Shown here: one piece after another, positions 1 to 64,000 of the stretch
Layout: each line of letters opens with the position of its first letter
Numbering within the stretch: the first letter of the stretch is position 1
NCBI GenBank assembly: GCA_964652095.1
Contig: CAZZAC010000001.1
Span: forward strand, 9,258 to 73,257
Reading direction: 5' to 3'
From: an uncultured Dehalococcoidales bacterium
GTDB lineage: Bacteria > Chloroflexota > Dehalococcoidia > GIF9 > AB-539-J10
Length of the DNA: 64,000 nucleotides
Notes under the pieces: generated by a model
Database searches by the model: none
Told to the model about the DNA's origin: nothing
The model's input: only the letters and a program-made list of their open reading frames with translations
Position numbers and translations under genes: made by a program

Positions 1-104
1 GCTGGAAAAAATAACGATTCCAAATTTCGTACCGCAAAGAACAATGGCGGTGCTTTTTTACCGCCATCACGCCATAATTTAAAAACCTCGCTTGCCTTCT
101 AAAC

Positions 105-554
105 CTAGCGAGCAGCAAGCAATTCTGAAACTATCTCGCTGACTTCTTTGCCATCAGCTTTGCCTTTAAGTTGAGGCATAAGCTGAGCCATGATTTTGCC
201 TTTGTCGTTCGGCCCCTTAGCTCCAACTGCATCAATCACTCGCTGGGCCGCTGCCATAATCTCCGCCCGACTCATTTGCTCAGGAAGATAGCTCAGAAGA
301 ACAGCCAGTTCTGCTTCTTCCTGCGCCACCAGATCGCTACGATTCCCCTTCTTAAAGGCCTCAATGCTCTCCCGACGACGTTTTATTTCCTTGGTAATAA
401 CATCAAGCACTTTGTTATCGTCAGCGGGCTTTTGCTGCGCAATTTCAGCATACTTTATTTCAGATAATAATAACCTTAATGTAGAAACTTCTACTCCCTG
501 CTGCCGCTTAAGCGCCCCTTTGAGAGTTTCCTGAATACTTTTCTTCAGTGCCAT
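105..554 (-). CDS. GatB/YqeY domain-containing protein
   Basis: ORF 105..626 matches the YqeY/GatB-like family. Start trimmed to Met25 (MALKKSIQ) so it abuts rather than overlaps rpsU; rpsU-yqeY is a classic gene order. Confidence 0.65.
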   Translation of the reverse strand: MALKKSIQETLKGALKRQQGVEVSTLRLLLSEIKYAEIAQQKPADDNKVLDVITKEIKRRRESIEAFKKGNRSDLVAQEEAELAVLLSYLPEQMSRAEIMAAAQRVIDAVGAKGPNDKGKIMAQLMPQLKGKADGKEVSEIVSELLAAR

Positions 555-561
555 CTCTTGG

Positions 562-738
562 CTATCTAAAACTTTTTCGCCTTTTCGCTGCCGCTTTCTT
601 TCTCTTCTCTTCACTAGGTTTTTCAAAGTGCTTGCGGCGGCGAACTTCAGCTAAAATGCGGTCTTGCTGCACCTGCCTATTAAATCTACGCAGCAGAGCC
701 TCGAAACTCTCGCCTGAACCAAGCTTTACATCAGCCAT
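562..738 (-). CDS. rpsU: 30S ribosomal protein S21
   Basis: Translation MADVKLGSGESFEALLRRFNRQVQQDRILAEVRRRKHFEKPSEEKRKK is the typical S21 sequence; start taken at the internal Met (MADVK) of ORF 562..753. Confidence 0.85.
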   Translation of the reverse strand: MADVKLGSGESFEALLRRFNRQVQQDRILAEVRRRKHFEKPSEEKRKKAAAKRRKSFR

Positions 739-857
739 ATCAAAACAATGCATTTTACCCTAGTCACCCCAGTATGTCAATCAGTAGAAAGACAATATTA
801 TGTTTGACAAATAGTAGTAAAACATGATAAGAATATAATATCTTGGTGAGAGAGGAC

Positions 858-1259
858 ATGGCAGTACAGAAAAAAAAGCCCAGGCTTGATTCGATAATTA
901 GATCCCTGGCAAAGAGGGGGTTCTCTCTTTCTGTGAAAGTCGTAGATAAATGTGCTCCAGATAGGCTGTTGCTTTTTGCCCTTAACTTTTTGGATAAACA
1001 TGTCCCAAATAGACTGATTTCCTTCGCAATTAAAGTGGTCAAGAAATTAGCTCCTCGTAGGCTGCGCTCTACTGCTATTGATGCCGCTGATGAGTATGTC
1101 CCTGACGAGGTAGCGAACTCGAGAAAGGTCTGTGCTGTCATTGCTGCAGTAGGGAAATACATTCCAGATGAGATAATTCCCCCGGAGTCCACAGAAAGGT
1201 GGGAAAATCTTAGAACAAAGTTCCATATTCCGAAATTAATGTCGAGCAGGCCAAAGTGA
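858..1259 (+). CDS. hypothetical protein with about five tandem degenerate 16-18 aa repeats ([DK]K.[AV]P.R[LV]...A[IL])
   Basis: ORF 843..1259 (TTG) with ATG at 858 preceded by GAGAGAGG. The periodic repeat structure (KCAPDRLLLFAL / KHVPNRLISFAI / KLAPRRLRSTAI / EYVPDEVANSRK / KYIPDEIIPP) favours this strand over the antisense ORF 764..1276. Confidence 0.35.
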   Translation: MAVQKKKPRLDSIIRSLAKRGFSLSVKVVDKCAPDRLLLFALNFLDKHVPNRLISFAIKVVKKLAPRRLRSTAIDAADEYVPDEVANSRKVCAVIAAVGKYIPDEIIPPESTERWENLRTKFHIPKLMSSRPK

Positions 1260-1331
1260 GCCTGTGGAGTTGACATAGCTATTTCTATCGTAGCTCCTCA
1301 CGATGTTGGTGAGGAAGAAGCAGGGTACTAA

Positions 1332-2381
1332 ATGCAGTACAAAAGGGTTTGTGTTGAGTCTTTTGGTTATGAACTTCCTGAGACTATCGTCACGTCTGTG
1401 AGCCTGGAAGAAAGACTGGCCCCAATATACAACAAATTGAATCTCCCCTATGGACGCTTGGAAATGATGACTGGGATTCGTGAACGGCGATTCTGGGACG
1501 ATGGAGTGACGCCGAGCCAAGCCAGCATAAAGGCAGCAGAAAAAGCCATCAGCAAGTCGGGAGTCAAAAAAGAAGACATCGGTTGCTTGCTTCACACCTC
1601 CGTATCTCGTGATTTCCTAGAGCCAGCGACGGCTACGGTAGTCCACGATTCTTTAGGCCTCCCATCCACAGCTACTATTTTTGACATCTCCAATGCCTGC
1701 CTCGGTTTCATTAACGGCATGGTAACTTTGGCAAATATGATTGAGCTGGGTCAGGTAAAAGCTGGGCTTGTGGTTGGCTGTGAGAGCAGCAAACGACTTA
1801 TTGATGCAACAATCGATAAGGTTTTGAAAGACCCGGACATCACCAGAGAAAAGCTCAAACTCGCCTTTGCCACCTTGACTTTGGGGGCAGGAGCAGCGGC
1901 AGCAGTGTTAACTCACTCCTCCCTATCGCGAGACGGGCATAAACTTCTTGGCGGGGTAACGCGCGCTGCTTCACAGCACAATGATCTTTGTCGTATACAA
2001 GCCGATACCTACTTCTTCGACCCGAGCATTTCGCCTGAGATGTACACAGACTCTAGAGAGCTCCTCAAAAATGGAGCAAAATTGGCGCCTGCCACCTGGG
2101 AGGCCACAAGACAAGAGCTTGGATGGAGGGACTCCGACGTAGATAGGTTTTTTACTCATCAGGTTAGCGCCGTGCATAGTAGACTATTGTTCAAGACCCT
2201 GGGACTGGATAAGGCAAAAGACTTTTCCACTGTAGAATATCTAGGAAACATTGGGTCGGTTTCCCTGCCCATTACCATGGCTATCGGAATTGACCAAGGT
2301 CGCCTTAACCCTGGTGATAAGGTTGCCATGATGGGGATCGGCAGCGGCATAGTCTGTCTTATGTTGGGTCTGGAATGGTAG
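1332..2381 (+). CDS. 3-oxoacyl-ACP synthase III (FabH-like) family condensing enzyme
   Basis: 349 aa. Active-site Cys in ISNACLGF, His in FTHQVS, Asn in YLGNIGSVS. First gene of the FAS-like cluster. Confidence 0.8.
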   Translation: MQYKRVCVESFGYELPETIVTSVSLEERLAPIYNKLNLPYGRLEMMTGIRERRFWDDGVTPSQASIKAAEKAISKSGVKKEDIGCLLHTSVSRDFLEPATATVVHDSLGLPSTATIFDISNACLGFINGMVTLANMIELGQVKAGLVVGCESSKRLIDATIDKVLKDPDITREKLKLAFATLTLGAGAAAAVLTHSSLSRDGHKLLGGVTRAASQHNDLCRIQADTYFFDPSISPEMYTDSRELLKNGAKLAPATWEATRQELGWRDSDVDRFFTHQVSAVHSRLLFKTLGLDKAKDFSTVEYLGNIGSVSLPITMAIGIDQGRLNPGDKVAMMGIGSGIVCLMLGLEW

Positions 2382-2492
2382 AGAAAATGGCCCTAACGAG
2401 ATGAGTTCAGGGAAATACTCCCTCAGACAGCAATGCAACTAGATTTCTTGAAGCCGCTCCGATATCTACGTTTTTGATGGAAGTTTTACCCT

Positions 2493-3743
2493 ATGGTGGC
2501 AAAGAAGCCTAATGAAGCACGAATTGTAATTACCGGGGTTGGCCTGACGGCGCCAAACGGAAATAATCTAGCGGAATTTCGAAAAAGTTTACTTGCTGGC
2601 AAATCCGGGGTACAGAAATTCAACGTCCGCTACATGGGTGAAGTATTGGCTGGTATATGCCACTTCGACCCACTGAAGTATCAAAAAAAGAAGGAATTGC
2701 GTCGGGGAACGAGGGCAGGCTCTATTGCTATCTACTGCGCTCAAGAAGCAATCGCTGATGCCAAATTGGACCTTGCTTGCCTTGATAAATCGAAGATTGG
2801 TATCTACCTTGGGATTACCGAGCATGGCACCGTGGAAACTGAAAACGAAATCTATGAAATTAAGCAATTTGACTATGATGTAAAATATTGGTCGCACCAT
2901 CATAATCCCAGAGTAGTGGCTAATAATCCCGCTGGCGAAGTCACCCTGAATATGGGAATTACCGGACCTCACTACACATTGGGGGCTGCTTGTGCTGGTG
3001 GCAACATTGGACTTACACAGGGCTTGCAAATGCTGCTGCTGAACGAAGTCGATTTAGCCCTAGCTGGTGGCATTTCCGAGAGTACCGGTTCCTTTGGTAT
3101 TTTTGCTGGCTTCAAAAGTGAAGGTGCTTTAGCTTCCCATGCAGACCCTGAGAAGGCATGCCGCCCCTTTGACAAGGATAGAAATGGTGTGGTTGTTTCC
3201 GAAGGCGGCTGCATTTTCGTTCTAGAAAGATTGAGCGATGCCCTTAACAGGGGAGCTAAAATCTACGGTGAAATCGTGGGCTATGCTATCAACTCAGATG
3301 CCACTGACTTTATTTTCCCCGACAAAGACAGACAAGTTGAGTGCATGAAACTTGCTCTTGACAAAGCCGGTATATCCCCCGAAGATATCGATATCATCAA
3401 TACCCATGGGACGGGCACCGTTGAAGGAGACCCTGTAGAGTGTCAGGCAATGAGAGAGGTCTTCGGTGAGCATCTCCATGCCTATATAAACAACACCAAG
3501 AGTTTTATCGGTCATGCTATGGGGGCTGCCGGCGCCTTAGAGTTAGCCGGTAATTTACCTTCTTTTGAAGACTATATTGTCCACCCTACGATCAATCTGG
3601 ATCACTTAGACCCTGAATGTCATCTTAACAACCTGGTTATCAATGAACCAAAAAAGATTGACAAGGTCGACTATATATTGAATAATTCCTTCGGAATGTT
3701 AGGCATCAATTCAGTTGTTATCGCAAAAAGATTTGAGGAATAA
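2493..3743 (+). CDS. beta-ketoacyl-ACP synthase I/II (FabF/FabB-like)
   Basis: 416 aa. Cys in HYTLGAACAGGN; His motifs NTHGTGT and GHAMGAAG are typical of the KAS I/II elongating condensing enzyme. Confidence 0.85.
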   Translation: MVAKKPNEARIVITGVGLTAPNGNNLAEFRKSLLAGKSGVQKFNVRYMGEVLAGICHFDPLKYQKKKELRRGTRAGSIAIYCAQEAIADAKLDLACLDKSKIGIYLGITEHGTVETENEIYEIKQFDYDVKYWSHHHNPRVVANNPAGEVTLNMGITGPHYTLGAACAGGNIGLTQGLQMLLLNEVDLALAGGISESTGSFGIFAGFKSEGALASHADPEKACRPFDKDRNGVVVSEGGCIFVLERLSDALNRGAKIYGEIVGYAINSDATDFIFPDKDRQVECMKLALDKAGISPEDIDIINTHGTGTVEGDPVECQAMREVFGEHLHAYINNTKSFIGHAMGAAGALELAGNLPSFEDYIVHPTINLDHLDPECHLNNLVINEPKKIDKVDYILNNSFGMLGINSVVIAKRFEE

Positions 3744-3781
3744 AGCTGAAGGCATTCTTGGAATAGACAAACGGGGGGTAC

Positions 3782-4033
3782 ATGACCAAGGAACAAATTA
3801 AAGCCACCATCCTAGAAATCATAGCGCAAATCATACCAGACGAAGACCTGAGTAATCTTAAGGGCGATATCCCGCTACGAGAACAAGTGGAACTGGACTC
3901 CATGGACTTCTTAGACATTATTATGGAGCTGCGAAAACGCTACGGCATCGAAGTCCCTGAGGATGACTATATGCAATTAGCCACCTTAGATGGCTCTATA
4001 GCTTATCTGGAGCCACGGATGAAAGAACTTTAA
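3782..4033 (+). CDS. acyl carrier protein
   Basis: 83 aa, acidic, phosphopantetheine attachment motif LDSMDFLDII (DSL-type Ser), immediately downstream of the KAS gene. Confidence 0.85.
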   Translation: MTKEQIKATILEIIAQIIPDEDLSNLKGDIPLREQVELDSMDFLDIIMELRKRYGIEVPEDDYMQLATLDGSIAYLEPRMKEL

Positions 4034-4058
4034 ACTAAAATGGCGTCAACTCTGTTTT

Positions 4059-4130
4059 TCTCTGCGCCGGGTCACTACCAGATTAAGGAAAGCCAGCTCC
4101 AGCAATCCCGGTCGGTACAGTGCGAGAAGT
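4059..4130 (+). repeat. about 70-bp direct repeat, copy A, in the leader of the GLUG gene (tctctgcgccgggtcactaccagattaagg...)
   Basis: About 75% identical to 6406..6476 by eye alignment; the two copies bracket the GLUG gene. Confidence 0.6.
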
Positions 4131-4135
4131 GCAAT

Positions 4136-6385
4136 ATGAACATAACATTTGGTTCGAGGAGACAGCGTGACGTCGCAAGAGCCAGTATCTTTCTGATCAT
4201 GGTAGCCTTAATTACAGGCATGGTAGGCTGTGCTCTTCCTCCTATTCGAATACAGGATTGGTATGACTTGAATGCCGTCAGAGACAACCCAGCCGGTAGC
4301 TACCGTCTGATGAACGACCTCGATTCCACTGCTGCCGGTTATACAAGGCTGGCGAGTAAGACAGCCAACCAAAGAAAGGGCTGGCAGCCGATTGGAACTT
4401 CGGGTAACCCCTTTACCGGGAGTTTCGACGGGCAGGGATACGAGATAAGGGACCTGTTTATCGACCGCACTGACGAAAATGAGGTCGGGCTTTTCGGTCT
4501 TGTTGATGAGGGAGGGGTCATCAAGAATGTTGGAGTGGTGAACGCCGCTGTGGCTGGCAAGCAATATGTTGGCGGTCTGGTGGGAAATAGTTCGGGCACT
4601 GTGAGCAACTCCTATTTCAGCGGCGGCGTGACTGGCGACCAGTGCCTTGGCGGTCTGGTGGGAGGGAATGTCGGCACTGTGAGCAACTCCTACTATAATT
4701 ACGACGAGGTTCTGATCAACGGAGAAAACATGATTACCATTGGAGCTTTGTTCGCTGAAGACTTCGAGCAGTGGCTTGCTAACGATAAGTTTTTGGACGT
4801 CAATCAAAGGCTTTCTCAAGAAAATGGTTGTTATGTGGTGAATGATGTCAGTGATTTTAAAGAGCTGCTCGCCTTTGGTCAGGATAGTTCCCTCAGATTT
4901 AGATTGACACACGATCTGGACTTAGGCAGTGAAGCCAACTTTTACATCCCTTATCTGGCTGGAGAGTTTGATGGCAATGGTCACAAAATCCTGAGCCTGA
5001 CCTTCAACTCTGATTTTGCTTCGCAAGTCGCATTATTCGGATATCTTGCTTCCGGTGGAGAAGTCACTCAACTGGGTGTCGAGAATGTAAACGTAACCGG
5101 CGCTTATCTGGTTGGCGGTCTAGTGGGAGGAAATGATGGCATTGTGAGCAACTCCTATTCCAGCGGCAACGTAACTGGCGATGATTACGTTGGCGGTTTG
5201 ATCGGATATAACTGGAAGGGCACTGTGAACAACTCCTATTGCGGCGGCAGTGTGGCTGGCAAGCGGGATGTCGGTGGTCTGGTGGGGATCAATGGGGGCA
5301 CCTTGACCAACTGCTATTCGAGCAGCAGCATCACCGGCTGGTATTCTGTTGGCGGTCTGGTCGGAATTAATGAAGGCACCGTGACTAACTCCTATTCGAG
5401 TGGCAGTGTCACTGCCTGGTATTCTGTTGGCAGTCTGGTCGGAATTAATGAGGGCAGCTTGAGCAACTCCTATTCGAGCGGCAGCGTCACTGGCTGGTAT
5501 TCTGTTGGCGGTCTGGTCGGAATTAATTCGGAAACTGTGAGCAACTCCTATTCCATCGCCAGCGTGAGTGGCAGGTCGGGTGTTGGCGGTCTGATCGGAA
5601 GTAGTTACGGCACTGTGACGAACTCCTATGCCACAGGCAGCGTGACTGGCGAGCGGGATGTCGGCGGTCTGGTGGGAAGTAATTACGACACTGTGACGAA
5701 CTCCTATGCCACAGACAGCGTGACTGGCGAGTGGAATGTTGGCGGTCTGGTGGGATCTAATTCGGGCACTGTCATCAAGTCCTATTCCACAGGCAGCATG
5801 ACTGGCAACTATTATGTTGGCGGCCTAGCAGGAGGGAATGATGGCACTGTGAGCAACTCCCATTCCACAGGCAACGTGACCGGCAACTATTATGTTAGCG
5901 GTCTGGTGGGATCTAATTCGGGCACTGTGACCAGCTCCTATTCCACGGGCAGCGTGACTGGCTCTTCGATTGTTAGCGGTCTGGTGGGGATCAATGGTTG
6001 GGATGGCACTGTGAGGAACTCCTATTCCACAGGCAGCGTGGCTGGCAGCTATTATGTTGGCGGTCTGGTGGGAGTGAATTTCGGCACAGTCAGCAACTCG
6101 TATTCCAGCGGTAACATGATCGGCGATGAGTATATTGGCGGTCTGGTGGGAGTGAATTGGAGAGGCACTGTGAGCAACTCCTTCTGGGATACCGAAACCA
6201 GCGGACAAGCTACTTCGGCTGGCGGGACAGGCAAGACCACCGCGGAAATGCAAGACAGCGCTACCTTCTTAGCGGCGGCGTGGGACATATGCGCGGTCGG
6301 TCCTGGCGCGACCAACCCCGCTTACACCTGGAATATCGTTCATGAGCAGACCTATCCCTTCCTGAGCTGGCAGTCCGTTGTTTAA
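4136..6385 (+). CDS. GLUG-motif repeat protein, probable secreted lipoprotein (about 16 tandem 21-22 aa repeats YVGGLVGxNxGTVSNSYSxGSVTG)
   Basis: ORF 4040..6385. The likely real start is Met33 (MNITFGSRRQRDVARASIFLIMVALITGMVGC: positive N-region, hydrophobic core, lipobox-like MVGC). The GGLVG...NSY repeat is the GLUG motif known from IgA1-protease-like surface proteins. The C-terminal non-repeat domain is typical of this family. Confidence 0.7.
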   Translation: MNITFGSRRQRDVARASIFLIMVALITGMVGCALPPIRIQDWYDLNAVRDNPAGSYRLMNDLDSTAAGYTRLASKTANQRKGWQPIGTSGNPFTGSFDGQGYEIRDLFIDRTDENEVGLFGLVDEGGVIKNVGVVNAAVAGKQYVGGLVGNSSGTVSNSYFSGGVTGDQCLGGLVGGNVGTVSNSYYNYDEVLINGENMITIGALFAEDFEQWLANDKFLDVNQRLSQENGCYVVNDVSDFKELLAFGQDSSLRFRLTHDLDLGSEANFYIPYLAGEFDGNGHKILSLTFNSDFASQVALFGYLASGGEVTQLGVENVNVTGAYLVGGLVGGNDGIVSNSYSSGNVTGDDYVGGLIGYNWKGTVNNSYCGGSVAGKRDVGGLVGINGGTLTNCYSSSSITGWYSVGGLVGINEGTVTNSYSSGSVTAWYSVGSLVGINEGSLSNSYSSGSVTGWYSVGGLVGINSETVSNSYSIASVSGRSGVGGLIGSSYGTVTNSYATGSVTGERDVGGLVGSNYDTVTNSYATDSVTGEWNVGGLVGSNSGTVIKSYSTGSMTGNYYVGGLAGGNDGTVSNSHSTGNVTGNYYVSGLVGSNSGTVTSSYSTGSVTGSSIVSGLVGINGWDGTVRNSYSTGSVAGSYYVGGLVGVNFGTVSNSYSSGNMIGDEYIGGLVGVNWRGTVSNSFWDTETSGQATSAGGTGKTTAEMQDSATFLAAAWDICAVGPGATNPAYTWNIVHEQTYPFLSWQSVV

Positions 6386-6405
6386 TGCAACTAAAGCTTG
6401 GAGTA

Positions 6406-6476
6406 TCTCTGCGTCCCGTCACTGCCAGATTAAGAAAGTGAGCCGAAGCAATACCGGTGGGTAGAGCGCAGGAAAG
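6406..6476 (+). repeat. about 70-bp direct repeat, copy B, downstream of the GLUG gene (tctctgcgtcccgtcactgccagattaaga...)
   Basis: Paired with 4059..4130; located just upstream of a sigma70-like promoter for the oxidoreductase operon. Confidence 0.6.
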
Positions 6477-6485
6477 GAAATAGAG

Positions 6486-6513
6486 TTGACCCCTTTACCC
6501 TTTGTATTATACT
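6486..6513 (+). promoter_or_regulatory. candidate sigma70-type promoter (TTGACC - 16 nt - TATACT) for the downstream oxidoreductase/FabG/FabZ/FabI/PPTase operon
   Basis: Hexamers read directly in the 256-bp gap 6386..6640; followed by an approximately 125-nt leader containing a short hairpin (gaggattgaaggcttagttagtcctc). Confidence 0.35.
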
Positions 6514-6640
6514 CTATGAACTAGGACTGTGGAAAAACTAAGCTATTACGTGGTGGTAGGCTAGGAACACAAGTTTTTTATCGCATTTTCCCCGAGGATT
6601 GAAGGCTTAGTTAGTCCTCAATTTTGAAAAGAGCCTGACC

Positions 6641-8026
6641 ATGGATTACGATGTTCTAATTATCGGTGCCGGAATGTCTGGTCTTGCCGCTGGCATTAGA
6701 TTGGCCTACTACGGTAAAAGGGTCTGCATCGTGGAAAAACATTATCGCGTTGGGGGACTGAATTCCTTCTACAACCTGGGGGGACGTAAATTCGACGTCG
6801 GCCTTCATGCCATGACCAATTATGTCCCCAAAGGTGTTAGATTAGCACCCTTGCCCAAGCTGCTACGACAGCTCAAACTAAAAGCTGAAGATTTCGCCCT
6901 CTGCCCACAACGGATGTCAGAAATTAAATTTCCCAATAAAACCCTCGGATTTAATAACGACTTCAGCTTTTTTGTCCAAGAGGTCGTCGATAATTTCCCA
7001 ACGCAAGCTGACAACTTCCAAAAACTGCTTAAGACTATTTTCGAATATGATGAACTGAACCTGTATGCCAAACCGATTTCGGCTCGTGAAGTTGTGAGTT
7101 CTATTATTTCCGACCCACTCCTCAGCGATATGATTTTTTGCCCGCCTATGTTTTATGGAAATGCTCAAGAGAATGGCATGGAGTTCGGACAATTTGTTAT
7201 CATGTTTAAGAGTATCTTCTGCGAAGGCCTGGCTCGACCCCAAGCTGGGATACGCCAAATCCTCGATGTGCTGGTGAAAAAATATAAGTCTTGCGGCGGT
7301 GAATTAAAGATGAGGTGCACGGTAACAAGTCTCAAATGTGCTAATGACAGGGTTGAATCAATCTTGCTCGAAAACGGTGAAGTCCTGACAGCCGATAGGA
7401 TACTATCATCCGCTGGTTATGTTGAAACGATGAAACTGTTGACCGACTATGATTCTTCAAAATTAAATTGCCATGTGGGTCAAATTTCATTTGTGGAGTC
7501 TATTCTCATTTTAAATAAAGAGCCCGCTAAAATGGGCCACAACACAACAATGACCTTTTACAACAACTCAGATAGATTTGATCATCGAAAACCTGACGAG
7601 CTAGTCGATGTTTCCAGTGGCGTTATTTGCTGCCCTAATAACTTTCAATTCGAAAATCCTCTGCCGGAGGGCATGATCAGGATAACCAACTTGGCTAATT
7701 TCGACCTCTGGAACAGATTGAGTGAAGAAGAGTACAAAGCCCAGAAAGCTGCCTGGTTGGAAACCACGCTTAAAGAGGTGGTGAAATTTGTGCCCGATTT
7801 TCGCCATTCAATTGTTTTTAGCGATATCTTTACTCCAAAAACGATCCACAAATTCACCGGCCACATAAATGGTGCGGTCTATGGGACACCAAATAAAACC
7901 AAAACGGGAAAGACTCATTTAGACAATCTATTTATCTGCGGCACAGACCAGGGATTCCTGGGAATCGTGGGAGCAATGCTTAGCGGTATCTCCATGGCAA
8001 ATCTTCACGTTCTGCAGAAGACGTAG
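6641..8026 (+). CDS. FAD-dependent oxidoreductase, phytoene desaturase/amine oxidase (CrtI-like) family
   Basis: 461 aa. N-terminal dinucleotide fold [38 protein letters not shown]. Confidence 0.8.
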
Positions 8027-8040
8027 AAAAAGAGAAATCT

Positions 8041-9480
8041 ATGAGCCACGATTGGTCGAAGGATACAAGGTCAGAATACGATGTCATCGTCATTGGAGGT
8101 GGACTGGCGGGATTAACATGTGCCAATATGTTAGCCAGAGGAGGACATTCAGTTTTACTTCTAGAGCAGCACTACAGCCTTGGCGGACTGGCTACCTGGT
8201 TCAAAAGAAAGGGGCACATCTTTGATATCGCCTTACACGGATTTCCAGTTGGTATGATTAAAACCTGTCGTAAATACTGGACGCCTGAAATTGCTAATAT
8301 GATTGTTCAACTCAAAGGGATCAGATTTGACAACCCCCAATTTTCCTTTACCACAACTTATGACAGGGAGGATTTTACACGCGTATTGCAGGAGCGATTC
8401 AAAATACCCCGAGAGAATATTGAAACCTTTTTCAACACAGCGAGAAATATGAATTTCTATGATGACCAAAGTATGACCACGAGAGAATTTTTTGAGAAAT
8501 TCTTTCCTGGCCATGATGATGTTGTCCGCATGTTAATGGAACCGATCACTTATGCCAACGGGTCAACCCTACTAGACGATCCCGCAATAAGTTACGGAAT
8601 TGTGTTCTCCAACTTCATGAGCAAAGGCGTTTATACTGTTCGAGGGGGAACAGACCAGTTTATCGGAAAAATGCGGGAGGAACTTCTAAAAAACGGCGTT
8701 GGTATTCGGACTAAGTGCCTGGTGGAAAAAATCATTATTAAGGATAGAAAGGTTAGCGGGGTAATAGCGAAAAGTGGAAGAGGATATCATTATCATATCA
8801 AGAGTAAGGCTGTTGTCTCCAATGGTAATTTGTTATCAACCATCCATAAACTGGTTGGAGATGAGAACTTTTCTAAAAGCTTCACTGAAGAGGCGAAAAA
8901 GGTGCGCCTCAATAATAGCAGTTGTCAGGTCTATATTGGTATCAAAAAAGGCGAGAGGATTGACTACATTGGGGATTTGCTTTTCACCTCAGAGGCGAAA
9001 AAATTTGATTCTGAAGAACTTTGCAGCAAAAATACTACCAGCCGGACCTTCTCAGTCTACTATCCCCAAATCCGGCCAGGCTCTGATATGTACTCCATTG
9101 TTGCCTCCTCTAATGCCAATTACGACGACTGGGCAAATCTGTCCGAAGAAGAATACCAAGCTTCTAAAGAAAGATTAATTCAACGAACGCTGGATGCTCT
9201 GGAGAAATATGTTCCTAAGATTCGGGATAAGGTAGACCACTTGGAAGCTTCTACTCCAAAGACATTTCAAAGGTATACGCTCCATTTAAATGGTGCCTCT
9301 TTTGGCACCAAATTTGAAGGGTTAAAGGTCAGTATGGGGCTTCCTAAAGAGATAGCGGGACTTTTCCATACTGGCTCAGTGGGGATTATCATGTCAGGTT
9401 GGCTAGGCACAGCTAATTACGGAGTAATTGTTGCCCATGATGTAGACAAATTTCTCTCGGCAGGTGCAAGAAATGTATGA
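8041..9480 (+). CDS. FAD-dependent oxidoreductase, phytoene desaturase (CrtI-like) family, paralog of the preceding gene
   Basis: 479 aa. [37 protein letters not shown]. 14-bp gap to the previous gene. Confidence 0.8.
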
Positions 9481-10213
9481 TTTCAAGGGACAGACTGTCA
9501 TCATCACTGGTGGAACCAGAGGTATAGGCAAAGCCATCGCCGAGAGTTTCTTGAAGGCAGGTGCTAAAGTTATTGTCACTTATTCGACAAATGAAGCTGC
9601 GGCGGCACAATTTAAACAAGACAACAGCCAGTTTGCCGAAAACATCAATATCCAAAAGCTTGATGTGACCAAGTATGAAGAGGTGGAAAAGTTTTTCAAA
9701 CACATAGACACGAAATATGGGGGCTTTGAAGTCCTGGTGAACAACGCCGGTATCCGAAAGGATTCTGTCCTGGCGATGATGAAAGAATCGGACTGGCATG
9801 ATGTGATGAATGTCAATCTCGCCGGAACCTTTTACATGTGCAAATTTGCTGTTATGAGCCTGATGCGCAAACGATACGGACGGATTATTAACATAAGCTC
9901 TGTGATGGAAAGATACGGTTTTGAAGGGCAGTCGAACTATGCAGCTTCAAAGGCAGGCCTCAGTGCATTGACTAAATCGTTGTCCAAGGAGGTCGCCACC
10001 CGGGGCATCACAGTCAATTGCGTTTCACCGGGATTTATCGCCACTGAATTGATCCAAGACCTTCCTGATAAATTGCGTGAAACTTACCTGGCCAGGATTC
10101 CCCTAAAGAGATTCGGAAATGCTGAAGAGGTGGCCGCTTGTGTTCTTTTCTTGGCTTCCAAAGAGGCGTCATATGTTACCGGTTCTACTCTTGAGGTGAC
10201 GGGAGGATTATGA
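9473..10213 (+). CDS. 3-oxoacyl-ACP reductase (FabG-like SDR)
   Basis: [21 protein letters not shown]; NNAG; S..Y...K catalytic triad ([21 protein letters not shown]). Start taken at ATG 9473 (the ORF track starts at GTG 9464); overlaps the upstream stop by 8 nt. Confidence 0.85.
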
Positions 10214-10214
10214 G

Positions 10215-10640
10215 ATGGAGGAGATTCTAAACGCTATACCCCATCGTCCACCATTTCTGTTCGTCGATAGGATCATAGAATTAAGCGGAACAAAAATCAA
10301 AACAACGAAAGAGATAAAGCCTGATGAACCAGTTTTCGCAGGACACTACCCAGGACACCCGATCATGCCCGGGGCACTTATCTGTGAATCTATTTTCCAA
10401 ACAGGCGCAATTCTGCTCTCCAAAATGATGGGCGGTATGGGAGAAGGTATTCCTGTTTTGACCCGAATTAATAACGCCAAGTTCAAGAGTATCGTCAAGC
10501 CCGGCAATATCCTAGATATTGAAGCGGAGCTGGTGGAAAAAGTCAGTAACGCTTATTTTATGAAGGGCAAAGCCTCAGTCGCCGGAAAGACCTCGGTCAC
10601 GGTTGAGTTTACCGTCACCTTAGCTAAAGAGGCACCCTGA
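10215..10640 (+). CDS. beta-hydroxyacyl-ACP dehydratase (FabZ/FabA-like hotdog fold)
   Basis: 141 aa. PHRPPFLFVDRIIEL...GHYPGHPIMPGALICESIFQTGAILL is the FabZ signature. Starts 2 nt after the FabG stop. Confidence 0.8.
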   Translation: MEEILNAIPHRPPFLFVDRIIELSGTKIKTTKEIKPDEPVFAGHYPGHPIMPGALICESIFQTGAILLSKMMGGMGEGIPVLTRINNAKFKSIVKPGNILDIEAELVEKVSNAYFMKGKASVAGKTSVTVEFTVTLAKEAP

Positions 10641-10672
10641 CATATATTGGGAAGGGTGATAAGGAGTAACAT

Positions 10673-11473
10673 ATGGATTTCTTAGACATTGCGGGTAAGA
10701 CTGTTCTTGTTTTTGGGGTAGCTAACAAGAAGAGCGTCGCCTTCTCTATCGGAGAGGTTCTTTCCGAGGCCAAGGCGAATGTAATCTATAGTGTTCGATC
10801 AGCGGCAAGAAAAGAGAGCGTCTCCAAGATTCTTCCTGGTGCTGATATATACGTATGCGATGTGGAACAGGAGCCGGAGATTAAAAAACTGGCCGAGGGC
10901 ATCTCTAAAAAATGTCCCAAACTTCACGGCATCGTTCATTCCATCGCTTTTGCCAATTACGAAGGAAGACTTAAGCCATTTCACGAAACAAAAAGGAAAG
11001 ACTTCCTGCAGTCAATTGATATCTCCTGTTATTCCTTAATCGCTATTGCTAATGCGTTTAAAGACCTATTAGATGTGAAGGCATCTGTAGTCACCATATC
11101 CATCTCGACCACCAAGATGGCAGCCGAACCCTATGGTTTTATGGCGCCGGTAAAAGCTGCCCTGGACTCAACCCTGTGCTTCCTGGCTAAATCCTTCAGT
11201 TCTTTTTCCCAAATCCGATTTAATTCCGTGAATGCCGGACTGTTAAAAACCTCCTCATCGGCAGGGATACCCGGATACTTAGATTATTACCTCTTCGCAG
11301 AACAACTAACCCTACGCAAAAAAGCTCTGACCACTAAAGAAGTAGCTAATATCGTAGCGTTTCTTTTAAGCGAGCGGTCCAGTGGCATTAATGCCCAGGG
11401 CATCGTTGTAGATGCTGGAATGTCAATCAACTACTTTGATAAAGACATTATCAAGAAGGCAATAAGGTTTTAG
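10673..11473 (+). CDS. enoyl-ACP reductase (FabI-like SDR)
   Basis: 266 aa. N-terminal [16 protein letters not shown] resembles the FabI GVASxxSIAxGIA motif. Y-x6-K ([11 protein letters not shown]) catalytic pair. Confidence 0.7.
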
Positions 11474-11480
11474 TAAGCCC

Positions 11481-12056
11481 ATGACTTTGTTTCCTGTAGT
11501 CATGCCAGTTATTGAAGCTGGACATAAACCCTCAGGGAAAGAAAAGGTAGACCATCTAAGCCGAATTGCTCGAGAGGCGCTAAAGGTGAGTGCCGAAAGA
11601 AGCCGAGTGAGGCTTGGAGAACTGCTCAAGGACGGAAAGGGTGTACCATGTCCAGTTGCTGGCATTTATTGGTCTATCTCCCATAAACCTAAATACGTGG
11701 CGGCAGTGGTTAGCGAGGATAAGGTCGGGATCGATATTGAAGAAATGAAGCCCCGGGCTGAATCACTCTTTGCTCATGTGGCGAGTGACGAGGAATGGGA
11801 GCTACAGGAGAAATCCTGGGTTGCCTTTTTCCGCTATTGGACGGCGAAAGAAGCCGCTCTGAAGGTTATCGAAATTGGCATAAGCGGATTAAAGACCTGC
11901 CGGATAATCTCAGTCCCCGATGAGAATCATATTACTCTGGACTATAAGGGGCAATTTTTTCTGGTGGAGCAACTACGATACAAGAACCATATTATTTCCG
12001 TCCTCAAAGACGACAACGAAATTGATTGGATAATTCTGGAAGACTTTAAACCCTGA
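11481..12056 (+). CDS. 4'-phosphopantetheinyl transferase (Sfp/EntD-type)
   Basis: 191 aa. ISHKPKYVAAVVS, GIDIEE, WTAKEAALK motifs. Starts 8 nt after the FabI-like stop, and would activate the cluster ACP. Confidence 0.75.
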   Translation: MTLFPVVMPVIEAGHKPSGKEKVDHLSRIAREALKVSAERSRVRLGELLKDGKGVPCPVAGIYWSISHKPKYVAAVVSEDKVGIDIEEMKPRAESLFAHVASDEEWELQEKSWVAFFRYWTAKEAALKVIEIGISGLKTCRIISVPDENHITLDYKGQFFLVEQLRYKNHIISVLKDDNEIDWIILEDFKP

Positions 12057-12136
12057 GCTCTAGAGCCTAAACAAATTCAAAAGCCCAATTCAAAGTGGTA
12101 GGTCACTAGATATTTTTAGTGTTTCGAACTTTATAT

Positions 12137-15100
12137 TTAGGATCTAACTGCGCAGTATCTCTCAGTGTACAGTTTCGCCTGATGTATAAAGGCCTCTATT
12201 CTTGTCTCTGCGTTGGTTTGCTTGAGCCCATCGTATATCATATTGAGCACAGGAATGCGGTTGTGCTCCCTTTGTATCCCTCTATAAATAGCAGTGGATA
12301 CAGTCCCATAAAGGCAATTTAAAATGACGAGATTAGCTATACCACTGCAGCCCTGCATAGCATAATTTTTCGCCTTAGCCACATTTACAGTTACTACTGG
12401 GTCTATATCATCACTTACATAAGGAGCGGCAAGCGTAACCACATCCTCAACCCTGGGGATCCTGCAATCTCGAAGCTCGTCTTTCATCATTCCCTCAATC
12501 TTTCCCTTCCAGTACATAAACGGAAACCTTCTAAGATAGTAATAAAGGGCAGAGAGATATTTTCTGCTAGAGAAGTGAGTCTCCGGATATACCTCATTAA
12601 AATATACTAAGTAATCTGTAGTAGTCGGCCCAAGCCTCACTTCAGCACCCAGTGACTCAAACTCTCTGATTATATCGTTGTTAGACCAGGAGTTCATACA
12701 GGTATAGAACTCTCCCACGATACCTATAATTGGTCTATCTTCATTCTTAGTTGGAATCTCGTCCATAGCTGCTATTGAGCGATTTAAAGCCTGCCAAAAT
12801 TTCCCGTTGATAATTCCAGAGGCTATCTCCTCTATGGCTTGTGCATAAACCCTGTCACTCTCCCCTTTATTTACTTCATAAGGGCGAATATGAAGTAACT
12901 TCTTTAATAAGACATCCGTAGCTAGCCAACCCTTCCAGACAGCCTCCGCCCACTTTAATCCAAATAATTCGGTGCATTCATCATGGCGGATAGAGGCAAC
13001 CGGGGCAACTATAGGGATATGCCCCAAACCTAATCTCTTGAGAACCAATTTCTGAGACAAGGCATATTGACTCAACCTGCATGAACCATCGAAGTTAAGC
13101 ATCATAAATGCTGCCCTATCCGGATCAAAATCTTCAAGTTGGGTCATCTTGACTAAATCCCCTGTGGTGAGTAAATAGGGATGACATTCCTTGCCAGAGA
13201 CGTATCTTCTTCCTATCTCCTCCGATAATTCATCAGGCTCGGGCAAAACCCGGGCATCTAGACCCACGGAGTTGAGAGCAGCAGCCCAAATAACGGAGTG
13301 CCCAGAAACATAGGGGATATAAAAGGTTTTATCCAGTTTCCTAAGCCTCTTTGTTGGTTTGAAGATACTTATCCCACCAGAGGGTCTAATCACACTGAGG
13401 TCTTCTTGCCTTTCCTCCTTTACCCGCGTTTTCGGTCTACCAAGGGTATCAAGAAAGGCCTCAACCCTGGTGGTCATTCCAGCATCACCGCTGTGCTCAT
13501 CTACCTCCAGAAGTAGATAAGGATCCTCTTCCATGGTTTCCTCAAGATACTTCCAGAAGAAAGCATCAGGACCGCAGCCATAATTGGTGATCATTATAGG
13601 ATTCAAGCTGGGGTTATTCTTAGCTATCATCGCTGCCCGCAGAAGATTTTGTTCATTCTTCCAAACCAAGTTGGAGTAATGAGGTGGCAGCTCAACCCTA
13701 TCCAGCGGCAGTAGGTCAAATGGTATGGCCAGCATTCCTAGATGTCGCAACTTCTTGGCAATATTTAGATTCAGCGCCAAATCATGAACATTGTAAGGCT
13801 TTCCTATTACCACCACGGCTTCATTATCCTTCGTAAGGGTCTTAAGTATCTCTTGACCCCTTTCTCGACGAATCCTTTCGAATTCGTCTTGAGCCTTAAC
13901 CGCAGCGGTTATGGCTGAGGCAATTTCCCCCGTTTCTTTTCCGAATTCCCTGCCTATCTTCTTCATTTCCCTCTTCAGGTTCTCTTTTTCCTTTGCCATA
14001 AATATGCTAGGACTTATGATTTTTGCTCTATCTTTAAAAGCAGGTCTAAGCATGAAGGGGATACCCTGAATCAAGGGGCAGTTGTAACTCCTGGCTACAT
14101 CATCACTATCCTTCTCCAGGTCAATAATGCTGGGCAGGAATATACGGTCAACACCTTTTTCAATGAGATTTGCTACATGCCCATAGGCAATCTTCACCGG
14201 ATAGCAGGCTTCAGCTAAAACCTCTTGAAGTCCCTTATGAATGAGCCTCCTATTAGTTTTATCGGACAGCACCACTTTAACTCCCAACTCCCCAAAAAAC
14301 GCAGCCCACAATGGAAACTGCTCAAAGAACATGAGCACTCGTGGAATGCCTATTACCGGAGAATTCGGGGCAAATTCATCCTCCTTATAATAGTTCATAA
14401 GCATTTCCTCTCGCTCTTTAAAGAGATCGGGAAGAACCTGGTCAGCGGTTTTTTCGCCTTTCAGCTCATATCTATCACAAATACCACCGTAAAAGGATTT
14501 GAATTCGCCTCCGATGGATATCTTTTTTATGTCGCAGTGGTTGGGGCAATGCTGGCATTCAAAGGATTTGACCTCATATTCCCGGTCTGTGAGGTCAAAC
14601 CCGACAAAATCGCTTTTCCCATCCCCATGTCTCCTCTCCATGGCAATCAACGCAGCACCTATGGCACCGGTTACATTGTAGTTCTGCGGAACCGTAATCT
14701 TCTTCCCCAAAATATTTTCGAAGGCAGCCACTACACTCTCATTTCCGGCAACGCCTCCCTGAAAACATATCCTCTCGCCAATTTTCTTATTCCCTACCAC
14801 CTTTTCAATGTAATTATTGGCAATAGAGTAGGAAAGCCCCGCTAAGAGATCGACTTTCGGTGAACCTACCTGCTGGTGGTGTATTAAATCAGATTCCATA
14901 AAAACAGTGCACCGGGTCCCCAAATCAACAGGAGCTTTCGAGCTAAGAGCAAGCTTGCTAAACTCCTCCTCAATATTTATGTCCAATCTATCAGCCTGTT
15001 CCTGGAGAAAGGAGCCAGTTCCTGCAGCACAAACCTTGTTCATCTCAAAATCTACCACTGCGCCATTCTTCAGGCGGATATATTTTGAATCCTGCCCCCC

Positions 15101-16381
15101 TATTTCAAATATGGTGTCTACGGTCTCATCGATATCCAGTGTGGCCTTAGCCTGAGCAGTGATCTCATTAACTACTACATCAGCGCCGATGAAGTCCCCT
15201 GTAGAATAACGTGCACTGCCAGTGGTCGCCACAGCTTGGACTTCAATAAGGTCCTTTATTTCATGACCTATGTCTTTTAATCCTTTCTTAACTGACTCAA
15301 TGGGATTGCCCTCGGTCATGAGATACTTCATCGCCAGCAGCTTCTTGTTTTCATCCAGAATAACGATATTTGTACTAACAGCGCCAACATCAACCCCTAT
15401 ATACACCTTATTCTTTTGTTGCTTTCTAAGAATAGGACACTCATCCAATGGAGTAGAACCATCCCCGTTATAAATCAATCTCCTTAAATGCCCTACCTCA
15501 GCTTCACTGGCCTTTTTAGCTAAATAGCGCCTCAAGACCTCCGTTGCTACTTGAAGTCTGATAGGTGTGTCACTTTGTCTCTCCGAGGCCGTGATTGCCG
15601 CTCCGAAGGCTCCCATGACCTTAAAATACTCGGGAATAATCAATTCCCCAGGCTTGAGTTCTAGCAGTTCTTCAAAAGCCTTAGCCACCCCTTTATTGGC
15701 AGCGACGCCACCTTGAAAGGCTACTGGCTTTACGAATCTCCTCCCTTTACCTAAATTGCTTATGTAATTTCTAGCCAAGGCATAACAAAGCCCAGCTATT
15801 ATTTCTTCCTGTGATGTCCCCTCTTGCTGCAAATGGACCATGTCAGATTTGGCAAAGACACTGCACCTGCCCGCAATGGTAGCCGGCTTTTCAGCTCTCG
15901 TGGCTAAACTGCTGAACTCATCTATGGAAATCCCCAGACGATATGCCTGTTGATCAAGGAAAGAGCCAGTTCCCGCAGCGCATATCTCATTAAGGGCATG
16001 GTCAACGATGACTGTCCTTCTACTTTTTTCATCCCACTCCAGGAAAATCAGCTTTGAGTCCTGCCCTCCAATCTCGATAACTGTCCTAACCTCAGGATGG
16101 AAGTATGCGACAGCCTTTGCCTGAGTAATAATTTCATTTTCTTTATCTACACCCATGACATCAGCTATAAGGTTACGTCCGCTGCCCGTGCATACAGCCC
16201 CACATAGTTCAGGAAAATCTTTTTCGAGACCCTCAAAAACATCAATTAATACTGGAATAGGTTGCCCCCTTGTCCTCTCATAGACGCTTTCGAGGAGTCG
16301 GAGTTTCTCATCAATTACAGCTATGTTTAAGCTGACCGAGCCTATATCTATTCCCATAAAGGTTTTGCTTTGGCTTGTCAT
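12137..16381 (-). CDS. giant fusion protein: two BadF/BadG/BcrA/BcrD-type (HgdC-like) ATPase activase domains plus a C-terminal 2-hydroxyacyl-CoA dehydratase D-component-like (HgdB-like/DUF2229) region
   Basis: ORF 12137..16459. Two actin-fold ATPase modules (FMGIDIGSVSLNIAVID..., VYIGVDVGAVSTNIVILD...) are followed by a Cys-containing dehydratase-like region (CQHCPNHCD...). Start placed at Met27 (16381) because it forms an ATGA overlap with the stop of the upstream SRPBCC gene. Confidence 0.8.
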   Translation of the reverse strand: MTSQSKTFMGIDIGSVSLNIAVIDEKLRLLESVYERTRGQPIPVLIDVFEGLEKDFPELCGAVCTGSGRNLIADVMGVDKENEIITQAKAVAYFHPEVRTVIEIGGQDSKLIFLEWDEKSRRTVIVDHALNEICAAGTGSFLDQQAYRLGISIDEFSSLATRAEKPATIAGRCSVFAKSDMVHLQQEGTSQEEIIAGLCYALARNYISNLGKGRRFVKPVAFQGGVAANKGVAKAFEELLELKPGELIIPEYFKVMGAFGAAITASERQSDTPIRLQVATEVLRRYLAKKASEAEVGHLRRLIYNGDGSTPLDECPILRKQQKNKVYIGVDVGAVSTNIVILDENKKLLAMKYLMTEGNPIESVKKGLKDIGHEIKDLIEVQAVATTGSARYSTGDFIGADVVVNEITAQAKATLDIDETVDTIFEIGGQDSKYIRLKNGAVVDFEMNKVCAAGTGSFLQEQADRLDINIEEEFSKLALSSKAPVDLGTRCTVFMESDLIHHQQVGSPKVDLLAGLSYSIANNYIEKVVGNKKIGERICFQGGVAGNESVVAAFENILGKKITVPQNYNVTGAIGAALIAMERRHGDGKSDFVGFDLTDREYEVKSFECQHCPNHCDIKKISIGGEFKSFYGGICDRYELKGEKTADQVLPDLFKEREEMLMNYYKEDEFAPNSPVIGIPRVLMFFEQFPLWAAFFGELGVKVVLSDKTNRRLIHKGLQEVLAEACYPVKIAYGHVANLIEKGVDRIFLPSIIDLEKDSDDVARSYNCPLIQGIPFMLRPAFKDRAKIISPSIFMAKEKENLKREMKKIGREFGKETGEIASAITAAVKAQDEFERIRRERGQEILKTLTKDNEAVVVIGKPYNVHDLALNLNIAKKLRHLGMLAIPFDLLPLDRVELPPHYSNLVWKNEQNLLRAAMIAKNNPSLNPIMITNYGCGPDAFFWKYLEETMEEDPYLLLEVDEHSGDAGMTTRVEAFLDTLGRPKTRVKEERQEDLSVIRPSGGISIFKPTKRLRKLDKTFYIPYVSGHSVIWAAALNSVGLDARVLPEPDELSEEIGRRYVSGKECHPYLLTTGDLVKMTQLEDFDPDRAAFMMLNFDGSCRLSQYALSQKLVLKRLGLGHIPIVAPVASIRHDECTELFGLKWAEAVWKGWLATDVLLKKLLHIRPYEVNKGESDRVYAQAIEEIASGIINGKFWQALNRSIAAMDEIPTKNEDRPIIGIVGEFYTCMNSWSNNDIIREFESLGAEVRLGPTTTDYLVYFNEVYPETHFSSRKYLSALYYYLRRFPFMYWKGKIEGMMKDELRDCRIPRVEDVVTLAAPYVSDDIDPVVTVNVAKAKNYAMQGCSGIANLVILNCLYGTVSTAIYRGIQREHNRIPVLNMIYDGLKQTNAETRIEAFIHQAKLYTERYCAVRS

Positions 16382-16797
16382 TCCGATCCCTCGATCCTTG
16401 TTTTCACTGCCAGCGCAATCTCGGCTGAGACCTCTTGCCCACCGCGGCGCGCCAGCCAAGCTAAAGCCCCTGAAACGTCGCCGCCAATGGTAACCTTCGT
16501 CTTGCCATTTACAGGTTCCAGAGTGTAGAAGCGTGTCAAATTGGTGCCCAGGGCTTTTCCTTGCATGACCACATTCCGCTCTGGGACAAACTCGGTAATC
16601 GTCATCAATAATTTAACCGTAAGCCTGCTTACCTTAGCTGTGACAGAAAGCTGCGAGCCTACTGTCAAAGGCCCCTTAGAGAGCCTCTCAATCTTCTTGA
16701 TGGACGGCATCCATTGGGGCCACTCTTCAAGCTTGTCTACCAGCGCCCAGACTTTCTCGGCAGGGGCATTAATGTCGATGCTACTCTCAAACCTCAT
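16378..16797 (-). CDS. SRPBCC (Bet v1/START-like, polyketide cyclase/dehydrase family) protein
   Basis: 139 aa. N-terminus INAPAEKVWALVDKLEEWPQWMP is typical of SRPBCC ligand-binding proteins. Stop overlaps the start of the giant fusion gene (translational coupling). Confidence 0.7.
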   Translation of the reverse strand: MRFESSIDINAPAEKVWALVDKLEEWPQWMPSIKKIERLSKGPLTVGSQLSVTAKVSRLTVKLLMTITEFVPERNVVMQGKALGTNLTRFYTLEPVNGKTKVTIGGDVSGALAWLARRGGQEVSAEIALAVKTRIEGSE

Positions 16798-17040
16798 GCC
16801 CGTCGAACTCCTCCTTCACGTAGTATCCTACAAAGATATTATACATCATTATACAATCTAAGAGATTAGCCCAATAAGTGTATCCTCTACGTCTCTCTAA
16901 TTCATCAGAGCAGTGAAAGCGTGCCGGGGTGAAATTGGGCACATCGTACTTTTCTTGAGGCTAGATTGTCACCAGTGATAAAATAAGTCTTAAATGGTAC
17001 CTCAAAATCGGCCTAGTATCCTGTGAAACTCAATCGGCAC

Positions 17041-17973
17041 ATGAGCTTCAGTAGATCTGATATCATCCGACCTCCAAGTGAATGGAAAAGCTATTTTCTC
17101 CCTTTAACCAGCGGGTGCTCCAACAACACCTGCACTTTCTGTGGATACTATGGCTCGAAGCTTCAAATACGAGATGTCGATGACATCAAGAGTGAAATAG
17201 ATGCCGTAGCCTTATTCACTCGGAGTGGCATTCAAATTCCTGACGTTTCTGAGGTGGTATATGCCGTGGCTCAAGGTTGGGATGGCAAGAGGATATTTCT
17301 CCAGGATGGCGATGCCCTTGTTTACCCCTTCCCTAAATTAAGGGAGGTTCTCCAGTACTTGAATGAGAAACTGCCCGGTGTCGAAAGGATTGGTACATAT
17401 GCCACGCCACAGGATATCTTGCGCAGGAACTCCGATGAACTTAAGGAATTAAGACAGCTCAAGTTAGGTATTTTTTATACAGGGCTCGAGACCGGTGATG
17501 ATGAACTGCTCCAGAAGATAGATAAAGGGGTAAGTTCACATCAGATAGTCGAGGCGGGAAAGAAAGTGAAGGAAGCCGGGATAAGCTTTTCTGTGACGAT
17601 AATTTTAGGACTTGACGGTATCGAGGGAAGCAAGGAACACGTGCTTGAGACAGCTAAGGTGCTCACTGAGATTGACCCGGATTATGTCGGAGCTTTGACT
17701 TTGACCCTCGTCCCCGATACCCCGCTCTATGAGCGGTGGGAACGGAATGAATTCCATCCTCTTTCTCCTTTCCAATCCTTGGAGGAACTGAGGTTAATTA
17801 TAGAGAATTCCAACTTTACCAATTGCTTCTTTAGCTCAATGCATGCCTCAAACTATCTTTCCGTCCGCGGCAAGTTGCCGCAGGATAGAGAGAGGATGCT
17901 TAAGGAACTAAAAGTAGTTTTGGCAGCAAGAGACCCCTCTCTACTCAGGCCTGAATTTCTCAGAGGTCTATGA
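17041..17973 (+). CDS. radical SAM family protein (non-canonical CX4CX2C cluster motif)
   Basis: ORF 17023..17973. Motif GCSNNTCTFCGY occurs near the N-terminus where the CxxxCxxC motif normally sits. Start taken at MSFSRSD. Divergent from the SRPBCC/fusion operon. Confidence 0.65.
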   Translation: MSFSRSDIIRPPSEWKSYFLPLTSGCSNNTCTFCGYYGSKLQIRDVDDIKSEIDAVALFTRSGIQIPDVSEVVYAVAQGWDGKRIFLQDGDALVYPFPKLREVLQYLNEKLPGVERIGTYATPQDILRRNSDELKELRQLKLGIFYTGLETGDDELLQKIDKGVSSHQIVEAGKKVKEAGISFSVTIILGLDGIEGSKEHVLETAKVLTEIDPDYVGALTLTLVPDTPLYERWERNEFHPLSPFQSLEELRLIIENSNFTNCFFSSMHASNYLSVRGKLPQDRERMLKELKVVLAARDPSLLRPEFLRGL

Positions 17974-18106
17974 CTTTGACGGCACCAATAGTAGATTTCC
18001 TGGAAAGTCTAACAAAGAGAGCAGGTAGTATGTTATTCACACAATCTGGCTTTCTGTGTAGCAACATTACGATGTCCGGTGCAATTAATCTACTGTAGGA
18101 ATAAAT

Positions 18107-19048
18107 TCAATAAACTACTATGTACTTGCCTTCTGCTGCCCCTAGTCCGTGCTTTAATGCGGTAGCAATTTGTGGTAGTTCCCAAGGATTGGCAGGGATC
18201 TTATTAGAAGCCCGGTAATCTAAGAGCACCTTCATTGCCTCGACATCGATAGCAATAAGGTCACCAGAAGCCAGCACTAAGCCTGGCTCGACCAATTGGC
18301 CCTTATCCGGTCCGCCAGATACGAAGGCTTTCCTGCCATCCATGACGATGAGATCGGGCTGCCAACAAAGACTTATTTCAGCCAACTTCTCCTGCAAATG
18401 ACCAAGGTGAAAACTACGCCGTTGCCCAGGAGCAACAAAGCCGAAAGCAAGTTTAATTGCACCAGAAAATGCACCAAGGTTGTGAGTCTTCATGCATGGC
18501 AGATAAACCATCTTGTCAGCTTCATAAGCGGAGCGAGGCATTATAACTTTGCTTAAATAATCTCCATTGATCCTGATCTGTACCCAATCATTAGGCCTAT
18601 CTTCAAAAGCAATAAGTTCAACACCTAGCCTTTGAACTAACTCGGGGACACCGAGTTGATTGAAGACTTTTCTAGTTGGCCGCCAAACGCCACCAGAGCT
18701 CTCACCAATGGTGACTTCAGCCCCAGTTTCCAGGATAAGTTCAATCACGACTTGAAGAAATGCCAAGTCAGTAGCTGCTGGGAACGGGTCTGGGCTGTTG
18801 AAATTTGGTTTTACAAGAACTCGGTCACCCCTACCAATGGTTTGTTTTAAATTGCCCATTGATGCAATAGCTTGGCCAATAGCTAACCGAATATCTCCTT
18901 TTGCTTTCATTTTGGCTACGACTGGCTGGTTATTCCTGAGCCACGGGTTACTCCTTCGTGGCTTTGGCTCTACACATGGAATACCCCTTGGTATCCTGTC
19001 GCCTAGAAAGTGATACACTCCAACAACTCTATCAAAGAGAACCGCCAT
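18107..19048 (-). CDS. DUF362 domain-containing protein
   Basis: 313 aa. Family-level resemblance only (VLVKPNFNSP..., IVMDGRKAFVSGGP). Confidence 0.6.
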   Translation of the reverse strand: MAVLFDRVVGVYHFLGDRIPRGIPCVEPKPRRSNPWLRNNQPVVAKMKAKGDIRLAIGQAIASMGNLKQTIGRGDRVLVKPNFNSPDPFPAATDLAFLQVVIELILETGAEVTIGESSGGVWRPTRKVFNQLGVPELVQRLGVELIAFEDRPNDWVQIRINGDYLSKVIMPRSAYEADKMVYLPCMKTHNLGAFSGAIKLAFGFVAPGQRRSFHLGHLQEKLAEISLCWQPDLIVMDGRKAFVSGGPDKGQLVEPGLVLASGDLIAIDVEAMKVLLDYRASNKIPANPWELPQIATALKHGLGAAEGKYIVVY

Positions 19049-19438
19049 ATGACATCCGAAGCAGACTCAGATATTTCGCAATCTTCGAATAGTCTGCCAA
19101 ATTCATTATGCAGCAATCATTAATCTCTGTCCAGCCTTCTATAAATCCTAAGGCGGCTATTTATTTCTTGGAACCTAATAAACTGTGGGCTCTCTTAACA
19201 ATATGGCTCAAAGTTCAATCGACTATGATGATATGGAAATTTTTGTAGCTATTGATTAGTCTACGGTATGAGAGTATGATTTGTAGTTAAGCTACAGACT
19301 ATGTATTCGAGGAATAACCCGAAGGATCATTAAATTAACAAAATTCCAATCCGCGCATGGCTATTGCGAAAATACTACTTATTTCAAAGATTGTGTTACT
19401 GTTACTCTGAAACCGTGAGATTGGGAGCGAGCTAAAAA

Positions 19439-21664
19439 GTGAGTATAAAAAGCGATGGTTTGGAAGAAGCCGTAGAATCAGTGAAAGCTAAGAAGTCTGA
19501 GGAACGGATGGTTCCAACCATCTGTTCATTATGCGGCCCAATGCCGGGATGTGGACTAAACTGCTATGTTAAAGACGGCAGATTGATAAGAGTTGAGGGC
19601 ATGAAGGAGGCTCCTACGAACAAAGGAACATTGTGCCCCAAGGCATTCGCCTCCGTGCAGTGGGTTTATTCGCCGCAACGTCTCAGGTACCCTTTGAAGC
19701 GTGTTGGGAAGAAGGGTGAAGGTAAGTTCAAGAGGATCACCTGGGATGAAGCTCTTGATACTATTGCCAGCAGGCTCAGCGAACTCAAGGAAAAGCACGG
19801 GCCGGAATCTCTGGCTATTCTCGCGCCGGCGCGACGCAGCTATAGTGATTATTTACAGCGATTCCTAATTGCCCACGGAAGCCCAAATTATGGCCACAGT
19901 GGCCTCTGTTTTATACAGGCAGCTTTCGGGTTTGCCTATACTCTGGGATGGCCTTGGCTCAATAGGGTCGGTGCGGATTATGAGCATGCTAACCTGATTG
20001 TGGTATGGGGTGCTAACCCCGTCTATTCTGCAGGACCTCTGGGCAAACTGAGAAGAATTTTAGATGCCAAGGAGAGGGGTGCCAGGCTCATGGTGATTAA
20101 GCCTGAGATGCAGCCGGATGCGGCCAAGGCAGATATCTGGGTTCCTATCAGGCCCGGCACCGATGGTGCCTTGGCGCTGGCCATGCTGCATGTCATAATC
20201 AATGAGAACCTCTACGATGCAGACTTCGTCTCCAGGTGGTGCTACGGTTTCGATAAGCTTGTACCTCATATACAGAAATACACCCCGGAGTGGGCTGAGC
20301 CGATAACGGGACTACCGGCTGACCAGATAAGAGAAATCGCCGGGTTATATGGGACGATGAAGCCCGCATGTATTCTTGCCGGGAACGCATTCGACCAGAC
20401 GGCAGACTCCAATAACGCCGTACGGGCTGTGGCAATACTGATAGCCATAACAGGCAACCTCGACAGACCCGGTGGCAATATTGTGCCCACCGGAAGTAAT
20501 ATGCCCGAGGTGAAATCCGTACATCTCAGGGAGAGATATACGCAAGATTTTGTAGACAGGTTGGTAGGCCCGGAAATAGCCAGTTGTTTTCAGCCCTTCA
20601 TGGAGGGCACGTCTTCCGCTTATTACCGCTGTCTTGATAGCGTTCTCACCCGGGAGCCATACCCTGTCAGGGCGATAATCGCTCCCGGGACTCAGCCCAC
20701 GGTAATTACTCGTGGCAGCAAGAGGGTGGTGGAAGCGCTTGAGAAACTGGAATTCTTTGTGGTTATCGATGTGATGCAGAACTCGTCAATGCCCTGGGCT
20801 GATGTCGTTGTCCCTGTAGCCACTATGTATGAATGCGACCATCCTTTTGAAGTATCGGGTAACTGGATAATGGCGCGAAACAAGGTTATTGAGCCGCTGG
20901 GAGACTACAAGTCGGACTACGAGTTCTGGCTTGACCTGGCCGTCAAGATGGGGTACGGGGAGGACTTCTGGGACGGAAATATTGAGAAGTGCATGAACTA
21001 CCAGCTGGAGAATTTTGGCATGACCATAGAAGAGCTAAGGGCACATCCTACAGGTATTATTTATGAGCCAAAACCGATGGTTTACGAAAAGTATGAGAAA
21101 ATATTTGCCACTCCCAGTACTCGGTTTTCGAGGGCTCCTTATCTCCCTCAGGGCAAGGTGGCAATCTATAATACTACGTTCGAAGAGAATGGGTTCAATC
21201 CTCTGCCAGAATGGGTAGAGCCGCCCGAGAGTCCAACGGCTACACCGGAGCTCTTAGCGAGGTACCCTCTTGTCTTTTTTGACGCACATACTTCGGATGT
21301 TTATAACCAGGGGTGGTTACGTAATGTGCCTTATCTGCGCGAGATTCAACCTGACCCATGGATACACATTCACCCCGAGACAGCTAAGGCACGAGGGATA
21401 GAGAACGGTGACTGGGTAATTGTCGAATCACCGCATGGCTGGATAAAGGTAAAGGCTCTGTATTTCGACGGGATACGGCCGGACGTGGTTATGGGCCTCC
21501 ACGGATGGTGGCAGGGCTGCGATGAGCTGGGATTGCCAGGTTATCCGATACTGGATGGAGGCGCAAACGTAAACGTCATGTACAGTACTGACCCAGATAA
21601 AGCCTTTGACCCAATGGTAACCGCTATGCCCAAGCAGACCCTGGTCGAGGTACGAAAAGCATAG
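19439..21664 (+). CDS. molybdopterin (Mo/W-bisPGD) oxidoreductase catalytic subunit, apparently cytoplasmic
   Basis: 741 aa. N-terminal Cys cluster CSLCGPMPGCGLNC for a 4Fe-4S cluster; GTDGALALAM. No twin-arginine signal. GTG start. Confidence 0.8.
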   Translation: MSIKSDGLEEAVESVKAKKSEERMVPTICSLCGPMPGCGLNCYVKDGRLIRVEGMKEAPTNKGTLCPKAFASVQWVYSPQRLRYPLKRVGKKGEGKFKRITWDEALDTIASRLSELKEKHGPESLAILAPARRSYSDYLQRFLIAHGSPNYGHSGLCFIQAAFGFAYTLGWPWLNRVGADYEHANLIVVWGANPVYSAGPLGKLRRILDAKERGARLMVIKPEMQPDAAKADIWVPIRPGTDGALALAMLHVIINENLYDADFVSRWCYGFDKLVPHIQKYTPEWAEPITGLPADQIREIAGLYGTMKPACILAGNAFDQTADSNNAVRAVAILIAITGNLDRPGGNIVPTGSNMPEVKSVHLRERYTQDFVDRLVGPEIASCFQPFMEGTSSAYYRCLDSVLTREPYPVRAIIAPGTQPTVITRGSKRVVEALEKLEFFVVIDVMQNSSMPWADVVVPVATMYECDHPFEVSGNWIMARNKVIEPLGDYKSDYEFWLDLAVKMGYGEDFWDGNIEKCMNYQLENFGMTIEELRAHPTGIIYEPKPMVYEKYEKIFATPSTRFSRAPYLPQGKVAIYNTTFEENGFNPLPEWVEPPESPTATPELLARYPLVFFDAHTSDVYNQGWLRNVPYLREIQPDPWIHIHPETAKARGIENGDWVIVESPHGWIKVKALYFDGIRPDVVMGLHGWWQGCDELGLPGYPILDGGANVNVMYSTDPDKAFDPMVTAMPKQTLVEVRKA

Positions 21665-21723
21665 AGTTGCGGACCGGTAGCTAAGAACTACCGATCATAG
21701 TAAACGAAGAGGCGATATACGTA

Positions 21724-22266
21724 ATGGGAAAGCAATACGGCTTTTACTTTGATGCAGATAGGTGTGTCCAATGCCGCACCTGTGAAGTGGCATGCAAGAG
21801 CGTGCGTAATATAGAACCGGGAATAAACTGGATGCGAGTCGTCGAGATTTGGGGTGGCGTCTACCCAAACGTCACCAGAGCTTTTTTCGCCCTGGCCTGT
21901 ATGCACTGTGGTAAGCCGGCCTGCATTGAAGTCTGTCCCACCGGAGCTATAAGCAAACGGGCTGAGGATGGTATCGTCGTCGTTGACCGGGACAAATGCA
22001 ACGGTTGCCGGGACTGCTTCTCGGCATGTCCTTATGGTGTGCCCCAATTTGGTGACGATGGCATCATGCAGATGTGTGATTTCTGTACCGGGATGAATAT
22101 AGAGCCTGCCTGTGCGGTATGGTGCCCTACTGAAGCTCTCAATTTTGGTACCCTTGATGAGCTGTTGGAAATGGCAAAGGGGAAGGCGGCCAGGAGAATG
22201 GGCGGTCCTACCGAACCATCCATCATTGTTGTAGGTGAATTACCGCTTGCTAGCTTGGTTATCTGA
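21724..22266 (+). CDS. 4Fe-4S ferredoxin-type iron-sulfur subunit (DmsB-like)
   Basis: 180 aa with several CxxCxxC(xxx)CP motifs (CVQCRTCEVAC, CMHCGKPACIEVCP, CNGCRDCFSACP, CDFC...CP). Confidence 0.8.
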   Translation: MGKQYGFYFDADRCVQCRTCEVACKSVRNIEPGINWMRVVEIWGGVYPNVTRAFFALACMHCGKPACIEVCPTGAISKRAEDGIVVVDRDKCNGCRDCFSACPYGVPQFGDDGIMQMCDFCTGMNIEPACAVWCPTEALNFGTLDELLEMAKGKAARRMGGPTEPSIIVVGELPLASLVI

Positions 22267-22454
22267 TCATACCTTCTGACCAATTGTGTGTCAGGTCACA
22301 GTTCGCTAAGTCGTGCAATTGAAGCCGCTTGGTTGCTCCGTCGATGAGTTGGCACTTAACAAATAATAGGTATTGTGAAGCAAGTGGAAACAAGGATAGA
22401 CCAAGTATGATTCTTGTGTTAGAGTCAACACTAAAATACGACTAGGAGGAGATT

Positions 22455-23138
22455 ATGGATGTCATTGAAGCTATACGTACCAGAAGAAGTATCCGCGTTT
22501 TCAAGCCTGACCCTGTTCCAAAAAAGGTCTTGCAGGAGTTGTTGGATGTTAGTCGCTGGGCACCATCGGGAGGAAATGTCCAACCCTGGTATTTTGACGT
22601 TTTGGCAGGTAAATTGTTAGCTAAAGTAACAGCCCGACTTGTAGAGAAAGCAAAAACATGGGATGGCCATGACTATATGAACACCAAGCCAGACCTGCCC
22701 AGAACAGGTCCTTATTCTAAGCTTTTGATGCCAAGACGGCAATTGTTAAAAACAGTGCAGGACGCCATCCGCTACCCTCCAGGCACTAAAAATCTGGAAG
22801 CAAAGCAACTCGAGCACCGAGAGCACATGCTGCGCTTCTTTGACGCCCCCAGCGCAATAATTATTTGTGCCGATGACCGCGGCCCTACTTCCATAGTGAG
22901 TATCGGCGCAGTCACTCAAACTATCTGTCTGGCTGCCCTCACTTATGGTTTGGGTACATGTATTATGGGTATACCGGTCTTATGGCCTGAAATATTTCGG
23001 GAGTTGCTTAATATCCCCAAAGACAGGGCCATCGTAACATCAATAGCCATTGGCTATCCTGACCTCAGGGCTCCGATTAACACATTTCCACGACCCCGTG
23101 AACCATTAGATAATTTAGTCGAGTGGCATGGGTTGTGA
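22455..23138 (+). CDS. nitroreductase family protein
   Basis: 227 aa. AIRTRRSIRVF and WAPSGGNVQPW are FMN nitroreductase-fold motifs. Confidence 0.8.
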   Translation: MDVIEAIRTRRSIRVFKPDPVPKKVLQELLDVSRWAPSGGNVQPWYFDVLAGKLLAKVTARLVEKAKTWDGHDYMNTKPDLPRTGPYSKLLMPRRQLLKTVQDAIRYPPGTKNLEAKQLEHREHMLRFFDAPSAIIICADDRGPTSIVSIGAVTQTICLAALTYGLGTCIMGIPVLWPEIFRELLNIPKDRAIVTSIAIGYPDLRAPINTFPRPREPLDNLVEWHGL

Positions 23139-23336
23139 ACTGATTAACTACCTTTGCTAATGTTCAGTGGTCCAAGTAGCGAAAGGCTACAATCTGAGTG
23201 TTTGTGTAATTTGCCGAATTGCACAAAAGTCAGTATTGTTGGGTCGCTTTCCGGTGTTTCGTTTAGACAAGCCATTGACTAGTCTATTATCTTGATGTTA
23301 TTCTCAGAAACAAATCTTAGGCGCAAGGAGGTTAAA

Positions 23337-23474
23337 ATGCAGGCATATTGTATGAAATGCAGAAAAAAGGTTGAGATCAAGAATCCAAAGGCTATCACAA
23401 TGAAGAACAAACGTCGGGCGACTCAAGGTGTATGCCCGAGGTGCGGGACTAAGGTGTTTCGCATAGGTAAGTAG
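23337..23474 (+). CDS. small zinc-ribbon protein (DUF5679-like)
   Basis: ORF 23292..23474. Start moved to MQAYCMKCRKK, which has a strong AAGGAGG RBS 7 nt upstream. Two CxxC pairs (CMKC ... CPRC). Confidence 0.5.
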   Translation: MQAYCMKCRKKVEIKNPKAITMKNKRRATQGVCPRCGTKVFRIGK

Positions 23475-23594
23475 ATCCGGCAATCTTGGAATAGGGGCCT
23501 CACCAAGTAGCCCTCATAATATTGATAATAAAACTGGCTGCCAGTCGGCTAAACGTTTTGGCTGATTGCTACCCGACGACTCTGAGGCAAGGAC

Positions 23595-26500
23595 TTACGC
23601 CTTCAGTATCTCTTTCTGCCTCAATGCCCGCTCCAGCCAAGGCTGCATCTTCATGTCCTGGAACTCTTTGATGGCGAAGTCCAGATGCTCTAAGGCCTCC
23701 CTTTTCTCATCCGGGTAATGCTCCAACAGTAACTCGGCAAACTGGAGGCGGGTGAGCGCCAGCTCCGGGCGGAACCTCATCTCGGTGCAGACCTTGATGG
23801 CTTCCCCGTAATGCTCGCGGGCTTCTTCATACCTGCCCAGTAGAGCGGCTGCCGCACCCAGATGGCGAGCCACACAGGTCGGATTTGACAAGCCCGTTGT
23901 CTTGTACGTGGCACCCACAAGCAGGTTCGAGAGAATCTCCGCCGCTCGCGTATGCTTCGCCAGCACCGCCGTCTCCAGCAGGAGTATCAGGGCTCCGAAC
24001 GTGTGCCTGGTTCTCTCCGGCTCAGCGGCGTAGTGGTTTCCAGCCTCGCCGAGTATAGATTCAACCTCTTCCCTCTCTCCCTCACATACGAGATAGTAGG
24101 CCCTTGTATGCGCGGGTACAGGCACAGAAAGGCTGGCTGCTTGCGCCCACTCCTCCAAACGTCTCAGTTCCTCTCGGCCCCGGCCGAGATATCCACTCAA
24201 GCGAGGCCCAAAGGAGGTAGCCATGACTGCTGCAGTTAGTGGTGCACCCATCTCAGCACCGAGCCTTAGCACATCGTCATGGCATTTTGCCGCTTCCTCA
24301 AGCTGCCCGTCCATGATGTGATAGCAGCCACGTAGATACTGGAAAAGATACTGACGGGCCGGCATTCTCGCCAACCGTGCCGACTCCATTTCCTCGCGAT
24401 GGATTGCCTCGCCCTGTTCTCGTTCACCCAGACTGAGGAAGAAAGAACCTGCCATCTCCATTCCATAGGCCATAGAAAAGGGATCAGCTCTATCCCAGGC
24501 CTGCCTCATCTCACCTGCTATTTGGCGTGCCTCTTCGACATATTCAACAGTGGGCGGACAAAACCACAAATAATCTCCCCCGCAATTAACAAACGCGCTG
24601 GCATCTCCCAACTTGCGTGCCAGAAGCGTACTTTCGTGGAATAGCGCCCACGCTCCAGTGAAATCGCCGGCTGCTACTTTCGTTCCTGCGATAGCACTAT
24701 TCGCCCAGGCACGCTCGATAGTGTCGGGGGAAGCATAACGGTCGAATGCTTCTGTCCACCTCATCGCCTCGGATGTACCGAAACCGGGACCCAACCCGGC
24801 ACCTGATATAGCGGCTGTGGCAAGCAGGCAAGCCTGGCAGGCACGCTGGATATCTCCTGCTCCTTCTGCTAACGCCAACGCCGCGCGCGCCTCGTTTTCC
24901 ATGATGTGTCGGTACTCATGATCGTAGAAACGTGCCCAGCCAAGTGCCAGCGAAAGGTCACATCGCTTCAGCTTCTCCTCAGGGTCGAGGACTTCCTGTA
25001 CTTTGAGGGCCTGTTCAAGCAATCTCACAGCTTCTCCATACGAGTAAACATCGGTGGCTCTTTTGGCTGCCATCTCCCCGTAGCTGACCGCTTTCTCTAA
25101 GTCAGCTCTATCTGATGAGTAAGAAAAGTGCTCGGCAAGCTCAGCCGCATGCTGCTCCAGTCTGTTGTTGTATACCTCTTCCAACGCCCGCGCCACCTGC
25201 TGGTGCAGCCGTATTCGCCTGGGAGCAATTGTCTCCTCATAAAGCGTCTGGCGGAAGAAGGCATGCGCAAAGCGGTAGTGCACCTTCGCCCCTACCCCCG
25301 TCCGCTCCTCGATTACCGCCACCTTCCTGGCTTCCTCCAGTGCCTCACAAAGCTCGTCATCAGTCATGCCAGCCACCTTCTGTAGCACTTCCATCTGGAA
25401 GTCCCTGCCGATTACCGCGGCTACGGAAAGCACCTTATTGCACGACTCACTCAGGCCAGAAAGACGTTTACCGATAACATCCCTCAAGCCATCGGGAATC
25501 CGCATCTCCACCGGCGTATCACTCTTGGCCCGCCACCGTCCTTCCTCCCTCTCAATAATGCCTTCTTCGGCCAGATACCGTACGACCTCCTGCACAAAGA
25601 GAGGGTTGCCTTCCGTCTGGCGGTGCACTGCTTCGGCCAGTCCCCAGGGAACATCCTGCCCGGCAATACCGGACATCATTCTCCTCACTTCATCGGCATT
25701 CAGTCCTCGGAGCAGAACCCGCCCGAAGTGGGGCAGTCGCCTCAATTCAGCCAGGGCAGCGGAAAGAGGATGTGTTCTGTCAACTTCAATATCGCGGTAG
25801 GTACCCACCAGCAGCAATCTTCTGTCGCCCAGGTTGCGGGCCACATGCTCCAGCATCTCTAATGTGCCCCTGTCGGCACTGTGCAGGTCTTCAAGTACTA
25901 TTAGCAATGGCTGCGCTGCTGCGGCACTGCCCAGGAAGTCGCTGACCGCCTGTAAAAGCCGGTATCTCTCCTCTTCCGGATCTCCCTTAGGCCTCGGCTG
26001 TATCCTCAGCCTCTCCCTGACCTCCGACACGATTCGGGCCACATCCGGTGCCCCGGGTCCCAATTCCTTCCTCAGTCTATTGATATCGCCAGTCTGAGCA
26101 TAAGCTCTTAACGCCTCTACAAAGGCCAGATAGGGCAGTGAAAGCGAGCCCTCCTCATAACAGTGACCCACCAGCACCCGCCCATTCCGTAAGGAAACAT
26201 AGGTGGCCAGCTGTTCACAGAGAGCGGTCTTACCAATGCCCGGCTCACCCACTACCATGGTCAGTGAGCCATGCCCCGATGTCGCAGCATCAAAGGCCGA
26301 CTGGAGCTGACGTAACTCCGCTTCCCTGCCCACGAATACCCGCCGGTAGAGGGGGTTCTCCGCCAGTGCCTTTGACTGTTCGGTGGAGAGCTCTTCCACT
26401 TTCCCTGCTTCAATAGCTTCCAACATCTCCAGCACCTCGGTAGCTGAGGCAGGCCGTTTCTGCGGGTCCTTCTCCAGTAGCCTCATTATGAGTGCCGCCA

Positions 26501-27422
26501 ACGCCGGAGGCAGGTTGGGTCGGTGCCAGTTGGGCGACACCGGTGGCGTATTGATATGCTGTCCGATAACCGCCACCACATCATCACCCGTGAAGGGTGG
26601 CCTCCCCGTCACCATCTCGTAGAGCATTGCCCCCAGTGAATAAAGATCAGCCTTAGCCGTGATTTCACCGCCCATGGCCTGCTCCGGCGGCATGTAGTAA
26701 TACGTGCCCACCATCATGCCCTCGTTGGTGAGGCGAGATAGGTCGGCGGCGAGAGCCAGACCGAAATCGCCGACCTTGGCCGTGCCATCGCCACTCAGCC
26801 AGACATTGCCGGGCTTGATATCCCTGTGGATGATGCCTTTGGCGTGGGCATACTCCAGGCCCCGGCAGACGGCCTTGGCAATACCGATTGCCTGCTCGAT
26901 GGGTAGGCAGCGTTCCGGGGCTTTCTCAATAAGATTCTCCACATCCCCGCCGGGCATGAGAGGCAGAACAATATAGGGCTGGCCCTTTTCATCACCCATA
27001 TCGTGTATGGTCATGACATTGGGATGGTCGCCAAGCCGGCCCATGACCTGGGCTTCCCGGCTGACGCGCAGGCGAGTGACGTCATCCAGTTTCTCCGTAT
27101 TTATCAAAGCAAAGGCCACATCCCGGTCCAGCACATTATCATGGACAAGGTAGACCTTCTTCTTACCGCCCTCCCCGAGGAACTTCTTCACCTGGTAACG
27201 GCCATTGGCAAAGGAGGTGGGCATAGGAGAGGGTGGGGTCGGTAATGCCGAAGGTGTTGGTACCAGAGGCTGACCACATTTCTCACAGAAGGTACTATCA
27301 GGGCTGTTCGGATGCTGACAGTTTTTGCAGACAAGCTCAGCCTGAAGAGATTGACCGCATTTCTTGCAGTATTGGGCGCCATCACGGTTGTTAGTCTGAC
27401 ACTTCGGGCACTTCATCACCAA
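23595..27422 (-). CDS. PknK-like STAND protein: N-terminal zinc ribbons + Ser/Thr protein kinase + AAA/NB-ARC-like ATPase + TPR-like region
   Basis: 1275 aa. Four Cys pairs in two CxxC-x15-17-CxxC units (CPKC..CKKC, CKNC..CEKC); kinase motifs HRDIKPGN and DFGLA; Walker A GEPGIGKT; long helical C-terminus. Local GC is visibly higher than the flanking DNA. Confidence 0.85.
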   Translation of the reverse strand: MVMKCPKCQTNNRDGAQYCKKCGQSLQAELVCKNCQHPNSPDSTFCEKCGQPLVPTPSALPTPPSPMPTSFANGRYQVKKFLGEGGKKKVYLVHDNVLDRDVAFALINTEKLDDVTRLRVSREAQVMGRLGDHPNVMTIHDMGDEKGQPYIVLPLMPGGDVENLIEKAPERCLPIEQAIGIAKAVCRGLEYAHAKGIIHRDIKPGNVWLSGDGTAKVGDFGLALAADLSRLTNEGMMVGTYYYMPPEQAMGGEITAKADLYSLGAMLYEMVTGRPPFTGDDVVAVIGQHINTPPVSPNWHRPNLPPALAALIMRLLEKDPQKRPASATEVLEMLEAIEAGKVEELSTEQSKALAENPLYRRVFVGREAELRQLQSAFDAATSGHGSLTMVVGEPGIGKTALCEQLATYVSLRNGRVLVGHCYEEGSLSLPYLAFVEALRAYAQTGDINRLRKELGPGAPDVARIVSEVRERLRIQPRPKGDPEEERYRLLQAVSDFLGSAAAAQPLLIVLEDLHSADRGTLEMLEHVARNLGDRRLLLVGTYRDIEVDRTHPLSAALAELRRLPHFGRVLLRGLNADEVRRMMSGIAGQDVPWGLAEAVHRQTEGNPLFVQEVVRYLAEEGIIEREEGRWRAKSDTPVEMRIPDGLRDVIGKRLSGLSESCNKVLSVAAVIGRDFQMEVLQKVAGMTDDELCEALEEARKVAVIEERTGVGAKVHYRFAHAFFRQTLYEETIAPRRIRLHQQVARALEEVYNNRLEQHAAELAEHFSYSSDRADLEKAVSYGEMAAKRATDVYSYGEAVRLLEQALKVQEVLDPEEKLKRCDLSLALGWARFYDHEYRHIMENEARAALALAEGAGDIQRACQACLLATAAISGAGLGPGFGTSEAMRWTEAFDRYASPDTIERAWANSAIAGTKVAAGDFTGAWALFHESTLLARKLGDASAFVNCGGDYLWFCPPTVEYVEEARQIAGEMRQAWDRADPFSMAYGMEMAGSFFLSLGEREQGEAIHREEMESARLARMPARQYLFQYLRGCYHIMDGQLEEAAKCHDDVLRLGAEMGAPLTAAVMATSFGPRLSGYLGRGREELRRLEEWAQAASLSVPVPAHTRAYYLVCEGEREEVESILGEAGNHYAAEPERTRHTFGALILLLETAVLAKHTRAAEILSNLLVGATYKTTGLSNPTCVARHLGAAAALLGRYEEAREHYGEAIKVCTEMRFRPELALTRLQFAELLLEHYPDEKREALEHLDFAIKEFQDMKMQPWLERALRQKEILKA

Positions 27423-27588
27423 TACCCTTCCACCGTGCTACAGTCTATGACCCTCGGGCAGGGATGTCAAGCCCTGCTGGGTTTAACAAAATGACGAAAT
27501 GTTACATCAGCCTCATAGGAATTCCCGAGGCACTTCGCTGTATCCACACCAGGGGGCATTCCACAAGAGCGACTGGGATGTGTTACTC

Positions 27589-28197
27589 TTATCCTCCTTC
27601 AGCGGCTTTACCTCTCCCATAAGCTGCCGGAAACTTCATGCGATGGTATGGAGATAGGAGAACAGCGCCTGGATTATTGCCGGTGACCATGTCTTTAGCT
27701 ACAACATAGGTGACAGGAGCCTTTGAATGCATTATGAAAATAGTATCATGTCCGACGCAGAGACCATATATGAAGTTCAGTTCCGTACCCTCTCGATTCA
27801 GAATCTCTGCTTGGGCTATGGGATTGCAGCTTATGCCTAGTGGGTTTACCCATTCATCAGGTATTCCCGTCTCCTGAGGTTTCAGACCACCTACCATACA
27901 GGCTATAGAGATAACCTGAAAACCGGCGCTATCTAGGAAGCGGGCAAATTCTCGGCCCTCCCGGATTAAGCCCACACATACAGCCAATCCTACCTTTTTG
28001 ACACCCAGTTCCCTGGCGAACTCGATGCACTGTTGGACTCGAGACCAATCATAGCCCCCTTTTTTGAGCACTTTGGCTGCAGCTAAATGGAACTTGTCGG
28101 CATCGGGCTCAAGATATTGTCGTTTACTTTCTTCGATTATTTCAGGGAATCTTTGTGCCTGACAATACTCAGGGATTCCATGGGGATACTGCGCCAA
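27589..28197 (-). CDS. DUF1847 domain-containing metal-binding protein
   Basis: 202 aa. Family-level match. No in-frame ATG at the start (see findings). Confidence 0.6.
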   Translation of the reverse strand: MAQYPHGIPEYCQAQRFPEIIEESKRQYLEPDADKFHLAAAKVLKKGGYDWSRVQQCIEFARELGVKKVGLAVCVGLIREGREFARFLDSAGFQVISIACMVGGLKPQETGIPDEWVNPLGISCNPIAQAEILNREGTELNFIYGLCVGHDTIFIMHSKAPVTYVVAKDMVTGNNPGAVLLSPYHRMKFPAAYGRGKAAEGG

Positions 28198-28483
28198 ACA
28201 CTCGTTGTTTTTGCACTGGTGACACTGGATTGTTTTAGCTTCTTTAGCTATTTCCCCTCCTTACCAGCTAAATACACGCGATGTGGTCATTTGAGTATAT
28301 TAACAGGTTATTTAGAAACCTCAACCACCCCATTCACTGCCAGGATTGATTCTATACTTCAGTTCTGGTTAATGTAAATTAGCGCAATGAGGCGGTTCAA
28401 TAATTGGCTTAGGAGTTCAGTCACCTGGTCGCCCTGAATATCCTTCAATCGCACAAAATGTAGTATAATGCTTAGAACATAAT

Positions 28484-29515
28484 ATGTCACAAGTAAGAGC
28501 AGGCGTAATAAATGTCACCGGGTACATTGGTGCCGAACTGGCTCGTTTACTTTGCCAACATCCCCAAGTAGAGCTCGTCACTGTTACCGGGAGAAGCGCA
28601 GCCGGGCAAAAATTAGGCGATGTTTTCCCCAACTTCGCGGGAACCGACTATATAATAAAAGCCGAGCTTGACAGCGAAATCGACATCGCCTTCTCAGCAA
28701 TGCCTCATAAAAGCAGTGTAGATGTAGTACCATCTTTGCTAAAACAAGGCATCAGGGTCGTCGATGCCAGTGCTGATTTCAGGTTAAAGAACGCTGGCGA
28801 ATATCCCAAATGGTATGGATTTACTCATCCATCGCCCAAGTTACTGAGAGAGGCAGTTTTTGGCTTACCCGAGCTACATCAAAATGAAATTGCCTCAGCC
28901 TCTCTGGTAGCAAACCCGGGTTGCTATAGCACCGGTGCTATCTTGGCCCTGGCACCCATAGTCAAAGAAGGGTTTATTTATCCTGATATAGTGGTGGATA
29001 GCAAATCAGGCGTCTCGGGCGCCGGCAGAACCCTGAGCCTGACAACTCATTATTCTGAGGCCAACGAGGATGTCTGTGCCTACTCCCTTGAAGGGCATCG
29101 CCACTTGCCCGAAATAGAACAGGAATTGAAAACACTCAATCCATCATTTTCTTCCCCGATAACCTTCGTGGCTCACCTGGTGCCCATGACCAGAGGCATA
29201 TTTAGTACCTGCTATGCCAAATTAACTGATAGCCGTCGGCTGACAGCTGACAGCTTGAACCAGATATACCGGGAATTCTACAAGCATGCCCCCTTTGTTC
29301 AAATAACAACCCAGCCTCCCCATACCAAACATGTCTGGGGAACCAACTTTTGCCTTATTTATCCCACTATTGATTTAAAGACAGACAGGCTTATAGTTAT
29401 TAGCTGTCTGGACAACCTCGTCAAGGGAGGGGCTGGGCAAGCAGTGCAAAATATGAATCTGATGTTTAACCTGCCTGAGACCACAGGGCTGGAAGCCTTA
29501 GCCATTTACCCTTGA
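28484..29515 (+). CDS. argC: N-acetyl-gamma-glutamyl-phosphate reductase
   Basis: 343 aa. GVINVTGYIGAELARLL and the catalytic Cys in NPGCYSTG. Confidence 0.9.
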   Translation: MSQVRAGVINVTGYIGAELARLLCQHPQVELVTVTGRSAAGQKLGDVFPNFAGTDYIIKAELDSEIDIAFSAMPHKSSVDVVPSLLKQGIRVVDASADFRLKNAGEYPKWYGFTHPSPKLLREAVFGLPELHQNEIASASLVANPGCYSTGAILALAPIVKEGFIYPDIVVDSKSGVSGAGRTLSLTTHYSEANEDVCAYSLEGHRHLPEIEQELKTLNPSFSSPITFVAHLVPMTRGIFSTCYAKLTDSRRLTADSLNQIYREFYKHAPFVQITTQPPHTKHVWGTNFCLIYPTIDLKTDRLIVISCLDNLVKGGAGQAVQNMNLMFNLPETTGLEALAIYP

Positions 29516-29713
29516 AATGTGCAGGATTATTCCTCCGCCGGAACCACTTTGGTTATGAGCCCCATTTCAGCTGCTTCTGTTCCGCTGATTCTTTGCCGCT
29601 AAACAGGATATCCATTGCTCTTTTTTGAGATCACTGTTATGGACGTGGCAAACATCATGCCCTTTTCAAACACCATTCACGCCATCATTTCATTACGTCA
29701 CGAGAATATTTTG

Positions 29714-30481
29714 CTATATAACCGCACCGCCATCTACAACCAGAACATGTCCGGTCACATAGCTGGAAGCATCAGAAGCCAGGAAAATCACAGCCCCAAC
29801 CATCTCGTCAGGTTCGGCTACACGCTGCAATGGAGTCCTCGTCATGACAGCTTGCGCAATATCCGGGTTGCTCCAGAGAGCTTCGCTGAACCGAGTTTTG
29901 ACCAGTCCCGGCGCTATCGCATTCACCCTGATGTTATACTGAGCCCACTGCTGTGCCATCACTTTCGTTGCCATAATCACCCCAGCCTTACTTATGGAGT
30001 AAACCGGCAAAATGTCGGGGGTAATCCCAGCTACTGAAGCGACATTGATAATTTTACCCCCACCTTGCTCTTTCATCAGCCTGGCTACCGCCTGGCTTAG
30101 AAAGAATAGTCCTTTCAAATTGAGATTCATGATGGAGTCCCAGGCACGCTCTTCTATATTTATAGCCGGGTCCATGGTCGGGTTGGTACCAGCGTTGTTC
30201 ACCAGAATATCAATTCTGCCAAGCTCATCTTTTACCTTCGGGACCAGATTATTTATCTCCTCCATCCTGCCCACATGTGTTGCTACGGCCATTGACCTTC
30301 GCCCTAATCCCTTTATCTCTTTAGCCACCTCCTCAAGGTCCGGCAATTTGCGGCTGGTTACAGCTACGTCAGCACCAAATTTGGCAAGCCCCACAGCAAT
30401 AGCCTTCCCAATACCCCGACTGCCACCGGTCACCAGGGCCACCTTGCCTGATAGAGAAAAAACATCTGGGGAAATACTCAT
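29714..30481 (-). CDS. SDR family oxidoreductase
   Basis: ORF 29714..30499. [29 protein letters not shown]. Start at MSISPD. Confidence 0.8.
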   Translation of the reverse strand: MSISPDVFSLSGKVALVTGGSRGIGKAIAVGLAKFGADVAVTSRKLPDLEEVAKEIKGLGRRSMAVATHVGRMEEINNLVPKVKDELGRIDILVNNAGTNPTMDPAINIEERAWDSIMNLNLKGLFFLSQAVARLMKEQGGGKIINVASVAGITPDILPVYSISKAGVIMATKVMAQQWAQYNIRVNAIAPGLVKTRFSEALWSNPDIAQAVMTRTPLQRVAEPDEMVGAVIFLASDASSYVTGHVLVVDGGAVI

Positions 30482-30694
30482 TGCGCACCTCCTGAACAAG
30501 ATTCATCAGCTTTGATAAAAGCCGACACAAAAGTATATATTACAGATGGTGCCATACGCAACTTGAACAGCAGGTACTTATCCGCCGTACCGGGCATCTC
30601 ATTTTACTCATCGCCAGTCTTGTCAGGTCGCCACCGGCATAATAGGCTTGCTGGCGCTGGTTTCAATGGCGCTGGCTGTCTGGGCAACTACATA

Positions 30695-31717
30695 TCATAC
30701 ATACGATTCGGCAAGCTGGAAATAGCTCTGGGCGGCAGTTAACACCTTGGCCTTTTCTTCCTCGGGAATGTAAGGGTCGTCGAGCTTAAAGCTTTCTACC
30801 TTGCCCCTGACGTAAGCCCGGTAGCACTTGTAGAAATTGAGCAATTTCAAGAGCTCTTCATCATGGCTCAGCTCCACATAGGTATTTACCAGGTGTCGGG
30901 AAAGGCCAGCCTGCTGATAGCGGTCTAAGTCCATAGCCAGAAAGGCGATCTCCGAGGCCACGTCGGAATATCGGAATCTGTCGTTAAATTCAATGCAGTC
31001 GTAAATACAGATATCGTCAGTGAAGCAAACATGAGCGGCATGAAGGTCGCCATGGCAATCCCTTATTTCCCCTTCTTTTACTCGCTTATCGAACAGGCTT
31101 GTGTTACTGTCAATGAAGTTATTAGTGTAATTCTTAATGTGCTGATATTCCTCGGCGGTGATGGAGATTCCAATATATTTCTCGGTTTGAGCGAAGTTCT
31201 CATCGGTATTCTGGCGAATAACATCCAACTTGCCGAAGGCGGCAATCCTTTGATTTGTTTCGGCCTTTTGGTGAAAACCCACTAATTTTTCAGCCACCCT
31301 GGCTATCATTTCCAGAGTTACCTGACCTTGGGGTAAAAGCACATCCATCATGCGGTCTTGGGGCAACTGCTTCATTTTGACAGCGTACTCTATCGCCTTG
31401 CCTCGCCCTTCAATGCGAAGCAGATTGCTTCGTCGCTTCGCTCCTCGCAATGACATTGTTATTGGTACCACGGCTAAATAGGCACCGGGACAAAGGCGTC
31501 TATTTAACTCCAGCTCTTGATGGCAGAAGAAATGGCGTTTCTCCAAAGTAGTGTAATCCAGATAACCCAGATTGACCGGCTTTTTAATCTTGTATACATA
31601 CTCGCCGGTAAGGAAAATAAAGGACATCTGGGTCTGGACCAGTTCTATCTTTTGTGGTTTATGGGGATAGGCTTGGGACTCAAGGAGGGCTCTAACTATA
31701 GGTAGTAATATTGACAT
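30695..31717 (-). CDS. phosphotransferase (APH/choline-kinase-like) family protein
   Basis: 340 aa. Catalytic loop CHGDLHAAHV and a later D..D motif. Confidence 0.6.
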   Translation of the reverse strand: MSILLPIVRALLESQAYPHKPQKIELVQTQMSFIFLTGEYVYKIKKPVNLGYLDYTTLEKRHFFCHQELELNRRLCPGAYLAVVPITMSLRGAKRRSNLLRIEGRGKAIEYAVKMKQLPQDRMMDVLLPQGQVTLEMIARVAEKLVGFHQKAETNQRIAAFGKLDVIRQNTDENFAQTEKYIGISITAEEYQHIKNYTNNFIDSNTSLFDKRVKEGEIRDCHGDLHAAHVCFTDDICIYDCIEFNDRFRYSDVASEIAFLAMDLDRYQQAGLSRHLVNTYVELSHDEELLKLLNFYKCYRAYVRGKVESFKLDDPYIPEEEKAKVLTAAQSYFQLAESYV

Positions 31718-31735
31718 AAGACTTCTCGTGAAATT

Positions 31736-33031
31736 TCAAGGTCTTTCCCATACGGCTGCCATTCCCTGCCCACCACCAATACACATGGTTTCCAGGCCAT
31801 GATGCAAATTTCTATGCACCATATCGTAGATGATGGTAACTGCTATTCTCGCTCCGGTGCAGCCAATAGGATGACCCATAGATATGCCACTACCATGAGG
31901 GTTAACGTGGTCGAAATCCCAATCAAGCTCTTTCATGCAACCTAGTGTCTGAGCAGCAAAGGCTTCATTAAGCTCAATAACATCAAAATCTTTATTGCCA
32001 AGCCCCGTCTTTTTGAGCACCTTTCTTACCGCCGGCACAGGGCCTAATCCCATGTATTTTGGGTCTGTCGCGCCTGAAGCCCAGGCTCTAAGGGTTGCCA
32101 TAGGTTCGAGACCCAATTCTTTAGCTTTGTCTCGGGACATAAGCACTACGGCAGCCGCAGCATCATTAATCCCTGAAGAGTTACCGGCAGTGACTGTTCC
32201 GTCTTTTCGGAATGCCGGAGGTAGCTTGGCCATTTTCTCCATGGAAGTGTCCATAGGCCGCTCATCGGTATCAAAAACAACAGGCTCTCCTTTTTTCTGC
32301 GGGATAGGAAAAGGAACTATCTCATCCTTAAATATGCCCTCCGCTATGGCTTTGCGCGCCCGCATATGGCTAAGATAGCCTATCTCATCCTGCTGTTGGC
32401 GAGTGAAGCCATATCTATTGGCGATTTCCTCTGCGGTATTTCCCATATGATAACCGTAAAATATTTCCCACAATCCATCATAGACCATGAGGTCTATAAG
32501 CTCTCCCCTGGCTCCAACATCCATGCGATAGCCCCAGCGGGCTTTAGGGAGAAGGTAAGGGGTGTGGCTCATGCATTCCATGCCTCCAGCGACTACGACA
32601 TCGGCATCGCCCAGCACTATGGCTTCTGCTCCCAAAGTGATAGCTTTTAAACCTGAGGCACAGACCTTATTCACCGTAAAGGCAGGGGTTTCTTTAGGAA
32701 TGCCGGCGTGGATACAGGCCTGGCGAGCTGTGTTTTGCCCTTGCCCTCCTTGAAGAACATTTCCCATAACTACTTCGTCAACCTGAACAGGACGCAAAGA
32801 AGAATCGTAATCATAGTGCTTTTTCTCCAGCTCTATTATTCCATCAGGCTTGAGTGCGTCAGGGCCATAACTGAGTAATTCTTCACTGGACTTCGGCCTT
32901 AATCCTGCCCGCTTAAGTGCTTCTTTGATCATCGCGGCACCTAGCTCAACAACAGGCATACCTTTTAAAGAACCACCAAAGGCGCCAATTGCTGTCCTGG
33001 CACCACTAACGACAACTACTTCTTTCTGCAT
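31736..33031 (-). CDS. acetyl-CoA C-acetyltransferase (thiolase II)
   Basis: 431 aa. VVVVSGARTAIGAFGGSL, the active-site Cys in NKVCASGL, and C-terminal GGGQG. Confidence 0.85.
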   Translation of the reverse strand: MQKEVVVVSGARTAIGAFGGSLKGMPVVELGAAMIKEALKRAGLRPKSSEELLSYGPDALKPDGIIELEKKHYDYDSSLRPVQVDEVVMGNVLQGGQGQNTARQACIHAGIPKETPAFTVNKVCASGLKAITLGAEAIVLGDADVVVAGGMECMSHTPYLLPKARWGYRMDVGARGELIDLMVYDGLWEIFYGYHMGNTAEEIANRYGFTRQQQDEIGYLSHMRARKAIAEGIFKDEIVPFPIPQKKGEPVVFDTDERPMDTSMEKMAKLPPAFRKDGTVTAGNSSGINDAAAAVVLMSRDKAKELGLEPMATLRAWASGATDPKYMGLGPVPAVRKVLKKTGLGNKDFDVIELNEAFAAQTLGCMKELDWDFDHVNPHGSGISMGHPIGCTGARIAVTIIYDMVHRNLHHGLETMCIGGGQGMAAVWERP

Positions 33032-33124
33032 GCTTTAATCTCCTTTTACCAGAATTTCCTCTCAGGCAGTGCAATCCAGATATCTGAGCGAAGACAAATC
33101 ACAGTTTCGCACTCTAATGTGGGG

Positions 33125-33541
33125 CTATGAAGGTCTGAATGCCAAAAAGTTTGTCGAGTTTTCTCCTTCGCCCCTATGTAAGAACTCTACCTGAAGAGGA
33201 GTGCCAATTGTTATGGTTTCAGGCTTGCTCCCATCCACTCCCTCAATGCGAGCAACAACCCTCACCCCCTCCTCCAACTGTACGACTCCCGAAACATAAG
33301 GATGTTTCCTATCATAACCTTCTTTTATCATGAGTGGAGGGCCTATAGCTATGCAGGTGAAGGCAGCAAGCTTGCCCTTTCCCTTCATCTCAACCCATTC
33401 CATTTCAGTGCCATAGCACTTAATGCAAATGGAGCGAGGAGGTACGAAAAGGACACCACACTTCTGGCACCTCGACCCCATGAGTTTATCCTCGCTGAGA
33501 AATCGCTCATAAGAAATATCATTAAAGGGCCTTCCTTCCAT
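33125..33541 (-). CDS. DUF35 OB-fold/zinc-ribbon protein (partner of thiolase/HMG-CoA-synthase-type condensing enzymes)
   Basis: ORF 33125..33667 trimmed to MEGRPFND. Zn ribbon CQKCGVLFVPPRSICIKC followed by an OB-fold. Confidence 0.75.
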   Translation of the reverse strand: MEGRPFNDISYERFLSEDKLMGSRCQKCGVLFVPPRSICIKCYGTEMEWVEMKGKGKLAAFTCIAIGPPLMIKEGYDRKHPYVSGVVQLEEGVRVVARIEGVDGSKPETITIGTPLQVEFLHRGEGENSTNFLAFRPS

Positions 33542-33557
33542 TTGCTTTGTCTCCTTC

Positions 33558-34823
33558 TTATCTTCTTTCCAGAATGGTAAACGTACAGGTACCTCCTGTC
33601 CCCCCCAGGCTCTGGGCTGCCCCGATTCGCAAATCCTTAATAGGGACCTGCCTTTCTCCAGCTTCACCCTTTAATTGTTTCCAAATTTCAACAAGTTGCC
33701 CGGTGCCTGTGGCCCCTACAGGATGGCCTTTGCATTTAAGTCCCCCCGAGGTATTGATTGGCTTTGGGCCATCCAATCTTGTCAGGCCCTCCTCTACTGC
33801 TTTGTATCCTTCCCCTGGCTTGAAAAATCCCAGATCCTCGAGATGAATAATTTCAGCTATGGAGAAGCAATCATGCACCTCGGCAATTTGAACATCTTCG
33901 GGCTTGAGTCCCGATAGCTCGTAAGCTTCTTGTGCTGCATATCTCGTGGCTTCAAAATAGGTAAGGTCTTCTTTGGCATGTAAGCCTTTGCCGCTCCCTT
34001 GCCCTATACCGACCACATGGAGGGGGTTATCGGTGAAGTCTTTGGCTATTTCCTCTGCTACTAACAAAACGCAGCTTGCTCCGTCGCTTATGGGGCAGCA
34101 ATCATAGAGATGCATGGGCCAGGCAACCACAGGATTAGCCCTGGGATCGCGGAGGAATTCCTTTTCGTCTCTCCAAGCAGGTATAGGCTCCCCTTTATTT
34201 TTAGCCCTTTCAATCCTTTGATTCATAATATCGCGGATGGAGACATTAAACTGTGCCTTAGGATTGAGGCGAGCATTATTATGGCTTTTTATGGTGACAT
34301 TCATTAGATGCTCCCGGCTGGCTCCATATTTGTTAAAATAAGCAGTGGCCATGGCACCAAAAACACCGGGGAAGGTAAATCCCGCTTTCACTTCGTAAGG
34401 ACTAGCTGCCATTGCCAGGCCTTGTGTAACTTCCTCTGTGTTACGTTTCGACATTTCCTCGACCCCACCAACCAGGACCACATCATAAAATCCTGAGGCT
34501 ATAGCAAAAACCCCCTCTCTAAAAGCCAGTGCGCTTGCAGCACAGGCACCCTCTGTCCGCGTTGCTGGTTTCGGTGTAAGCCCGATCAAATCCGAGATTA
34601 TGGGACCCCAGTGCCCTTGATGTACAAAAAAATCGTTCGTGAAATTCCCCAAATAAAGAGCATCAATATCTTTAGGGTCTATCCCTTTATCTACTGTGGA
34701 AAGCATTTCATTGAAAGCTTCAGCAAACAAGTGCTTGGAGTCCTTGTCTCCAAACATGCCGAACTTCGACATTCCTGCGCCCACCACGGCCACCCCCCTT
34801 CCCAATTTTCTTCGCCCTCGCAT
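33558..34823 (-). CDS. thiolase-domain protein (SCP-x/archaeal-type acetoacetyl-CoA thiolase-like)
   Basis: 421 aa. VAVVGAGMSKFG, the active-site Cys in TEGACAASA, and C-terminal CKGHPVGATG. Confidence 0.75.
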   Translation of the reverse strand: MRGRRKLGRGVAVVGAGMSKFGMFGDKDSKHLFAEAFNEMLSTVDKGIDPKDIDALYLGNFTNDFFVHQGHWGPIISDLIGLTPKPATRTEGACAASALAFREGVFAIASGFYDVVLVGGVEEMSKRNTEEVTQGLAMAASPYEVKAGFTFPGVFGAMATAYFNKYGASREHLMNVTIKSHNNARLNPKAQFNVSIRDIMNQRIERAKNKGEPIPAWRDEKEFLRDPRANPVVAWPMHLYDCCPISDGASCVLLVAEEIAKDFTDNPLHVVGIGQGSGKGLHAKEDLTYFEATRYAAQEAYELSGLKPEDVQIAEVHDCFSIAEIIHLEDLGFFKPGEGYKAVEEGLTRLDGPKPINTSGGLKCKGHPVGATGTGQLVEIWKQLKGEAGERQVPIKDLRIGAAQSLGGTGGTCTFTILERR

Positions 34824-34884
34824 TTTACCTCCTGAGTAGGAAGTTATTTACAATTTTCCTACTATATCAAATTCCTGGGCTACA

Positions 34885-35400
34885 TCAAAGAATTATCTTG
34901 GGGCGGCACTTATTACAAAAATGCGCCTCCTTCAAGTCGGTATCGGCCAGGCTGTTGGAAAAGTGCATGACACATTTGTTATTGGGGCAATGTCCCAGGC
35001 CGAAGGTATGCCCCAGTTCATGAACTATCTCCTTGGTGGCTCTTTCCAGAAATAAAGCTTCGTCTGGAGCCAAACCATAATACTCTGGTCTTAGTCGACA
35101 TAGGGATATGATTGCTGTTCCTGAGACTATATCGGCTTCACCAAATACGAAGTTAAGCCTGGGCACATAAAGGTCAACATCAGCTATACCAACAACCCTT
35201 TCCTCTCTTTCCGACTTTTTAAGAGAGGCTAGCAATTTTGAGGAAAGGTATTGCTTCCTCTGGGAATCGTAAGCCTGGGCCAAATCGCTAAAACCTGCTT
35301 TTATTTCCGTGGGACAATGGAAAATACCGCCAACCCTATCCCTAAGCTCCTCCATTATTTCGTCAGCTATGTTGCCTAACGGTTTAAGCGTGATCTTCAC
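34885..35400 (-). CDS. archaemetzincin-like zinc metallopeptidase
   Basis: 171 aa. HELGHTFGLGHC (HExxHxxGxxH) plus C-terminal CxxC pairs (CPNNKC, CNKC). Confidence 0.75.
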   Translation of the reverse strand: MKITLKPLGNIADEIMEELRDRVGGIFHCPTEIKAGFSDLAQAYDSQRKQYLSSKLLASLKKSEREERVVGIADVDLYVPRLNFVFGEADIVSGTAIISLCRLRPEYYGLAPDEALFLERATKEIVHELGHTFGLGHCPNNKCVMHFSNSLADTDLKEAHFCNKCRPKIIL

Positions 35401-35508
35401 TTAATTTTTGCTTGCGCTCTTCTCCCAAATAATATCCTAAGATTTTATCACAGACCGAGCAGGGCATGATTCGTAAGTAGTATAATTGCTGGATATCGAG
35501 GCGGGGAA

Positions 35509-36828
35509 TTGAATTACAGCCAGGCAGAAGAGTATCTCAATAGTTTTGTTAATTATGAGCAGATTCCGGGCATATCTTATGCCCAGCCTGGTTATAGCTT
35601 AAGACATGTAGAGGAGCTACTAAATCGTATGGGCAACCCTCAGTTGGCAGCCAGGACGATTCACATCGCAGGCACCAAGGGGAAAGGGAGTGTGGCAGCT
35701 ATGATTGCTCAGGTCTTAAGTGCTTCAGGCTATAAAACAGGGTTATATACCTCCCCCCACCTTCATAATCTAAGGGAGCGTATTAGCATAGATGGCACTC
35801 TAATTTCTGAAGCTGATTTTGCTGCAGCCATGGCTGAGGTCAAGCCTTTTATCGAATCAATGAAGCAGGACACTAGCCTCAGGCAGCTGACTTATTTCGA
35901 GGCATTGACTGCGCTGGCATTCGCTTATTTCCAGAAAAAGCGGGTGGACTTTCAAGTACTGGAAGTAGGTCTAGGTGGCAGCCTTGATGCTACTAATGTA
36001 GCCAGGCCTGTAGTTTGTATCATTACCCCTATCAGCCTGGACCATACTCAGATTCTGGGTAATAGCCTGGAGGAAATAGCTCGGGAAAAAGCAGGCATTA
36101 TCAAGTCCGGCTGCTGGGTGGTGCTTTCCCCCCAGCCAGAAGAGGCGGCTCCGGTAATCAGCGATATTTGTCGTGAGAAGGAAGCGAAGGTGGTTCAGGT
36201 AGGCAAGGAAATCACCTGGCATAAGATAGGCGGTGACCTCCATCATCAATCGCTGGCGATCGAGGGTAGAACAAGTAAATACCAGGTTAGCATTCCTCTT
36301 TTAGGCGATTACCAGCTTGAGAATGCCGCCACCGCTGTAGCTGCTCTAGAGATATTGGCTTCCGAGGGCTTTACCATCTCAGCCGCCGATATTGCTCAAG
36401 GGCTTGCCCGAGTTAAGTGGCCGGGGCGATTCCAAATTTTGCAGCAGCACCCTACGGTGTTGGTTGATGGAGCCCATAATGTAGCGTCGATGAGAAGCTT
36501 GGTGAGCAATATCAAAGCATACTTCAGTTACAAACGGATTTTCCTTGTTTTCGGGACATCCTGTGACAAAGACATACCGGGAATAGTGAATGAGCTGGTT
36601 TCCCTCTCCCCTCAAGTTATAGTTACACGGACAGCACATTCCCGTGCTGCCCCCCTTTCAACCCTGGCTGCCGAGTTCAGCAAGCGAGGCATTGAGCCTA
36701 AAACCGGAGAGACTGTAACCGAAGCTATATCCCGAGCTTTATCTCTGGCAGACAGGACAGATATTATCTGCGTTACCGGCTCTCTGTTTGTCGTGGCGGA
36801 AGCGTTAGATTATTTCTCGAGGGGCTGA
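35509..36828 (+). CDS. folC: bifunctional folylpolyglutamate synthase/dihydrofolate synthase
   Basis: 439 aa. The P-loop IHIAGTKGKGS and overall Mur-ligase-like organisation. Confidence 0.85.
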   Translation: MNYSQAEEYLNSFVNYEQIPGISYAQPGYSLRHVEELLNRMGNPQLAARTIHIAGTKGKGSVAAMIAQVLSASGYKTGLYTSPHLHNLRERISIDGTLISEADFAAAMAEVKPFIESMKQDTSLRQLTYFEALTALAFAYFQKKRVDFQVLEVGLGGSLDATNVARPVVCIITPISLDHTQILGNSLEEIAREKAGIIKSGCWVVLSPQPEEAAPVISDICREKEAKVVQVGKEITWHKIGGDLHHQSLAIEGRTSKYQVSIPLLGDYQLENAATAVAALEILASEGFTISAADIAQGLARVKWPGRFQILQQHPTVLVDGAHNVASMRSLVSNIKAYFSYKRIFLVFGTSCDKDIPGIVNELVSLSPQVIVTRTAHSRAAPLSTLAAEFSKRGIEPKTGETVTEAISRALSLADRTDIICVTGSLFVVAEALDYFSRG

Positions 36829-37082
36829 GTTTCAATAGGAGAGGCAAGGGCTTCTTTGGGTAACATATTGCCTAGAATTTGCTGGAGCGCCATGATGTGG
36901 CTACATGTCTCCCATTGGGAAAAGAAATGACAGGTACAATGCCATTTCCCATTGGCATAGCTTAGCTTGTGGTCATCGTTTTCACCATGGAAGACAGCGG
37001 TTAAACCTGAGAAAGTGACACGACCTGGTTCTTGAGCATACCTTTTGGCTTTTTCAATCTTCCCGATAAGGCTGGATCGCAT
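36810..37082 (-). CDS. small SWIM zinc-finger-like protein
   Basis: 90 aa. CTCHFFSQWETCSHI fits the CxCx(n)CxH SWIM pattern. Confidence 0.45.
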   Translation of the reverse strand: MRSSLIGKIEKAKRYAQEPGRVTFSGLTAVFHGENDDHKLSYANGKWHCTCHFFSQWETCSHIMALQQILGNMLPKEALASPIETQPLEK

Positions 37083-37153
37083 CTTAATTTCCTCTTTTAA
37101 GTATATAACAGGGCGCAGAAAAAGTCCAGCATCTGTACTCGTTCATATGATTA

Positions 37154-37343
37154 GTGACACTTCTTTTTCTATCATTGCGAGAAACGAGATTCCTCGCTTA
37201 CGCTTCGGAACAGGCTCCGCGATCTTGTGGGGCTCCTGGGGATACAGATTGCCACGCCCCAACAAGTCGAGGCTCGCAATGACACAGGAGATTACTACCC
37301 AACGTTACAAACATATGAAGTGTCACCCATCTATCTGAACTAG
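37154..37343 (+). repeat. structured repeat element, copy 1 (about 190 bp; internal inverted repeats; candidate ncRNA or MITE-like element)
   Basis: Shares long blocks of identity with 47925..48130 (gtgacacttc..tcattgcgag....attgccacgccccRacaagtcgRggctcgcaatgacacRggag...ttacaaacatat.aagt.tcacccacctatctgaa.tag). Outer stem tcattgcgag/ctcgcaatga and inner hairpin ccccgac..gtcgggg. Confidence 0.6.
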
Positions 37344-37403
37344 ATCAGCATCCGCAACCAGATACAATTATGCTATCATAGTAGTTGGTTTGGAAACGAT
37401 GTA

Positions 37404-37931
37404 ATGGTCTTTCAGCCGCAACTCAAAATTCTTATCAGCCGTGACGAGATAGCTAAAGCTGTGAACAGGCTGGCTTGTGACATTGAGAGGGATTATCAAG
37501 GTAAACAGCCTTTGCTCGTTGGCGTCCTCAAAGGGTCCTTTGTGTTTATGGCTGACCTTATTCGCCAGCTTGATCTGCCCCTGGAGCTCGATTTTATCAG
37601 ACTCTCCAGCTACGGCGCTGCCAGGGAGAGTTCAGGCAAAATAAGAGTAATTCAAGGGGTCAAGACGCGTATAAAAGGCAGAGATGTTCTGGTAATTGAG
37701 GATATCGTGGATACTGGAATTACCATCTCTTTTTTACTCGATTACTTGAAGAAGAAGCAGCCTGCTTCGTTGAAGCTCTGTGCTCTAACAGACAAGCCAT
37801 CTCGGCGCAGGGTTCCGGTACCCATTGACTATCGTGGCTTCACCGTGCCCAATAAATTTATCGTGGGATATGGACTGGACTGCGATCAGAGGTTCCGCAA
37901 TTTGCCCCACATCTATGCCCTGGAGGATTAA
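37404..37931 (+). CDS. hpt: hypoxanthine phosphoribosyltransferase
   Basis: 175 aa. The PRPP-binding motif VLVIEDIVDTGITI and the typical Hpt N-terminus. Confidence 0.85.
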   Translation: MVFQPQLKILISRDEIAKAVNRLACDIERDYQGKQPLLVGVLKGSFVFMADLIRQLDLPLELDFIRLSSYGAARESSGKIRVIQGVKTRIKGRDVLVIEDIVDTGITISFLLDYLKKKQPASLKLCALTDKPSRRRVPVPIDYRGFTVPNKFIVGYGLDCDQRFRNLPHIYALED

Positions 37932-37934
37932 GAG

Positions 37935-39632
37935 ATGAATTTAAAGGAGCTTATTTCGGTGGCCAGAGGGGAAATACCGGCTGATTTGCTCCTGAAAAAT
38001 GCCCGGATAGTAAATACTTTTGTTGGAGAAATAGAGCAAGCCGACGTGGCTATCTATGGCGATAGAATTGCCGGAGTAGGAGACTATGGTAAGGCCAAGG
38101 AAATTGTCGATTTACAAGGCAGGTTTTTAGCTCCCGGGCTGATTAACGGGCATACGCACATAGAAAGCTCTATGCTTCACCCGGCAAGGTATGCTCAGGC
38201 CGTGGTCCCCAGAGGCACTCTGGCTGTGGTCACCGACTTACATGAAATCGCCAACGTTTGTGGATTTGAAGGAATAAAATTCGTCACGGATTTGGCGCGA
38301 AAGCTCCCACTGGATATGCTATTCATGGCCCCTTCATGCGTGCCAGCAACCCATCTGGAGACATCAGGCGCCCGAATCAGCTCTAAGGAAGTAAAGAAAA
38401 TTCTAGCTCACCCTAATATAATCGGCTTAGGAGAGATGATGAACTTTCCCGGCGTGGTCAGTGGGGATGAAGAGGTTTTAAAGAAAATCAGTGCTTCAAA
38501 GGGCAAGGTTATTGATGGACACGCTCCGGGACTCGCTGGCAAGGAGCTAAATGCCTACTTGTCCGCTGGCATTCTTTCTGACCACGAATCCACTACGTTG
38601 GAAGAAGGGAGAGAGAAGTTGCGTCGGGGCATGTACCTGATGATTCGAGAGGGCTCTTCAGAGAAGAACCTGGACGCCCTTCTGCCTCTGGTTACCGATA
38701 ATACTTATAAAAGATGCTTCTTTGTGGTGGATGACCTTAGTTGCTTTGATTTACTTCGGGAAGGCGATATTGACGCTGTGGTACGAAAGGCTATTGACAG
38801 AGGCCTGGAGCCAATTCGCGCAATTCAGATGGCGACGATTAATACTGCTGAGTATTTCAGACTTTATGATAGAGGGGGCATTGGCCCGGGGTATATAGCC
38901 AACCTTATAACCATCACCGACCTGGCTAAATTAGAGATAGACATGGTGTTTTACCAGGGCAAGCTGGTGGCAAGGCAAGGCAAGCCCTTGTTCCCCTTGC
39001 CCCCTGTTACTCTGGAGCTAAGAGACACGGTACGCATTAAGCCTCCTATGGGGAAATCGCTGCAAATAGCCGCTGTCGATGAGACCTATCCAGTTATCGA
39101 AATCGTCCCCGGACAGATAGTCACCAAGAAGGCGGTGGAAAAGATGAAAGTTGTGGATTGGACAGTTATGCCCGATCTGGAGAGAGATATTCTGAAGCTG
39201 GTGGTGGTGGAACGGCACAAGGCTAGCGGCAATATCGGATTGGGATTAGTGAAGGGATTCGGCTTAAAGAAAGGAGCGTTAGCCTCGTCAGTGGCTCATG
39301 ACTCTCACAACATAATAGCGGTGGGTACCAATGACCTCGACATTCTTAAGGCAATTGAGGAAATTAATAGGCTGCAAGGCGGGCTGGTTGTTTGCGCCAA
39401 CCTGGAAATTCTCGCTTCTTTACCCTTGCCCATCGCTGGCCTGCTTTCCCCTGAGCCGCTGGAGGTAGTCGTGTCCCAGCATGAACAAGTGGAGAAGGCT
39501 GCCGCCAGCCTGGGGAACCTGCCTCCGGCTCCATTTGCCATCCTATCTTTCCTGGCATTGCCCGTGATTCCCGAACTCAGACTGACCGATTTAGGCCTGG
39601 TGGATGTGGTAGAGTTTAAGTTGCTCAAGTAG
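37935..39632 (+). CDS. ade: adenine deaminase
   Basis: 565 aa. Amidohydrolase metal site FLAPGLINGHTHIESSML and overall Ade length/organisation. Confidence 0.85.
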   Translation: MNLKELISVARGEIPADLLLKNARIVNTFVGEIEQADVAIYGDRIAGVGDYGKAKEIVDLQGRFLAPGLINGHTHIESSMLHPARYAQAVVPRGTLAVVTDLHEIANVCGFEGIKFVTDLARKLPLDMLFMAPSCVPATHLETSGARISSKEVKKILAHPNIIGLGEMMNFPGVVSGDEEVLKKISASKGKVIDGHAPGLAGKELNAYLSAGILSDHESTTLEEGREKLRRGMYLMIREGSSEKNLDALLPLVTDNTYKRCFFVVDDLSCFDLLREGDIDAVVRKAIDRGLEPIRAIQMATINTAEYFRLYDRGGIGPGYIANLITITDLAKLEIDMVFYQGKLVARQGKPLFPLPPVTLELRDTVRIKPPMGKSLQIAAVDETYPVIEIVPGQIVTKKAVEKMKVVDWTVMPDLERDILKLVVVERHKASGNIGLGLVKGFGLKKGALASSVAHDSHNIIAVGTNDLDILKAIEEINRLQGGLVVCANLEILASLPLPIAGLLSPEPLEVVVSQHEQVEKAAASLGNLPPAPFAILSFLALPVIPELRLTDLGLVDVVEFKLLK

Positions 39633-39643
39633 AATTAACTCCG
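39469..39643 (+). repeat. direct repeat, left copy (intact 3' end of ade)
   Basis: About 85% identical to 44294..44460 (eye alignment). Together they bracket a 4.65-kb accessory segment. Confidence 0.7.
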
Positions 39644-39664
39644 ATGCAATCGGAGTTTCCTATG
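39644..39664 (+). other. perfect 9-bp stem hairpin (aactccgat gcaa atcggagtt) immediately after the ade stop, at the left junction of the accessory segment
   Basis: Read directly. A near-identical hairpin (ctccgatgaaatcggag) occurs at 48196..48212. Confidence 0.4.
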
Positions 39665-39743
39665 CCGATTCTAGTTAGCGATAAATCCATTTCCCTTCAT
39701 TATATCTTCGCAGTTGTCAGCGGGTCGCCGATCAGCCGCGCCT

Positions 39744-40145
39744 TTATGCGTCGGCTGCAACGTCTTGTTGGGCGGTTATCTCTTCTTTCGGATTTGGACC
39801 GTATTTGTTGTCCCCAGGCTGGCTGTCTGTACAAGCGAGAACCAGAAACCAGATTGGGCCCGCAATCGGGATCAGATTTATCAACAAGTACCAACCGCTT
39901 TTCCCAACATCATGGAGCCGTCGAACCGATACGGCTAGCCCTGGAACAAAGACTGCGAGAGCATATAAAATAGATAATAGGCCAAGGCCAAATACTGCAA
40001 AGGTTAGTAGTCCGATGCCCAAGTCAATGAGAGAGGCCACAAGGCTGAAGATGAAATTGAAAAGAAAGAACATCCAGTATTCTTTCCGCCTCGCACGCCC
40101 ACTGAACACTGCATACTTTTTCAGCACTTTGATATACCAATTCAT
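39744..40145 (-). CDS. DUF805 domain-containing inner-membrane protein
   Basis: 133 aa. RARRKEYW followed by hydrophobic helices (YhaH/YhaI-like). Preceded by promoter-module copy R1. Confidence 0.7.
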   Translation of the reverse strand: MNWYIKVLKKYAVFSGRARRKEYWMFFLFNFIFSLVASLIDLGIGLLTFAVFGLGLLSILYALAVFVPGLAVSVRRLHDVGKSGWYLLINLIPIAGPIWFLVLACTDSQPGDNKYGPNPKEEITAQQDVAADA

Positions 40146-40345
40146 GTTGCTTCTCCTTTCGCTCGTTTGTCGTTTTGTCGGACGGCAAGCTGGATATTCT
40201 CGCTGTCCAACATCTATTCCTATACCTATTTCCTATACTTCTTCTATAGGCATGTACTATATGACAAGACAATATGAAATGTCAAGGATGAAATGTTAAG
40301 GACCTCTCTATTTAGATTGTGTTGCAATGTGAAGGATAATTAGAC
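40146..40345 (-). promoter_or_regulatory. conserved promoter/5'-UTR module, copy R1: -35 TTGACA (40285..40280), 18-nt spacer, -10 TATAGT (40261..40256), about 100-nt leader with hairpin cctatagaagaagtatagg and RBS AAAGGAG
   Basis: Blocks of this sequence recur at 43201..43290, 44125..44275 and 46299..46485, each immediately 5' of a different minus-strand gene. Confidence 0.55.
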
Positions 40346-40420
40346 CACATGTATCATTATTTGATCCGACTCACAGATCCAAATTGTTTGCCACCACAAC
40401 ACAAAGCTCTGTCTATTTCC

Positions 40421-41236
40421 TCATCCCGGTTTTCTGAATTCCAGACAATACCCATGATACTGACCATGCATTTTCCAAATACCGTCTACAAGTACCGCTT
40501 TCATTGTTTCTGGAACCAGATGAACAGGAACGGAGGTGTCTACTTTATTATCCTGACTTGAACGCGACAAACGAAGGAAACGAGCCACGGTTCGGGCTAC
40601 CTGTTCCGATTCATCAGCAATTACTATTTTACTTCCCGGTCGGGCAACACGGATCATCTCATCAATGGCCTTCTTCTTTTCAGAAAAAAAGTTGATCCCA
40701 CCAACGTGAAAAACACTGTCAAATGAGTCCGATTTAAAAGGCAACTCCTCTGCCTTCCCCAAGAAAAGGTCTACCGGCCATCCTCGGGTCGTGACCAACC
40801 TGTGACAATTAGTCAGCTGCGCCGCTGAGATGTCCAGGCCATATATGTCACCCACTTTTGGAGACTCAAATAGGTAAGGAAGATTACCACCAGACCCTAT
40901 CGAAACCTCCAGAACTCGTCCATTGTTTAGTTCCAATCTGTGCAAAATCTCTGTGCGGGCCTTACGTTCTCCACCCATAGGCAAAAACGATAACCTATCA
41001 ATAATTGTTTCGAAACGTGAAAATCTATTATAGAATCGAGCGAACCGTTGGTTAAGACCCTCCAGTTCCTGTAAATCGATAAAGTGCACAATGCCGTTTT
41101 TAATGATATAGCTTCTTTCACAGTGCGAGCAAAACAACTCCCCCTCATTCCCACTTGTATTACCTGATTCATCGCGAAGTGTAAGTTCAGTTTGACAACC
41201 AGGACAACATAGCAACTCTAATGTTGAGCGCTTCAT
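40421..41236 (-). CDS. Trm112-like zinc-ribbon / class I SAM-dependent methyltransferase fusion
   Basis: ORF 40421..41251, start at MKRS. N-terminal LELLCCPGCQ...LFCSHC zinc ribbon, then a Rossmann-fold MTase region (LEVSIGSGGN...YGLDIS). Confidence 0.65.
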   Translation of the reverse strand: MKRSTLELLCCPGCQTELTLRDESGNTSGNEGELFCSHCERSYIIKNGIVHFIDLQELEGLNQRFARFYNRFSRFETIIDRLSFLPMGGERKARTEILHRLELNNGRVLEVSIGSGGNLPYLFESPKVGDIYGLDISAAQLTNCHRLVTTRGWPVDLFLGKAEELPFKSDSFDSVFHVGGINFFSEKKKAIDEMIRVARPGSKIVIADESEQVARTVARFLRLSRSSQDNKVDTSVPVHLVPETMKAVLVDGIWKMHGQYHGYCLEFRKPG

Positions 41237-41317
41237 TGCTATTCCTCCCAAGCTATTATGTTTTGGTCTAACGTCTGAAATCAGAGGCGGCTGTAAGCCG
41301 TCCGCTAGAATGAATTG

Positions 41318-41491
41318 TTATGTCAGTTCTTTCAAGATATGCCGGGCAAGATATTCATCTATTTCGTTATGCCTCGGAACGGGCTGCTTTTTACCTGTGG
41401 CAGGATTTTTGTATAGGTCGTGACGAGGCCCATGTCTCACAAGAATGCACCCTGCGTCAGATAGCCTCTTGATGAGGTCTTTCCTCCTCAT
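41318..41491 (-). CDS. hicA: HicA-family mRNA interferase toxin (57 aa; not in the supplied ORF track because it is shorter than 60 aa)
   Basis: Hand translation of the minus strand gives MRRKDLIKRLSDAGCILVRHGPRHDLYKNPATGKKQPVPRHNEIDEYLARHILKELT, the HicA/YcfA pattern (..GW..VR..GSHH.F.HP...VP.H...I). Its ATG overlaps the upstream stop as ATGA. Confidence 0.6.
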   Translation of the reverse strand: MRRKDLIKRLSDAGCILVRHGPRHDLYKNPATGKKQPVPRHNEIDEYLARHILKELT

Positions 41492-41697
41492 ACTGATAAC
41501 TTAAGTTCTTTAACCAGATGCTCATCTGGTACGTCTTCCATCGTCATCAGTGCATAGGCATCTTTCATATTATCTTCAAGTTCTTCTAATGTTTTCCCCT
41601 GCGTCATTATCTCAGGGTGTTCAAGTAACTTCCCTACCCAGAATTTCTCACCTCTCCAGTAAATCATGTTTAATTTAGTTTCCATTTTCTGCCTCAC
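41488..41697 (-). CDS. hicB: HicB-like (UPF0150) antitoxin
   Basis: 69 aa small acidic protein (..YWRGEKFWVGKLLEHPEIMTQGKTLEELEDNMKDAYAL..), translationally coupled to hicA. Confidence 0.5.
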   Translation of the reverse strand: MRQKMETKLNMIYWRGEKFWVGKLLEHPEIMTQGKTLEELEDNMKDAYALMTMEDVPDEHLVKELKLSV

Positions 41698-41824
41698 AAA
41701 ATCCCTTTTAGTATCTTAGCATAGTTTACTGAATTTCGGAGACACTATACTTAATTCCAAAGAGTATTTTGCCTCCTCATCTACATCAAGAGACAAGCAT
41801 AGCGTGCCCTTAAATGTGATACCT

Positions 41825-42409
41825 TTAATCATCACGTAAACCGGTATTCCTTTGCTCCAGCTTTAGCAATCGTTTCTTAACGGACAATCCACCCCCATAT
41901 CCAACAAGCTCTCCGTCACTCCCGATTACCCGATGGCAGGGAACGATTATGCTGATGGGGTTTGTCCTGTTAGCATTACCAACCGCTCGAACAGCCCTTG
42001 GACTGCCAATATCCTTTGCTATTTGTCCATATGTGGACGTGGCTCCGTAGGGAACTCTCATCAATGCCTTCCAGACTCTTCTCTGAAAATCCGTCCCCGC
42101 CATGAGCAGAGGAATGTCAAACTCTTTTCTATTTCCGTTGAGGTACTCATCAAGTTGTTTTCTCGTTTTCTCCAGGACTTCATCCTTTTGCTCGACAAAC
42201 TCGGCATCCAGTTTCTTCCTGATCCAGTCATCAATTGCTCTCCTTCCCTTTTTGTCTCCGAACCCGAGCAGACAGAGCTTGCCGCCGAAAGAACCAAGTA
42301 CCAGTTCGCCGATCTCAGTCTTGTGACGTTGAATGTTGACCTGGTTTATTCTTGCCTCCAAAGAATGTTGTCGGCGACGTGCAGTGTCGCTGCAGTGTCT
42401 TGCGTCCAT
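41825..42409 (-). CDS. ogt: methylated-DNA--protein-cysteine methyltransferase (Ogt/MGMT)
   Basis: ORF 41825..42499. Active-site motif PCHRVIG and DNA-binding helix YGQIAKDIGSPRAVRAVGNANRTNPISIIV. Start uncertain (no canonical start after the upstream gene's stop); Met31 chosen, giving a 64-bp overlap with the upstream methyltransferase gene. Confidence 0.7.
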   Translation of the reverse strand: MDARHCSDTARRRQHSLEARINQVNIQRHKTEIGELVLGSFGGKLCLLGFGDKKGRRAIDDWIRKKLDAEFVEQKDEVLEKTRKQLDEYLNGNRKEFDIPLLMAGTDFQRRVWKALMRVPYGATSTYGQIAKDIGSPRAVRAVGNANRTNPISIIVPCHRVIGSDGELVGYGGGLSVKKRLLKLEQRNTGLRDD

Positions 42410-43152
42410 GGTTCGCCCGTCTTGCGTGCCACGATCATGATTTCCATCTCGTCCAGGTCGAGTGTCCTTCTTCCCCAGCTCCCGGCAGTTCCACCCCATA
42501 TGCTGAGGACAGACATACCGGCGATCTGGAGCAGGAGACGTAACTCCGTCGGGACGAAAGACCGTTCTCGAACGGCAATACGAGGCAGTCCTTCTTGCGG
42601 CGGGTGCTCCGACGATTCGACCATGGTTATCGGGTCGAATCGTCCCTCAGCCACGTCCTTGTTTTGATACCTGCGGAGCATGGCTGCTGCGTTGAGAACG
42701 GTGAATACGACCTTCGCCCCTGTTTTCAGGCTTTGGGAGATGTTGCGGAGAATGGCCAGTGGTTGACTTATGGGATCATCAGTCTGACTGAGAAGTCCCA
42801 AAGCCCCTTCGCATAGGCAGATCGCCGCATCGAACTTTTCCGGGAACGCGAACTGCGTTGCATCTGAGCGGACCCATTCTACCTTCACGTTTTCGGCTTC
42901 GGCTTTAGTCGCTGCCTTTGCCAGCATCTCCGCGGATAAGTCCAGTCCTGTTACTGAGTAACCGCGTTTAGCAAGTTCTATGGAATGCCGGCCCGTCCCA
43001 CACCCGACATCCAGAACTGAGTCGCCGGCCTTGAGTTCCAGTTCCTCGAGCAAGAAGTCTACCTCGTCGACTGTGTTCTTGGTGAAGACGTTATTATCGT
43101 AGATCGGTGCGTGAGCGTCAAAGAACTGCTCCCATGTCGTTTTCTCTTGCAT
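42346..43152 (-). CDS. class I SAM-dependent methyltransferase
   Basis: ORF 42346..43200. VLDVGCGTGRHSIELAKRGYSVTGLDLS. Start moved to Met17 (MQEKTTW) because AAGGAG lies 5 nt upstream and the -10 of module R2 would otherwise overlap the first ATG. Confidence 0.7.
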   Translation of the reverse strand: MQEKTTWEQFFDAHAPIYDNNVFTKNTVDEVDFLLEELELKAGDSVLDVGCGTGRHSIELAKRGYSVTGLDLSAEMLAKAATKAEAENVKVEWVRSDATQFAFPEKFDAAICLCEGALGLLSQTDDPISQPLAILRNISQSLKTGAKVVFTVLNAAAMLRRYQNKDVAEGRFDPITMVESSEHPPQEGLPRIAVRERSFVPTELRLLLQIAGMSVLSIWGGTAGSWGRRTLDLDEMEIMIVARKTGEPWTQDTAATLHVADNILWRQE

Positions 43153-43200
43153 CTTTGCTCCTTCTGTAAACCTGTCAGTCCACCTCTTGTGTATAGGCAT

Positions 43201-43290
43201 CTACTCTATAGCGACGCTGTATGAGGTGTCAAGGGTTTCTCTATTTAGGTTGTTTTGAGGTGTGAGGGATAATTCGGTGTAACGGAAAAT
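43201..43290 (-). promoter_or_regulatory. conserved promoter module, copy R2 (truncated leader): -35 TTGACA (43232..43227), 16-nt spacer, -10 TATAGA (43210..43205)
   Basis: Upstream block (gggataattcggtgtaacg...ctaaatagagaaacccTTGACA) matches the R1 and R3 upstream blocks. Confidence 0.5.
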
Positions 43291-43338
43291 ATCACTGGCG
43301 CGCTCTTGCACGTCCGGTGCATGCGCTTGTTCGACGTG

Positions 43339-44124
43339 TCATATGGTTATCACGCCTTCCAAATAGAGTACTGCCTTACCAGAAATCTTTACTCGATCTC
43401 CGGCATGGACGCAGAACAACTCGCCACCGCGCTTCGATATCTGAAATGCATGCAGATTCTTCTTGTGGAGTTCGCCCGCCCAGTATGGAGCCAGAACACA
43501 ATGCGCAGAACCTGTCACCGGGTCCTCCGGTATCCCAACCCGGGGGGCGAAAACTCTTGAGACGAAGTCGCTCCGACTTCCCCTGGATGTCACGATGATG
43601 CCACGACACTCAACCCGCTCAAGCGCAAAAAAATTGGGCTGAAGTTCCCGAACAGCTTCCTCGTTCTCCAGTACCACAAGTAAACCTTCGACGGAACCCA
43701 GTATTGCGATTGGTGTCACACCAAGTGCCTCCTTCAAGCCAGACGGCGGAATCCAGCTATGGACGGGTCTGGAGGGAAAATCCATTTCCAGAAGACCATC
43801 GCGTTTACAAACGATGAGTTGCCCGCTTTTCCGCGTATGGAAACGGATTTCCTCTTCCGACCAGTCTTGGCAGGCGAAAAGGACAAAGGCGCTCGCCAGT
43901 GTTGCGTGCCCGCAAAGCGCAACTTCAGTCGTTGGAGTGAACCATCGGAGGTCAAACCCGTCGTCATTGCGAACGAGGAAGGCGGTCTCTGACAAGTTAT
44001 TCTCGGCAGCGATGGACTGAAGCATGTTATCGTCGATCCACGAATCCAGTATGCAAACAGCGGCCGGATTACCCGAGAAGACTTCGGAGGTAAAGGCATC
44101 AACCTGGTAGATGGGTATTTTCAT
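43339..44124 (-). CDS. PhzF-family (phenazine-biosynthesis-like) isomerase
   Basis: 261 aa. N-terminus MKIPIYQVDAFTSEVFSGNPAAVC is characteristic of the PhzF/YddE family. Confidence 0.8.
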   Translation of the reverse strand: MKIPIYQVDAFTSEVFSGNPAAVCILDSWIDDNMLQSIAAENNLSETAFLVRNDDGFDLRWFTPTTEVALCGHATLASAFVLFACQDWSEEEIRFHTRKSGQLIVCKRDGLLEMDFPSRPVHSWIPPSGLKEALGVTPIAILGSVEGLLVVLENEEAVRELQPNFFALERVECRGIIVTSRGSRSDFVSRVFAPRVGIPEDPVTGSAHCVLAPYWAGELHKKNLHAFQISKRGGELFCVHAGDRVKISGKAVLYLEGVITI

Positions 44125-44275
44125 TATTCTCGTTCTTTCTTCGCCGAATATCTATTTTTGTATCTATTTTCTATGCTTATTCTATAGGCACGTACTGTAT
44201 GACGAGGCGTTATGAAATGTCAATGGTTTCCCCATTTAGGTCGTGTTGAAATGTGAGTTATGACTCGATGCGGTA
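44125..44275 (-). promoter_or_regulatory. conserved promoter/5'-UTR module, copy R3: -35 TTGACA (44223..44218), 18-nt spacer, -10 TACAGT (44199..44194)
   Basis: Same architecture and sequence blocks as R1; immediately 5' of the PhzF-family gene. Confidence 0.55.
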
Positions 44276-44293
44276 TTTATAGTGATATAGTTG

Positions 44294-44460
44294 TATCCCA
44301 GCATGAATAAGTAGAGAAAGCTGCCGCCAGCCTGGGTAACTTGCCCCCAGCACCCTTTGCCCTCCTTTCCTTCCTAGCCCTGCACGTGATTCCCGAACTC
44401 AGACTGACTGATTCAGGCCTGGTGGACGTGGCAGAGTTTAAGTTGCTCGAGTAGAACTAA
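44294..44460 (+). pseudogene. direct repeat, right copy: degenerate fragment of the ade 3' end (in-frame stop after SQHE)
   Basis: About 85% identical to 39469..39643, including the gene's last codons and stop (..gagtttaagttgctcRagtag). Confidence 0.7.
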
Positions 44461-44551
44461 CATGATAACGCCCGCGCTCAGCGGTAAATTGCGAGCGGCT
44501 ACGCGAGCAATTTGTCCGGCTGCAGCGCCTTGTTAGGGCGCCTTGGCATAT

Positions 44552-44947
44552 CTATAGATTCTCCAGCGCTTTGCCAATGCGTTTTTTATCTGCATTATCA
44601 GCGAATACTTTCAGTGCTCGTACCATTGCCTCGGTCATTTCCCCAATATTCCAGCCTTTAGTCTCTGGTGTGACTTTCATTCGAGCATATGTTAGATGGG
44701 CTACCTCTTTGCCAGTGCGAGATCGAGCCGGTTCCAACGCTGCTGGAAAATCAGGACGAACTTTTTTCCACTGTTCTGCAGAGCTGAAGAAGTCACATGC
44801 TATCGCATCATCTTTCCGAACATTTGACGGCTCCCAAATAAAGTCAATTAATGCCCTTAAGTGAATTGTGAATGACTCTAAGAGGGCGTTGATAACAAAC
44901 TGAGAATTGTTTGGCTGAGATAGCCCTTTTGCGGCGCCTACCATCAT
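44552..44947 (-). CDS. hypothetical protein (131 aa), no recognisable family
   Basis: ORF with GAGG 5 nt before ATG ATG; lies in the accessory array. Function unknown. Confidence 0.45.
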   Translation of the reverse strand: MMVGAAKGLSQPNNSQFVINALLESFTIHLRALIDFIWEPSNVRKDDAIACDFFSSAEQWKKVRPDFPAALEPARSRTGKEVAHLTYARMKVTPETKGWNIGEMTEAMVRALKVFADNADKKRIGKALENL

Positions 44948-45248
44948 GTTGACCTCATAAGCTAGGTGCTCTCCGCAAATTCCTTTAACTCCTCATCAGA
45001 TGGAATCTCTCTAGGCATTTGGTAATCCCTCGCACCTCGCTGACGTCCGAGTTCAGGAGCGCCAAGGGTGATATGCGAACCGGCCCTTTGCGGCAACCCA
45101 AGTTACTTTGGATTATGGCAGATTAGCATAGGATTGTAAACTGGACATGTTATTGCCCTCTTGCCGCAAAGCTGCATCGGAACGACTTTCGGAAGCAACT
45201 TTGTGGCCCAAGGGAGGAGCGCCCTTAGCAGTCGGTTTCAAAGAGTTG

Positions 45249-46298
45249 TTAGCCAGCACATGGTTTTGTCCAGTCTCTGCTACTTTCTTCAACGTCAAAT
45301 CGAATTGGATCAGACACATAAGCTGCTGCAAACTGTGCATTGCACACTACCTCGCAAGGTGTGACATTCGGGTTCTGGATAGTAAAAAGCGTTGGTCGAA
45401 AGTCCCACGTATCGGGTCCCAATTTGTCAAAAGCTATCCCAAACTTCTTCAATGGACAAGCAGTCTGGCCAATCCACGCACAGATGATATTTGTCTTTTC
45501 TTTTACCTTTGGCCTATTTAATGCCAATCCGGGAGTTACTCTGATACCCCTTTGGCTGAGTTGATCGAGTGTTTCACACAATGCTCCTGCTACGAGATCA
45601 GGAATCGCAATGAAATCTTCGATTTCTAATGAGCCACCGTCTATTTCTGAAAGCCCAAATACAATGCGGTTAATGCTTTCCTGAGGCATAAACATTCTTA
45701 TTGTTGCTTCTGCGAATCTACCAAAAAGTTGTTTGTGTTCTTCGTTAGCAACTATCGGATCGCTGTCGGTGAACCAGACAATGTTTTGCTCATTGGAAAA
45801 TACCGTTGCTATTACTTGTGCTCCAAAGTGTACTACTCTTAACATGTTTTCCAGTGTACTTTTCTTGATTGCAGAAAGTGCCGGCTTTACCTCAAGGAAC
45901 TGTTCCGCGAACATGTATTTCATCTTGGTATCAACTGCAAATGTAACTAGTAATCTATCCATTGCGCCTGCGCAAGACAAAAAAGCTGGCAGAGCTCTCA
46001 GTTTTATCCTGTCGTTGAGCCCCTTATACGACATTCTACGGCTCTTCAGATGAAAATCATCCCTGAGCATTTTTCTAGCACCATTGAAATAATCAGCACC
46101 AGAACGTCCAACAACCAAGAAGCTGTAGGTTTGATATCTCCCGTGGACACGACTGTAGTCTGAGAAGACAAAGAGTGTTTTGTCCTTAGACAAGTCTGGT
46201 ATTAACGAGGGATTCTTCCATGCTTCTGCGACTATCATGTCGCAAATATAGTTAATGAATCCCGCTCTTTCATCTCCAGGGCGTCGTATTTTGGCCAT
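45249..46298 (-). CDS. hypothetical protein (349 aa), no recognisable family; loose PD-(D/E)xK-like spacing (TDSD...EEHK) noted only as speculation
   Basis: Long ORF preceded by promoter-module copy R4; clean start MAKIRRPG. Confidence 0.5.
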   Translation of the reverse strand: MAKIRRPGDERAGFINYICDMIVAEAWKNPSLIPDLSKDKTLFVFSDYSRVHGRYQTYSFLVVGRSGADYFNGARKMLRDDFHLKSRRMSYKGLNDRIKLRALPAFLSCAGAMDRLLVTFAVDTKMKYMFAEQFLEVKPALSAIKKSTLENMLRVVHFGAQVIATVFSNEQNIVWFTDSDPIVANEEHKQLFGRFAEATIRMFMPQESINRIVFGLSEIDGGSLEIEDFIAIPDLVAGALCETLDQLSQRGIRVTPGLALNRPKVKEKTNIICAWIGQTACPLKKFGIAFDKLGPDTWDFRPTLFTIQNPNVTPCEVVCNAQFAAAYVSDPIRFDVEESSRDWTKPCAG

Positions 46299-46485
46299 GC
46301 CCTTCTCTTTTGTATTCGCAGCTAGAGATCAAATTGTTCAACAGTTATGTTGGATAGTGTATTTCCAGCGAAAAGACATTGAGTGTCCGATTGCGATATC
46401 CTGCTGGCTAACATCTATTTTATACCTATTTTCTATACTTACTCTATAGGCATGTACTGTATGACGAGGCACAGCAAAGTGCAGG
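46299..46485 (-). promoter_or_regulatory. conserved 5'-UTR/-10 module, copy R4 (-10 TACAGT at 46461..46456; -35 side replaced because the module abuts the glyQS 3' end)
   Basis: Leader block acatctattttatacctattttctatactt.ctctataggcatgtactgtatgac is nearly identical to R1 and R3. Confidence 0.5.
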
Positions 46486-46489
46486 ATTC

Positions 46490-47818
46490 TCACTTCTGCC
46501 TTGTGGCCCATAATGCTGAGGCGTCGAAAGCCTCTCCTTTGAGTTTGGCCTCTAATATCTTCCCTAGTTCCTCTACGGGCACTCGAATTTGCGCCAGGCT
46601 GTCCCTCTCCCGGATGGTAACCTGCTTATCCTCCAGGGATTCAAAATCTATGGTAACGCAGAACGGGGTGCCGATTTCGTCCTGACGTCTGTACCTCCGC
46701 CCTATGCTTTGTGAATCATCGTAATCGGTCACGAAATTTGGACACAGTTTGTTGAAAACCTCTTTAGCCAGAGGGGTTAATTTTTCATTCCTGCTTAAGG
46801 GCAAAACAGCTACCTTAATAGGAGCCAGAGAACGGTGCAGGTGTAGAACTGTTCTCTTTTCCCCTTCGACTTCCTCTTCATCATAGGCATCGATGAGAAA
46901 AGCCAGGACAGAGCGGTCGACGCCAGCCGAGGGCTCAATAGCATAGGGAACGTACTTCTCGCCAGCCTCAGCATCATAGTAACCGAGCTCTTTACCGCTA
47001 TGCTTGGCATGCTGAGTAAGGTCAAAATCGCCCCTGTTGGCTATACCCTCCAGCTCTGACCAGCCCATAGGAAATAGATACTCGATGTCATAGCAGTCCC
47101 TGGCATAGTGGGCGAGCTCATCTTTGCCGTGCTGGCGCAGGCGAAGATTTTCCTTCCTGACACCCAGTTTGACATACCAGTCAAACCTCTCCTTGACCCA
47201 GTAATCAAGCCACTCTTCGTCAGTCCCGGGCTTAACGAAGTACTCCAGCTCCATGTGCTCAAACTCCCTGGTTCTGAATATGAAGTTGCCTGTGGTGATT
47301 TCATTGCGGAAAGATTTGCCTATCTGGGCGATGCCCAAAGGCAACTTTTTTCTGGAAGTGGTGATTACATTATCAAAGTTAACGAATATGCCCTGGGCAG
47401 TTTCGGGGCGGAGGTAGATTGTGCTTGCCTCCTCCTCCACAGGACCCATAGAAGTCTTAAACATCAAGTTGAACATGCGGGGCTCGGTTAGCTCACCATC
47501 ACATTTGGGACATCTCTTGCCCTCTATTTCGTTAGCGCGCCACCTCAGGTGGCAAGATTTACACTCTACCAGGGGGTCTGTGAAGCTATCAATGTGGCCG
47601 CTAGCGGCCCAGACTCCGGGGTGCATCATTATTGATGTGTCCAGACCTACTACATCATCCCGCTCGTGGACTATTGACTTCCACCAGGCGTCTCTAACAT
47701 TGCGCTTAAGCTCCACCCCCATAGGGCCATAATCCCAGCAGCTAGCTAAACCGCCATATATTTCGCTGCTGGGGAAAACAAGCCCCCTCCGCTTACACAG
47801 AGAGACGATTTTATCCAT
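46490..47818 (-). CDS. glyQS: glycine--tRNA ligase (alpha2 homodimeric type)
   Basis: ORF 46490..47899. Class II aaRS motifs (FRNEITTGNFIFRTREFEHMELEYF). Start moved to MDKIVSLCKRRGLVFPSSEIYGG, the conserved GlyRS N-terminus. Confidence 0.85.
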   Translation of the reverse strand: MDKIVSLCKRRGLVFPSSEIYGGLASCWDYGPMGVELKRNVRDAWWKSIVHERDDVVGLDTSIMMHPGVWAASGHIDSFTDPLVECKSCHLRWRANEIEGKRCPKCDGELTEPRMFNLMFKTSMGPVEEEASTIYLRPETAQGIFVNFDNVITTSRKKLPLGIAQIGKSFRNEITTGNFIFRTREFEHMELEYFVKPGTDEEWLDYWVKERFDWYVKLGVRKENLRLRQHGKDELAHYARDCYDIEYLFPMGWSELEGIANRGDFDLTQHAKHSGKELGYYDAEAGEKYVPYAIEPSAGVDRSVLAFLIDAYDEEEVEGEKRTVLHLHRSLAPIKVAVLPLSRNEKLTPLAKEVFNKLCPNFVTDYDDSQSIGRRYRRQDEIGTPFCVTIDFESLEDKQVTIRERDSLAQIRVPVEELGKILEAKLKGEAFDASALWATRQK

Positions 47819-47924
47819 ATCCACTTTAGCGGGCATCTTCAGGTCTCCTTTCTCCGATGCATCGGAGCTTAGCTTACCAGCTTTATTCACAGGCGTCAAA
47901 GGGTTGTCTTCCTTCAGTACCTGA

Positions 47925-48130
47925 GTGACACTTCCTTTCTGTCATTGCGAGGAGCCCTGATGAATCAGGGCGACGAAGCAATCTCTAAGCGAGATTCCTC
48001 AGTCCAACCATAGCAGTCTCCAGTTTTGCAATGAGATTGCCACGCCCCGACAAGTCGGGGCTCGCAATGACACGGGAGGTTATCGCCAACATTACAAACA
48101 TATAAAGTATCACCCACCTATCTGAATTAG
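47925..48130 (+). repeat. structured repeat element, copy 2 (about 205 bp)
   Basis: See copy 1 at 37154..37343. Same orientation and the same internal inverted repeats. Confidence 0.6.
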
Positions 48131-48222
48131 GTCAAGGGGATGGCAGGAAGCTGAGAGTTCAAGGTAGCAAAGGAAAAAGGTTCTGGAGGAGAGCGAGTTG
48201 CTCCGATGAAATCGGAGTTTAC

Positions 48223-50658
48223 TCACTTTTTTGCCTTGGCAGTTTTCCGTGTAGTGAAGCTCAGGTTATCTTCCTTCAAGCTAACAGCTACGGTATCTCC
48301 TTCTTTGAACTCGCCCTGCAATATCTTTGTCGATATGGGATTTTCCATGTACCTCTGAATAGCCCGGCGTAAGGGGCGAGCTCCGTATACAGGATCATAG
48401 CCTTTTTTAGCTAACCAAGCTTTGGCCTCTTCATTGACTTCAAGCTTAATACTACGCTCAGTCAACCTCCGTTCTACCTCATGGATAAGCAGGTCGACGA
48501 TGCTCTTCAAGTGCTCCTCAGTTAGAGGATGGAATATAATGACATCATCTATCCTGTTGAGTAGCTCAGGGCGGAAGGTTTTCTTTAAGGCGCTTTCTAT
48601 AGCGGTCCTCATTCTTTGTTCGCCGCCTTCATCTTTTTTACTGGGAAAACCAATTCCCCCACGCTGATATTCCTCAGTGCCCAGGTTACTGGTCATGATT
48701 ACCACTGTGTTTTTGAAGTCCACAGTCCGGCCATGCCCATCGGTAAGCCTGCCGTCTTCCAGCAGCTGCAATAGTATGTTGAAAACGTCGGGATGAGCTT
48801 TTTCTACCTCGTCGAACAGGATGACCCGGTAGGGACGGCGGCGCACTGCCTCGGTCAACTGGCCTCCTTCTTCATACCCCACATATCCCGGTGGCGACCC
48901 GATAAGACGGGATACGGTATGCTTTTCCATATATTCCGACATGTCCAGTCTTACCATGGTCTCTTCATCGGCGAAAAGAAACTCAGCTAAAGCGCGAGCC
49001 AACTCGGTTTTCCCCACGCCGGTAGGGCCGAGGAAAATGAAGCTGCCAATGGGGCGTTTGGGGTCCTTGAGCCCGGCTCGGCCTCGCTTGATGGCCTCGG
49101 AGACGGCAGCCACTGCCTCTTCCTGGTCCACTATCCTCTGGTGAATCCTTTCCTCCATGTGAACCAATTTATCAGTTTCCGTTTCCATCATCCGCGAAAC
49201 GGGTATGCCCGTCCACTGGGCAACCAGTCCGGCGATATCCTCCTCGTCTACCACACTGTCAATTTTCTTCTCCTTCTGCCATTGCAGTTTGGCCTTATCG
49301 TACTCTTGTTCCAGGCGCATCCTTTCCGCCTTCAATTCGGTGGCTTTCTGGTAGTCCCCTCGTTGCGAAGCCGCCTCCTCTTCATCAATCAGGTGCTTCA
49401 TCTTCCGGTCCAGTGTTTTAACTTCCTTTGGAGCGCTTTCCATATCGATGCGTAGCTTGCTGGCTGCTTCGTCGATCAAGTCAATTGCCTTGTCAGGCAA
49501 GAATCTATCGGATATATATCTCTGGCTCAGCTTGGCAGCAGCTACCAGGGCGGAATCCTCGATTTTTATTTTGTGATGTGCTTCATATCTGGGACGAAGT
49601 CCTCGGAGCATCTCTATGGTGGCTTCTACGCTAGGTTCATCGAGATAAACAGGGCTGAAACGTCTCTCCAGAGCTTTATCTTTTTCAATACGCTTTCTAT
49701 ACTCGTCGAGTGTAGTAGCCCCGATACATTGAATCTCACCACGAGCCAGTGCGGGCTTCAGCATATTACTGGCGTCGATTGCTCCTTCGGCAGCTCCGGC
49801 TCCTACCACGGTGTGAAGCTCATCAATGAACATAATAACTTCGCCGGCCGCCTGCCGGACTTCATCTAGAACTGCCTTCAACCTTTCCTCAAACTCCCCG
49901 CGGAATTTGCTTCCAGCTACCAGTGCTCCCATGTCTAAAGCCACCACCTTTTTCCCTTTCAGGGAATCGGGAACATCTTCAGCGACAATCTTCTGAGCTA
50001 ATCCCTCAGCAATAGCCGTCTTGCCCACGCCGGCGTCGCCAATAATCACGGGATTGTTCTTGGTGCGCCGGGAGAGTATTTGCGTCACACGTTTGATTTC
50101 GTTTTCCCTCCCGATTACCGGGTCGAGTTTGCCCTGACGAGCTAACTCCGTGAGGTCATGTCCGTATTTTTCCAGGGAACGGTATTTGCTTTCCGCTTGA
50201 CGGTCGGTAACTCGATGTCCGCCACGAATTTTCTGCAAGGCTTGATAAATTTTTTCCTGGTTAACGCCAGATTCAGCTAGAATTGTTGCGGCTTCGCCTC
50301 TGGTCTCCCCGGCAATAGCAATGAGCAAATGCTCAGTGCTGACAAACTCGTCCTTGAGCCTATCGGCCTCCCTGTTGGCATTTTCGAGAAGAGCGGAAAT
50401 CCGCGGAGTAGCATAAATTTGTCCCGCCTCGTAAGCTACCTTGGGGAAACTCTCAAGCGTTGATTCTACCCGCTGCTTTACCGCTTCGACATCCACACCT
50501 AGCATCTGTAATATGTCCCTGGTTACCCCCTTTTCCTGCTCCAGCAAAGCCAATAGAATATGCTCCACATCCCACTGGTTATGTCGATAGCGGCGAAGTA
50601 GCTCCTGTGAGGCTGCTAAAACCTCCTGTGCCTGCTCAGTAAATCTCTCTGGTTTCAA
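48223..50658 (-). CDS. clpC: ATP-dependent Clp protease ATP-binding subunit ClpC (two AAA+ modules, N-terminal Clp_N repeats, UVR-like linker)
   Basis: 811 aa. Walker A GDAGVGKT and GPTGVGKT; UVR-like segment between D1 and D2; length fits ClpC rather than ClpB. Confidence 0.8.
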
Positions 50659-50662
50659 CTTT

Positions 50663-51025
50663 CTACACCTCCTTCCATTCTGCGTCTTCTATTATGTCCT
50701 CTATTATGTCTTCTATTTCAGCTTCGGCAACTTTCTTAATTTTTCTCTCCATTTCCTCAAGTTGCTGCTGCATCTCTGTCATCCTTTGCATCAACCTCAA
50801 CGCCACCTCTACTCCAGCCAAATTAACGCCACAATCGCTCATCAGAGCCTTAATATAGCGCAAGCGGTCAACGTCTTCCTCCGAATAGAGACGTATGTTG
50901 CCACTTGAACGCTCTGGCTGTACCAGGCCCAGCCTTTCATAATACCGCAATGTGTGAGCTTCTATGCCTATCATCCTGGCGGCTACGCTTATTACATATC
51001 TCGGTTTGGATTCCCAGTCCATCAT
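50663..51025 (-). CDS. hspR: MerR-family heat-shock repressor (HspR-like)
   Basis: 120 aa. HTH YVISVAARMIGIEAHTLRYYERLGLV. Sits between dnaJ and clpC, as in HspR operons. Confidence 0.75.
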   Translation of the reverse strand: MMDWESKPRYVISVAARMIGIEAHTLRYYERLGLVQPERSSGNIRLYSEEDVDRLRYIKALMSDCGVNLAGVEVALRLMQRMTEMQQQLEEMERKIKKVAEAEIEDIIEDIIEDAEWKEV

Positions 51026-51039
51026 CGTGGCACCTCGCT

Positions 51040-52023
51040 TTATGTGGGTCGCAGAGACCGCAATCTCTCAAATAGTTTTTTTTCCTCCTCGGTCAAATTG
51101 GTGGGCAGAACCACTTTTACCTTGGCGAACATATTGCCGTACTTGCTATTGCCTAGCTGGGGCATGCCCTTCCCTGCCATGCGGAAAACCCTGCCGTTCT
51201 GAGTCTCCGGTGGAATTTTAAGAGATAGATTGCCATTCAAAGTGGGCAATCTGACCTCGCCACCCAGCATGGCGGTGGCTAAAGGCACTGAGACTTCAGT
51301 GTAAAGGTCATCTCCTCTGCGCTCAAAGAGCTTATGGGGCAGAACCTTCGCTACGAGATAGAGGTCGCCCTTTTTGCCACCGGCACGGCCAGAGACACCT
51401 TCCCCCGCTATACGAATCCTCGAACCATCTCTAACTCCCGCTGGAATTTTAACCTCCAGTCGCTTGGGAATTATTTTCCCACCGGCACCATTGCACATAG
51501 TACAGACTCGATTGCCCACCCTGCCCGTGCCGCCACAAGCCGTACAGGGCTCCTCGGTCTGAAGCTGTATAACACGCGTAGAGCCATGGTGAGCCTCCTC
51601 GAGGTTTACCTCGATGGTGGATTCTATATCCTGACCACGTCGTGGTCCCCTCATCTTGGAGCCTGCACCAGAATCGCCGAACAAGCTTGAAAAAATACCG
51701 CCAAAGTCGCTCAGGTCGCCATATTCGAAAGTTGTGCCACCCCTGCCGAAATCCCACCGAACTCTCTCTTGCCCCCCGGATTTAGCAAATTGCTCAGCAT
51801 GTTCCCATTGTTCACCAAATTGGTCGTACTTTTTTCGCTTTTCAGGATTAGAGAGGACTTCATAAGCCGCATTTATCTCCTTAAATTTAGCCTCAGCCGA
51901 TTTGTCGCCGGGGTTGAGGTCAGGATGGTGTTTGCGAGCCAAACGGCGGTAGGCCTGCTTGATTTCCTTTTCCGAAGCATTCCTACTCACACCTAGAATT
52001 TGATAGTAGTCCTTGCCTGCCAT
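51040..52023 (-). CDS. DnaJ-family J-domain chaperone with a reduced zinc-finger region
   Basis: 327 aa. J-domain [33 protein letters not shown], a G/F region, and only two CxxCxGxG repeats. Confidence 0.8.
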
Positions 52024-52071
52024 CTCTCTCCCCTAATTATTTTGTGTTAATTATAAAAATGTTTAATAATT

Positions 52072-52101
52072 TTGTCAAATATTGTTAATAATATTTGACA
52101 A
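52072..52101. promoter_or_regulatory. 30-bp near-perfect palindrome TTGTCAAATATTGTT/AATAATATTTGACAA between the divergent dnaJ-hspR-clpC and hsp20 genes; candidate heat-shock (HspR-type) operator
   Basis: 14 of 15 half-site positions are complementary. The location is what is expected for a repressor operator controlling both heat-shock transcription units. Confidence 0.5.
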
Positions 52102-52188
52102 AACTTATCAAAGTTATTTAACCTTCTTATAATATTGCCTGAACTGAGAATGGGGCTCAGGAAAAAATAAAGAAAGGAGGTAACATAG

Positions 52189-52644
52189 ATGGCTATAGAA
52201 AGATGGCATCCGTTTACTGAACTTATGGGCCTGAGACAGGCAATGGACAGGCTGTTTGACGACAGTTTTGTCCGACCTTCGCGCATTCTCAGCACCCTTG
52301 GTGAAGTACGAGATCCAACCCTGGATATCTACCAGACCCCCAATGAGGTCGTGGTGAAGGCGGCTTTGCCGGGGTTGAAGCCGGAGGATGTCAGCATTGA
52401 TATCACTGGCGAAACCTTGACCATCAAGGGGGAGAGCAAAACGAAACAGGAGGTCAAGGAAGAAGACTACCTATACCAGGAGAGACGCTATGGCGCTTTT
52501 TCCCGCAGCGTGGTCCTTCCCAGCGGACTTAAGCCAGACAAAGCTGAGGCAACGATGGAGGATGGTGTTTTAACTCTGACCATACCCAAAGCTGAAGAAG
52601 TAAAGCCCAAAGCAATTAAAGTCAAGGCTAAAGAGAAGAAATGA
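52189..52644 (+). CDS. Hsp20/alpha-crystallin family small heat-shock protein
   Basis: 151 aa. Alpha-crystallin domain (DIYQTPNEVVVKAALPGLKPEDVSIDITGETLTIKGE...AFSRSVVLP). Confidence 0.85.
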   Translation: MAIERWHPFTELMGLRQAMDRLFDDSFVRPSRILSTLGEVRDPTLDIYQTPNEVVVKAALPGLKPEDVSIDITGETLTIKGESKTKQEVKEEDYLYQERRYGAFSRSVVLPSGLKPDKAEATMEDGVLTLTIPKAEEVKPKAIKVKAKEKK

Positions 52645-53190
52645 CTATTGCAGGGCCCCGCTCTCAGACTTCAGCAAATCGATGAACCGTCTTAAAATCC
52701 TCGCGGTAGCCCCCCAGATGACATGCCCTTCATATTCATAGGCATAAGAATCTTGCTTGAAATTGGCTTCATCCATCAAAAATGACAGGGGAACAGAAAA
52801 GGCTCCCTTGACTTCTCTGCCGTTGGTTCTCAAAGAGTGAGGATGGGATATGAAGGCGACAAAAGGCGAAATAACATAGTTAGTGGTAAAGGTTAGACTA
52901 TCGTCAAGCTCCCCTAAAATTTCAATATCTTTAGCCTCTAAACCTATCTCTTCTTCACTCTCTCTGAGGGCAGTTTGGAGTAAGCTGGAATCAGATGGCT
53001 CCTGTGTCCCCCCGGGAAAACAGACCTGCCCTTTGTGAAAGACTACCTCATCGCTCCTTTCGGTAAACAGGACATGATATTGCCCCTGGTTATAAAAAAG
53101 AGGTATGAGCACTGCCGAAGCTCGAAGGTTTTCGCCAGTAATTTTTTCTTTCTTACGATGACGGAGGATTTTTTCAATCTGCTGTTTCAC
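52645..53190 (-). CDS. NUDIX hydrolase (CoA pyrophosphatase-like)
   Basis: 181 aa. Nudix box GGTQEPSDSSLLQTALRESEEEIG. Confidence 0.75.
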   Translation of the reverse strand: MKQQIEKILRHRKKEKITGENLRASAVLIPLFYNQGQYHVLFTERSDEVVFHKGQVCFPGGTQEPSDSSLLQTALRESEEEIGLEAKDIEILGELDDSLTFTTNYVISPFVAFISHPHSLRTNGREVKGAFSVPLSFLMDEANFKQDSYAYEYEGHVIWGATARILRRFIDLLKSESGALQ

Positions 53191-53279
53191 TGCATCATGA
53201 TTATACCACTTCTCAAGACGTCAATTACTTGCCAATTCAGTAGCTAAAAGTTGTCAGCACAGCCATTTAAGAGTTATAC

Positions 53280-54356
53280 TTGAAGGTTATGGCGATAAAA
53301 CAAGATTATTACGAAGTGCTGGGAGTGCCTCGAAACGCCAGTGATGACGAAATTAAGAGGGCGTTTCGTAAATTAGCTTTCCAGTGCCATCCTGACCGCA
53401 ATAGAGAGCCGGGAGCCGAGGAGAAATTTAAGGAAATAAACGAGGCCTACCAGGTTCTTTCCGATCCCGAGAAAAGGAACAGGTATGATCGCTATGGCCG
53501 AGTAGATGTTGAGGGGGGTTTTCCCGATTTTGGCTTTGGCGGGCTGGGAGATATTCTTGAATTCGTCTTCGATGGTTTTGGAACCCCCTTTGGCAGGACG
53601 GCTCAGCGTGTTCCACAGAAGGGCGACAGCTTACAAAGTCACCTCGCTCTTTCCTTCGAGGAGGCGGTATTCGGCTGTAGTAAAGAAGTTGAAATACCAC
53701 GCATCGAGTTCTGCCCTTCCTGCCATGGCATTGGCAGCGCGCCGGGGACAAATCCCGAGACCTGTCCTGATTGTCGCGGCACAGGGCAAGTGAAGAGAGC
53801 TTTTGGGCGCTACATTAATCTCATCACCTGCTCTCGCTGCGGAGGTAGTGGCACTGTGATAAGCAATCCTTGTTCTCAATGCCGGGGCAGGGGAAAAATA
53901 AAGGTGAAGCGCAAAATAAAAGTTACTATTCCTGCAGGTGTGGATAATGGGCAGCGATTACGCTTGGATGGAGAGGGAAGTGCTGGCTTGTATGGAGGCC
54001 CTCCCGGCGATTTCTATGTCACTTTTTCAGTAAAGCCACACAATTTATTCCACAGAGATGGCAGTGACATTCTTTACGAATTATTCATCAATTTTGCTCA
54101 AGCTGCTTTGGGCGATGAGGTGAAAGTGCCATCCTTAGATGGAAAGATAGACTTAAAAATACCGCCAGGAACTCAAAATGGGAAAACATTTCGCTGTAAA
54201 GGCAAGGGAATCCCTTATATTGATGGCAAGGGCAAAGGAGACTTGCTCGTCGAAGTAGTCGTAACAACTCCACAACACCTGGATAAAAACCAGCGTCGTC
54301 TTTTTGAAGAATTGGCTAAGGTACTAACTCGAACTGAACCGCCTCTAGACGTCTAG
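53280..54356 (+). CDS. dnaJ: molecular chaperone DnaJ (canonical, four CxxCxGxG repeats)
   Basis: J-domain [33 protein letters not shown]; zinc finger [36 protein letters not shown]. The start may be Met4 (53289). Confidence 0.85.
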
Positions 54357-54363
54357 CTTGGGA

Positions 54364-55332
54364 TCAGTGATGGCTTGCTGCTAGTTCCCTGAACTCAAAC
54401 AATGCTTGACTTGGGGGTGGGGGCAAGCTTTCAAAAAGAATCCCATAAATAAGGTTGATAATGGGTAATTTAAGCCCTTGGTTTTTCGCCAACCGGTGGG
54501 CTGCCGCAGTGGTGGCGACTCCCTCAGCGACGTGTGGCATAGAGGCAGATATTTCAGATAAAGAGCGACCCTTAGCCAGTTTGTAGCCAACATAATGATT
54601 TCGGCTCAGAGTGCTGGCGCAAGTAGCTATCAGGTCGCCTAAACCGGCCAGACCATAAAAAGTGCCAGCCCTGGCCCCCAGAGTTACTCCCAAGGAAACA
54701 ACCTCAGTCCATCCCCAGGTAATAAAAGCCCCCTTAGCATTGTCGCCTAAGCTTAATCCGTCTATTATGCCTGCACCCAGAGCTATAATGTTCTTCAAGG
54801 CCCCGCCTAATTCAACTCCGATAACATCATCACTAGTAGATATAAAGAATTTGGGCGACTCCATCAGTTCCCTCGCTCTTTCCGCTAAAGCTATATTCTG
54901 AGCGGCAATGACCGAAGCAGCAGGAAGAGCTTGAGCAATTTCCCCGGCCAGATTAGGACCAGAGAGGACACAAATTTGCCCTCTTAAGGAAGGTGCAATC
55001 TCCTCTGCCAGTACTTGTGACATCCTCTTACCACTACTTACTTCCAATCCTTTGGCGGCGCTCATCAATAGCATCGAATTAGTCAGATAACCCTTGGCTT
55101 GGCTGATATTTTCTCGCAACTTTTGAGAGGGAACCGCCCAGATTGCCAGGTCAGCCCCGCTTAAGGCTTCCCCAATGTGGCTGGTAGAGGAATAGCTACG
55201 CCGTCCTTGGTTTAATTCTTTGGCTTCAGCTTCGCTTCGCGTCCACAGTTTTACCTCTGCCCCTTTATCACTCAGCAAAACGCCTAAAGTATTGCCCCAA
55301 GAGGTATTGCCTATGATAGTAACTTCAGGCAT
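54364..55332 (-). CDS. gpsA: NAD(P)H-dependent glycerol-3-phosphate dehydrogenase
   Basis: 322 aa. N-terminal Rossmann fold VTIIGNTSWGNTLGVLL and C-terminal GpsA-type domain. Confidence 0.85.
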   Translation of the reverse strand: MPEVTIIGNTSWGNTLGVLLSDKGAEVKLWTRSEAEAKELNQGRRSYSSTSHIGEALSGADLAIWAVPSQKLRENISQAKGYLTNSMLLMSAAKGLEVSSGKRMSQVLAEEIAPSLRGQICVLSGPNLAGEIAQALPAASVIAAQNIALAERARELMESPKFFISTSDDVIGVELGGALKNIIALGAGIIDGLSLGDNAKGAFITWGWTEVVSLGVTLGARAGTFYGLAGLGDLIATCASTLSRNHYVGYKLAKGRSLSEISASMPHVAEGVATTAAAHRLAKNQGLKLPIINLIYGILFESLPPPPSQALFEFRELAASHH

Positions 55333-55348
55333 GGTCTCTCGTGCTTTT

Positions 55349-55996
55349 TCACCATAATCGGCGTTCCGTGCCTTGTCTTAAGCGTTTTATATTGTCCTGG
55401 TGCTGGTAGACAAGCAGTGCAATAACTACTAAACCATAAGCCAGGTAGATGGGAGGGAAATTGTACAAGATGGTTAAGGGTACCATCAAGCACCAAGCAG
55501 CCAAGGCTCCAAGAATAGAACCAAGGGACATGTGTCGGCTGCGCAATGCTGCTATGGCTACGACCTCGGCACCAAATATGCCCGCGGGAGGACAAATAGC
55601 AAACAGTGTTCCAAAATAGGCAGTTACCCCCCTACCTCCTTTAAACTTAGCAAATACAGGCCAGTTATGTCCTGCCACCGCGGCCAAGCCAGCTGTAACT
55701 TGGGCTACATGCTGCCAATAAACGGACACGCCACCAATGGTTAAGACCCCGCTGCCGCGACCTATAATTACTGTGGCTAACATGACTGCCCCCGCAGCCT
55801 TAACTACATCAAGAACCAGAGCTAAAACGCCGAGCTTGGTCCCTGAGACCCTCATCAAATTAGTGGCGCCAGTCTTGCCGCTTCCATGTTCCCTGATATC
55901 AACGCCACTTCTCAGCTTGCCTATTATCAAGCCAAAGGGAATGGAACCAAGGAGATAAGCAATGACTACTACAGCAACAAACTCAGCTATCATCAT
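55349..55996 (-). CDS. plsY: glycerol-3-phosphate acyltransferase PlsY
   Basis: 215 aa membrane protein with GSIPFGLIIGKL...DIREHGSGKTGATN. Confidence 0.85.
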   Translation of the reverse strand: MMIAEFVAVVVIAYLLGSIPFGLIIGKLRSGVDIREHGSGKTGATNLMRVSGTKLGVLALVLDVVKAAGAVMLATVIIGRGSGVLTIGGVSVYWQHVAQVTAGLAAVAGHNWPVFAKFKGGRGVTAYFGTLFAICPPAGIFGAEVVAIAALRSRHMSLGSILGALAAWCLMVPLTILYNFPPIYLAYGLVVIALLVYQHQDNIKRLRQGTERRLW

Positions 55997-57333
55997 GCTC
56001 TCGCCTCTATCTTTTTATTGATTTTACGGGCAGCCTTGGTGAAAATCAACTTCAAAGGAACGCCGCGAAAACCAAAGCTCTGGCGAAGCTTATTTCCCAA
56101 GTAGCGTTGATAGGAAAAATGAACAAGCTTAGGATCGTTAACCGCGAGAACAAAGGTCGCTGGTTGAGATTCATCTTGATAGGCTCGAGCAACGTGCAAT
56201 CGCCTAGAACCTATGCGGGGTGGGGGGTAGCTACTTACTACCTGTTTGACTAACTCGTCAACTTCTGATTGAGGCAACCGCTTTTGTCTTTCCTGCCAGA
56301 TTTCCCAAGCTAGGGGTAGAATCCTGTTTATCCCCTGCCCTAGTTTGGCAGAGATGTAAATGATAGGTATGTAGGAGGCAAATCTAAATCTTCGTTCCAC
56401 GCTCTGTTTGAATCTCGGTCTTTGTTCTTGGGGAACAAGGTCCCATTTGTTAACCACTAACATCATACCTCTTCCAACCTCAATAATATAGCCCGCAATA
56501 TGCATATCTTGGGCAGTAATAAAGTCACCAGCATCGATTAGCAATAAGGCAACATCGCAGCGGTTGATAGCCTGAAGGGCGCGCAGCAAACTATAATAAT
56601 CCACTCCAGCATCGACCCTTCCACGTCGTTTAATCCCGGCGGTATCAACAAGTAATATTCTCTTATCACTCCAATTAATTATAGCATCAAGCGAGTCGCG
56701 AGTCGTCCCCGGAGACTCATGGACAATGGCCCTTTCATCGCCTAGCAATGCATTCAACAAAGTTGACTTGCCTACATTAGGTCGCCCAACGATGGCTAAT
56801 TTAGCTTCTCCCGGCTCGGCAATACTGGTAGGTTGTGGAGGCAAAGAAGCTAACACGGCATCCATTAACTCATCTATCCCTCGATTATGGTGAGCACTGA
56901 TAGCTATAGGCTCACCCATGCCCAAGCGATAGAAATCGGCCACCTGATTTGCCTGCTTGGCAGAATCTACCTTGTTTACTACTAGTATGATAGGTTTACT
57001 CGCGGCGCGCAGTACATCAGCAATTTCTTCATCGGCAGCAATAACTCCATTTTTGACATCTACCAAAAAGATGACGACATCTGCCTGGACAATAGCTGCT
57101 TCGACTTGCTGCTTGACTTTTTGCTCTAAAGACCCTTGTGGCTTGGCTTGCCAGCCACCAGTATCAACCACAGCCAATTCCCGTCCCTGCCAGGAAACAA
57201 AAGCAAAAACGCGGTCTCTGGTGGTTCCCGGCAAATCAGCAACTACAGCTACCCGCCTGCTCGACAGGCGGTTAAGCAAGGTGGACTTGCCTACATTGGT
57301 TCTACCCACAATAGCTACAATAGGCCTGGTCAT
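55993..57333 (-). CDS. der: ribosome-biogenesis GTPase Der (EngA), tandem GTPase domains plus KH-like C-terminus
   Basis: 446 aa. Two G1 motifs GRTNVGKST and GRPNVGKST. Overlaps the plsY start by 4 nt. Confidence 0.85.
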   Translation of the reverse strand: MTRPIVAIVGRTNVGKSTLLNRLSSRRVAVVADLPGTTRDRVFAFVSWQGRELAVVDTGGWQAKPQGSLEQKVKQQVEAAIVQADVVIFLVDVKNGVIAADEEIADVLRAASKPIILVVNKVDSAKQANQVADFYRLGMGEPIAISAHHNRGIDELMDAVLASLPPQPTSIAEPGEAKLAIVGRPNVGKSTLLNALLGDERAIVHESPGTTRDSLDAIINWSDKRILLVDTAGIKRRGRVDAGVDYYSLLRALQAINRCDVALLLIDAGDFITAQDMHIAGYIIEVGRGMMLVVNKWDLVPQEQRPRFKQSVERRFRFASYIPIIYISAKLGQGINRILPLAWEIWQERQKRLPQSEVDELVKQVVSSYPPPRIGSRRLHVARAYQDESQPATFVLAVNDPKLVHFSYQRYLGNKLRQSFGFRGVPLKLIFTKAARKINKKIEARA

Positions 57334-58259
57334 TTGTCTGATACCTTGGGATTTGACAACAGCTTCACCAGTAATGCCTTTTGCAGATGAAGCCTGTTTT
57401 CTGCCTGGTCAAATACTACTGACCTGGGGTCATCTAGCAACCCGGCGGAAATTTCCTCGCCATGGTGGGCCGGCAAGGGATGCATGAACAAAACATCTCC
57501 TTTAGCCAAGCTTAATAATTTATTATCCACCTGATAGCCTGAAAAGGCAAGACGACGTTTCTCTGCTTCAGCCTCCTGGCCCATGCTAACCCACACATCA
57601 GTATATATTATATCAGCATCTTTGGCTGCTTCATAAGGGTCGTTGGTTAGCCGAATCTGGCTGCCACTAAGAGCAGCGAATTCCTTTCCTCGATTCAATA
57701 CCTCCTCCTTAACATCATAGCCTGGTGGAGAGGCGAAGTGGAAATTCATGCCCACCAGGCAGGCAGAGAGAAGCAAGCTATTGGCCACATTATTGCCATC
57801 GCCAATGAATGCTAAAGTCAAGCCAGGAAGCCTCTCTTTCTTTTCATAGATGGTGAGAAGATCAGAAAGAGCCTCGCAGGGGTGTTCCAGGTCGGAAAGG
57901 GCATTAATTACAGGCACAGAAGAATGGCCAGCGAGAATGCGCAAAGTTTCCTGGGAAAACGTGCGAGCGGCAATGCCGTCAACATACCGGCTGAGCACTA
58001 GGCCTATATCCGCCGCTGACTCTCGCTTGCCCAAGCCTACCTCTTCTGGAGATAGATAGATGCAATGTCCGCCTAGCTGATACATAGCCAAATCGAAACT
58101 GACCCTGGTTCGCAAGGAAGGCTTTTCAAAGAGGAGAGCTAAGGTTCTCCCTGAAAGGAGAGGCGTCGCCCCCTCTTTTTTCATACGCCAGGCCTGCTCT
58201 ATGAGGTGTTCAATTTCCTTACGGTTAAGGTCAGCTATTGAGAGCAAATCTTTTTTCAT
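57330..58259 (-). CDS. argF: ornithine carbamoyltransferase
   Basis: 309 aa. Carbamoyl-phosphate binding SLRTRVSF and HPLP motifs. Confidence 0.85.
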   Translation of the reverse strand: MKKDLLSIADLNRKEIEHLIEQAWRMKKEGATPLLSGRTLALLFEKPSLRTRVSFDLAMYQLGGHCIYLSPEEVGLGKRESAADIGLVLSRYVDGIAARTFSQETLRILAGHSSVPVINALSDLEHPCEALSDLLTIYEKKERLPGLTLAFIGDGNNVANSLLLSACLVGMNFHFASPPGYDVKEEVLNRGKEFAALSGSQIRLTNDPYEAAKDADIIYTDVWVSMGQEAEAEKRRLAFSGYQVDNKLLSLAKGDVLFMHPLPAHHGEEISAGLLDDPRSVVFDQAENRLHLQKALLVKLLSNPKVSDK

Positions 58260-58422
58260 CTTTCGTCTCTCTTGATACTACTTCAGCGTATCACGTTTGT
58301 CAATTTTACAACAAGCTCTAGAGTTGTTACTGAGGATGGTAAACTACTTGAGCTGTATTGTAATGAGCCGGATGACCACGATCTGTCGTTGAATTGAATC
58401 TTATAGTATGTAGGGGCAAAAT

Positions 58423-58641
58423 ATGGAGGTAAAGGTGAAATGCTATTCAGGCTATGTCTATGCTGAAGAACCACGGTCTTTTGTCTGGCGAGAAAAGGAA
58501 CTTAGAATAAAGTCAGTAGAGAACGCCTGGCAGGAACCAGGGAGAAGACTATTCAGAGTTGTTACTGAGGATGGTAAACTATTTAAACTGTGTTACAATG
58601 AAGCAGATGACCAATGGTCTGCTGTTGAATTGATGCTTTAA
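58423..58641 (+). CDS. hypothetical small protein (72 aa)
   Basis: An ORF only. Its 3' third is duplicated as a degenerate copy about 240 bp upstream (58318..58400). Confidence 0.35.
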   Translation: MEVKVKCYSGYVYAEEPRSFVWREKELRIKSVENAWQEPGRRLFRVVTEDGKLFKLCYNEADDQWSAVELML

Positions 58642-58650
58642 GGAGAACTC

Positions 58651-59133
58651 GTGAAAGAGATTTTTGAAATTCTGGAACAGAATGGCCGGGCAACTCCGGA
58701 ACAGATTTCCACCATGGTGGATGAACCTGTCAGGGAGGTAGAGAAAATAATTAAACAGGCTGAGAAAGATGGGACTATTCTGAAATATAAAACCATAATA
58801 AACTGGCCTAAATTAGGAGAAGAAGATATATGGGCTTTAATCGAAGTCAGAGTAACACCGCAACGTGATGTCGGGTTCGATGCCATTGCCGAGCGCATTT
58901 ATCAATTTCCTGAAGTGCATTCTGCATATCTGGTCTCAGGTACCTATGACCTGGCTATACTGGTGAAAGGCAAAAATATGCAGGAAATTTCCAGTTTTGT
59001 CACGGAGAAACTAGCCCCTCTGGAGATGGTGCAAAGCACTGTCACCCACTTTCTTCTCAAACGATATAAGGAAAACGGGGAGACCTTTCACCTTCCCAAG
59101 GAAATAAATAAACGTTTACCGATAACACCGTAA
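58651..59133 (+). CDS. Lrp/AsnC-family transcriptional regulator
   Basis: 160 aa. N-terminal HTH (IFEILEQNGRATPEQIS) and C-terminal RAM-like domain (AYLVSGTYDLAILVKG). Confidence 0.8.
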   Translation: MKEIFEILEQNGRATPEQISTMVDEPVREVEKIIKQAEKDGTILKYKTIINWPKLGEEDIWALIEVRVTPQRDVGFDAIAERIYQFPEVHSAYLVSGTYDLAILVKGKNMQEISSFVTEKLAPLEMVQSTVTHFLLKRYKENGETFHLPKEINKRLPITP

Positions 59134-59134
59134 T

Positions 59135-60340
59135 ATGCTGAACACGAAGTCCGCTCCAACTCAAGCCCGGGATAACCTGATTTCACAAAAGGTGACTAGC
59201 CTTCCGCCATCGGGCATCAGGAAATTCTTCGACCTGCTTTCCTCAATGGAAGACATTATCTCGCTTGGTATAGGTGAACCTGATTTCGTTACTCCCTGGC
59301 ATATTCGGGAGGCAGGCACATATTCTCTGGAAAAAGGCTATACCATGTATACCTCGAACTCCGGCATGCCGGAACTACGCCAGGAATTAGCCAGCTACCT
59401 GGAGCTTCGTTATGGGGTGAGTTATCATCCTGAGCATGAAATTCTTGTTACCACAGGAACTAGTGAAGGATTAGACCTTGCTCTGAGAGCAATTATCAAT
59501 CCCGGTGACGAAGTCATAATTCCCGACCCTTGTTATGTGGCTTATCCTGCCGACATCATTCTGGCTGGCGGCGTGCCTATTCTTGTTCCCACAAACGAAG
59601 AAAACAACTTTGTCGTCAGGGCAACCGATATTGAAGCCAGGATCACGAAGCAGACGAAGGCTATTTTGATAGGTTACCCAGCAAATCCCACTGGCGCAGT
59701 CATGTCCAAAAAAGAGGCTGACGCTATTGCCGGGCTGGCCAAAAAGCATGATTTATTGTTAATATCTGATGAGATATATGCTCGTTTAGTCTATGGAGTC
59801 GAACATATTTGCTTTCCCAGCCTTCCCGGGATGAAGAAGCGGACCATCCTGATTAGCGGATTTTCCAAATCTCATGCTATGACCGGCTGGCGTATTGGCT
59901 ATGTGGCAGCCGACCGCCGTTTCATCCAGGCCCTGACAAAAATTCATCAATACACATTGCTCTGTGCCCCGACGATGACTCAGATGGCGGCCATCGAGGC
60001 CCTAAGAAACGGTGATGGCGAGGTCGAAAAGATGGTTCAAGAATACAACAGACGCCGTCGCTTCATGGTTAAGAGATTGAATGAGATTGGCTTGCCCTGT
60101 TTCGAGCCCAAGGGCGCTTTCTTTGCCTTTCCCTCTATAAAAGCTACCGGAATGAATTCAGAAGAGTTTGCTGAAAAGCTGCTATTGGAAGAAAAAGTTG
60201 CCGTGGTCCCGGGCCTTGCCTTCGGACCATGCGGTGAAGGTTTTGCCCGCTGCTGCTATGCTACTTCCTTACCTAATATTGAGGAAGCACTGAGAAGAAT
60301 GGACAGGTTTATAAGAAAAAGTAGGCTAACCACAGCATAA
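59135..60340 (+). CDS. PLP-dependent class I/II aminotransferase (aspartate/aromatic aminotransferase-like)
   Basis: 401 aa. PLP lysine region SGFSKSHAMTGWRIGY and general AAT-fold motifs. Confidence 0.85.
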   Translation: MLNTKSAPTQARDNLISQKVTSLPPSGIRKFFDLLSSMEDIISLGIGEPDFVTPWHIREAGTYSLEKGYTMYTSNSGMPELRQELASYLELRYGVSYHPEHEILVTTGTSEGLDLALRAIINPGDEVIIPDPCYVAYPADIILAGGVPILVPTNEENNFVVRATDIEARITKQTKAILIGYPANPTGAVMSKKEADAIAGLAKKHDLLLISDEIYARLVYGVEHICFPSLPGMKKRTILISGFSKSHAMTGWRIGYVAADRRFIQALTKIHQYTLLCAPTMTQMAAIEALRNGDGEVEKMVQEYNRRRRFMVKRLNEIGLPCFEPKGAFFAFPSIKATGMNSEEFAEKLLLEEKVAVVPGLAFGPCGEGFARCCYATSLPNIEEALRRMDRFIRKSRLTTA

Positions 60341-60489
60341 GAGGCAAATTAGAAACAAGTTTGAGTTTTATCCATTTATTCCGAAAGGTGCACCAGTTAC
60401 CCCTGGGCATGACAGGATCTCTCGGTGGTAACCTCATTAGCAAAGGGAACAAGGACTCTACGTGAATTTTCTCAGGAGGTAAATTAGTT

Positions 60490-61833
60490 ATGGTTGTAGA
60501 AAAGGGAAAAAAGACGATAAACCGGCTGAAATCAATGTACCCGCTCAGGGCCAAGGTAAATGAAACATATCTAAAGAGTGTTGAAGCTATACAAGCGGGC
60601 AAACCCGCTGTCTGGGGTATGCTCAATTTCTACTATGGCGACCCTATCTTAAAAGCCATGGATATAGAAGTGGTCTATCCCGAAAACTATGGCGCCATTG
60701 CCGCGGCTACAGGAGTTGCCCAGCAATACCTGGAGCGAGCTGATGCCGATGGCTTTCCCAGTCATCTTTGCGGTTACAGCCTGACTACCCTGGGCTATGC
60801 GTCCAGGATGATGAAAGAGTTGAATGGGCAGATACCCCCGGAAGCGCCCTTCGGAGGAATGCCCAAGCCCCTATTTCTGATGTCTTCGGCTGCTATCTGC
60901 GATGCAAGGTACAAGTGGTTCCAGGCGCTGGGGCGTTACATGGATGCCCCGGTATGGACACTGGAAGCACCTACCCCCGGCGTCAAGGAATTTTTCATCG
61001 AGGGCTATTATGACAGCATGGTGGACCTGGGAGTCAAGCACCTGAGGGACTTTGTTGCTTTCGTGGAAGGTATGGTGGGCAAGAAGATGGACTGGGACAA
61101 GCTGGATAAAACAACGAACCTTATGATAGAGATTAACCGCGTTTGGCATGAAGTCAACGAGCTGCGCAAGGCGAAGCCATGCCCAATGCACAGCAGGGAT
61201 TTTTGGAGCGCCATGCCCGCCGCCCTGTTCCTGGCTGGCGACCTCGAGGACTCACTGAGACTCTACCAGAATATGTACAAGGAGGTCAAAGACAGAGTCA
61301 ATAGCCATCTAGGCGCTATCCCTGAGGAGAAATACCGGCTGGTATTCGCCGAGCTCCCCCCATGGCATAGCCTGGGCTTTTTCGACAAGCTGGCTGAGAG
61401 GGGATGGAACTTCGTCGTCGAGAGCTTTGGCTACCGTCCACCTATACCCATCGACCTCAGCAAGGTCAGTGACCCGCTGGAGCGCATCACCAGGTTCAGC
61501 CTCCAGTTCTTTGCCGGCTACTACGAAGATGCCCGGAAACAGAACGTGCTCGGCGGCGCCTTCGCCTATCCTTACCTGAAGTATGCCAGGGAATGGAAGT
61601 GTGACGGGGCACTTCTTCACCCCCTTATCAGTTGCCGTAGCGCCTCTACCCACCTTCCATACGTCGCAGACATGCTCATGGAGGAACTGAAGGTGCCTTC
61701 ACTGAGCATCGAAGGCGATATCGTAGACCTCCGCCTGTTTAATCCGGAAGATGCTTTAGCCAAGGCGGAGCCATTCGAGGAAACCATGGAGCACTACAGA
61801 AAGATAAGGAAACAGGCAGGGTTCGACTGGTGA
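60490..61833 (+). CDS. 2-hydroxyacyl-CoA dehydratase family subunit (HgdA/HgdB, BcrC/BadD-like)
   Basis: 447 aa. Family-level similarity, including the conserved Cys in GFPSHLCGYS. Confidence 0.75.
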   Translation: MVVEKGKKTINRLKSMYPLRAKVNETYLKSVEAIQAGKPAVWGMLNFYYGDPILKAMDIEVVYPENYGAIAAATGVAQQYLERADADGFPSHLCGYSLTTLGYASRMMKELNGQIPPEAPFGGMPKPLFLMSSAAICDARYKWFQALGRYMDAPVWTLEAPTPGVKEFFIEGYYDSMVDLGVKHLRDFVAFVEGMVGKKMDWDKLDKTTNLMIEINRVWHEVNELRKAKPCPMHSRDFWSAMPAALFLAGDLEDSLRLYQNMYKEVKDRVNSHLGAIPEEKYRLVFAELPPWHSLGFFDKLAERGWNFVVESFGYRPPIPIDLSKVSDPLERITRFSLQFFAGYYEDARKQNVLGGAFAYPYLKYAREWKCDGALLHPLISCRSASTHLPYVADMLMEELKVPSLSIEGDIVDLRLFNPEDALAKAEPFEETMEHYRKIRKQAGFDW

Positions 61834-61869
61834 AATAATCCAGGATTTCAATCTAACAAGGAGGCAGCG

Positions 61870-63036
61870 ATGTCAGACAAAAACAAGGGTCTCAGCAAAG
61901 CCCAGGAAATCTATTTAAATCGTTCGCAGAGAGCCAGGGAGCTCAAGGCAGCGGGCAAAAAGATAATAGGCTATCCCTGTGTCTACGTTCCACTGGAGAT
62001 GCTTACTGCCCTTGATCTTGTCCCGTACCGGACATGCGGCGCTATAAAGGAACCGGTCACTGAAGCAGACAGGGCTTTGCCTAGTTCATTCTGTCCTATC
62101 ATGCGTAACTGCCTCGATTGCGCCCTGAAGGGCAAAAATGATTTCCTTGATGGCATGGCTACCATTCACTCCTGTGACCCTCAGGAAAAAACAGCTCACG
62201 TCTGGGAATCTTATACCAACTATCCCTACTTCCACTTCATAGACATGCCCAGCACAGTTCGTCCCGAGGCCCTGGAATACTTTAAAAGCCAGCTAAACGA
62301 TTTCAGAAAGACTCTGGAAGCTTTCACCGGCAAGAAATTGTCCACAGACAAGCTTGAGGCAGCTATTAAATCCCATAACCAGCAGCGGACTCTGGTGAGA
62401 GAACTATACGAGCTGACAAAGCCGTCTCCACCCCGTATCTCGGGAACGGAAATCGTTCAGGTAGTAAAAGCTCTGATGAGCCTGCCCGTAGTTGAAGGAA
62501 ATGACCTGTTAACGGAGGTTATAAGCGAAGCCAAAAACCGTACCGATGGACCGGAAAAGGAATCAGCACGTCTCCTCATATGGGGCAGCATCCTTGACGA
62601 TACCGACATCATGCAAGTATTCGAAGCTAAGGCAAATGTGGTGATGGACGAAAGCTGTGGCGGCATCAGGGCTTACAGAGCCGAAGTAAAATTTACTGCT
62701 GACCCGCTGGAAGGGCTGGCCGACTACTATCTCAAAGAAATCACCTGTGCCCGTACTTTCAGGCAGGCTACTCTCGGTGAGACCAGAAAGGACTATGCCA
62801 GAGACCTGCAAAGCCGTTTCGGCTATCTTAAAGGCATCATCAAAGAATGGAAAATCAACGGCGCCATAATGCTGCTCGTCAGGTATTGTGACCCCTTTGC
62901 CTTTGAAATACCATCGCTCAAAGACTATTTCGGCGGTCTCGGCGTTCCCAGCACCTACATAGAATACGACTACACTACAGGAGCCCTGGCACCATTGAGA
63001 ACCAGGGTCGAAGCCTTCCTTGAGACAATCAGCTAA
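61870..63036 (+). CDS. 2-hydroxyacyl-CoA dehydratase family subunit (second component)
   Basis: 388 aa. Same family, paired with the preceding gene. Confidence 0.75.
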   Translation: MSDKNKGLSKAQEIYLNRSQRARELKAAGKKIIGYPCVYVPLEMLTALDLVPYRTCGAIKEPVTEADRALPSSFCPIMRNCLDCALKGKNDFLDGMATIHSCDPQEKTAHVWESYTNYPYFHFIDMPSTVRPEALEYFKSQLNDFRKTLEAFTGKKLSTDKLEAAIKSHNQQRTLVRELYELTKPSPPRISGTEIVQVVKALMSLPVVEGNDLLTEVISEAKNRTDGPEKESARLLIWGSILDDTDIMQVFEAKANVVMDESCGGIRAYRAEVKFTADPLEGLADYYLKEITCARTFRQATLGETRKDYARDLQSRFGYLKGIIKEWKINGAIMLLVRYCDPFAFEIPSLKDYFGGLGVPSTYIEYDYTTGALAPLRTRVEAFLETIS

Positions 63037-63059
63037 TAGCAAACCACCAGGAGGTCTAC

Positions 63060-63914
63060 TTGTACTTTGCCGGTGTTGATATAGGTTCCACCATGACCAA
63101 GGTCGTGCTCATGGACGAGAGCAACAATCTACTTTCGACCATCAAGGGTCCAACCGGGCCGGAGCATCGCCAGCTTGCCAACGAGGTTATGCGACAGGCA
63201 CTGGAGCAAGCCAGCCTGCAGATTAATGACATCTCGTATATTGTAGCTACAGGCTATGGACGGCTCAACGTCCCTTTCGCAGACCGCCAGATAACAGAGC
63301 TTTCCTGCCATGCCCGAGGCGTCTCCAGCCTTTTCCCCAATGTCCGGACTGCCATCGATATAGGCGGCCAGGATGCCAAGTGCATGAAAATTGCTAACGG
63401 CAGGCTAACCAGCTTCGTTATGAACGACAAGTGCGCCGCTGGAACCGGTAGGTTCCTTGAAGTGACTGCGGCTGCACTTGGCATCAAGCTGGAAGATATG
63501 GGAGACATTTCCTTGCAAGCCACCAAAAAAATCCAGATAAGCAACTTGTGCACTATCTTCGCCCAGCAAGAAGTGGTGGCGCTTCTCTCCCGCGGGGAAA
63601 AGCTGGAAAACATCCTAGCCGGACTTCACGATGCCCTGGCCAGCCGCATAGCGGCGCTGGCACGACGGCTCGGGATAGAGCCTGATTTAGTGCTCACCGG
63701 CGGCGTGGCCAAGAACACCGGCATGGTTAGGGCAATGAAAGAAAGCCTGGGCTGCGAAATCCTTGTTCCCGAAGAGCCACTCCTCACCGGGGCACTTGGC
63801 GCTGCCATCCTGGCAAAGGAAATCTACATGAAAGCAGCAGCAGAGGGTGAGGCCTTGCCCACAAAATCACGGCGGTTAGAAAAAGCCACCTTCTTCAGTT
63901 CGGAGCATCGATGA
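63060..63914 (+). CDS. CoA-substrate-specific enzyme activase (HgdC/HadI-like BadF/BadG/BcrA/BcrD ATPase)
   Basis: 284 aa. MYFAGVDIGSTMTKVVLMD and the actin-fold ATPase signature. Confidence 0.85.
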   Translation: MYFAGVDIGSTMTKVVLMDESNNLLSTIKGPTGPEHRQLANEVMRQALEQASLQINDISYIVATGYGRLNVPFADRQITELSCHARGVSSLFPNVRTAIDIGGQDAKCMKIANGRLTSFVMNDKCAAGTGRFLEVTAAALGIKLEDMGDISLQATKKIQISNLCTIFAQQEVVALLSRGEKLENILAGLHDALASRIAALARRLGIEPDLVLTGGVAKNTGMVRAMKESLGCEILVPEEPLLTGALGAAILAKEIYMKAAAEGEALPTKSRRLEKATFFSSEHR

Positions 63915-64000
63915 GCTGGTTTATGGGTATTGACATAGGCTCAGCATACAGCAAAGGAGTCATAATTAAAGACTTCGAGATTGTTGCTTCACATATAATA
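63911..64000 (+). CDS. second activase-like ATPase, 5' fragment (runs off the window end)
   Basis: Hand translation MSWFMGIDIGSAYSKGVIIKDFEIVASHII from the ATG at 63911, overlapping the previous stop (ATGA). Same N-terminal motif as the activase. Confidence 0.5.
   Translation, partial: MSWFMGIDIGSAYSKGVIIKDFEIVASHII

Follow-up and report, generated by a model that had tools for sequence, protein, structure and literature searches.

An OleA-type thiolase, a fatty acid synthase-like gene block, and two CrtI-family flavoenzymes in a candidate accessory lipid locus of Dehalococcoidia

Do tightly packed fatty acid synthase (FAS)-like genes that include two carotenoid desaturase-like enzymes encode core fatty acid synthesis, or do they serve an accessory lipid pathway? 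This question is raised by a 64-kb stretch of DNA (the window) from an uncultured sediment bacterium of the Dehalococcoidia, in which a sequence-only reading had described a dedicated biosynthetic locus. Every gene named in that reading was found in place by open reading frames (ORFs) and Pfam and NCBIfam profiles, and the packing is indeed tight: 1 nt separates the FabG and FabZ genes, 7 nt separate those of the FabI-like protein and the 4'-phosphopantetheinyl transferase (PPTase), 14 nt separate those of the flavoenzymes Crt1 and Crt2, and the Crt2 and FabG genes overlap. The grouping is far above chance, as dozens of genomes belonging to several phyla share the gene order. Two genes, a GLUG-repeat gene and a small conserved ORF, had been overlooked. 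The housekeeping genes rpsU and yqeY adjoin the cluster, and plsY and gpsA are encoded within the window.

The first enzyme of the cluster (1332 to 2381, forward strand), which has the KAS-III fold, is annotated publicly as FabH and had been read as a FabH-like starter ketosynthase (KS). Its sequence identifies it instead as a predicted OleA-type thiolase, an enzyme of head-to-head, non-decarboxylative Claisen condensation. The best PDB matches are structures of X. campestris OleA (252 bits, whereas the best FabH reaches 82 bits), with 41.6 to 43% identity to that enzyme and 26% to FabH. Cys143, His285, and Asn315 are conserved, as is the OleA-specific Glu117 (Phe in FabH); the published OleA signature, EPxx[AS]x(14,18)DxxNACL, is matched, and NF006720 gives 458 bits (cut-off 285). 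The starter KS assignment is thus replaced, and the locus now reads as a pathway of head-to-head condensation. In 5/5 testable Dehalococcoidia loci, OleA stands at the head of the operon. Directly upstream, a JGI gene call marks the small ORF (843 to 1259, forward strand), which encodes 133 to 138 amino acids with approximately five 16-residue repeats, although its coding strand is somewhat ambiguous. It has no Pfam or NCBIfam match, and at every Dehalococcoidia locus with OleA, even the rearranged ones, it lies upstream of OleA with 43 to 85% identity.

Several of the elongation proteins, all encoded on the forward strand, are divergent. The FabF-like elongating KS (2493 to 3743; Pfam ketoacyl-synt N and C domains) has the Cys-His-His triad, but it scores 320 bits on TIGR03150, below the cut-off of 494; it matches the top-scoring FabF of the PDB with 236 bits, and its identity in Nitrospinota and Planctomycetota is 65 to 73%. 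The dedicated acyl carrier protein (ACP; 3782 to 4033; PF00550) carries a DSM serine motif and is below the cut-off on every NCBIfam ACP model (best 40.8 bits versus 66; AcpP cut-offs are 66 to 84). The FabI-like enoyl reductase (10673 to 11473) reaches 169 bits on the best FabI model (cut-off 362), retains Y-x6-K in an alignment to 1ULU, and is 57 to 73% identical across phyla. The FabG-type 3-oxoacyl-ACP reductase (9464/9473 to 10213) scores 302 bits on TIGR01830 (cut-off 297.75) and is conserved in 10/10 testable Dehalococcoidia and 13/13 Nitrospinota loci. The FabZ-type dehydratase (10215 to 10640; PF07977) scores 123.5 bits on NF000582 (cut-off 113), and its gene is the one most often retained beside Crt2. 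The Sfp-type PPTase (11481 to 12056; PF01648) falls below the NCBIfam cut-offs for EntD, HetI, and AcpT, and it remains beside OleA even in loci without the KS-FabI block. The idea of a dedicated lipid locus, unlike housekeeping FAS in appearance, is supported by the sub-cut-off scores of the ACP, KS, and FabI-like protein on equivalog models, by the Sfp-type PPTase, and by the absence of the malonyl-CoA:ACP transacylase FabD. The set is nonetheless not the complete one for building an acyl chain that had been claimed: the cluster itself, the window ORFs that were scanned, and all syntenic loci yielded neither FabD nor ACC. The GLUG-repeat gene also interrupts what is otherwise a tight cluster.

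This gene (4040/4136 to 6385, forward strand; five PF07581 matches) encodes a surface protein- or lipoprotein-like product of 749 to 781 amino acids and lies in an inserted segment (4040 to 6550), splitting the cluster by about 2.5 kb between ACP and Crt1. In the synteny comparison it is confined to contigs of the same population (L001 to L004). A 32-nt direct repeat (4059 to 4090 and 6406 to 6437) lies on either side of it, and the ACP-Crt1 spacer native to relatives is retained at approximately 6555 to 6640. The GLUG-repeat gene is an insertion and stands outside the pathway.

Crt1 (6641 to 8026, forward strand) is a CrtI/CrtISO-family FAD enzyme with Amino_oxidase and NAD_binding_8 domains, and Crt2 (8041 to 9480, forward strand) is assigned to the CrtI/CrtD fold by Pfam, NCBIfam, and an AF2 model. 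The two share 23% identity (E value 9e-31) and score far under the cut-offs of all named CrtI, CrtD, and CrtISO models; the top NCBIfam match of Crt1, carot_isom, reaches 96 bits (cut-off 587). The Crt2 model (pLDDT 86) has its best fold matches in 4REP CrtD (TM score 0.74) and 4DGK CrtI. Relatives of Crt2 are encoded by at least 593 species genomes with 63 to 68% identity across phyla; they form a narrow family at 50% clustering, and no other marker of the block is conserved as well as Crt2. Among many Dehalococcoidia contigs, Crt2 and its neighbors are 86 to 95% identical. The proposed tie between the flavoenzymes and the FAS-like genes is borne out: both flavoenzymes are present at every testable Dehalococcoidia locus, and Crt1 is co-conserved with Crt2 in 42 loci. 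CrtI-type enzymes classically extend existing conjugation, and we know of no member of this family with demonstrated acyl-ACP activity.

A synteny comparison of more than 80 genomes revealed that the block KS-ACP-Crt1-Crt2-(FabG)-FabZ-FabI is common to Dehalococcoidia, Nitrospinota, and Planctomycetota. With FabG included, 8/8 to 10/10 of the testable loci in Dehalococcoidia carry it, as do most Nitrospinota loci; it is also present in Phycisphaerae, Pirellulales, and Gimesia. The conserved gene order in relatives that the sequence-only reading had proposed as a check is thus seen in several phyla for the FAS-like genes together with Crt1 and Crt2. The Nitrospinota block adjoins housekeeping cdsA-dxr-ispF and has no OleA (0/7) or PPTase within 10 kb, and many Planctomycetaceae have Crt2 without the rest of the block. 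Therefore, OleA and the block can occur apart, and Crt2 may work by itself. Some Dehalococcoidia (L086 and L093 type) keep OleA and PPTase with the block not nearby.

In planctomycete and Nitrospirota relatives (L020, L044, L069, L074, and L082), genes for OleC and OleD homologs abut that of the KS, with overlapping stop and start codons. The best matches of OleC are olefin beta-lactone synthetases (609 to 621 bits; 714 bits on NF006754, cut-off 478), and those of OleD reach 392 to 415 bits. OleA is near the block in L044, L064, L074, and L084. OleB was not seen beside the OleC and OleD homologs of these relatives, and no homolog of OleB, OleC, or OleD was found anywhere in the window; thus, the classical pathway is incomplete here, and downstream processing probably differs. 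In vivo, OleA accepts acyl chains from cognate ACP, and ketones result when OleA acts by itself (PMC6463001). Hydrocarbons of the C31:8 and C31:9 types are found in D. psychrophila and planctomycetes, both without PKS-type PUFA genes (PMC2649909; PMC3098273). The groups reported to have oleC, namely PVC, Nitrospinaceae, and Deltaproteobacteria metagenome-assembled genomes (PMC10176705), are the groups that carry the block.

Convergent on the cluster is the gene for a 1414-residue fusion protein (12137 to 16381, reverse strand), which combines two HgdC-type ATPase activators (two PF01869, BcrAD_BadFG, matches) with a DCCP/HgdAB/BcrBC-superfamily Fe-S module (PF09989, DUF2229); its C terminus has short weak matches to PF06050 and PF09989. 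The activator halves match MbdQ, HgdC, and DCCP-R, and the C-terminal model matches DCCP, HadC, and BzdNO. The predicted architecture is that of the anaerobic ether-lipid reductases PlsA/Ger, whose published, characterized members resemble it in both BBD(+H/D) architecture and length. The fusion is a genuine neighbor, adjoining OleA in three layouts: convergent (the window, L008, and L088), with OleA and PPTase only (L086 and L093), and co-directional (L090 and L091). Its role as a cluster partner holds only in part: it is missing from L005, L007, L009, and L013 and unlinked in L085 and L092, and sister lineages have a WS/DGAT-like acyltransferase and a DUF362-like protein in its place. The gene for an SRPBCC/START-like lipid-binding protein (16378 to 16797, reverse strand; PF10604 and PF03364) overlaps the fusion start by 4 nt and is translationally coupled to it; it is conserved in L005, L007, L008, L013, and L088, and in L092 it lies beside a 52%-identical fusion. 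The radical SAM enzyme (17023 to 17973, forward strand; PF04055, 59.9 bits versus a cut-off of 29.5), with the motif CSNNTCTFC (CX4CX2C), had also been counted in the cluster. However, of the relatives, only L005, L008, and L009 have its gene, and several close ones (L007, L013, L088, and L090) have kept the cluster but lack this gene, which is probably a loosely linked neighbor rather than a core part.

Could the cluster simply be housekeeping FAS? The KS, ACP, FabG, FabZ, and FabI-like genes do form one operon beside rpsU and yqeY, the conservation of Crt2 and its neighbors among Dehalococcoidia contigs is high, and no second fab set was seen in the window or its approximately 8- to 10-kb extensions. 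We nevertheless consider this improbable, given the lack of FabD and ACC among the scanned ORFs, the low scores of the ACP, KS, and FabI-like protein, an initiating enzyme of predicted OleA type rather than FabH, a PPTase of Sfp type rather than AcpS, the add-on nature of the block in Planctomycetota and Nitrospinota, and the Dehalococcoidia with OleA and PPTase but no block nearby. A type II PKS-like locus for a pigment or signal (aryl polyene, flexirubin, or dialkylresorcinol) is very unlikely. The scores that point to it, with FabZ also matching ApeI-like and ApeP-like models, all lie far under cut-off (FabG on flexirubin FlxB, 249 bits versus 340; the KAS-III protein on DarB/StlD models, with 20 to 37 bits versus 450 to 550 for DarB), and a "polyketide cyclase" SRPBCC protein is nearby; but there is a single KS without a chain-length-factor partner, no ammonia-lyase, thioesterase, or methyltransferase accompanies it, a FabI-type enoyl reductase implies reduced chains, and the KAS-III protein is clearly of predicted OleA type. 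We give hardly any credence to a ladderane or other cyclized-lipid locus related to the anammox candidate clusters. Its inventory overlaps with kuste3603-3608 in ACP, FabZ, KS, CrtI-like, and radical SAM genes (PMC4790861), and kuste3607 is the closest to Crt2 among the proteins compared (28% identity, E value 1e-30). However, with kuste3336 at 24 to 25% to Crt1, these values of 24 to 28% contrast with 63 to 68% for true cross-phylum orthologs; the anammox flavoenzymes are not orthologs, and the earlier caution that the likeness is one of inventory only was well placed. Moreover, SAM methyltransferases, a B12-radical SAM enzyme, and a non-canonical KS are absent, the radical SAM gene of this locus shows no co-conservation, and the block is common in non-anammox bacteria. 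Ladderanes are not known outside anammox bacteria (PMC2649909).

A different possibility is that the block works independently to supply membrane lipids with unsaturated or otherwise modified fatty acids, for example as an oxygen-independent substitute for FabA/FabB, with OleA, the fusion, and SRPBCC acting on other substrates and the fusion leading to plasmalogen or alkyl-ether glycerolipids. On the one hand, the Nitrospinota block stands without OleA beside cdsA-dxr-ispF, the best NCBIfam matches of Crt1 and Crt2 include carotenoid isomerase, flavin-dependent isomerization requires no O2, the fusion has the architecture and length of PlsA/Ger, and plsY and gpsA are in the window. On the other hand, a dedicated divergent ACP with an Sfp-type PPTase would be unusual for such a route, OleA heads the operon at all testable Dehalococcoidia loci, the genes for OleC and OleD are joined with the block in a single operon at loci of Nitrospirota and planctomycetes, and the fusion tracks OleA and PPTase even without the block. 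We therefore regard this route as rather unlikely.

With about even confidence, we favor an accessory ("secondary") lipid pathway, distinct from core FAS, that would feed tailored, probably unsaturated, ACP-bound chains to OleA. The comparisons show gene identities, catalytic residues, and co-conservation; the flow of substrate given below, like the action of the flavoenzymes, the role of the fusion, and the product, is our inference. The dedicated ACP would be activated by the Sfp-type PPTase, and the private KS, FabG, FabZ, and FabI-like protein would build the acyl chain on it, with malonyl loading by a FabD encoded elsewhere. Crt1 and Crt2, as distant CrtI/CrtD-fold paralogs, would alter the chain during or just after synthesis, most likely by introducing or isomerizing double bonds without oxygen. 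The OleA-type thiolase would then join two chains head-to-head into a long 2-alkyl-3-keto acid. In planctomycete and Nitrospirota relatives, the neighboring OleC and OleD would carry this intermediate to a beta-lactone; the last step, decarboxylation to a long-chain olefin, requires OleB. At the locus studied here, the intermediate might decarboxylate to a long-chain ketone, or it might be processed by SRPBCC and the adjacent fusion, a PlsA/Ger-family radical enzyme driven by ATP; sister lineages have the WS/DGAT-like acyltransferase in that position. If this reading is true, the locus would lead to hydrocarbons or lipids of an unusual kind.

The protein encoded at 1332-2381 (+), which had been read from the sequence alone as a FabH-like starter ketosynthase, belongs instead to the OleA family (acyl-CoA:acyl-CoA alkyltransferase, thiolase superfamily), and from its sequence it is predicted to have head-to-head activity. 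Its top PDB relatives were the Xanthomonas campestris OleA structures (3ROW, 3S1Z-3S23, 4KTI-4KU5, 5VXD-I, and 6B2R-U), matched at E 8e-74 and 252 bits, whereas the highest-scoring true FabH reached 82 bits. Identity is 41.6% over 334 residues with X. campestris OleA (XcOleA) and 26% with E. coli FabH; the FabH sequence used is itself 26% identical to XcOleA, in agreement with the published value of 27% (PMC7064751). Active OleAs with identities as low as 26-29% are known (PMC7064751). Alignment to 3ROW and a three-way alignment show that the Cys-His-Asn triad is kept (the equivalents of Cys143, His285, and Asn315, in NACL, HQVS, and GNIG). Also kept is Glu117, the base for the non-decarboxylative condensation by OleA, which is not found in FabH (PMC7064751): LEP of the window protein aligns with LEP of XcOleA and with AFP of E. 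coli FabH, where position 117 is Phe. Finally, the segment EPATATVVHDSLGLPSTATIFDISNACL fits the published OleA signature EPxx[AS]x(14,18)DxxNACL (Surger 2020, PMC7158056), which is also present in 11 of the 15 orthologous ORFs. The PDB search and the alignments thus rule out a FabH identity, and the public name "3-oxoacyl-ACP synthase III" for the OleA homolog is corrected.

All other genes that the sequence-only reading had assigned to this cluster (1332-17973) were recovered at the same positions by the ORF map and profile searches, and the tight packing it described was borne out: FabG and FabZ are separated by 1 nt, FabI and the PPTase gene (PPT, 11481-12056, +) by 7 nt, and the two CrtI-family genes by 14 nt, with the second of them overlapping FabG. 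On the opposite strand, the coupling of the SRPBCC gene (16378-16797, -) to the gene for the 1414-aa fusion (12137-16381, -) was also confirmed as a 4-nt overlap with the start of the latter. Contrary to the sequence-only reading, the set is not complete: FabD and ACC were found neither in the cluster, nor among the scanned window ORFs, nor among the genes co-conserved with the cluster. The ACP falls below every NCBIfam ACP model (best 40.8 bits, cut-off 66), KS reaches 320 bits against a FabF cut-off of 494, and the FabI-like protein, which retains the Y-x6-K dyad, 169 bits against 362; FabH models score the OleA homolog at 124-136 bits against cut-offs of 249-292. Only FabG (302 versus 297.75) and FabZ (123.5 versus 113) pass their thresholds. 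The PPTase is of the Sfp type. A housekeeping type II FAS would be complete with FabD and have AcpP, FabF, FabI, and FabH above equivalog thresholds, and the cluster does not have this composition. No second or canonical fab set was found in the rest of the window or in both ~10-kb extensions. Taken together, the sub-cut-off ACP, KS, and FabI, the Sfp-type PPTase, the lack of FabD, and OleA as the head gene argue for an accessory system that borrows its malonyl-ACP loading, and we consider it very likely that the cluster is an accessory lipid pathway.

The two CrtI-family FAD enzymes, Crt1 (6641-8026, +) and Crt2 (8041-9480, +), share with the CrtI/CrtD/CrtISO family the FAD Rossmann motif and the overall fold. 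Both contain GxGxxG, the N-terminal FAD dinucleotide-binding motif, PF01593 and PF13450 were matched, and the predicted model of Crt2 is nearest to CrtD 4REP (TM 0.74), with CrtI 4DGK also close. However, the CrtI threshold (TIGR02734, 238 bits) is reached by neither Crt1 (67.9 bits) nor Crt2 (88.5 bits), and the top profile matches, carotenoid isomerase and CrtD, are sub-threshold. Scores are 4-6 times under the cut-off for every named carotenoid model, and the genomic context is that of fatty acids, not isoprenoids. Crt2 is highly conserved (86-95% identity, more than 120 protein clusters) and forms a small, sharply bounded family: at 50% clustering, ~10 full-length representatives exceed 350 bits, and identity drops to ~30-34% in the full-length ones that follow. 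We give about an even chance to the proposal that Crt1 and Crt2 act on an ACP-bound chain.

A scan of species-representative genomes with Crt2 identified at least 593 loci. Among the best 80 of these, Dehalococcoidia come first, with 64-86% identity; the rest, with 63-68%, come from Nitrospinota, Nitrospirota, Phycisphaerae, Pirellulales, Planctomycetaceae (including Gimesia and two complete Planctomicrobium genomes), and a Muiribacteriota MAG. Whether the oxidoreductases are co-conserved with the FAS-like genes in relatives was a check set beforehand. The block KS-ACP-Crt1-Crt2-(FabG)-FabZ-FabI, as defined by tblastn and ORF clustering, recurs in synteny across Dehalococcoidia and Nitrospinota, which shows firm co-conservation of the oxidoreductases with the FAS-like genes. 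All testable Dehalococcoidia loci have the full OleA-KS-ACP-Crt1-Crt2-FabG-FabZ-FabI-PPT series (5/5 to 10/10). Nitrospinota loci almost always have the complete block, located downstream of cdsA-dxr-ispF; OleA was found there in 0 of 7 loci and PPT in 1 of 11. Many Planctomycetaceae have only Crt2, sometimes with FabZ: besides L039 and L068 (the L numbers denote compared loci from other contigs or genomes), ~25 loci carry a Crt2 ortholog of 63-67% identity, alone or with FabZ, and no Crt1, KS, or ACP within 10 kb. Such stand-alone copies indicate that Crt2 may work independently of the block in these organisms. Identical copies of the window proteins are present on JGI metagenome contigs and an NCBI contig. 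Two Dehalococcoidia loci have additional genes: in L090, a gene of the MCRA (fatty-acid hydratase) family (23350-24248) is convergent on the cluster, and in L091 a second OleA and KS pair (17911-20250) lies inside it.

Other known systems were weighed against this gene content. In Kuenenia stuttgartiensis and Desulfotalea psychrophila, FASII clusters also combine FAS genes with CrtI-like flavoenzymes (Rattray 2009; Javidpour 2016), and these were proposed to carry out O2-free acyl desaturation leading to anaerobic PUFA, ladderanes, and C31:8/C31:9 hydrocarbons without a Pfa synthase. A link to ladderanes was rejected: the anammox flavoenzymes are not orthologs, as identity is 28% between kuste3607 and Crt2 and 24-25% between kuste3336 and Crt1, over ~400 aa of each (the queries were partial sequences from the Javidpour 2016 supplement). 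Furthermore, the anammox clusters, which have no FabI, contain several genes for radical SAM enzymes and SAM methyltransferases as well as non-canonical KS paralogues, whereas the window cluster has OleA, a FabI-like protein, and a PPTase; profile searches of the cluster detected none of the anammox companions (B12-radical SAM enzymes, SAM methyltransferases, and non-canonical KS paralogues). The dialkylresorcinol (DarB/StlD), flexirubin, aryl-polyene, and cispentacin types were rejected because every model scored far under its cut-off, and a sphingolipid (Spt/CerR) route was dropped because the block has no aminotransferase.

The sequence-only reading had missed a gene between ACP and Crt1. 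It encodes a lipoprotein-like GLUG-repeat protein of 749-781 aa with an N-terminal membrane/lipobox-like segment, and the inserted segment extends from 4040 to 6550. This gene occurs only in same-population contigs (L001-L004), a 32-nt direct repeat brackets it (4059-4090 and 6406-6437), and the ~95-nt ACP-Crt1 spacer of relatives is intact just upstream of the window Crt1. Thus, the GLUG-repeat gene is a recent insertion and lies outside the pathway. A sigma-70-like site (6486-6513) is present in the segment left downstream of it, and folding of the ACP-Crt1 spacer RNA revealed no significant structure (z-score -1.04). At the same junction, a related lineage (L088/L089) carries three other inserted genes (ATP-grasp_5, NDP-forming CoA ligase, and Peptidase_M24), and the junction therefore looks like an insertion hot spot. 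At the other end of the cluster, a small ORF at 843-1259 (+) encodes a protein of 133-138 aa that contains about five repeats of 16 aa (K..P..L) and matches no known family; in Dehalococcoidia it is always directly upstream of OleA, even in the rearranged loci L086, L090, L091, and L093. A minus-strand ORF (764-1276) that overlaps it is about equally conserved, and the coding strand at this position is therefore not fully certain.

Genes of the Ole pathway are physically joined to the block in several relatives. In five loci spanning Phycisphaerae, Nitrospirota, Pirellulales, and Planctomycetaceae (L020, L044, L069, L074, and L082), two genes with overlapping stop and start codons lie directly upstream of KS. 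The first encodes an AMP-binding protein (NF006754, 714 bits versus a cut-off of 478), for which the top names are two models for olefin beta-lactone synthetase (OleC; 609-621 bits, under their strict cut-offs); the second encodes a 3-beta-HSD-type reductase, for which the top names are two models for 2-alkyl-3-oxoalkanoate reductase (OleD; 392-415 bits, also under strict cut-offs). In planctomycete loci, this combination of an AMP-binding protein and a reductase had suggested an ether-lipid elb cluster, which was rejected because the genes matched OleC and OleD. OleA homologs occur in the same loci in L044, L064, L074, and L084, and OleB was not seen beside the OleC- and OleD-like genes of the block relatives. 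The 64-kb window itself contains no OleC or OleD (tblastn with OleC-like and OleD-like queries from L044 and L020) and no alpha/beta-hydrolase (OleB) among its scanned ORFs. An ole cluster is defined by oleB, oleC, and oleD within ~5 kb of oleA (Surger 2020, Smith 2020); the window lacks this arrangement, and the five loci above have part of it, with OleC and OleD adjoining. Flanking ole genes were found for only 251 of 920 OleA-like sequences (Smith et al., PMC7064751), and the window cluster falls in the unexplained remainder.

The 1414-aa fusion has two BcrAD_BadFG (PF01869) activator domains and DUF2229 (PF09989), which constitute the BBD core. For the activator halves, matches were to MbdQ, HgdC, the HadI-type activator, and DCCP-R. 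A CxxCxxxC...C motif lies behind the second ATPase. The C-terminal half has seven invariant cysteines and short, weak, sub-cut-off matches to HGD-D (PF06050, E 3.6e-4, 20.6 bits) and PF09989 (E 0.096); its model is weak (pLDDT 61), and the ten best PDB matches of this model are all DCCP, HadC, BzdNO, or MbdON. The Ger/PlsA architecture is BBD plus small H/D (PMC13159169; bioRxiv 10.64898/2026.06.23.733905), and the fused plsA of E. faecalis is 4248 bp long (PMC12838417). With its two PF01869 domains, PF09989, putative short H/D segments, and a gene of 4245 bp versus 4248 bp, the fusion resembles PlsA/PlsR-Ger in architecture and length; the public name "CoA activase" is corrected by this PlsA/Ger-like architecture. 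Unlike PlsA/Ger, the fusion is translationally coupled to SRPBCC and tracks OleA and PPT, a context undescribed for PlsA/Ger, and its substrate may be other than a glycerolipid ester.

Homologs of the fusion (~1412-1465 aa, 52-94% identity) form more than 100 clusters from Dehalococcoidia and Chloroflexota. With SRPBCC, the fusion is convergent on FabI-PPT in the window, L008, and L088/89; it is convergent on small ORF-OleA-PPT in L086/87 and L093, where the KS-FabI block is absent within 10 kb; and it is co-directional and directly upstream of small ORF-OleA-KS-...-PPT in L090 and L091. It is unlinked in L085 (a complete genome) and lies beside SRPBCC only in L092. The fusion is thus a neighbour of OleA in three arrangements, which speaks for a functional link with OleA, PPT, and the small ORF. 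In the sister Dehalococcoidia L005, L007, L009, and L013, however, its place downstream of SRPBCC is held by a condensation-domain protein and a DUF362-like protein. The former stands alone and matches WS/DGAT (wax-ester/TAG synthase) weakly, and its DUF362-like partner has 435 aa; the two lie at 5081-7791 in L005, and in L013 both genes are co-directional with FabI. That the fusion processes the product of the pathway is possible, although we lean against it.

The radical SAM gene is not co-conserved with the cluster. It occurs only in the window, L005, L008, and L009, and because of this patchy occurrence we leave it out of the core. Its product matches PF04055 (59.9 bits, cut-off 29.5), has no B12 domain, and contains the non-canonical CX4CX2C motif described earlier (CSNNTCTFC; canonical, CX3CX2C). 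The JGI gene call starts 243 nt later, at 17266, and loses this motif; the Pfam match at residues 27-203 supports the longer, GTG-start ORF (17023-17973). Searches with the protein against PDB and NCBIfam yielded only weak core matches of the Elp3, HpnJ, and MnmL type. Several other features of the window were recorded. A separate four-gene set at 60490-64000 and beyond (L094, 8621-12836) encodes two HGD-D subunits (447 and 388 aa) and two BcrAD_BadFG ATPases (284 and 264 aa); it is of the benzoyl-CoA-reductase or 2-hydroxyacyl-CoA-dehydratase type and independent of the 1414-aa fusion. The genes gpsA, plsY, and der (54364-57333, -) include the ordinary acyl-phosphate route to glycerolipids, and the organism thus makes standard ester lipids too. 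A stretch at 19439-27422 (a PhsA-like molybdopterin oxidoreductase under its cut-off, a 4Fe-4S protein, a nitroreductase, and a 1275-aa Ser/Thr-kinase/AAA_16 protein) sits between DUF362 (18107-19048) and DUF1847 (27589-28197); since these two are adjacent in L005 and L009, it is an insertion relative to relatives. At 29714-34823 (-), an SDR, a 340-aa protein without a family match, and two thiolase-family proteins (431 and 421 aa) resemble a beta-oxidation/acetoacetyl-type set, which is also beside the cluster in L088. Scans of the window for tRNA and Rfam features returned none.

The cluster also compares with two known systems that contain OleA. Like OleABCD of Xanthomonas, Shewanella, and Micrococcus, it starts with an OleA homolog, in which the four catalytic residues and the signature are all present, and its planctomycete and Nitrospirota relatives join the FAS/flavoenzyme block to OleC-like and OleD-like genes in one operon. 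However, classical Ole pathways are fed by general FAS or by a Pfa synthase, whereas the window OleA is part of a private type II FAS that brings an ACP, a PPTase, and two flavoenzymes of its own, and the apparent downstream partners of this OleA are a PlsA/Ger-like radical enzyme and SRPBCC, or a WS/DGAT-like acyltransferase. The Pfa synthase-OleABCD system of marine Gammaproteobacteria follows the logic proposed here, a private chain factory coupled to OleA: a special polyunsaturated chain is made on a dedicated ACP and handed straight to OleA (PMC6463001). OleA draws chains from its cognate ACP in vivo, and ketones result without OleBCD (PMC6463001). On the other hand, Pfa is a multidomain, type I-like megasynthase with FabA-like DH domains, whereas the window parts are discrete type II proteins and their double-bond chemistry would come from CrtI-fold flavoenzymes.

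Planctomyces (Gimesia) maris reportedly produces C31:9. Partial support for this comes from a remark on planctomycete C31 hydrocarbons by Rattray et al. (PMC2649909). The same study noted C31:8/C31:9 hydrocarbons in D. psychrophila and planctomycetes and the absence of PKS-type PUFA genes from D. psychrophila, and its authors therefore proposed a FASII route with phytoene-desaturase-like enzymes (PMC2649909). Among planctomycetes, pfa-like clusters are found in Gemmata and P. limnophilus only (PMC3098273). oleC has been detected in PVC, Nitrospinaceae, and Deltaproteobacteria MAGs (PMC10176705), and these groups carry the block.

From the gene identities, catalytic residues, and co-conservation, we infer the following route. 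The PPTase would convert the ACP to its holo form, on which KS, FabG, FabZ, and the FabI-like protein would extend a chain, with malonyl-ACP supplied via a FabD encoded elsewhere. Crt1 and Crt2 would dehydrogenate the chain or isomerise the trans-2-enoyl intermediate of FabZ away from FabI; either action would introduce unsaturation without O2. OleA would then join two chains head to head. Without OleBCD, the resulting beta-keto acid would either lose CO2 and become a ketone or be passed on, with the SRPBCC protein as a possible carrier, to the ATP-dependent radical enzyme. An OleA-type condensation is probably part of the accessory pathway. The explanation as a whole, in which an accessory pathway makes private chains that are modified by flavoenzymes and joined by OleA, we regard as evenly poised between right and wrong. 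A bolder version seems unlikely to us: the block would be a type II, O2-independent polyunsaturated acyl synthase, with CrtI-fold flavoenzymes replacing the FabA-like domains of Pfa, that feeds C16:4-type precursors of C31:8/C31:9, and in Dehalococcoidia a PlsA/Ger-family radical enzyme and an SRPBCC carrier would replace OleBCD and yield a new class of head-to-head lipids.

Ole pathways, PlsA/Ger, and CrtI-family enzymes are each already known separately, and the idea that FASII and phytoene-desaturase-like genes account for anaerobic polyunsaturation dates from 2009. In the literature that we searched, neither the block nor its physical joining to ole genes nor the Dehalococcoidia pairing of OleA with a PlsA-like protein was described; for Dehalococcoidia, the search returned nothing relevant on OleA or on FAS with phytoene desaturase. 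If the bolder version is true, C16:4-type precursors would be supplied in this way in planctomycetes, Desulfotalea, and Nitrospina, which have ole genes and no pfa genes. If the proposed reading is right, the block would be a testable candidate for C31:8/C31:9 producers without a Pfa synthase, a gap that was noted in 2009 for Desulfotalea and planctomycetes and persists in the literature searched. The action of CrtI-fold flavoenzymes on ACP-bound fatty chains would be new chemistry for anaerobic lipid biosynthesis. The cluster would also tie the abundant uncultured Dehalococcoidia of sediments to long-chain neutral or ether lipids, with a bearing on sedimentary biomarkers and cryptic hydrocarbon cycling.

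Follow-up and report, generated by a model that had tools for sequence, protein, structure and literature searches.

A 1414-aa protein from an uncultured Dehalococcoidales bacterium as a probable member of the PlsA/Ger ether-lipid enzyme family

Relation to PlsA and Ger

Non-isoprenoid ether lipids (monoalkyl glycerol ethers, plasmalogens and brGDGT precursors) serve as biomarkers, and their producers in anoxic sediments, where Dehalococcoidia are abundant, are poorly known. PlsA and Ger, oxygen-sensitive and ATP-driven enzymes of anaerobic bacteria, act on the sn-1 acyl ester of membrane glycerolipids; PlsA makes a vinyl ether from it (a plasmalogen), whereas the product of Ger is a saturated alkyl ether. 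PlsA occurs in a single-gene form in E. faecalis (EF1327, Q835P9) and also in Listeria, Lactococcus and Bifidobacterium. We analysed a 64,000-nt stretch of DNA (the window) from a Dehalococcoidia lineage that, to our knowledge, has no cultured representatives. Its minus strand contains an open reading frame (12137–16381) for a protein of 1414 aa plus stop.

[quoted passage not shown] A sequence-only reading of the same DNA had called the substrates of such fusions uncharacterised, which is outdated in view of these publications. The module order Act1-Act2-Red1-Red2 is shared with PlsA(-PlsR) of C. perfringens (CPE1194-1195; Q8XL48/Q8XL47). Single-gene PlsA is of nearly the same length, with 1415 aa (4248 bp) in E. 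faecalis (PMC12838417), and all family-invariant Cys residues are present in the Dehalococcoidia protein. Both the domain order and the length of ≈1400 aa in the fused form agree with the published descriptions (PMC13159169; PMC12838417). The Ger proteins of T. maritima (Tmari_0479/AGL49404) and D. alkenivorans (SHJ90043) are described with a 'BBD-H-D...' domain pattern (PMC13159169) and, by description, have two activation domains, a DUF2229 and HGD-D/DUF2229 remnants, as seen here.

Full-length homology to a pls gene of an ether-lipid-making organism was found with L. monocytogenes WP_014600632.1, which gives a colinear alignment of 1317 residues (E = 8e-155). The identity to this PlsA-type protein is only 29%, and the host here belongs to the Chloroflexota (Dehalococcoidia). 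WP_014600632.1, the sole such gene found in L. monocytogenes, was retrieved from PLSDB, which has Listeria chromosomes mislabelled as plasmids; pls orthologues of Listeria are reported to be active (PMC9702350). Based on this orthologue and on the published descriptions of Q8XL48/Q8XL47, Q835P9, AGL49404 and SHJ90043, we assign the 1414-aa protein to the PlsA/Ger family of ether-lipid enzymes as a Dehalococcoidia member, with a probability of roughly 0.65. Its host is probably an anaerobe, like the hosts of PlsA.

The protein has two activation domains, and a tentative rule of the Ger authors, itself a hypothesis, would for this reason place it with the alkyl-ether producers. By the authors' own account, sequence does not separate Ger from PlsA, or an alkyl from an alkenyl product (PMC11868695; PMC13274423).

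The family is large. Homologues at E ≤ 1e-30 fall into 968 clusters when grouped at 50% identity, most of them with members of ≈1400 aa. The nearest relatives beyond the Chloroflexota are found in Desulfobacterales MAGs (47–51% identity). When the nearest of these MAG proteins was used to seed a homologue search, all matches were to MAGs and to the Dehalococcoidia clade, with D. alkenivorans absent. Chloroflexi are already among the phyla with Ger homologues in a published survey, and as both the family and its presence in this phylum have been published, the core finding is no new biology. We found nothing relevant on ether lipids of Dehalococcoidia when searching the literature. The intact gene, found beside fatty acid synthesis genes across the class, leads to the concrete prediction that Dehalococcoidia make ether lipids.

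Family members from named bacteria share only 26–33% identity with each other (26% between the Listeria protein and a Paraclostridium homologue), and paralogues occur inside one genome (loci L035 and L055), with two copies present in some genomes. Because of this deep divergence and the paralogues within one genome, the function may vary across the family. The protein could be a distinct BBD-HGD-family paralogue, i.e., an ATP-dependent low-potential reductase or dehydratase that acts on another hydrophobic or small substrate in the manner of DCCP, with the neighbouring SRPBCC protein as ligand carrier. The catalytic half also matches the fold of the double-cubane reductase DCCP, and SRPBCC proteins bind diverse hydrophobic ligands. 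We nevertheless consider this unlikely, since all family members with a tested function produce ether lipids, the invariant residues are common to the Listeria orthologue, and the lipid-synthesis neighbourhood likewise indicates lipids.

Modules of the fused protein

All modules are encoded on the minus strand. Act1 (15512–16363; residues ≈7–290) is the first BcrAD/BadFG (HgdC-type) ATPase domain and contains the nucleotide motifs GIDIGS and EIGGQDSK together with invariant C134 and C173. Act2 (14627–15406; residues ≈326–585) is the second such domain, with invariant C451 and C491. The sequence-only reading had placed two BadF/BcrAD/HgdC ATPase domains on one polypeptide, and Pfam and NCBIfam find both in the intact reading frame (BcrAD_BadFG, E = 5e-73; TIGR00241, E = 8e-93). 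The TIGR00241 score of 310 bits and the two putative cluster-ligating Cys residues per domain identify them as HgdC-type ATPases. In a PDB search they matched HgdC, HadI, MbdQ and DCCP-R (1hux, 4eht, 9gai_D and 7yyl_E) with E values from 1e-24 to 1e-43.

An invariant C609-x2-C612-x3-C616...C635 motif is located between Act2 and Red1 (14477–14557). All of the 104 diverse full-length members of the family that were compared retain it (100% conservation). It forms β-hairpins of low confidence in the AF2 model and is probably an Fe-S or Zn site. Red1 (13397–14434; residues ≈650–995) comprises DUF2229 and an HGD-D-like tail, with invariant C726, C768 and C936, whereas Red2 (12140–13369; residues ≈1005–1414) is the PlsR-equivalent module, with invariant C1066, C1101 and C1356. 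Red1 and Red2 are homologous to each other (hhalign 98%, E = 2e-13) with the three Cys residues of each in register, and the catalytic half is a fused pseudo-heterodimer of the two. In total, 14 Cys residues, among them the expected Fe-S ligands of the activation and reduction domains, are invariant across the 104 members, including the Listeria orthologue.

HMM annotation, a check that the sequence-only reading had proposed, put two BcrAD_BadFG domains and one DUF2229 (residues 677–890, E = 5e-66) above threshold. In the C-terminal 520 aa, Pfam gave sub-threshold matches only, namely to HGD-D (E = 3.4e-4, 20.7 vs. 28.4 bits) and to a second DUF2229 (E = 0.09). The overall pattern is therefore two PF01869 and one PF09989, followed by sub-threshold PF06050 and a second PF09989. 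Within the literature read, a PlsA/Ger study is the only work that gives DUF2229 a function.

The AF2 model of residues 590–1414 has a pLDDT of 80.7 and shows the HgdA/HgdB fold in the catalytic modules. With this model, Foldseek matched HadB/C, BzdNO, DCCP and MbdON (3o3m_B/D, 8s02_B, 7yyl_A, 6eno and 9gai_B) at a probability of 1.0, with TM scores of 0.45–0.55 and 11–15% identity. Sequence and profile searches of the PDB matched the activase part only and returned no catalytic subunit for the catalytic modules. What had been read as one "HgdB-like region" does have the catalytic fold of the HAD, BCR and DCCP enzymes, but it consists of two homologous modules and a four-Cys motif.

The HgdC-type ATPase and this fold place the protein in the HAD/BCR/DCCP superfamily, i.e., with the 2-hydroxyacyl-CoA dehydratases (HAD) HgdAB+HgdC and HadBC+HadI, the class I benzoyl-CoA reductases (BCR) BzdNOPQ and MbdONPQ, and DCCP/DCCP-R. 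With these it would share the electron-injection logic, in which an ASKHA-type ATPase dimer with a bridging [4Fe-4S] cluster passes a low-potential electron to Fe-S catalytic modules. Unlike in those systems, a single polypeptide carries all four modules, and there is the extra invariant four-Cys motif. It is not a 2-hydroxyacyl-CoA dehydratase or BCR proper by sequence, as PF06050 stays below its cut-off and the BCR equivalog models are far under theirs and match only the ATPase domains.

Neighbouring genes and proposed mechanism

The "FAS-like cluster" of the sequence-only reading is a real FAS II cluster on the plus strand (1332–11473). It encodes FabH (1332–2381), FabF (2493–3743), ACP (3782–4033), a GLUG-repeat protein, two CrtI-like FAD oxidoreductases, FabG (9464–10213), FabZ (10215–10640) and FabI (10673–11473), and is followed on the same strand by an Sfp-type 4'-phosphopantetheinyl transferase (PPTase; 11481–12056). 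The cluster and the PPTase gene are convergent with the giant gene. The convergent PPTase gene is retained in relatives at 73–92% identity. Relatives at 67–70% have the co-directional order giant-x-FabH-FabF-ACP-CrtI-CrtI-FabG-FabZ-FabI. A survey of FAS neighbours, which the same reading had suggested, gave a divided result: the adjacency is conserved in most evaluable Dehalococcoidia loci and absent in phyla outside the Chloroflexota, where all catalytic Cys residues are still conserved. The position of the giant gene next to the FAS II genes is consistent with a function in the synthesis of the cell's membrane lipids.

This neighbourhood had been taken as a hint of an acyl-thioester substrate, so that the protein would be a self-activating enzyme like 2-hydroxyacyl-CoA dehydratase or BCR which acts on acyl-ACP or acyl-CoA from the adjoining FAS. 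The adjacent FAS, ACP and PPTase genes in most Dehalococcoidia loci and the HAD/BCR fold of the catalytic half speak for such an enzyme. However, the likeness to HAD/BCR catalytic subunits is at the fold level only, with profiles finding no PDB match, whereas the homology to the pls orthologue is full-length. The FAS adjacency is also lost outside the Chloroflexota despite the conserved Cys residues, and an enzyme that modifies membrane lipids is equally expected beside FAS genes. An acyl-thioester substrate is thus improbable and not the best guess, as the characterised PlsA/Ger relatives use a glycerolipid sn-1 ester and not a CoA thioester. From the PlsA/Ger architecture and the Listeria homology, the substrate is most likely a glycerolipid ester.

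Directly upstream of the giant gene is a gene for a 139-aa SRPBCC protein (Polyketide_cyc2/Bet v1-like; 16378–16797, minus strand). The two genes share four bases, in which the SRPBCC stop codon and the ATG of the giant gene overlap, and this ATGA coupling, pointed out in the sequence-only reading, is visible in ggaATGAcaagc. Membership in the SRPBCC superfamily follows from Pfam scores above the cut-offs for Polyketide_cyc2 (62 vs. 27.4 bits) and Polyketide_cyc (40.7 vs. 23.4 bits). The closest known proteins are SRPBCC/START/Bet v1-like ligand-binding proteins (Polyketide_cyc2, CoxG and Rv0910-type), and the secondary structure predicted for the 139-aa protein (in the order β, α, α, β strands, long C-terminal helix) is compatible with a helix-grip fold. 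The AF2 model is poor (pLDDT 55.9, shallow alignment). The score against the Rv0910 toxin family is under the NCBIfam cut-off (NF047960, 52.7 vs. 100 bits), and the gene is coupled to an enzyme and not to an antitoxin; we therefore rejected a type II TA toxin of the Rv0910 type.

Conservation of the pair is limited to part of the clade. Each of the eight evaluable loci at ≥75% identity has an SRPBCC orthologue immediately upstream of its giant gene, with the ATGA overlap kept in seven of them, and an SRPBCC gene also adjoins the giant gene of one distant relative at 52% identity. It is absent beside the giant gene in Dehalococcoidia relatives at 67–73% identity, and in two MAGs the SRPBCC gene is apparently split or truncated. 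The co-occurrence with SRPBCC expected in the sequence-only reading thus holds for close relatives and one distant one, but is not general.

The pls genes of facultative anaerobes have a TetR/AcrR regulator alongside (PMC9702350) rather than the coupled SRPBCC gene and FAS neighbours seen here. In the literature searched, we found no mention of an SRPBCC protein alongside PlsA or Ger. The coupling is the only unreported feature of the locus, and the partner is possibly a new accessory subunit, which would be a candidate for the first accessory factor of the PlsA/Ger family. Neither the radical SAM gene (17023–17973), seen as a neighbour only in locus L021, nor the DUF362 gene (18107–19048) is a conserved neighbour, and both were rejected as members of the system.

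By analogy with the HAD, BCR and DCCP enzymes and with the published PlsA proposal, a mechanism can be suggested. Act1 and Act2 would form an intramolecular pseudo-dimer, for which we infer a bridging [4Fe-4S] cluster on C134, C173, C451 and C491. A low-potential donor would reduce this cluster, and ATP hydrolysis would push the electron on, possibly through the four-Cys site, to putative three-Cys Fe-S sites of Red1 and Red2. There, the ester carbonyl would be reduced in two one-electron steps, followed by protonation and dehydration. The SRPBCC protein might, speculatively, act as a lineage-specific accessory that binds a hydrophobic lipid substrate or product and presents it to the soluble enzyme. 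In the giant protein, no transmembrane segment was predicted, and such a partner could help to explain how a soluble radical enzyme gains access to a membrane-embedded ester. A stronger version seems doubtful to us. In it, the SRPBCC protein of this abundant Dehalococcoidia lineage would be a stoichiometric subunit dedicated to lipid presentation, a START-like carrier that draws out the glycerolipid, or keeps hold of the acyl chain, so that a soluble radical enzyme sensitive to oxygen can act on it. The pair would be wired into the FAS operon, with ether lipids as a major component of the membrane, and if this were true, these uncultured bacteria would contribute, so far unrecognised, to the non-isoprenoid alkyl or alkenyl glycerol ethers of anoxic sediments.

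Intactness and start of the giant gene

The sequence-only reading had named a clear frameshift or misassembly as something that would refute the fusion, and we found none. That such an error merged separate hgdC- and hgdB-like genes into a false fusion has a practically negligible chance, since the fused form, with 1404–1432 aa at 99–100% coverage, recurs in over 100 independent homologues that stem from many different samples and assemblers, and 80 further genomic loci from several phyla have the same single uninterrupted reading frame. With homologues of equal length and these further loci, we regard the gene as a genuine fusion. The full-length homologues (≈1412 aa, 52–94% identity) come from Dehalococcoidia/Chloroflexota MAGs, and those of 1412–1414 aa align with the query over its whole length (100% coverage) at identities of up to 94%.

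According to the ORF listing and translation, the length of 1414 aa corresponds to the ATG at 16381 as start and a stop codon that ends at 12137. An alternative in-frame TTG upstream, at 16459, would give 1440 aa. We used the ATG, as this is where the homologues begin, with the consensus MxxxxKxYMGIDIGS. A promoter and terminator scan around the gene pair was no better than for shuffled sequence. A Shine-Dalgarno-like GAGGGA is found 8 nt upstream of the ATG.

The gene pair and the architecture of the giant protein

According to the ORF list and translation, the giant ORF (1414 aa, minus strand) runs from an ATG at 16381 to its end at 12137, and the SRPBCC ORF (139 aa, minus strand) occupies 16378–16797. 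The junction carries ggaATGAcaagc, in which the start of the giant ORF and the TGA stop of the SRPBCC gene share four bases, and a GAGGGA motif is found 8 nt upstream of the giant-ORF start. The sequence-only reading had described the two genes as translationally coupled by ATGA, and this overlap is present in the DNA. An in-frame TTG lies further upstream (16459) but is not taken as the start, since the homologues begin at the ATG: the first methionine of their consensus is that of ATG 16381.

Both Pfam and NCBIfam identify two BcrAD_BadFG/TIGR00241 "acyl-CoA dehydratase activase" domains, the ATPase domains Act1 (about residues 7–290) and Act2 (about residues 326–585), as well as DUF2229 (residues 677–890). 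The last 520 residues gave sub-threshold matches only, to the C-terminal end of HGD-D (E 3.4e-4) and to a second DUF2229 (E 0.09). When the giant protein was aligned with 103 full-length family members (94 representatives of 50%-identity clusters, 8 Chloroflexota-type homologues and the Listeria protein), 14 Cys residues were invariant. These are C134 and C173 in Act1, C451 and C491 in Act2, C609, C612, C616 and C635 in a CxxCxxxC...C motif (4-Cys), C726, C768 and C936 in the catalytic module Red1, and C1066, C1101 and C1356 in the catalytic module Red2. Profile-profile comparison showed that Red1 (650–995) is homologous to Red2 (1005–1414) with a probability of 98% (E 2.3e-13), and that the three Cys of one are in register with the three Cys of the other.

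An AlphaFold2 model of residues 590–1414 (pLDDT 80.7, pTM 0.80) was compared with the PDB using Foldseek. The top matches were (R)-2-hydroxyisocaproyl-CoA dehydratase (3o3m_B/D), BzdNO benzoyl-CoA reductase (8s02_B), the double-cubane cluster protein DCCP (7yyl_A, 6eno) and MbdON (9gai_B), all with probability 1.0, yet with only 11–15% identity. The ATPase domains match HgdC, HadI, MbdQ/P and DCCP-R in sequence, and the giant protein has no hydrophobic segment of transmembrane level. From the domain matches, the invariant Cys residues, the Red1/Red2 homology and the fold, the order is therefore Act1-Act2-(4-Cys)-Red1-Red2, which unites a full activator dimer with a catalytic pseudo-heterodimer. 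The sequence-only reading had rightly recognized two activases joined to a catalytic half, but had this half as HgdB-like only; equivalents of both HgdA and HgdB are present.

Relation to PlsA and Ger

The substrates of such fusions had been thought uncharacterized, but the same architecture is known from PlsA and Ger (PMC12838417, PMC13159169). The anaerobic plasmalogen synthase is encoded by plsA-plsR in C. perfringens and by a single gene in E. faecalis, Lactococcus and Bifidobacterium, and expression of these plasmalogen synthases in E. coli gave plasmalogens (PMC12838417). The E. faecalis gene is 4248 bp, i.e., 1415 aa as compared to 1414 aa for the giant protein, and AlphaFold3 models of PlsA proteins are described in terms of Act1, Act2, Red1, and Red2 (PMC12838417). 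[quoted passage not shown] DUF2229 is mentioned by four papers in the literature searched; among those compared, which leave out PMC11362221, only the PlsA/Ger study gives it a function.

The pls orthologues of Listeria are reported to be active anaerobically (PMC9702350). The orthologue of Listeria monocytogenes, WP_014600632.1 (1475 aa), was taken from PLSDB chromosome records mislabelled as plasmids and is the only such gene found in this species. It is colinear with the giant protein over 1317 residues (29% identity, E 8e-155). The nearest relatives outside Chloroflexota are from Desulfobacterales MAGs (47–51%), followed by Syntrophaceae, Thermodesulfobacteriota and others (43–46%), and the Dehalococcoidia clade is the nearest neighbor of the Desulfobacterales MAG clade and vice versa. 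The giant protein probably belongs to the PlsA/Ger family (probability roughly 0.65), a placement based on alignment for the Listeria orthologue and on description only for the expressed PlsA/Ger proteins. Ger homologues are reported from many phyla including Chloroflexi (PMC13159169), and with Chloroflexi homologues of PlsA/Ger already in surveys the core finding is not new. A different function within a deeply divergent family is unlikely; in its favor, family members from named bacteria are only 26–33% identical to each other, and one MAG has two copies (L035 and L055).

Starting from the observed modules, invariant Cys residues, fold and synteny, a PlsA/Ger-type reaction may be pictured as follows. 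Act1 and Act2 would hold a bridging [4Fe-4S] cluster between them, which a low-potential donor would reduce before ATP hydrolysis pushes the electron to the Fe-S sites of Red1/Red2, perhaps via the 4-Cys site. There the sn-1 ester carbonyl of a glycerolipid would be reduced and dehydrated to a vinyl ether, or give a saturated ether instead in Ger-type enzymes. The Ger authors regard alkyl-forming and alkenyl-forming enzymes as not separable by sequence (PMC11868695, PMC13274423) and tentatively associate two activation domains with alkyl ethers. By this rule the giant protein would be Ger-like; its product may be an alkyl or an alkenyl ether.

The FAS genes and the SRPBCC partner

A plus-strand type II FAS cluster (FabH, FabF, ACP, GLUG-repeat protein, two CrtI-like FAD oxidoreductases, FabG, FabZ, FabI, and Sfp-type PPTase) converges on the giant ORF, with 80 nt between the end of the cluster and the ORF's 3′ end. 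Synteny was analyzed in 9 loci fetched by protein identity and 80 genomic loci, with all ORFs searched by phmmer and HMM. FAS genes adjoin the giant gene in most evaluable Dehalococcoidia loci, the exception being the complete genome CP070819.1 (L001). In the 73–93% identical relatives the giant gene and the FAS genes usually face each other, as they do in the window, and PPTase and/or FabH come directly after the giant gene; the 67–70% relatives (L006, L018, L019, and L020) have the co-directional order giant-x-FabH-FabF-ACP-CrtI-CrtI-FabG-FabZ-FabI. In the other phyla sampled no FAS cluster was observed beside the giant gene; isolated single Fab-like genes gave only weak matches there (E 1e-14 to 1e-46; L029, L035, L044, and L058). 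The FAS association is therefore a class-level feature of Dehalococcoidia, and the link to FAS neighbors holds within this class but was not seen in the other phyla sampled. No mention of this conserved placement of a PlsA/Ger gene was found in the literature searched.

The FAS context had also been read as a hint that the giant enzyme acts on an acyl-thioester from this cluster. We consider this improbable and rank it below a glycerolipid ester, since no CoA-ester enzyme comes close to pls in its homology to the giant protein, and since members of the PlsA/Ger family elsewhere lack the FAS link.

The two tandem CrtI/CrtD-like (phytoene-desaturase family) genes between ACP and FabG (6641–9480, plus strand) are kept within the FAS cluster in L002, L006, L010, and L020 (giant gene 69–92% identical), which suggests that fatty-acyl chains are desaturated or modified. 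The GLUG-repeat protein (781 aa, 4040–6385, plus strand), encoded between ACP and the CrtI-like genes, has an N-terminal hydrophobic segment, and a similar 777-aa protein is found near the locus in L002 and L003.

The SRPBCC gene is directly upstream of the giant gene in all eight evaluable loci with at least 75% identity, seven of which keep the ATGA overlap. It is absent from the 67–73% Dehalococcoidia relatives, which have an aldolase-II gene or other genes upstream instead, and none of the other phyla sampled has it. It recurs in the metagenome contig L007, where a 144-aa orthologue (E 1e-35 to the window protein; 4999–5433, minus strand) adjoins, divergently, a 1465-aa family member (5577–9974, plus strand) 52% identical to the giant protein. 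The proposed SRPBCC linkage is therefore a subclade feature with one independent recurrence. Other genes of L007 (Leu/Phe-tRNA protein transferase, FxsA, and HDOD) do not look Dehalococcoidia-like, and joint transfer of the two genes is possible. Two Dehalococcoidia MAGs deviate: L011 has the SRPBCC gene in two pieces, as separate ORFs (7476–8001), and L012 has an N-terminally truncated copy 106 nt away from the giant ORF (7608–7904). Either decay of the gene or an error of sequencing could account for this, which bears on the dispensability of the partner.

The SRPBCC protein scores above the Polyketide_cyc2 threshold, and an NCBIfam search rejected an Rv0910-type toxin. Because the AF2 model of this small protein was too poor to use, its role can only be inferred, and we propose a lipid-binding accessory of the soluble giant enzyme. 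No mention of SRPBCC together with PlsA or Ger was found in the literature searched. The SRPBCC coupling and the FAS placement lead to a testable prediction, namely that an abundant uncultured Dehalococcoidia lineage makes ether lipids.

Extent of the fused form and other neighboring genes

At least 120 homologous proteins (52–94% identity, 99–100% coverage, most 1404–1432 aa) were among the matches listed; they carry the annotation Dehalococcoidia or Chloroflexota and stem from numerous independent metagenomes. With one genome scanned per species, a single giant ORF was likewise present in 80 loci from several phyla. These single ORFs refute a frameshift or misassembly of separate hgdC/hgdB genes as the source of the fusion. 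Searching 1.84 billion representatives with residues 600–1414 (phmmer) gave 968 clusters at E ≤ 1e-30, most of about 1400 aa; in this very large family, fusion is therefore the rule. In L021, a 93%-identical MAG (Microflora Danica bin), the giant gene at 8001–12237 is uninterrupted only from 9733, while tblastn covers residues 1–1412; a frameshift or sequencing error of that assembly is the probable cause. Immediately downstream of the giant gene, L001 has a classical split system of ferredoxin, two separate BcrAD_BadFG ATPases and an HGD-D protein (14828–17921, minus strand), so that fused and unfused systems of one superfamily lie side by side.

Divergent from the SRPBCC gene is a radical SAM gene (316 aa, 17023–17973, plus strand) with only weak matches to B12-type rSAM families, adjoined by a DUF362 gene (18107–19048, minus strand). 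As this radical SAM neighbor recurs in L021 only, it is probably unrelated to the gene pair. A molybdopterin oxidoreductase (741 aa), a 4Fe-4S dicluster protein (180 aa) and a nitroreductase-family protein follow at 19439–22266 (plus strand), an anaerobic-type redox module consistent with an oxygen-sensitive host lifestyle. Finally, a 1275-aa protein with a double zinc ribbon, a Ser/Thr protein kinase domain and an AAA_16 ATPase (23595–27422, minus strand) is encoded in the most GC-rich stretch of the window (0.55–0.57 vs. about 0.46 elsewhere).

Follow-up and report, generated by a model that had tools for sequence, protein, structure and literature searches.

The window analysed here, a stretch of 64,000 nucleotides from an uncultured Dehalococcoidales bacterium, contains two co-linear repeats that share one orientation and each lie just upstream of the start of a minus-strand gene, which raises the question of what these repeats are and why both are found at gene starts. 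A preliminary description of the sequence had offered two readings, a small non-coding RNA (ncRNA) or a MITE-like element. Both repeats are considered, with a probability of roughly 85%, to be non-coding, non-autonomous transposable elements (MITEs) derived from an IS481-like insertion sequence (IS) and inserted beside promoters. Their MITE identity is directly demonstrated by terminal inverted repeats, 5-bp target-site duplications (TSDs), orthologous sites that lack the element, the many copies of the family and the autonomous IS that shares its ends.

Boundaries, ends and mobility of the elements

Both copies were recovered in one shared orientation by a repeat search of the window, in which the 35-nt tail motif occurs exactly 2 times (0.00 expected). 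The segments first delimited (37154..37343 and 47925..48130) are real, but the unit extends beyond them by about 20 nt on the left and by 4 nt on the right. The outermost inverted repeat, formed by the head (TGTACTCGTTCA..AGTGACAC) and the tail (GTGTCAC..TGAACTAGATCA), had been overlooked. The MITE ends are imperfect terminal inverted repeats of the form TG...CA. Features of the two copies are as follows, with strand given where one is assigned:

37134..37347, minus strand: MITE copy A, 214 bp, head and tail located
37134..37160: terminal repeat at the head of copy A, TGTACTCGTTCATATGATTAGTGACAC, equal as its reverse complement to the IRR of the autonomous IS (27/27)
37320..37347: terminal repeat at the tail of copy A, GTGTCACCCATCTATCTGAACTAGATCA, matching as its reverse complement the autonomous IS IRL at 24/28, counted by hand
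37129..37133: copy A left TSD, GCATC
37348..37352: copy A right TSD, GCATC
47905..48134, minus strand: MITE copy B, 230 bp, oriented as copy A
47905..47931: terminal repeat at the head of copy B, TGTCTTCCTTCAGTACCTGAGTGACAC
48107..48134: terminal repeat at the tail of copy B, GTATCACCCACCTATCTGAATTAGGTCA
47900..47904: copy B left TSD, AGGGT
48135..48139: copy B right TSD, AGGGG

In the orientation of the parent IS (IRL to IRR), copy A reads on the minus strand, co-directional with its target promoter, and a 32-nt subterminal block, conserved from one MITE copy to another, comes before its tail repeat. As the preliminary description had held, the repeats are not protein-coding, no conserved ORF having been found across either copy.

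Precise empty sites, with the duplicated pentamer present once, were found in related metagenome contigs. The empty copy A site (...GTCCA GCATC CGTAACC...) carries a single GCATC in L040 (93% identity over 294 nt), L020 and L022, and the empty copy B site (...GTCAA AGGGG GACGAC...) carries a single AGGGG in L048; orthologous copy B sites are filled in L007, L009, L011 and others. TSDs had been proposed as a sign of transposition, and 5-bp duplications were present across 60 non-redundant sites, where the 5-bp register alone gave 62-72% identity at every position and other registers stayed near background (0.17-0.47 per position). The length of the duplication may instead be 6 bp, because target and element end both carry an ambiguous A/T.

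The multi-copy family predicted from the two window copies was recovered. Retrieval through an exact 22-mer in the tail, which samples one subfamily and is not an unbiased census, yielded more than 118 metagenome loci, with 103 complete copies of 134-435 nt among the matches listed. The family spans Dehalococcoidia MAGs and sediment metagenomes; 14 family loci all lie in Dehalococcoidia/Chloroflexota MAGs, and a single long contig can hold a few copies, three each being present on contigs of 562 kb and 115 kb.

Promoters as the target site

Proximity to gene starts, already remarked in the preliminary description, turned out to be the key feature. Copy A lies just upstream of a 90-aa ORF (ATG 37082) and copy B just upstream of glyQS (ATG near 47836), and the predicted target promoters are:

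37100..37128, minus strand: target promoter of copy A, -35 TGGACT (37128-37123), 17-nt spacer, -10 TATACT (37105-37100)
47871..47899, minus strand: target promoter of copy B, -35 TTGACG (47899-47894), 17-nt spacer, -10 TAAGCT (47876-47871)

Promoters were called from sequence alone, on the assumption that Dehalococcoidia promoters follow a sigma-70-like consensus. An independent promoter scan also returned TGGACT-17-TATACT at 37128-37100. The copy A promoter, predicted to drive the 90-aa ORF (36810-37082), is present with the same sequence in the empty sites, and that predicted upstream of glyQS is conserved in orthologues and in the copy B empty site.

At most of the 60 sites no base separates the pentamer duplication from the -35 hexamer of a complete sigma-70-type promoter, the element thus lying five bases upstream of the -35 box and always in one orientation. 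The promoter is not part of the element and points from its IRR-type ('head') end toward the neighbouring gene. The logo beside the TSD reads TTGACA (first T in 56/60), a 17-nt spacer with TGn, and then TATAAT. A -35 with at least 4/6 matches was present at 65% of sites against a background of 4.3% (perfect TTGACA in 16 sites), and TAnnnT at 16-18 nt in 48/60 against 4.2%, with spacers of 17 (39 sites), 18 (14) and 16 nt (7) as in natural promoters. Beside a good -35, TAnnnT was found at 92% of occupied sites; the proportion was 6% among -35-like hexamers overall and 11.6% when these lay in non-ORF DNA. A convincing promoter was lacking at about 10 of the 60 sites. The head-side gene is transcribed away from the element at 41/49 sites, the gene on the other side is on a random strand (27 vs 25), and no sequence pattern was seen in the right flank of the 60 non-redundant sites. 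Because the same promoters are intact in empty sites, the predicted promoter is what the element targets, not something it carries. L132, in which an IS with pentamer GCAAT sits between the promoter and an older MITE, indicates repeated insertion at one promoter, and L154 contains a similar stack. Literature searches returned no report of a bacterial transposon picking its site in this way.

No transposase gene is present within the window, so the MITE would be mobilised in trans, by an IS transposase binding the shared ends. The insertion point would be measured from the -35 element, with strand-transfer cuts at about -36 and -41, and the recognition determinants would all lie on the promoter side, fixing orientation. 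The odds are about even that this integrase-type enzyme recognises promoter DNA that RNA polymerase holoenzyme, with sigma region 4 at -35, has occupied and bent; a holoenzyme-bound promoter is favoured because complete promoters are hit, not any TTGACA-like hexamer, and because promoters with a weak -35 are hit too. Were this so, sites would be chosen by the transcription machinery and not by sequence, as with Ty3/Ty1. The outcome would be a 'safe haven', the core promoter and gene remaining intact and only upstream sequence being displaced.

For the same MITE, it is possible, if rather doubtful, that the target is read directly, the transposase HTH domain recognising a TTGACA-like hexamer as it would the GTGACAC of its own ends, and that the -10 enrichment reflects insertion survival. 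The terminal repeats contain GTGACAC, whose TGACA also occurs in the -35 box and is oriented there as it is in IRL; insertion is anchored on the -35 box, which the TSD abuts whereas spacer length ranges over 16-18 nt; 56/60 sites have the hexamer's first T; and the ISAba32 group of IS1202 has the same geometry of 5 bp from a specific site plus a 5-bp repeat. Such recognition accords poorly with the rarity of a rightly spaced TAnnnT beside non-ORF -35-like hexamers relative to occupied sites, and selection has no obvious reason to prefer real promoters over inert intergenic hexamers. Several sites (L008, L013, L032 and L092) have a poor -35 (1-2/6 matches) yet a perfect -10 at the right distance, and -35 conservation, first T aside, looks similar to that of ordinary promoters such as those of E. 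coli.

Parent insertion sequence and known systems

The autonomous IS is approximately 1.1-1.2 kb long, with ends as in the MITE (IRL TG..CTAGTTCAGATAGATTAGTGACAC and IRR GTGTCACTAATCATATGAACGAGTACA in full copies) and a single 338-aa HTH_28/HTH_32/rve transposase; some contigs terminate within an IS that has the same ends as the MITE. The best NCBIfam match of the transposase was the IS481 family transposase, at 202 bits (94 for IS3) and below the NCBI curated cut-off of 224, and no IS1202-type family appeared in the scan. The autonomous IS shows the same promoter preference as the MITE: a -35-like hexamer follows after exactly 5 nt in 11/15 distinct IS right flanks, and the downstream host gene is co-directional wherever it is in view beside an IS. 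Among full-length IS copies, TSDs matched only in L133/L134 (CTATC(T)), the flanks coming from contigs that are short and probably chimeric.

Features shared with the IS481 family are an HTH + rve (DDE) transposase encoded by one ORF with no frameshift, termini of the form TG...CA, a short TSD and short non-coding derivatives retaining only the ends. Apart from the transposase score under the NCBIfam cut-off, the differences concern the target, which in classic IS481 is preferentially NCTAGN and here is a position abutting the promoter -35 box in one orientation, and the TSD. Literature searches returned no report of promoter-abutting insertion for the IS481 family. Its TSDs range from 2 to 15 bp and are mostly 6 bp (PMC10045372), compared with 5 bp here. 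The ISAba32 subgroup of IS1202 targets XerCD recombination sites (xrs/dif), inserting exactly five base pairs from this specific protein-binding site with a characteristic 5-bp TSD (bioRxiv 10.1101/2022.12.17.520857). An IS481-related integrase-type (rve) transposase, the 5-bp geometry and one fixed end facing the site are common to that subgroup and the present family, whereas the transposase-proximal IRL faces xrs/dif there, the transposase-distal IRR faces the promoter here, and an abundant MITE derivative exists in the present family.

Tn7 with TnsD inserts at attTn7 in a specific orientation and at a fixed distance from the recognised site, leaving the neighbouring gene intact ('safe haven'), and has a 5-bp TSD, asymmetric TG...CA-type ends and a multi-protein TnsABC+D machine that uses one site per genome. 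Oriented, fixed-distance, gene-sparing insertion, the TSD length and the type of ends are shared with the present family, which differs in its single small transposase, many sites per genome and generic promoter architecture as target. The eukaryotic Ty3/Ty1 retrotransposons target RNA polymerase III initiation complexes and likewise use an integrase-fold enzyme to insert at or upstream of transcription start regions; integrase contacts with TFIIIB or Pol III are demonstrated there, whereas the protein-mediated step in the present family is one that we infer. Correia/NEMIS and similar bacterial MITEs, which duplicate TA and affect expression through their own promoter or processing sites, are similarly short, intergenic and abundant, have terminal inverted repeats and often lie beside gene starts, but to our knowledge have not been reported to occupy a single set position with respect to a -35 box already in place.

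Host-function and RNA readings, and the interior modules

The element is unlikely to have been exapted as an upstream regulatory or insulating module (read-through-blocking hairpins or a transcription-factor site), with retention at orthologous promoters reflecting function plus targeting. The glyQS site is filled in many diverged contigs, the interior has G+C-rich hairpins with pairing kept, and copy B lies between the end of an upstream clpB/clpC-like chaperone gene and the glyQS promoter. Both window sites are, however, polymorphic for presence, no terminator-like sites were found, and shared occupancy is not proof of retention because independent insertions at one promoter would land at the identical position, L132 being an example of a repeat hit.

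Of the two readings in the preliminary description, the MITE-like one is borne out by ends, TSDs, empty sites and an IS partner, and it is very improbable that the repeats are structured small ncRNA genes or a cis-regulatory leader (e.g. a T-box for glyQS) with the inverted repeats as RNA stems. Both copies fold far better than shuffled controls (z = -4.9 and -6.5), each has a gene downstream, which for copy B is glyQS, a gene under T-box regulation in Firmicutes, and the inner-module hairpins keep their pairing although sequence differs between copies. Nevertheless, the Rfam search and the test for compensatory changes that had been proposed gave no family at gathering score or even at E<=1, and 0 compensatory changes in either long stem in 30 non-redundant copies; complementarity is not maintained, because the positions at which head and tail repeats disagree are consistently the same, offset by 1 nt; the interior is modular, with lengths from 134 to 435 nt; no intrinsic terminator is present; and TSDs and precise empty sites define the whole unit as an insertion upstream of the promoter, outside the transcribed leader. 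The small ncRNA reading finds no support in Rfam, covariation or the variable interior. A portable cassette in which the promoter belongs to the mobile unit, as in known MITEs and ISs with outward promoters, would account for the constant spacing between a promoter logo and the element end seen in most of the 60 copies, but is contradicted by empty sites that keep the same promoter with a single pentamer, by the TSD lying between element and promoter, by a spacer and sequence beyond that are unconserved against highly conserved element ends, and by promoters that differ in sequence and drive unrelated resident genes, and is extremely improbable.

The inverted repeats and hairpins within the MITE belong to a distinct short palindromic module, present in nested copies, and do not represent folding of the element as an RNA:

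37170..37284: interior of copy A, where GTCATTGCGAG...GCAATC-type modules are nested and oppositely oriented
47940..48072: interior of copy B, with the module pair TGTCATTGCGAG..(CCCTGAT/ATCAGGG hairpin)..GAAGCAATC and GATTGCC..(CCCCGAC/GTCGGGG hairpin)..CTCGCAATGACA

The outer inverted repeat reported previously is present (left arm in copy A tatcattgcgag, 1 mismatch) but is not the terminal repeat, consisting of two oppositely oriented module copies, and the inner hairpin described as perfect is so in copy B only, that of copy A (ccccaacaagtcgagg) being imperfect. CTCGCAATGACA at up to 1 mismatch occurs 5 times in the window (0.29 expected), and GTCATTGCGAG...GCAATC modules are also found outside the element. 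The inner module occurs a third time, on its own, within an ORF at about 31420-31458.

Extent, ends and mobility of the repeat

The two segments singled out in the preliminary description as copies of one repeat proved real and co-linear, with shared blocks corresponding to repeat families D8, D9 and D14, but the conserved unit is wider than first drawn and spans 37134-37347 (copy A) and 47905-48134 (copy B). The outer inverted repeat and perfect inner hairpin described for both copies are present, but with mismatches in both structures in copy A. Within the window, the 35-nt tail motif occurs twice (0.00 occurrences expected) and CTCGCAATGACA, allowing at most 1 mismatch, five times (0.29 expected). 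Each unit is composed of a conserved head on the promoter side (TGTMCTCGTTCA, 7 nt, AGTGACAC), a variable interior and a conserved tail of ~60 nt ending in AAGTGTCACCCATCTATCTGAACTAGATCA. The head (CTCGTTCA-7nt-AGTGACAC) and the reverse complement of the tail (CTAGTTCA-8nt-GGTGACAC) form terminal inverted repeats that are imperfect and offset by one base.

Table. The two copies, their target-site duplications and the adjoining predicted promoters
37134-37347, minus strand: copy A; duplication GCATC/GCATC (...GTCCA GCATC [element] GCATC CGCAACC...)
37128-37100, minus strand: promoter beside copy A, TGGACT-17-TATACT, also found by an independent promoter scan; drives a 90-aa ORF at 36810-37082
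47905-48134, minus strand: copy B; duplication AGGGT/AGGGG (...GTCAA AGGGT [element] AGGGG ATGG...)
47899-47871, minus strand: promoter beside copy B, TTGACG-17-TAAGCT, upstream of glyQS

Further members were collected with one exact 22-mer from the tail. The expectation of a multi-copy family was borne out: in species-representative genomes the 22-mer was found at 14 loci, each in a Dehalococcoidia/Chloroflexota MAG, and in metagenomes at more than 118 loci among the matches listed. Long contigs carry few copies each (three apiece on contigs of 562 kb and 115 kb). A recognizable head was paired with 103 of 130 tails, and both terminal repeats were present in all 103 pairs; the remaining 27 tails have a head that is degenerate or was lost at a contig end. 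Paired elements measure 134-435 nt, most commonly 206-211 nt. Coding capacity is nil, with only short, non-conserved ORFs across the copies, and a search among the 130 tails for a larger, gene-carrying copy returned none.

For analysis of the insertion sites, the element was defined as TGTA...ATCA and left and right flanks were compared at 60 non-redundant sites. The target-site duplications that had been proposed as a sign of transposition were found: only the 5-bp register matches, every one of its positions being 62-72% identical, and all other registers lie near background (0.17-0.47 per position). A 7-bp duplication, suggested by eye from 14 loci, was ruled out by this register test, and the length could be 6 bp rather than 5, because an A/T is shared at the junction. 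Empty sites were identified by joining the flanks of an element and searching the fetched loci, and precise ones are known for both window copies: ...GTCCA GCATC CGTAACC... for copy A (L040, a fetched locus with 93% identity over 294 nt, and loci L020 and L022) and ...GTCAA AGGGG GACG... for copy B (locus L048). Contigs without copy A have copy B, and vice versa, and occupancy is therefore polymorphic among close relatives. Its ends, duplication and presence/absence show that the element is mobile.

The parent IS and its transposase

Three contigs stop ~120 nt past a variant of the head, and the reverse strand of these contig-end fragments encodes the C-terminus of an integrase-type transposase (...YNTIRPHQALGYLTPQEF...) whose stop codon lies inside the terminal repeat. 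Another contig begins within the transposase N-terminus, beside a tail-type end. These IS fragments come from a metagenome series whose samples also yielded contigs with the window's two copies. Protein searches returned thousands of proteins of 335-346 aa with HTH_28, HTH_32, rve and rve_3 domains, with about 8,000 related transposases in metagenomes; full-length transposases are single ORFs of 338-346 aa with HTH plus rve and without a programmed frameshift. Most are carried on contigs of 1.1-1.4 kb, as is expected of a repeated IS. Full IS copies have a left end (IRL) of TG..CTAGTTCAGATAGATTAGTGACAC, after which come TATAAT and the start codon, and a right end (IRR) of GTGTCACTAATCATATGAACGAGTACA, so that the termini (TG..CTAG... 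and ...GAGTACA) are of the TG...CA type. The IRR is the reverse complement of the copy A head (27/27 identical), and the IRL agrees with the tail at 24 of 28 positions, counted by hand. Matching duplications were mostly not recovered around full-length IS copies, because the flanks (contigs of 1.1-1.4 kb plus some longer ones) appear to have been assembled from different copies.

The best NCBIfam match of the transposase was NF033577 (IS481 family transposase), at 202-203 bits over 282/284 profile positions against a cut-off of 224; the next model, IS3, scored 94-96 bits. TG...CA termini and a short duplication are common to this element and the IS481 family, in which duplications are 2-15 bp and mostly 6 (PMC10045372), compared with 5 bp, possibly 6, here. 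A transposase gene was sought in the window and none was found; copies A and B are therefore non-autonomous. The repeats are a MITE, the non-autonomous derivative of an IS481-like IS, and as such belong to a known kind of element.

Short ORFs of 63-68 aa were also retrieved with a chimeric transposase query. In one of these, P0001, a different N-terminal part precedes the transposase C-terminus, and this ORF may represent an IS copy with an internal deletion, intermediate toward a MITE; two others, P0006 and P0020, seem to be no more than C-terminal fragments.

Predicted promoters as target sites

Beyond the duplication, the left flanks of the 60 sites yield a textbook promoter logo directed away from the element: TTGACA adjoining the pentamer (its first T present in 56/60), a spacer of 17 nt with TGn at its end, and TATAAT. 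The right flanks have no sequence features. Promoters here and below are predicted from sequence.

Table. Promoter elements at MITE sites
-35 box with at least 4/6 matches: 65% of MITE sites, versus 4.3% at random positions
Perfect TTGACA: 16/60 MITE sites
TAnnnT at 16-18 nt: 48/60 MITE sites, versus 4.2% at random positions
TAnnnT given a good -35 box (at least 5/6): 92% (24/26), versus 6% for all such hexamers and 11.6% in non-ORF DNA

The best spacer is 17 nt at 39 sites, 18 at 14 and 16 at 7, as in natural promoters, and this indicates that the -35 box, rather than the -10 box, is the reference for the insertion point. At several sites a poor -35 box is accompanied by a perfect -10 box at the right distance, and about 10 of the 60 have no convincing promoter. 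The promoter is already present in empty sites, and its spacer and the more distal flank are unconserved among sites; it is therefore the target and not part of the element. By ORF calling that was crude, the head-side gene points away from the element in 41 of 49 cases and the strand of the gene on the opposite side is random. The autonomous IS behaves alike, with a -35-like hexamer exactly five bases out in 11 of 15 distinct right flanks and a downstream host gene that, wherever in view, is co-directional with the IS transposase. These flanks show MITE and IS alike abutting predicted promoters in a specific orientation. Sigma-54 promoters, considered for a few TGGCAC-like left flanks, were dropped since the GG-GC spacing is wrong.

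Genes behind targeted promoters include nuoA (locus L149), glyQS and, ~320 nt further, EF-Tu (locus L148), and by reading of the sequence also a tRNA (locus L137) and 5S rRNA (loci L089/L110); the high expression of nuoA, EF-Tu, 5S rRNA and tRNA genes would agree with targeting that depends on promoter occupancy. At two fetched loci (L132:1-160 and L154:90-250), a newer full-length IS lies between the promoter and an older MITE, and the new IS in L132 occupies the same pentamer position, directly beside the -35 box of the promoter orthologous to that of copy A. Such stacking at one promoter is predicted by promoter-directed targeting, and because a promoter can be hit repeatedly, occupancy shared across genomes need not be ancestral.

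The MITE would be moved in trans by the IS transposase, with strand transfer at about -36 and -41. How the transposase would find a promoter admits two main readings. The favoured one is that the transposase recognizes promoter DNA to which RNA polymerase holoenzyme is bound, because whole promoters are targeted, a weak -35 box is tolerated and the -35 box is not more highly conserved than it is in ordinary promoters. The chief competing reading is direct read-out, in which the transposase itself recognizes TTGACA; it is supported by the GTGACAC in the terminal repeats, the orientation of which matches. Sequence alone cannot separate holoenzyme-mediated targeting from direct read-out. Under the holoenzyme reading, the transposase would recognize the occupied promoter; when bound at the -35 box, sigma region 4 introduces a bend immediately upstream. 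We give a probability of roughly 0.3 to target choice through the transcription initiation complex, with insertion at the bend that lies just upstream of the -35 box when sigma-70 holoenzyme is bound there. The use of strongly bent target DNA by integrase-type transposases has been discussed (PMC10045372). Targeting of the initiation complex may be common to a very large clade, the about 8,000 related metagenome transposases.

If true, target choice through the initiation complex would be a bacterial counterpart of the targeting of Pol III promoters by Ty3/Ty1 and, to our knowledge, the first case of RNA polymerase guiding a bacterial transposon. In function, the element is analogous to Tn7/TnsD and yeast Ty3/Ty1. 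The nearest published analogue found is the ISAba32 subgroup of IS1202, one end of which lies five bp from XerCD sites with a 5-bp repeat (bioRxiv 10.1101/2022.12.17.520857). The geometry is shared, but there the IRL faces the XerCD site, whereas here the IRR faces the promoter, and no IS1202-type NCBIfam model matched here, the best family being IS481. Full-text searches with partial coverage of the literature returned no description of this MITE or of a promoter-abutting IS481-type insertion, and the target choice is probably a new feature: the MITE as such is ordinary, and what is undescribed, as far as found, is its placement in a single orientation at one nucleotide position relative to the -35 box of complete promoters. 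It would add a class of target-site selection to bacterial transposition beside attTn7, REP, xrs and res sites, and would show how a mobile element multiplies in a small, gene-dense genome without gene destruction, using promoters as safe havens. Each copy would mark active promoters, sequence-independently, in uncultivated Dehalococcoidia. Each insertion replaces the sequence upstream of -40 (UP elements, activator sites), and the family may therefore rewire regulation. If protein-guided, the system suggests a compact single-protein tool to insert DNA beside promoters.

Interior modules, RNA readings and other repeats

The outer inverted repeat and hairpins of the preliminary description resolve into GTCATTGCGAG-core-GCAATC modules in opposite orientations. 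About 1 Mb of fetched DNA contains 306 occurrences of this pattern, and a looser seed motif has 171 matches away from recognized MITEs. There are 113 distinct cores, many of them different perfect hairpins, with pairing kept despite sequence change. Modules often stand in inverted pairs (for example in fetched loci at L012:6384-7297, L023:9215-9292 and L043:5251-5342), and orthologous MITEs differ chiefly through module gain, loss or exchange. The modules are a separate repeat family nested in the MITE, with a second MITE or a REP-like element as candidates; a full-text literature search with partial coverage returned no description of them. Five fetched loci (L004, L005, L055, L062 and L099) have a different, low-complexity MITE interior (...AAATCCCAAACCCTAAAC...TTTGGCATTTAGACATTTGGATTT...), which appears to be another nested repeat, giving elements of up to 435 nt. 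One solo module is situated in the window within an ORF.

31420-31458: solo module, GTCATTGCGAG...GAAGCAATC, read in-frame as ...TMSLRGAKRRSNL...
30695-31717, minus strand: 340-aa ORF containing it, with no Pfam match

The solo module looks like an in-frame palindromic-repeat insertion into a coding gene.

That the repeats are a structured RNA gene, as the preliminary description had proposed as a candidate, is very improbable: although both copies fold far better than shuffled sequences (z = -4.9 and -6.5), this is expected of any sequence of nested inverted repeats, the unit lies upstream of the promoter and not in a leader, and a terminator scan of copies A and B gave nothing. Rfam returned no match to the whole window at the gathering score and none to 36900-48400 at E<=1. 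Compensatory changes in the stems, which had been named as a check, came to 0 double changes across 13 terminal-repeat pairs and 9 module-stem pairs in 30 non-redundant copies, where invariant pairs carry no covariation information in themselves; the few apparent compensatory pairs coincide with misaligned, different module variants. A T-box leader for glyQS was likewise rejected, as there was no Rfam model match and the element lies upstream of the promoter.

Three other features of the window were recorded. Direct repeats of 54-174 nt with 66-86% identity lie between successive minus-strand genes (among them DUF805, methyltransferase and PhzF-like genes) and may be a shared upstream/regulatory region or another repeat family. 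The other two are a tandem array within an ORF and a palindrome.

39466-39639 and 44288-44461: direct repeats
40209-40341, 43221-43274, 44147-44265 and 46409-46485: direct repeats
4517-6182: array of 78-nt tandem repeats within a 781-aa ORF (4040-6385), the protein having repeats of about 26 residues
52055-52118: A+T-rich near-perfect palindrome (TTTTGTCAAATATTGTTAATAATATTTGACAAAAC) a short way upstream of a gene start, each strand of which contains TTGACA; a possible divergent promoter or operator
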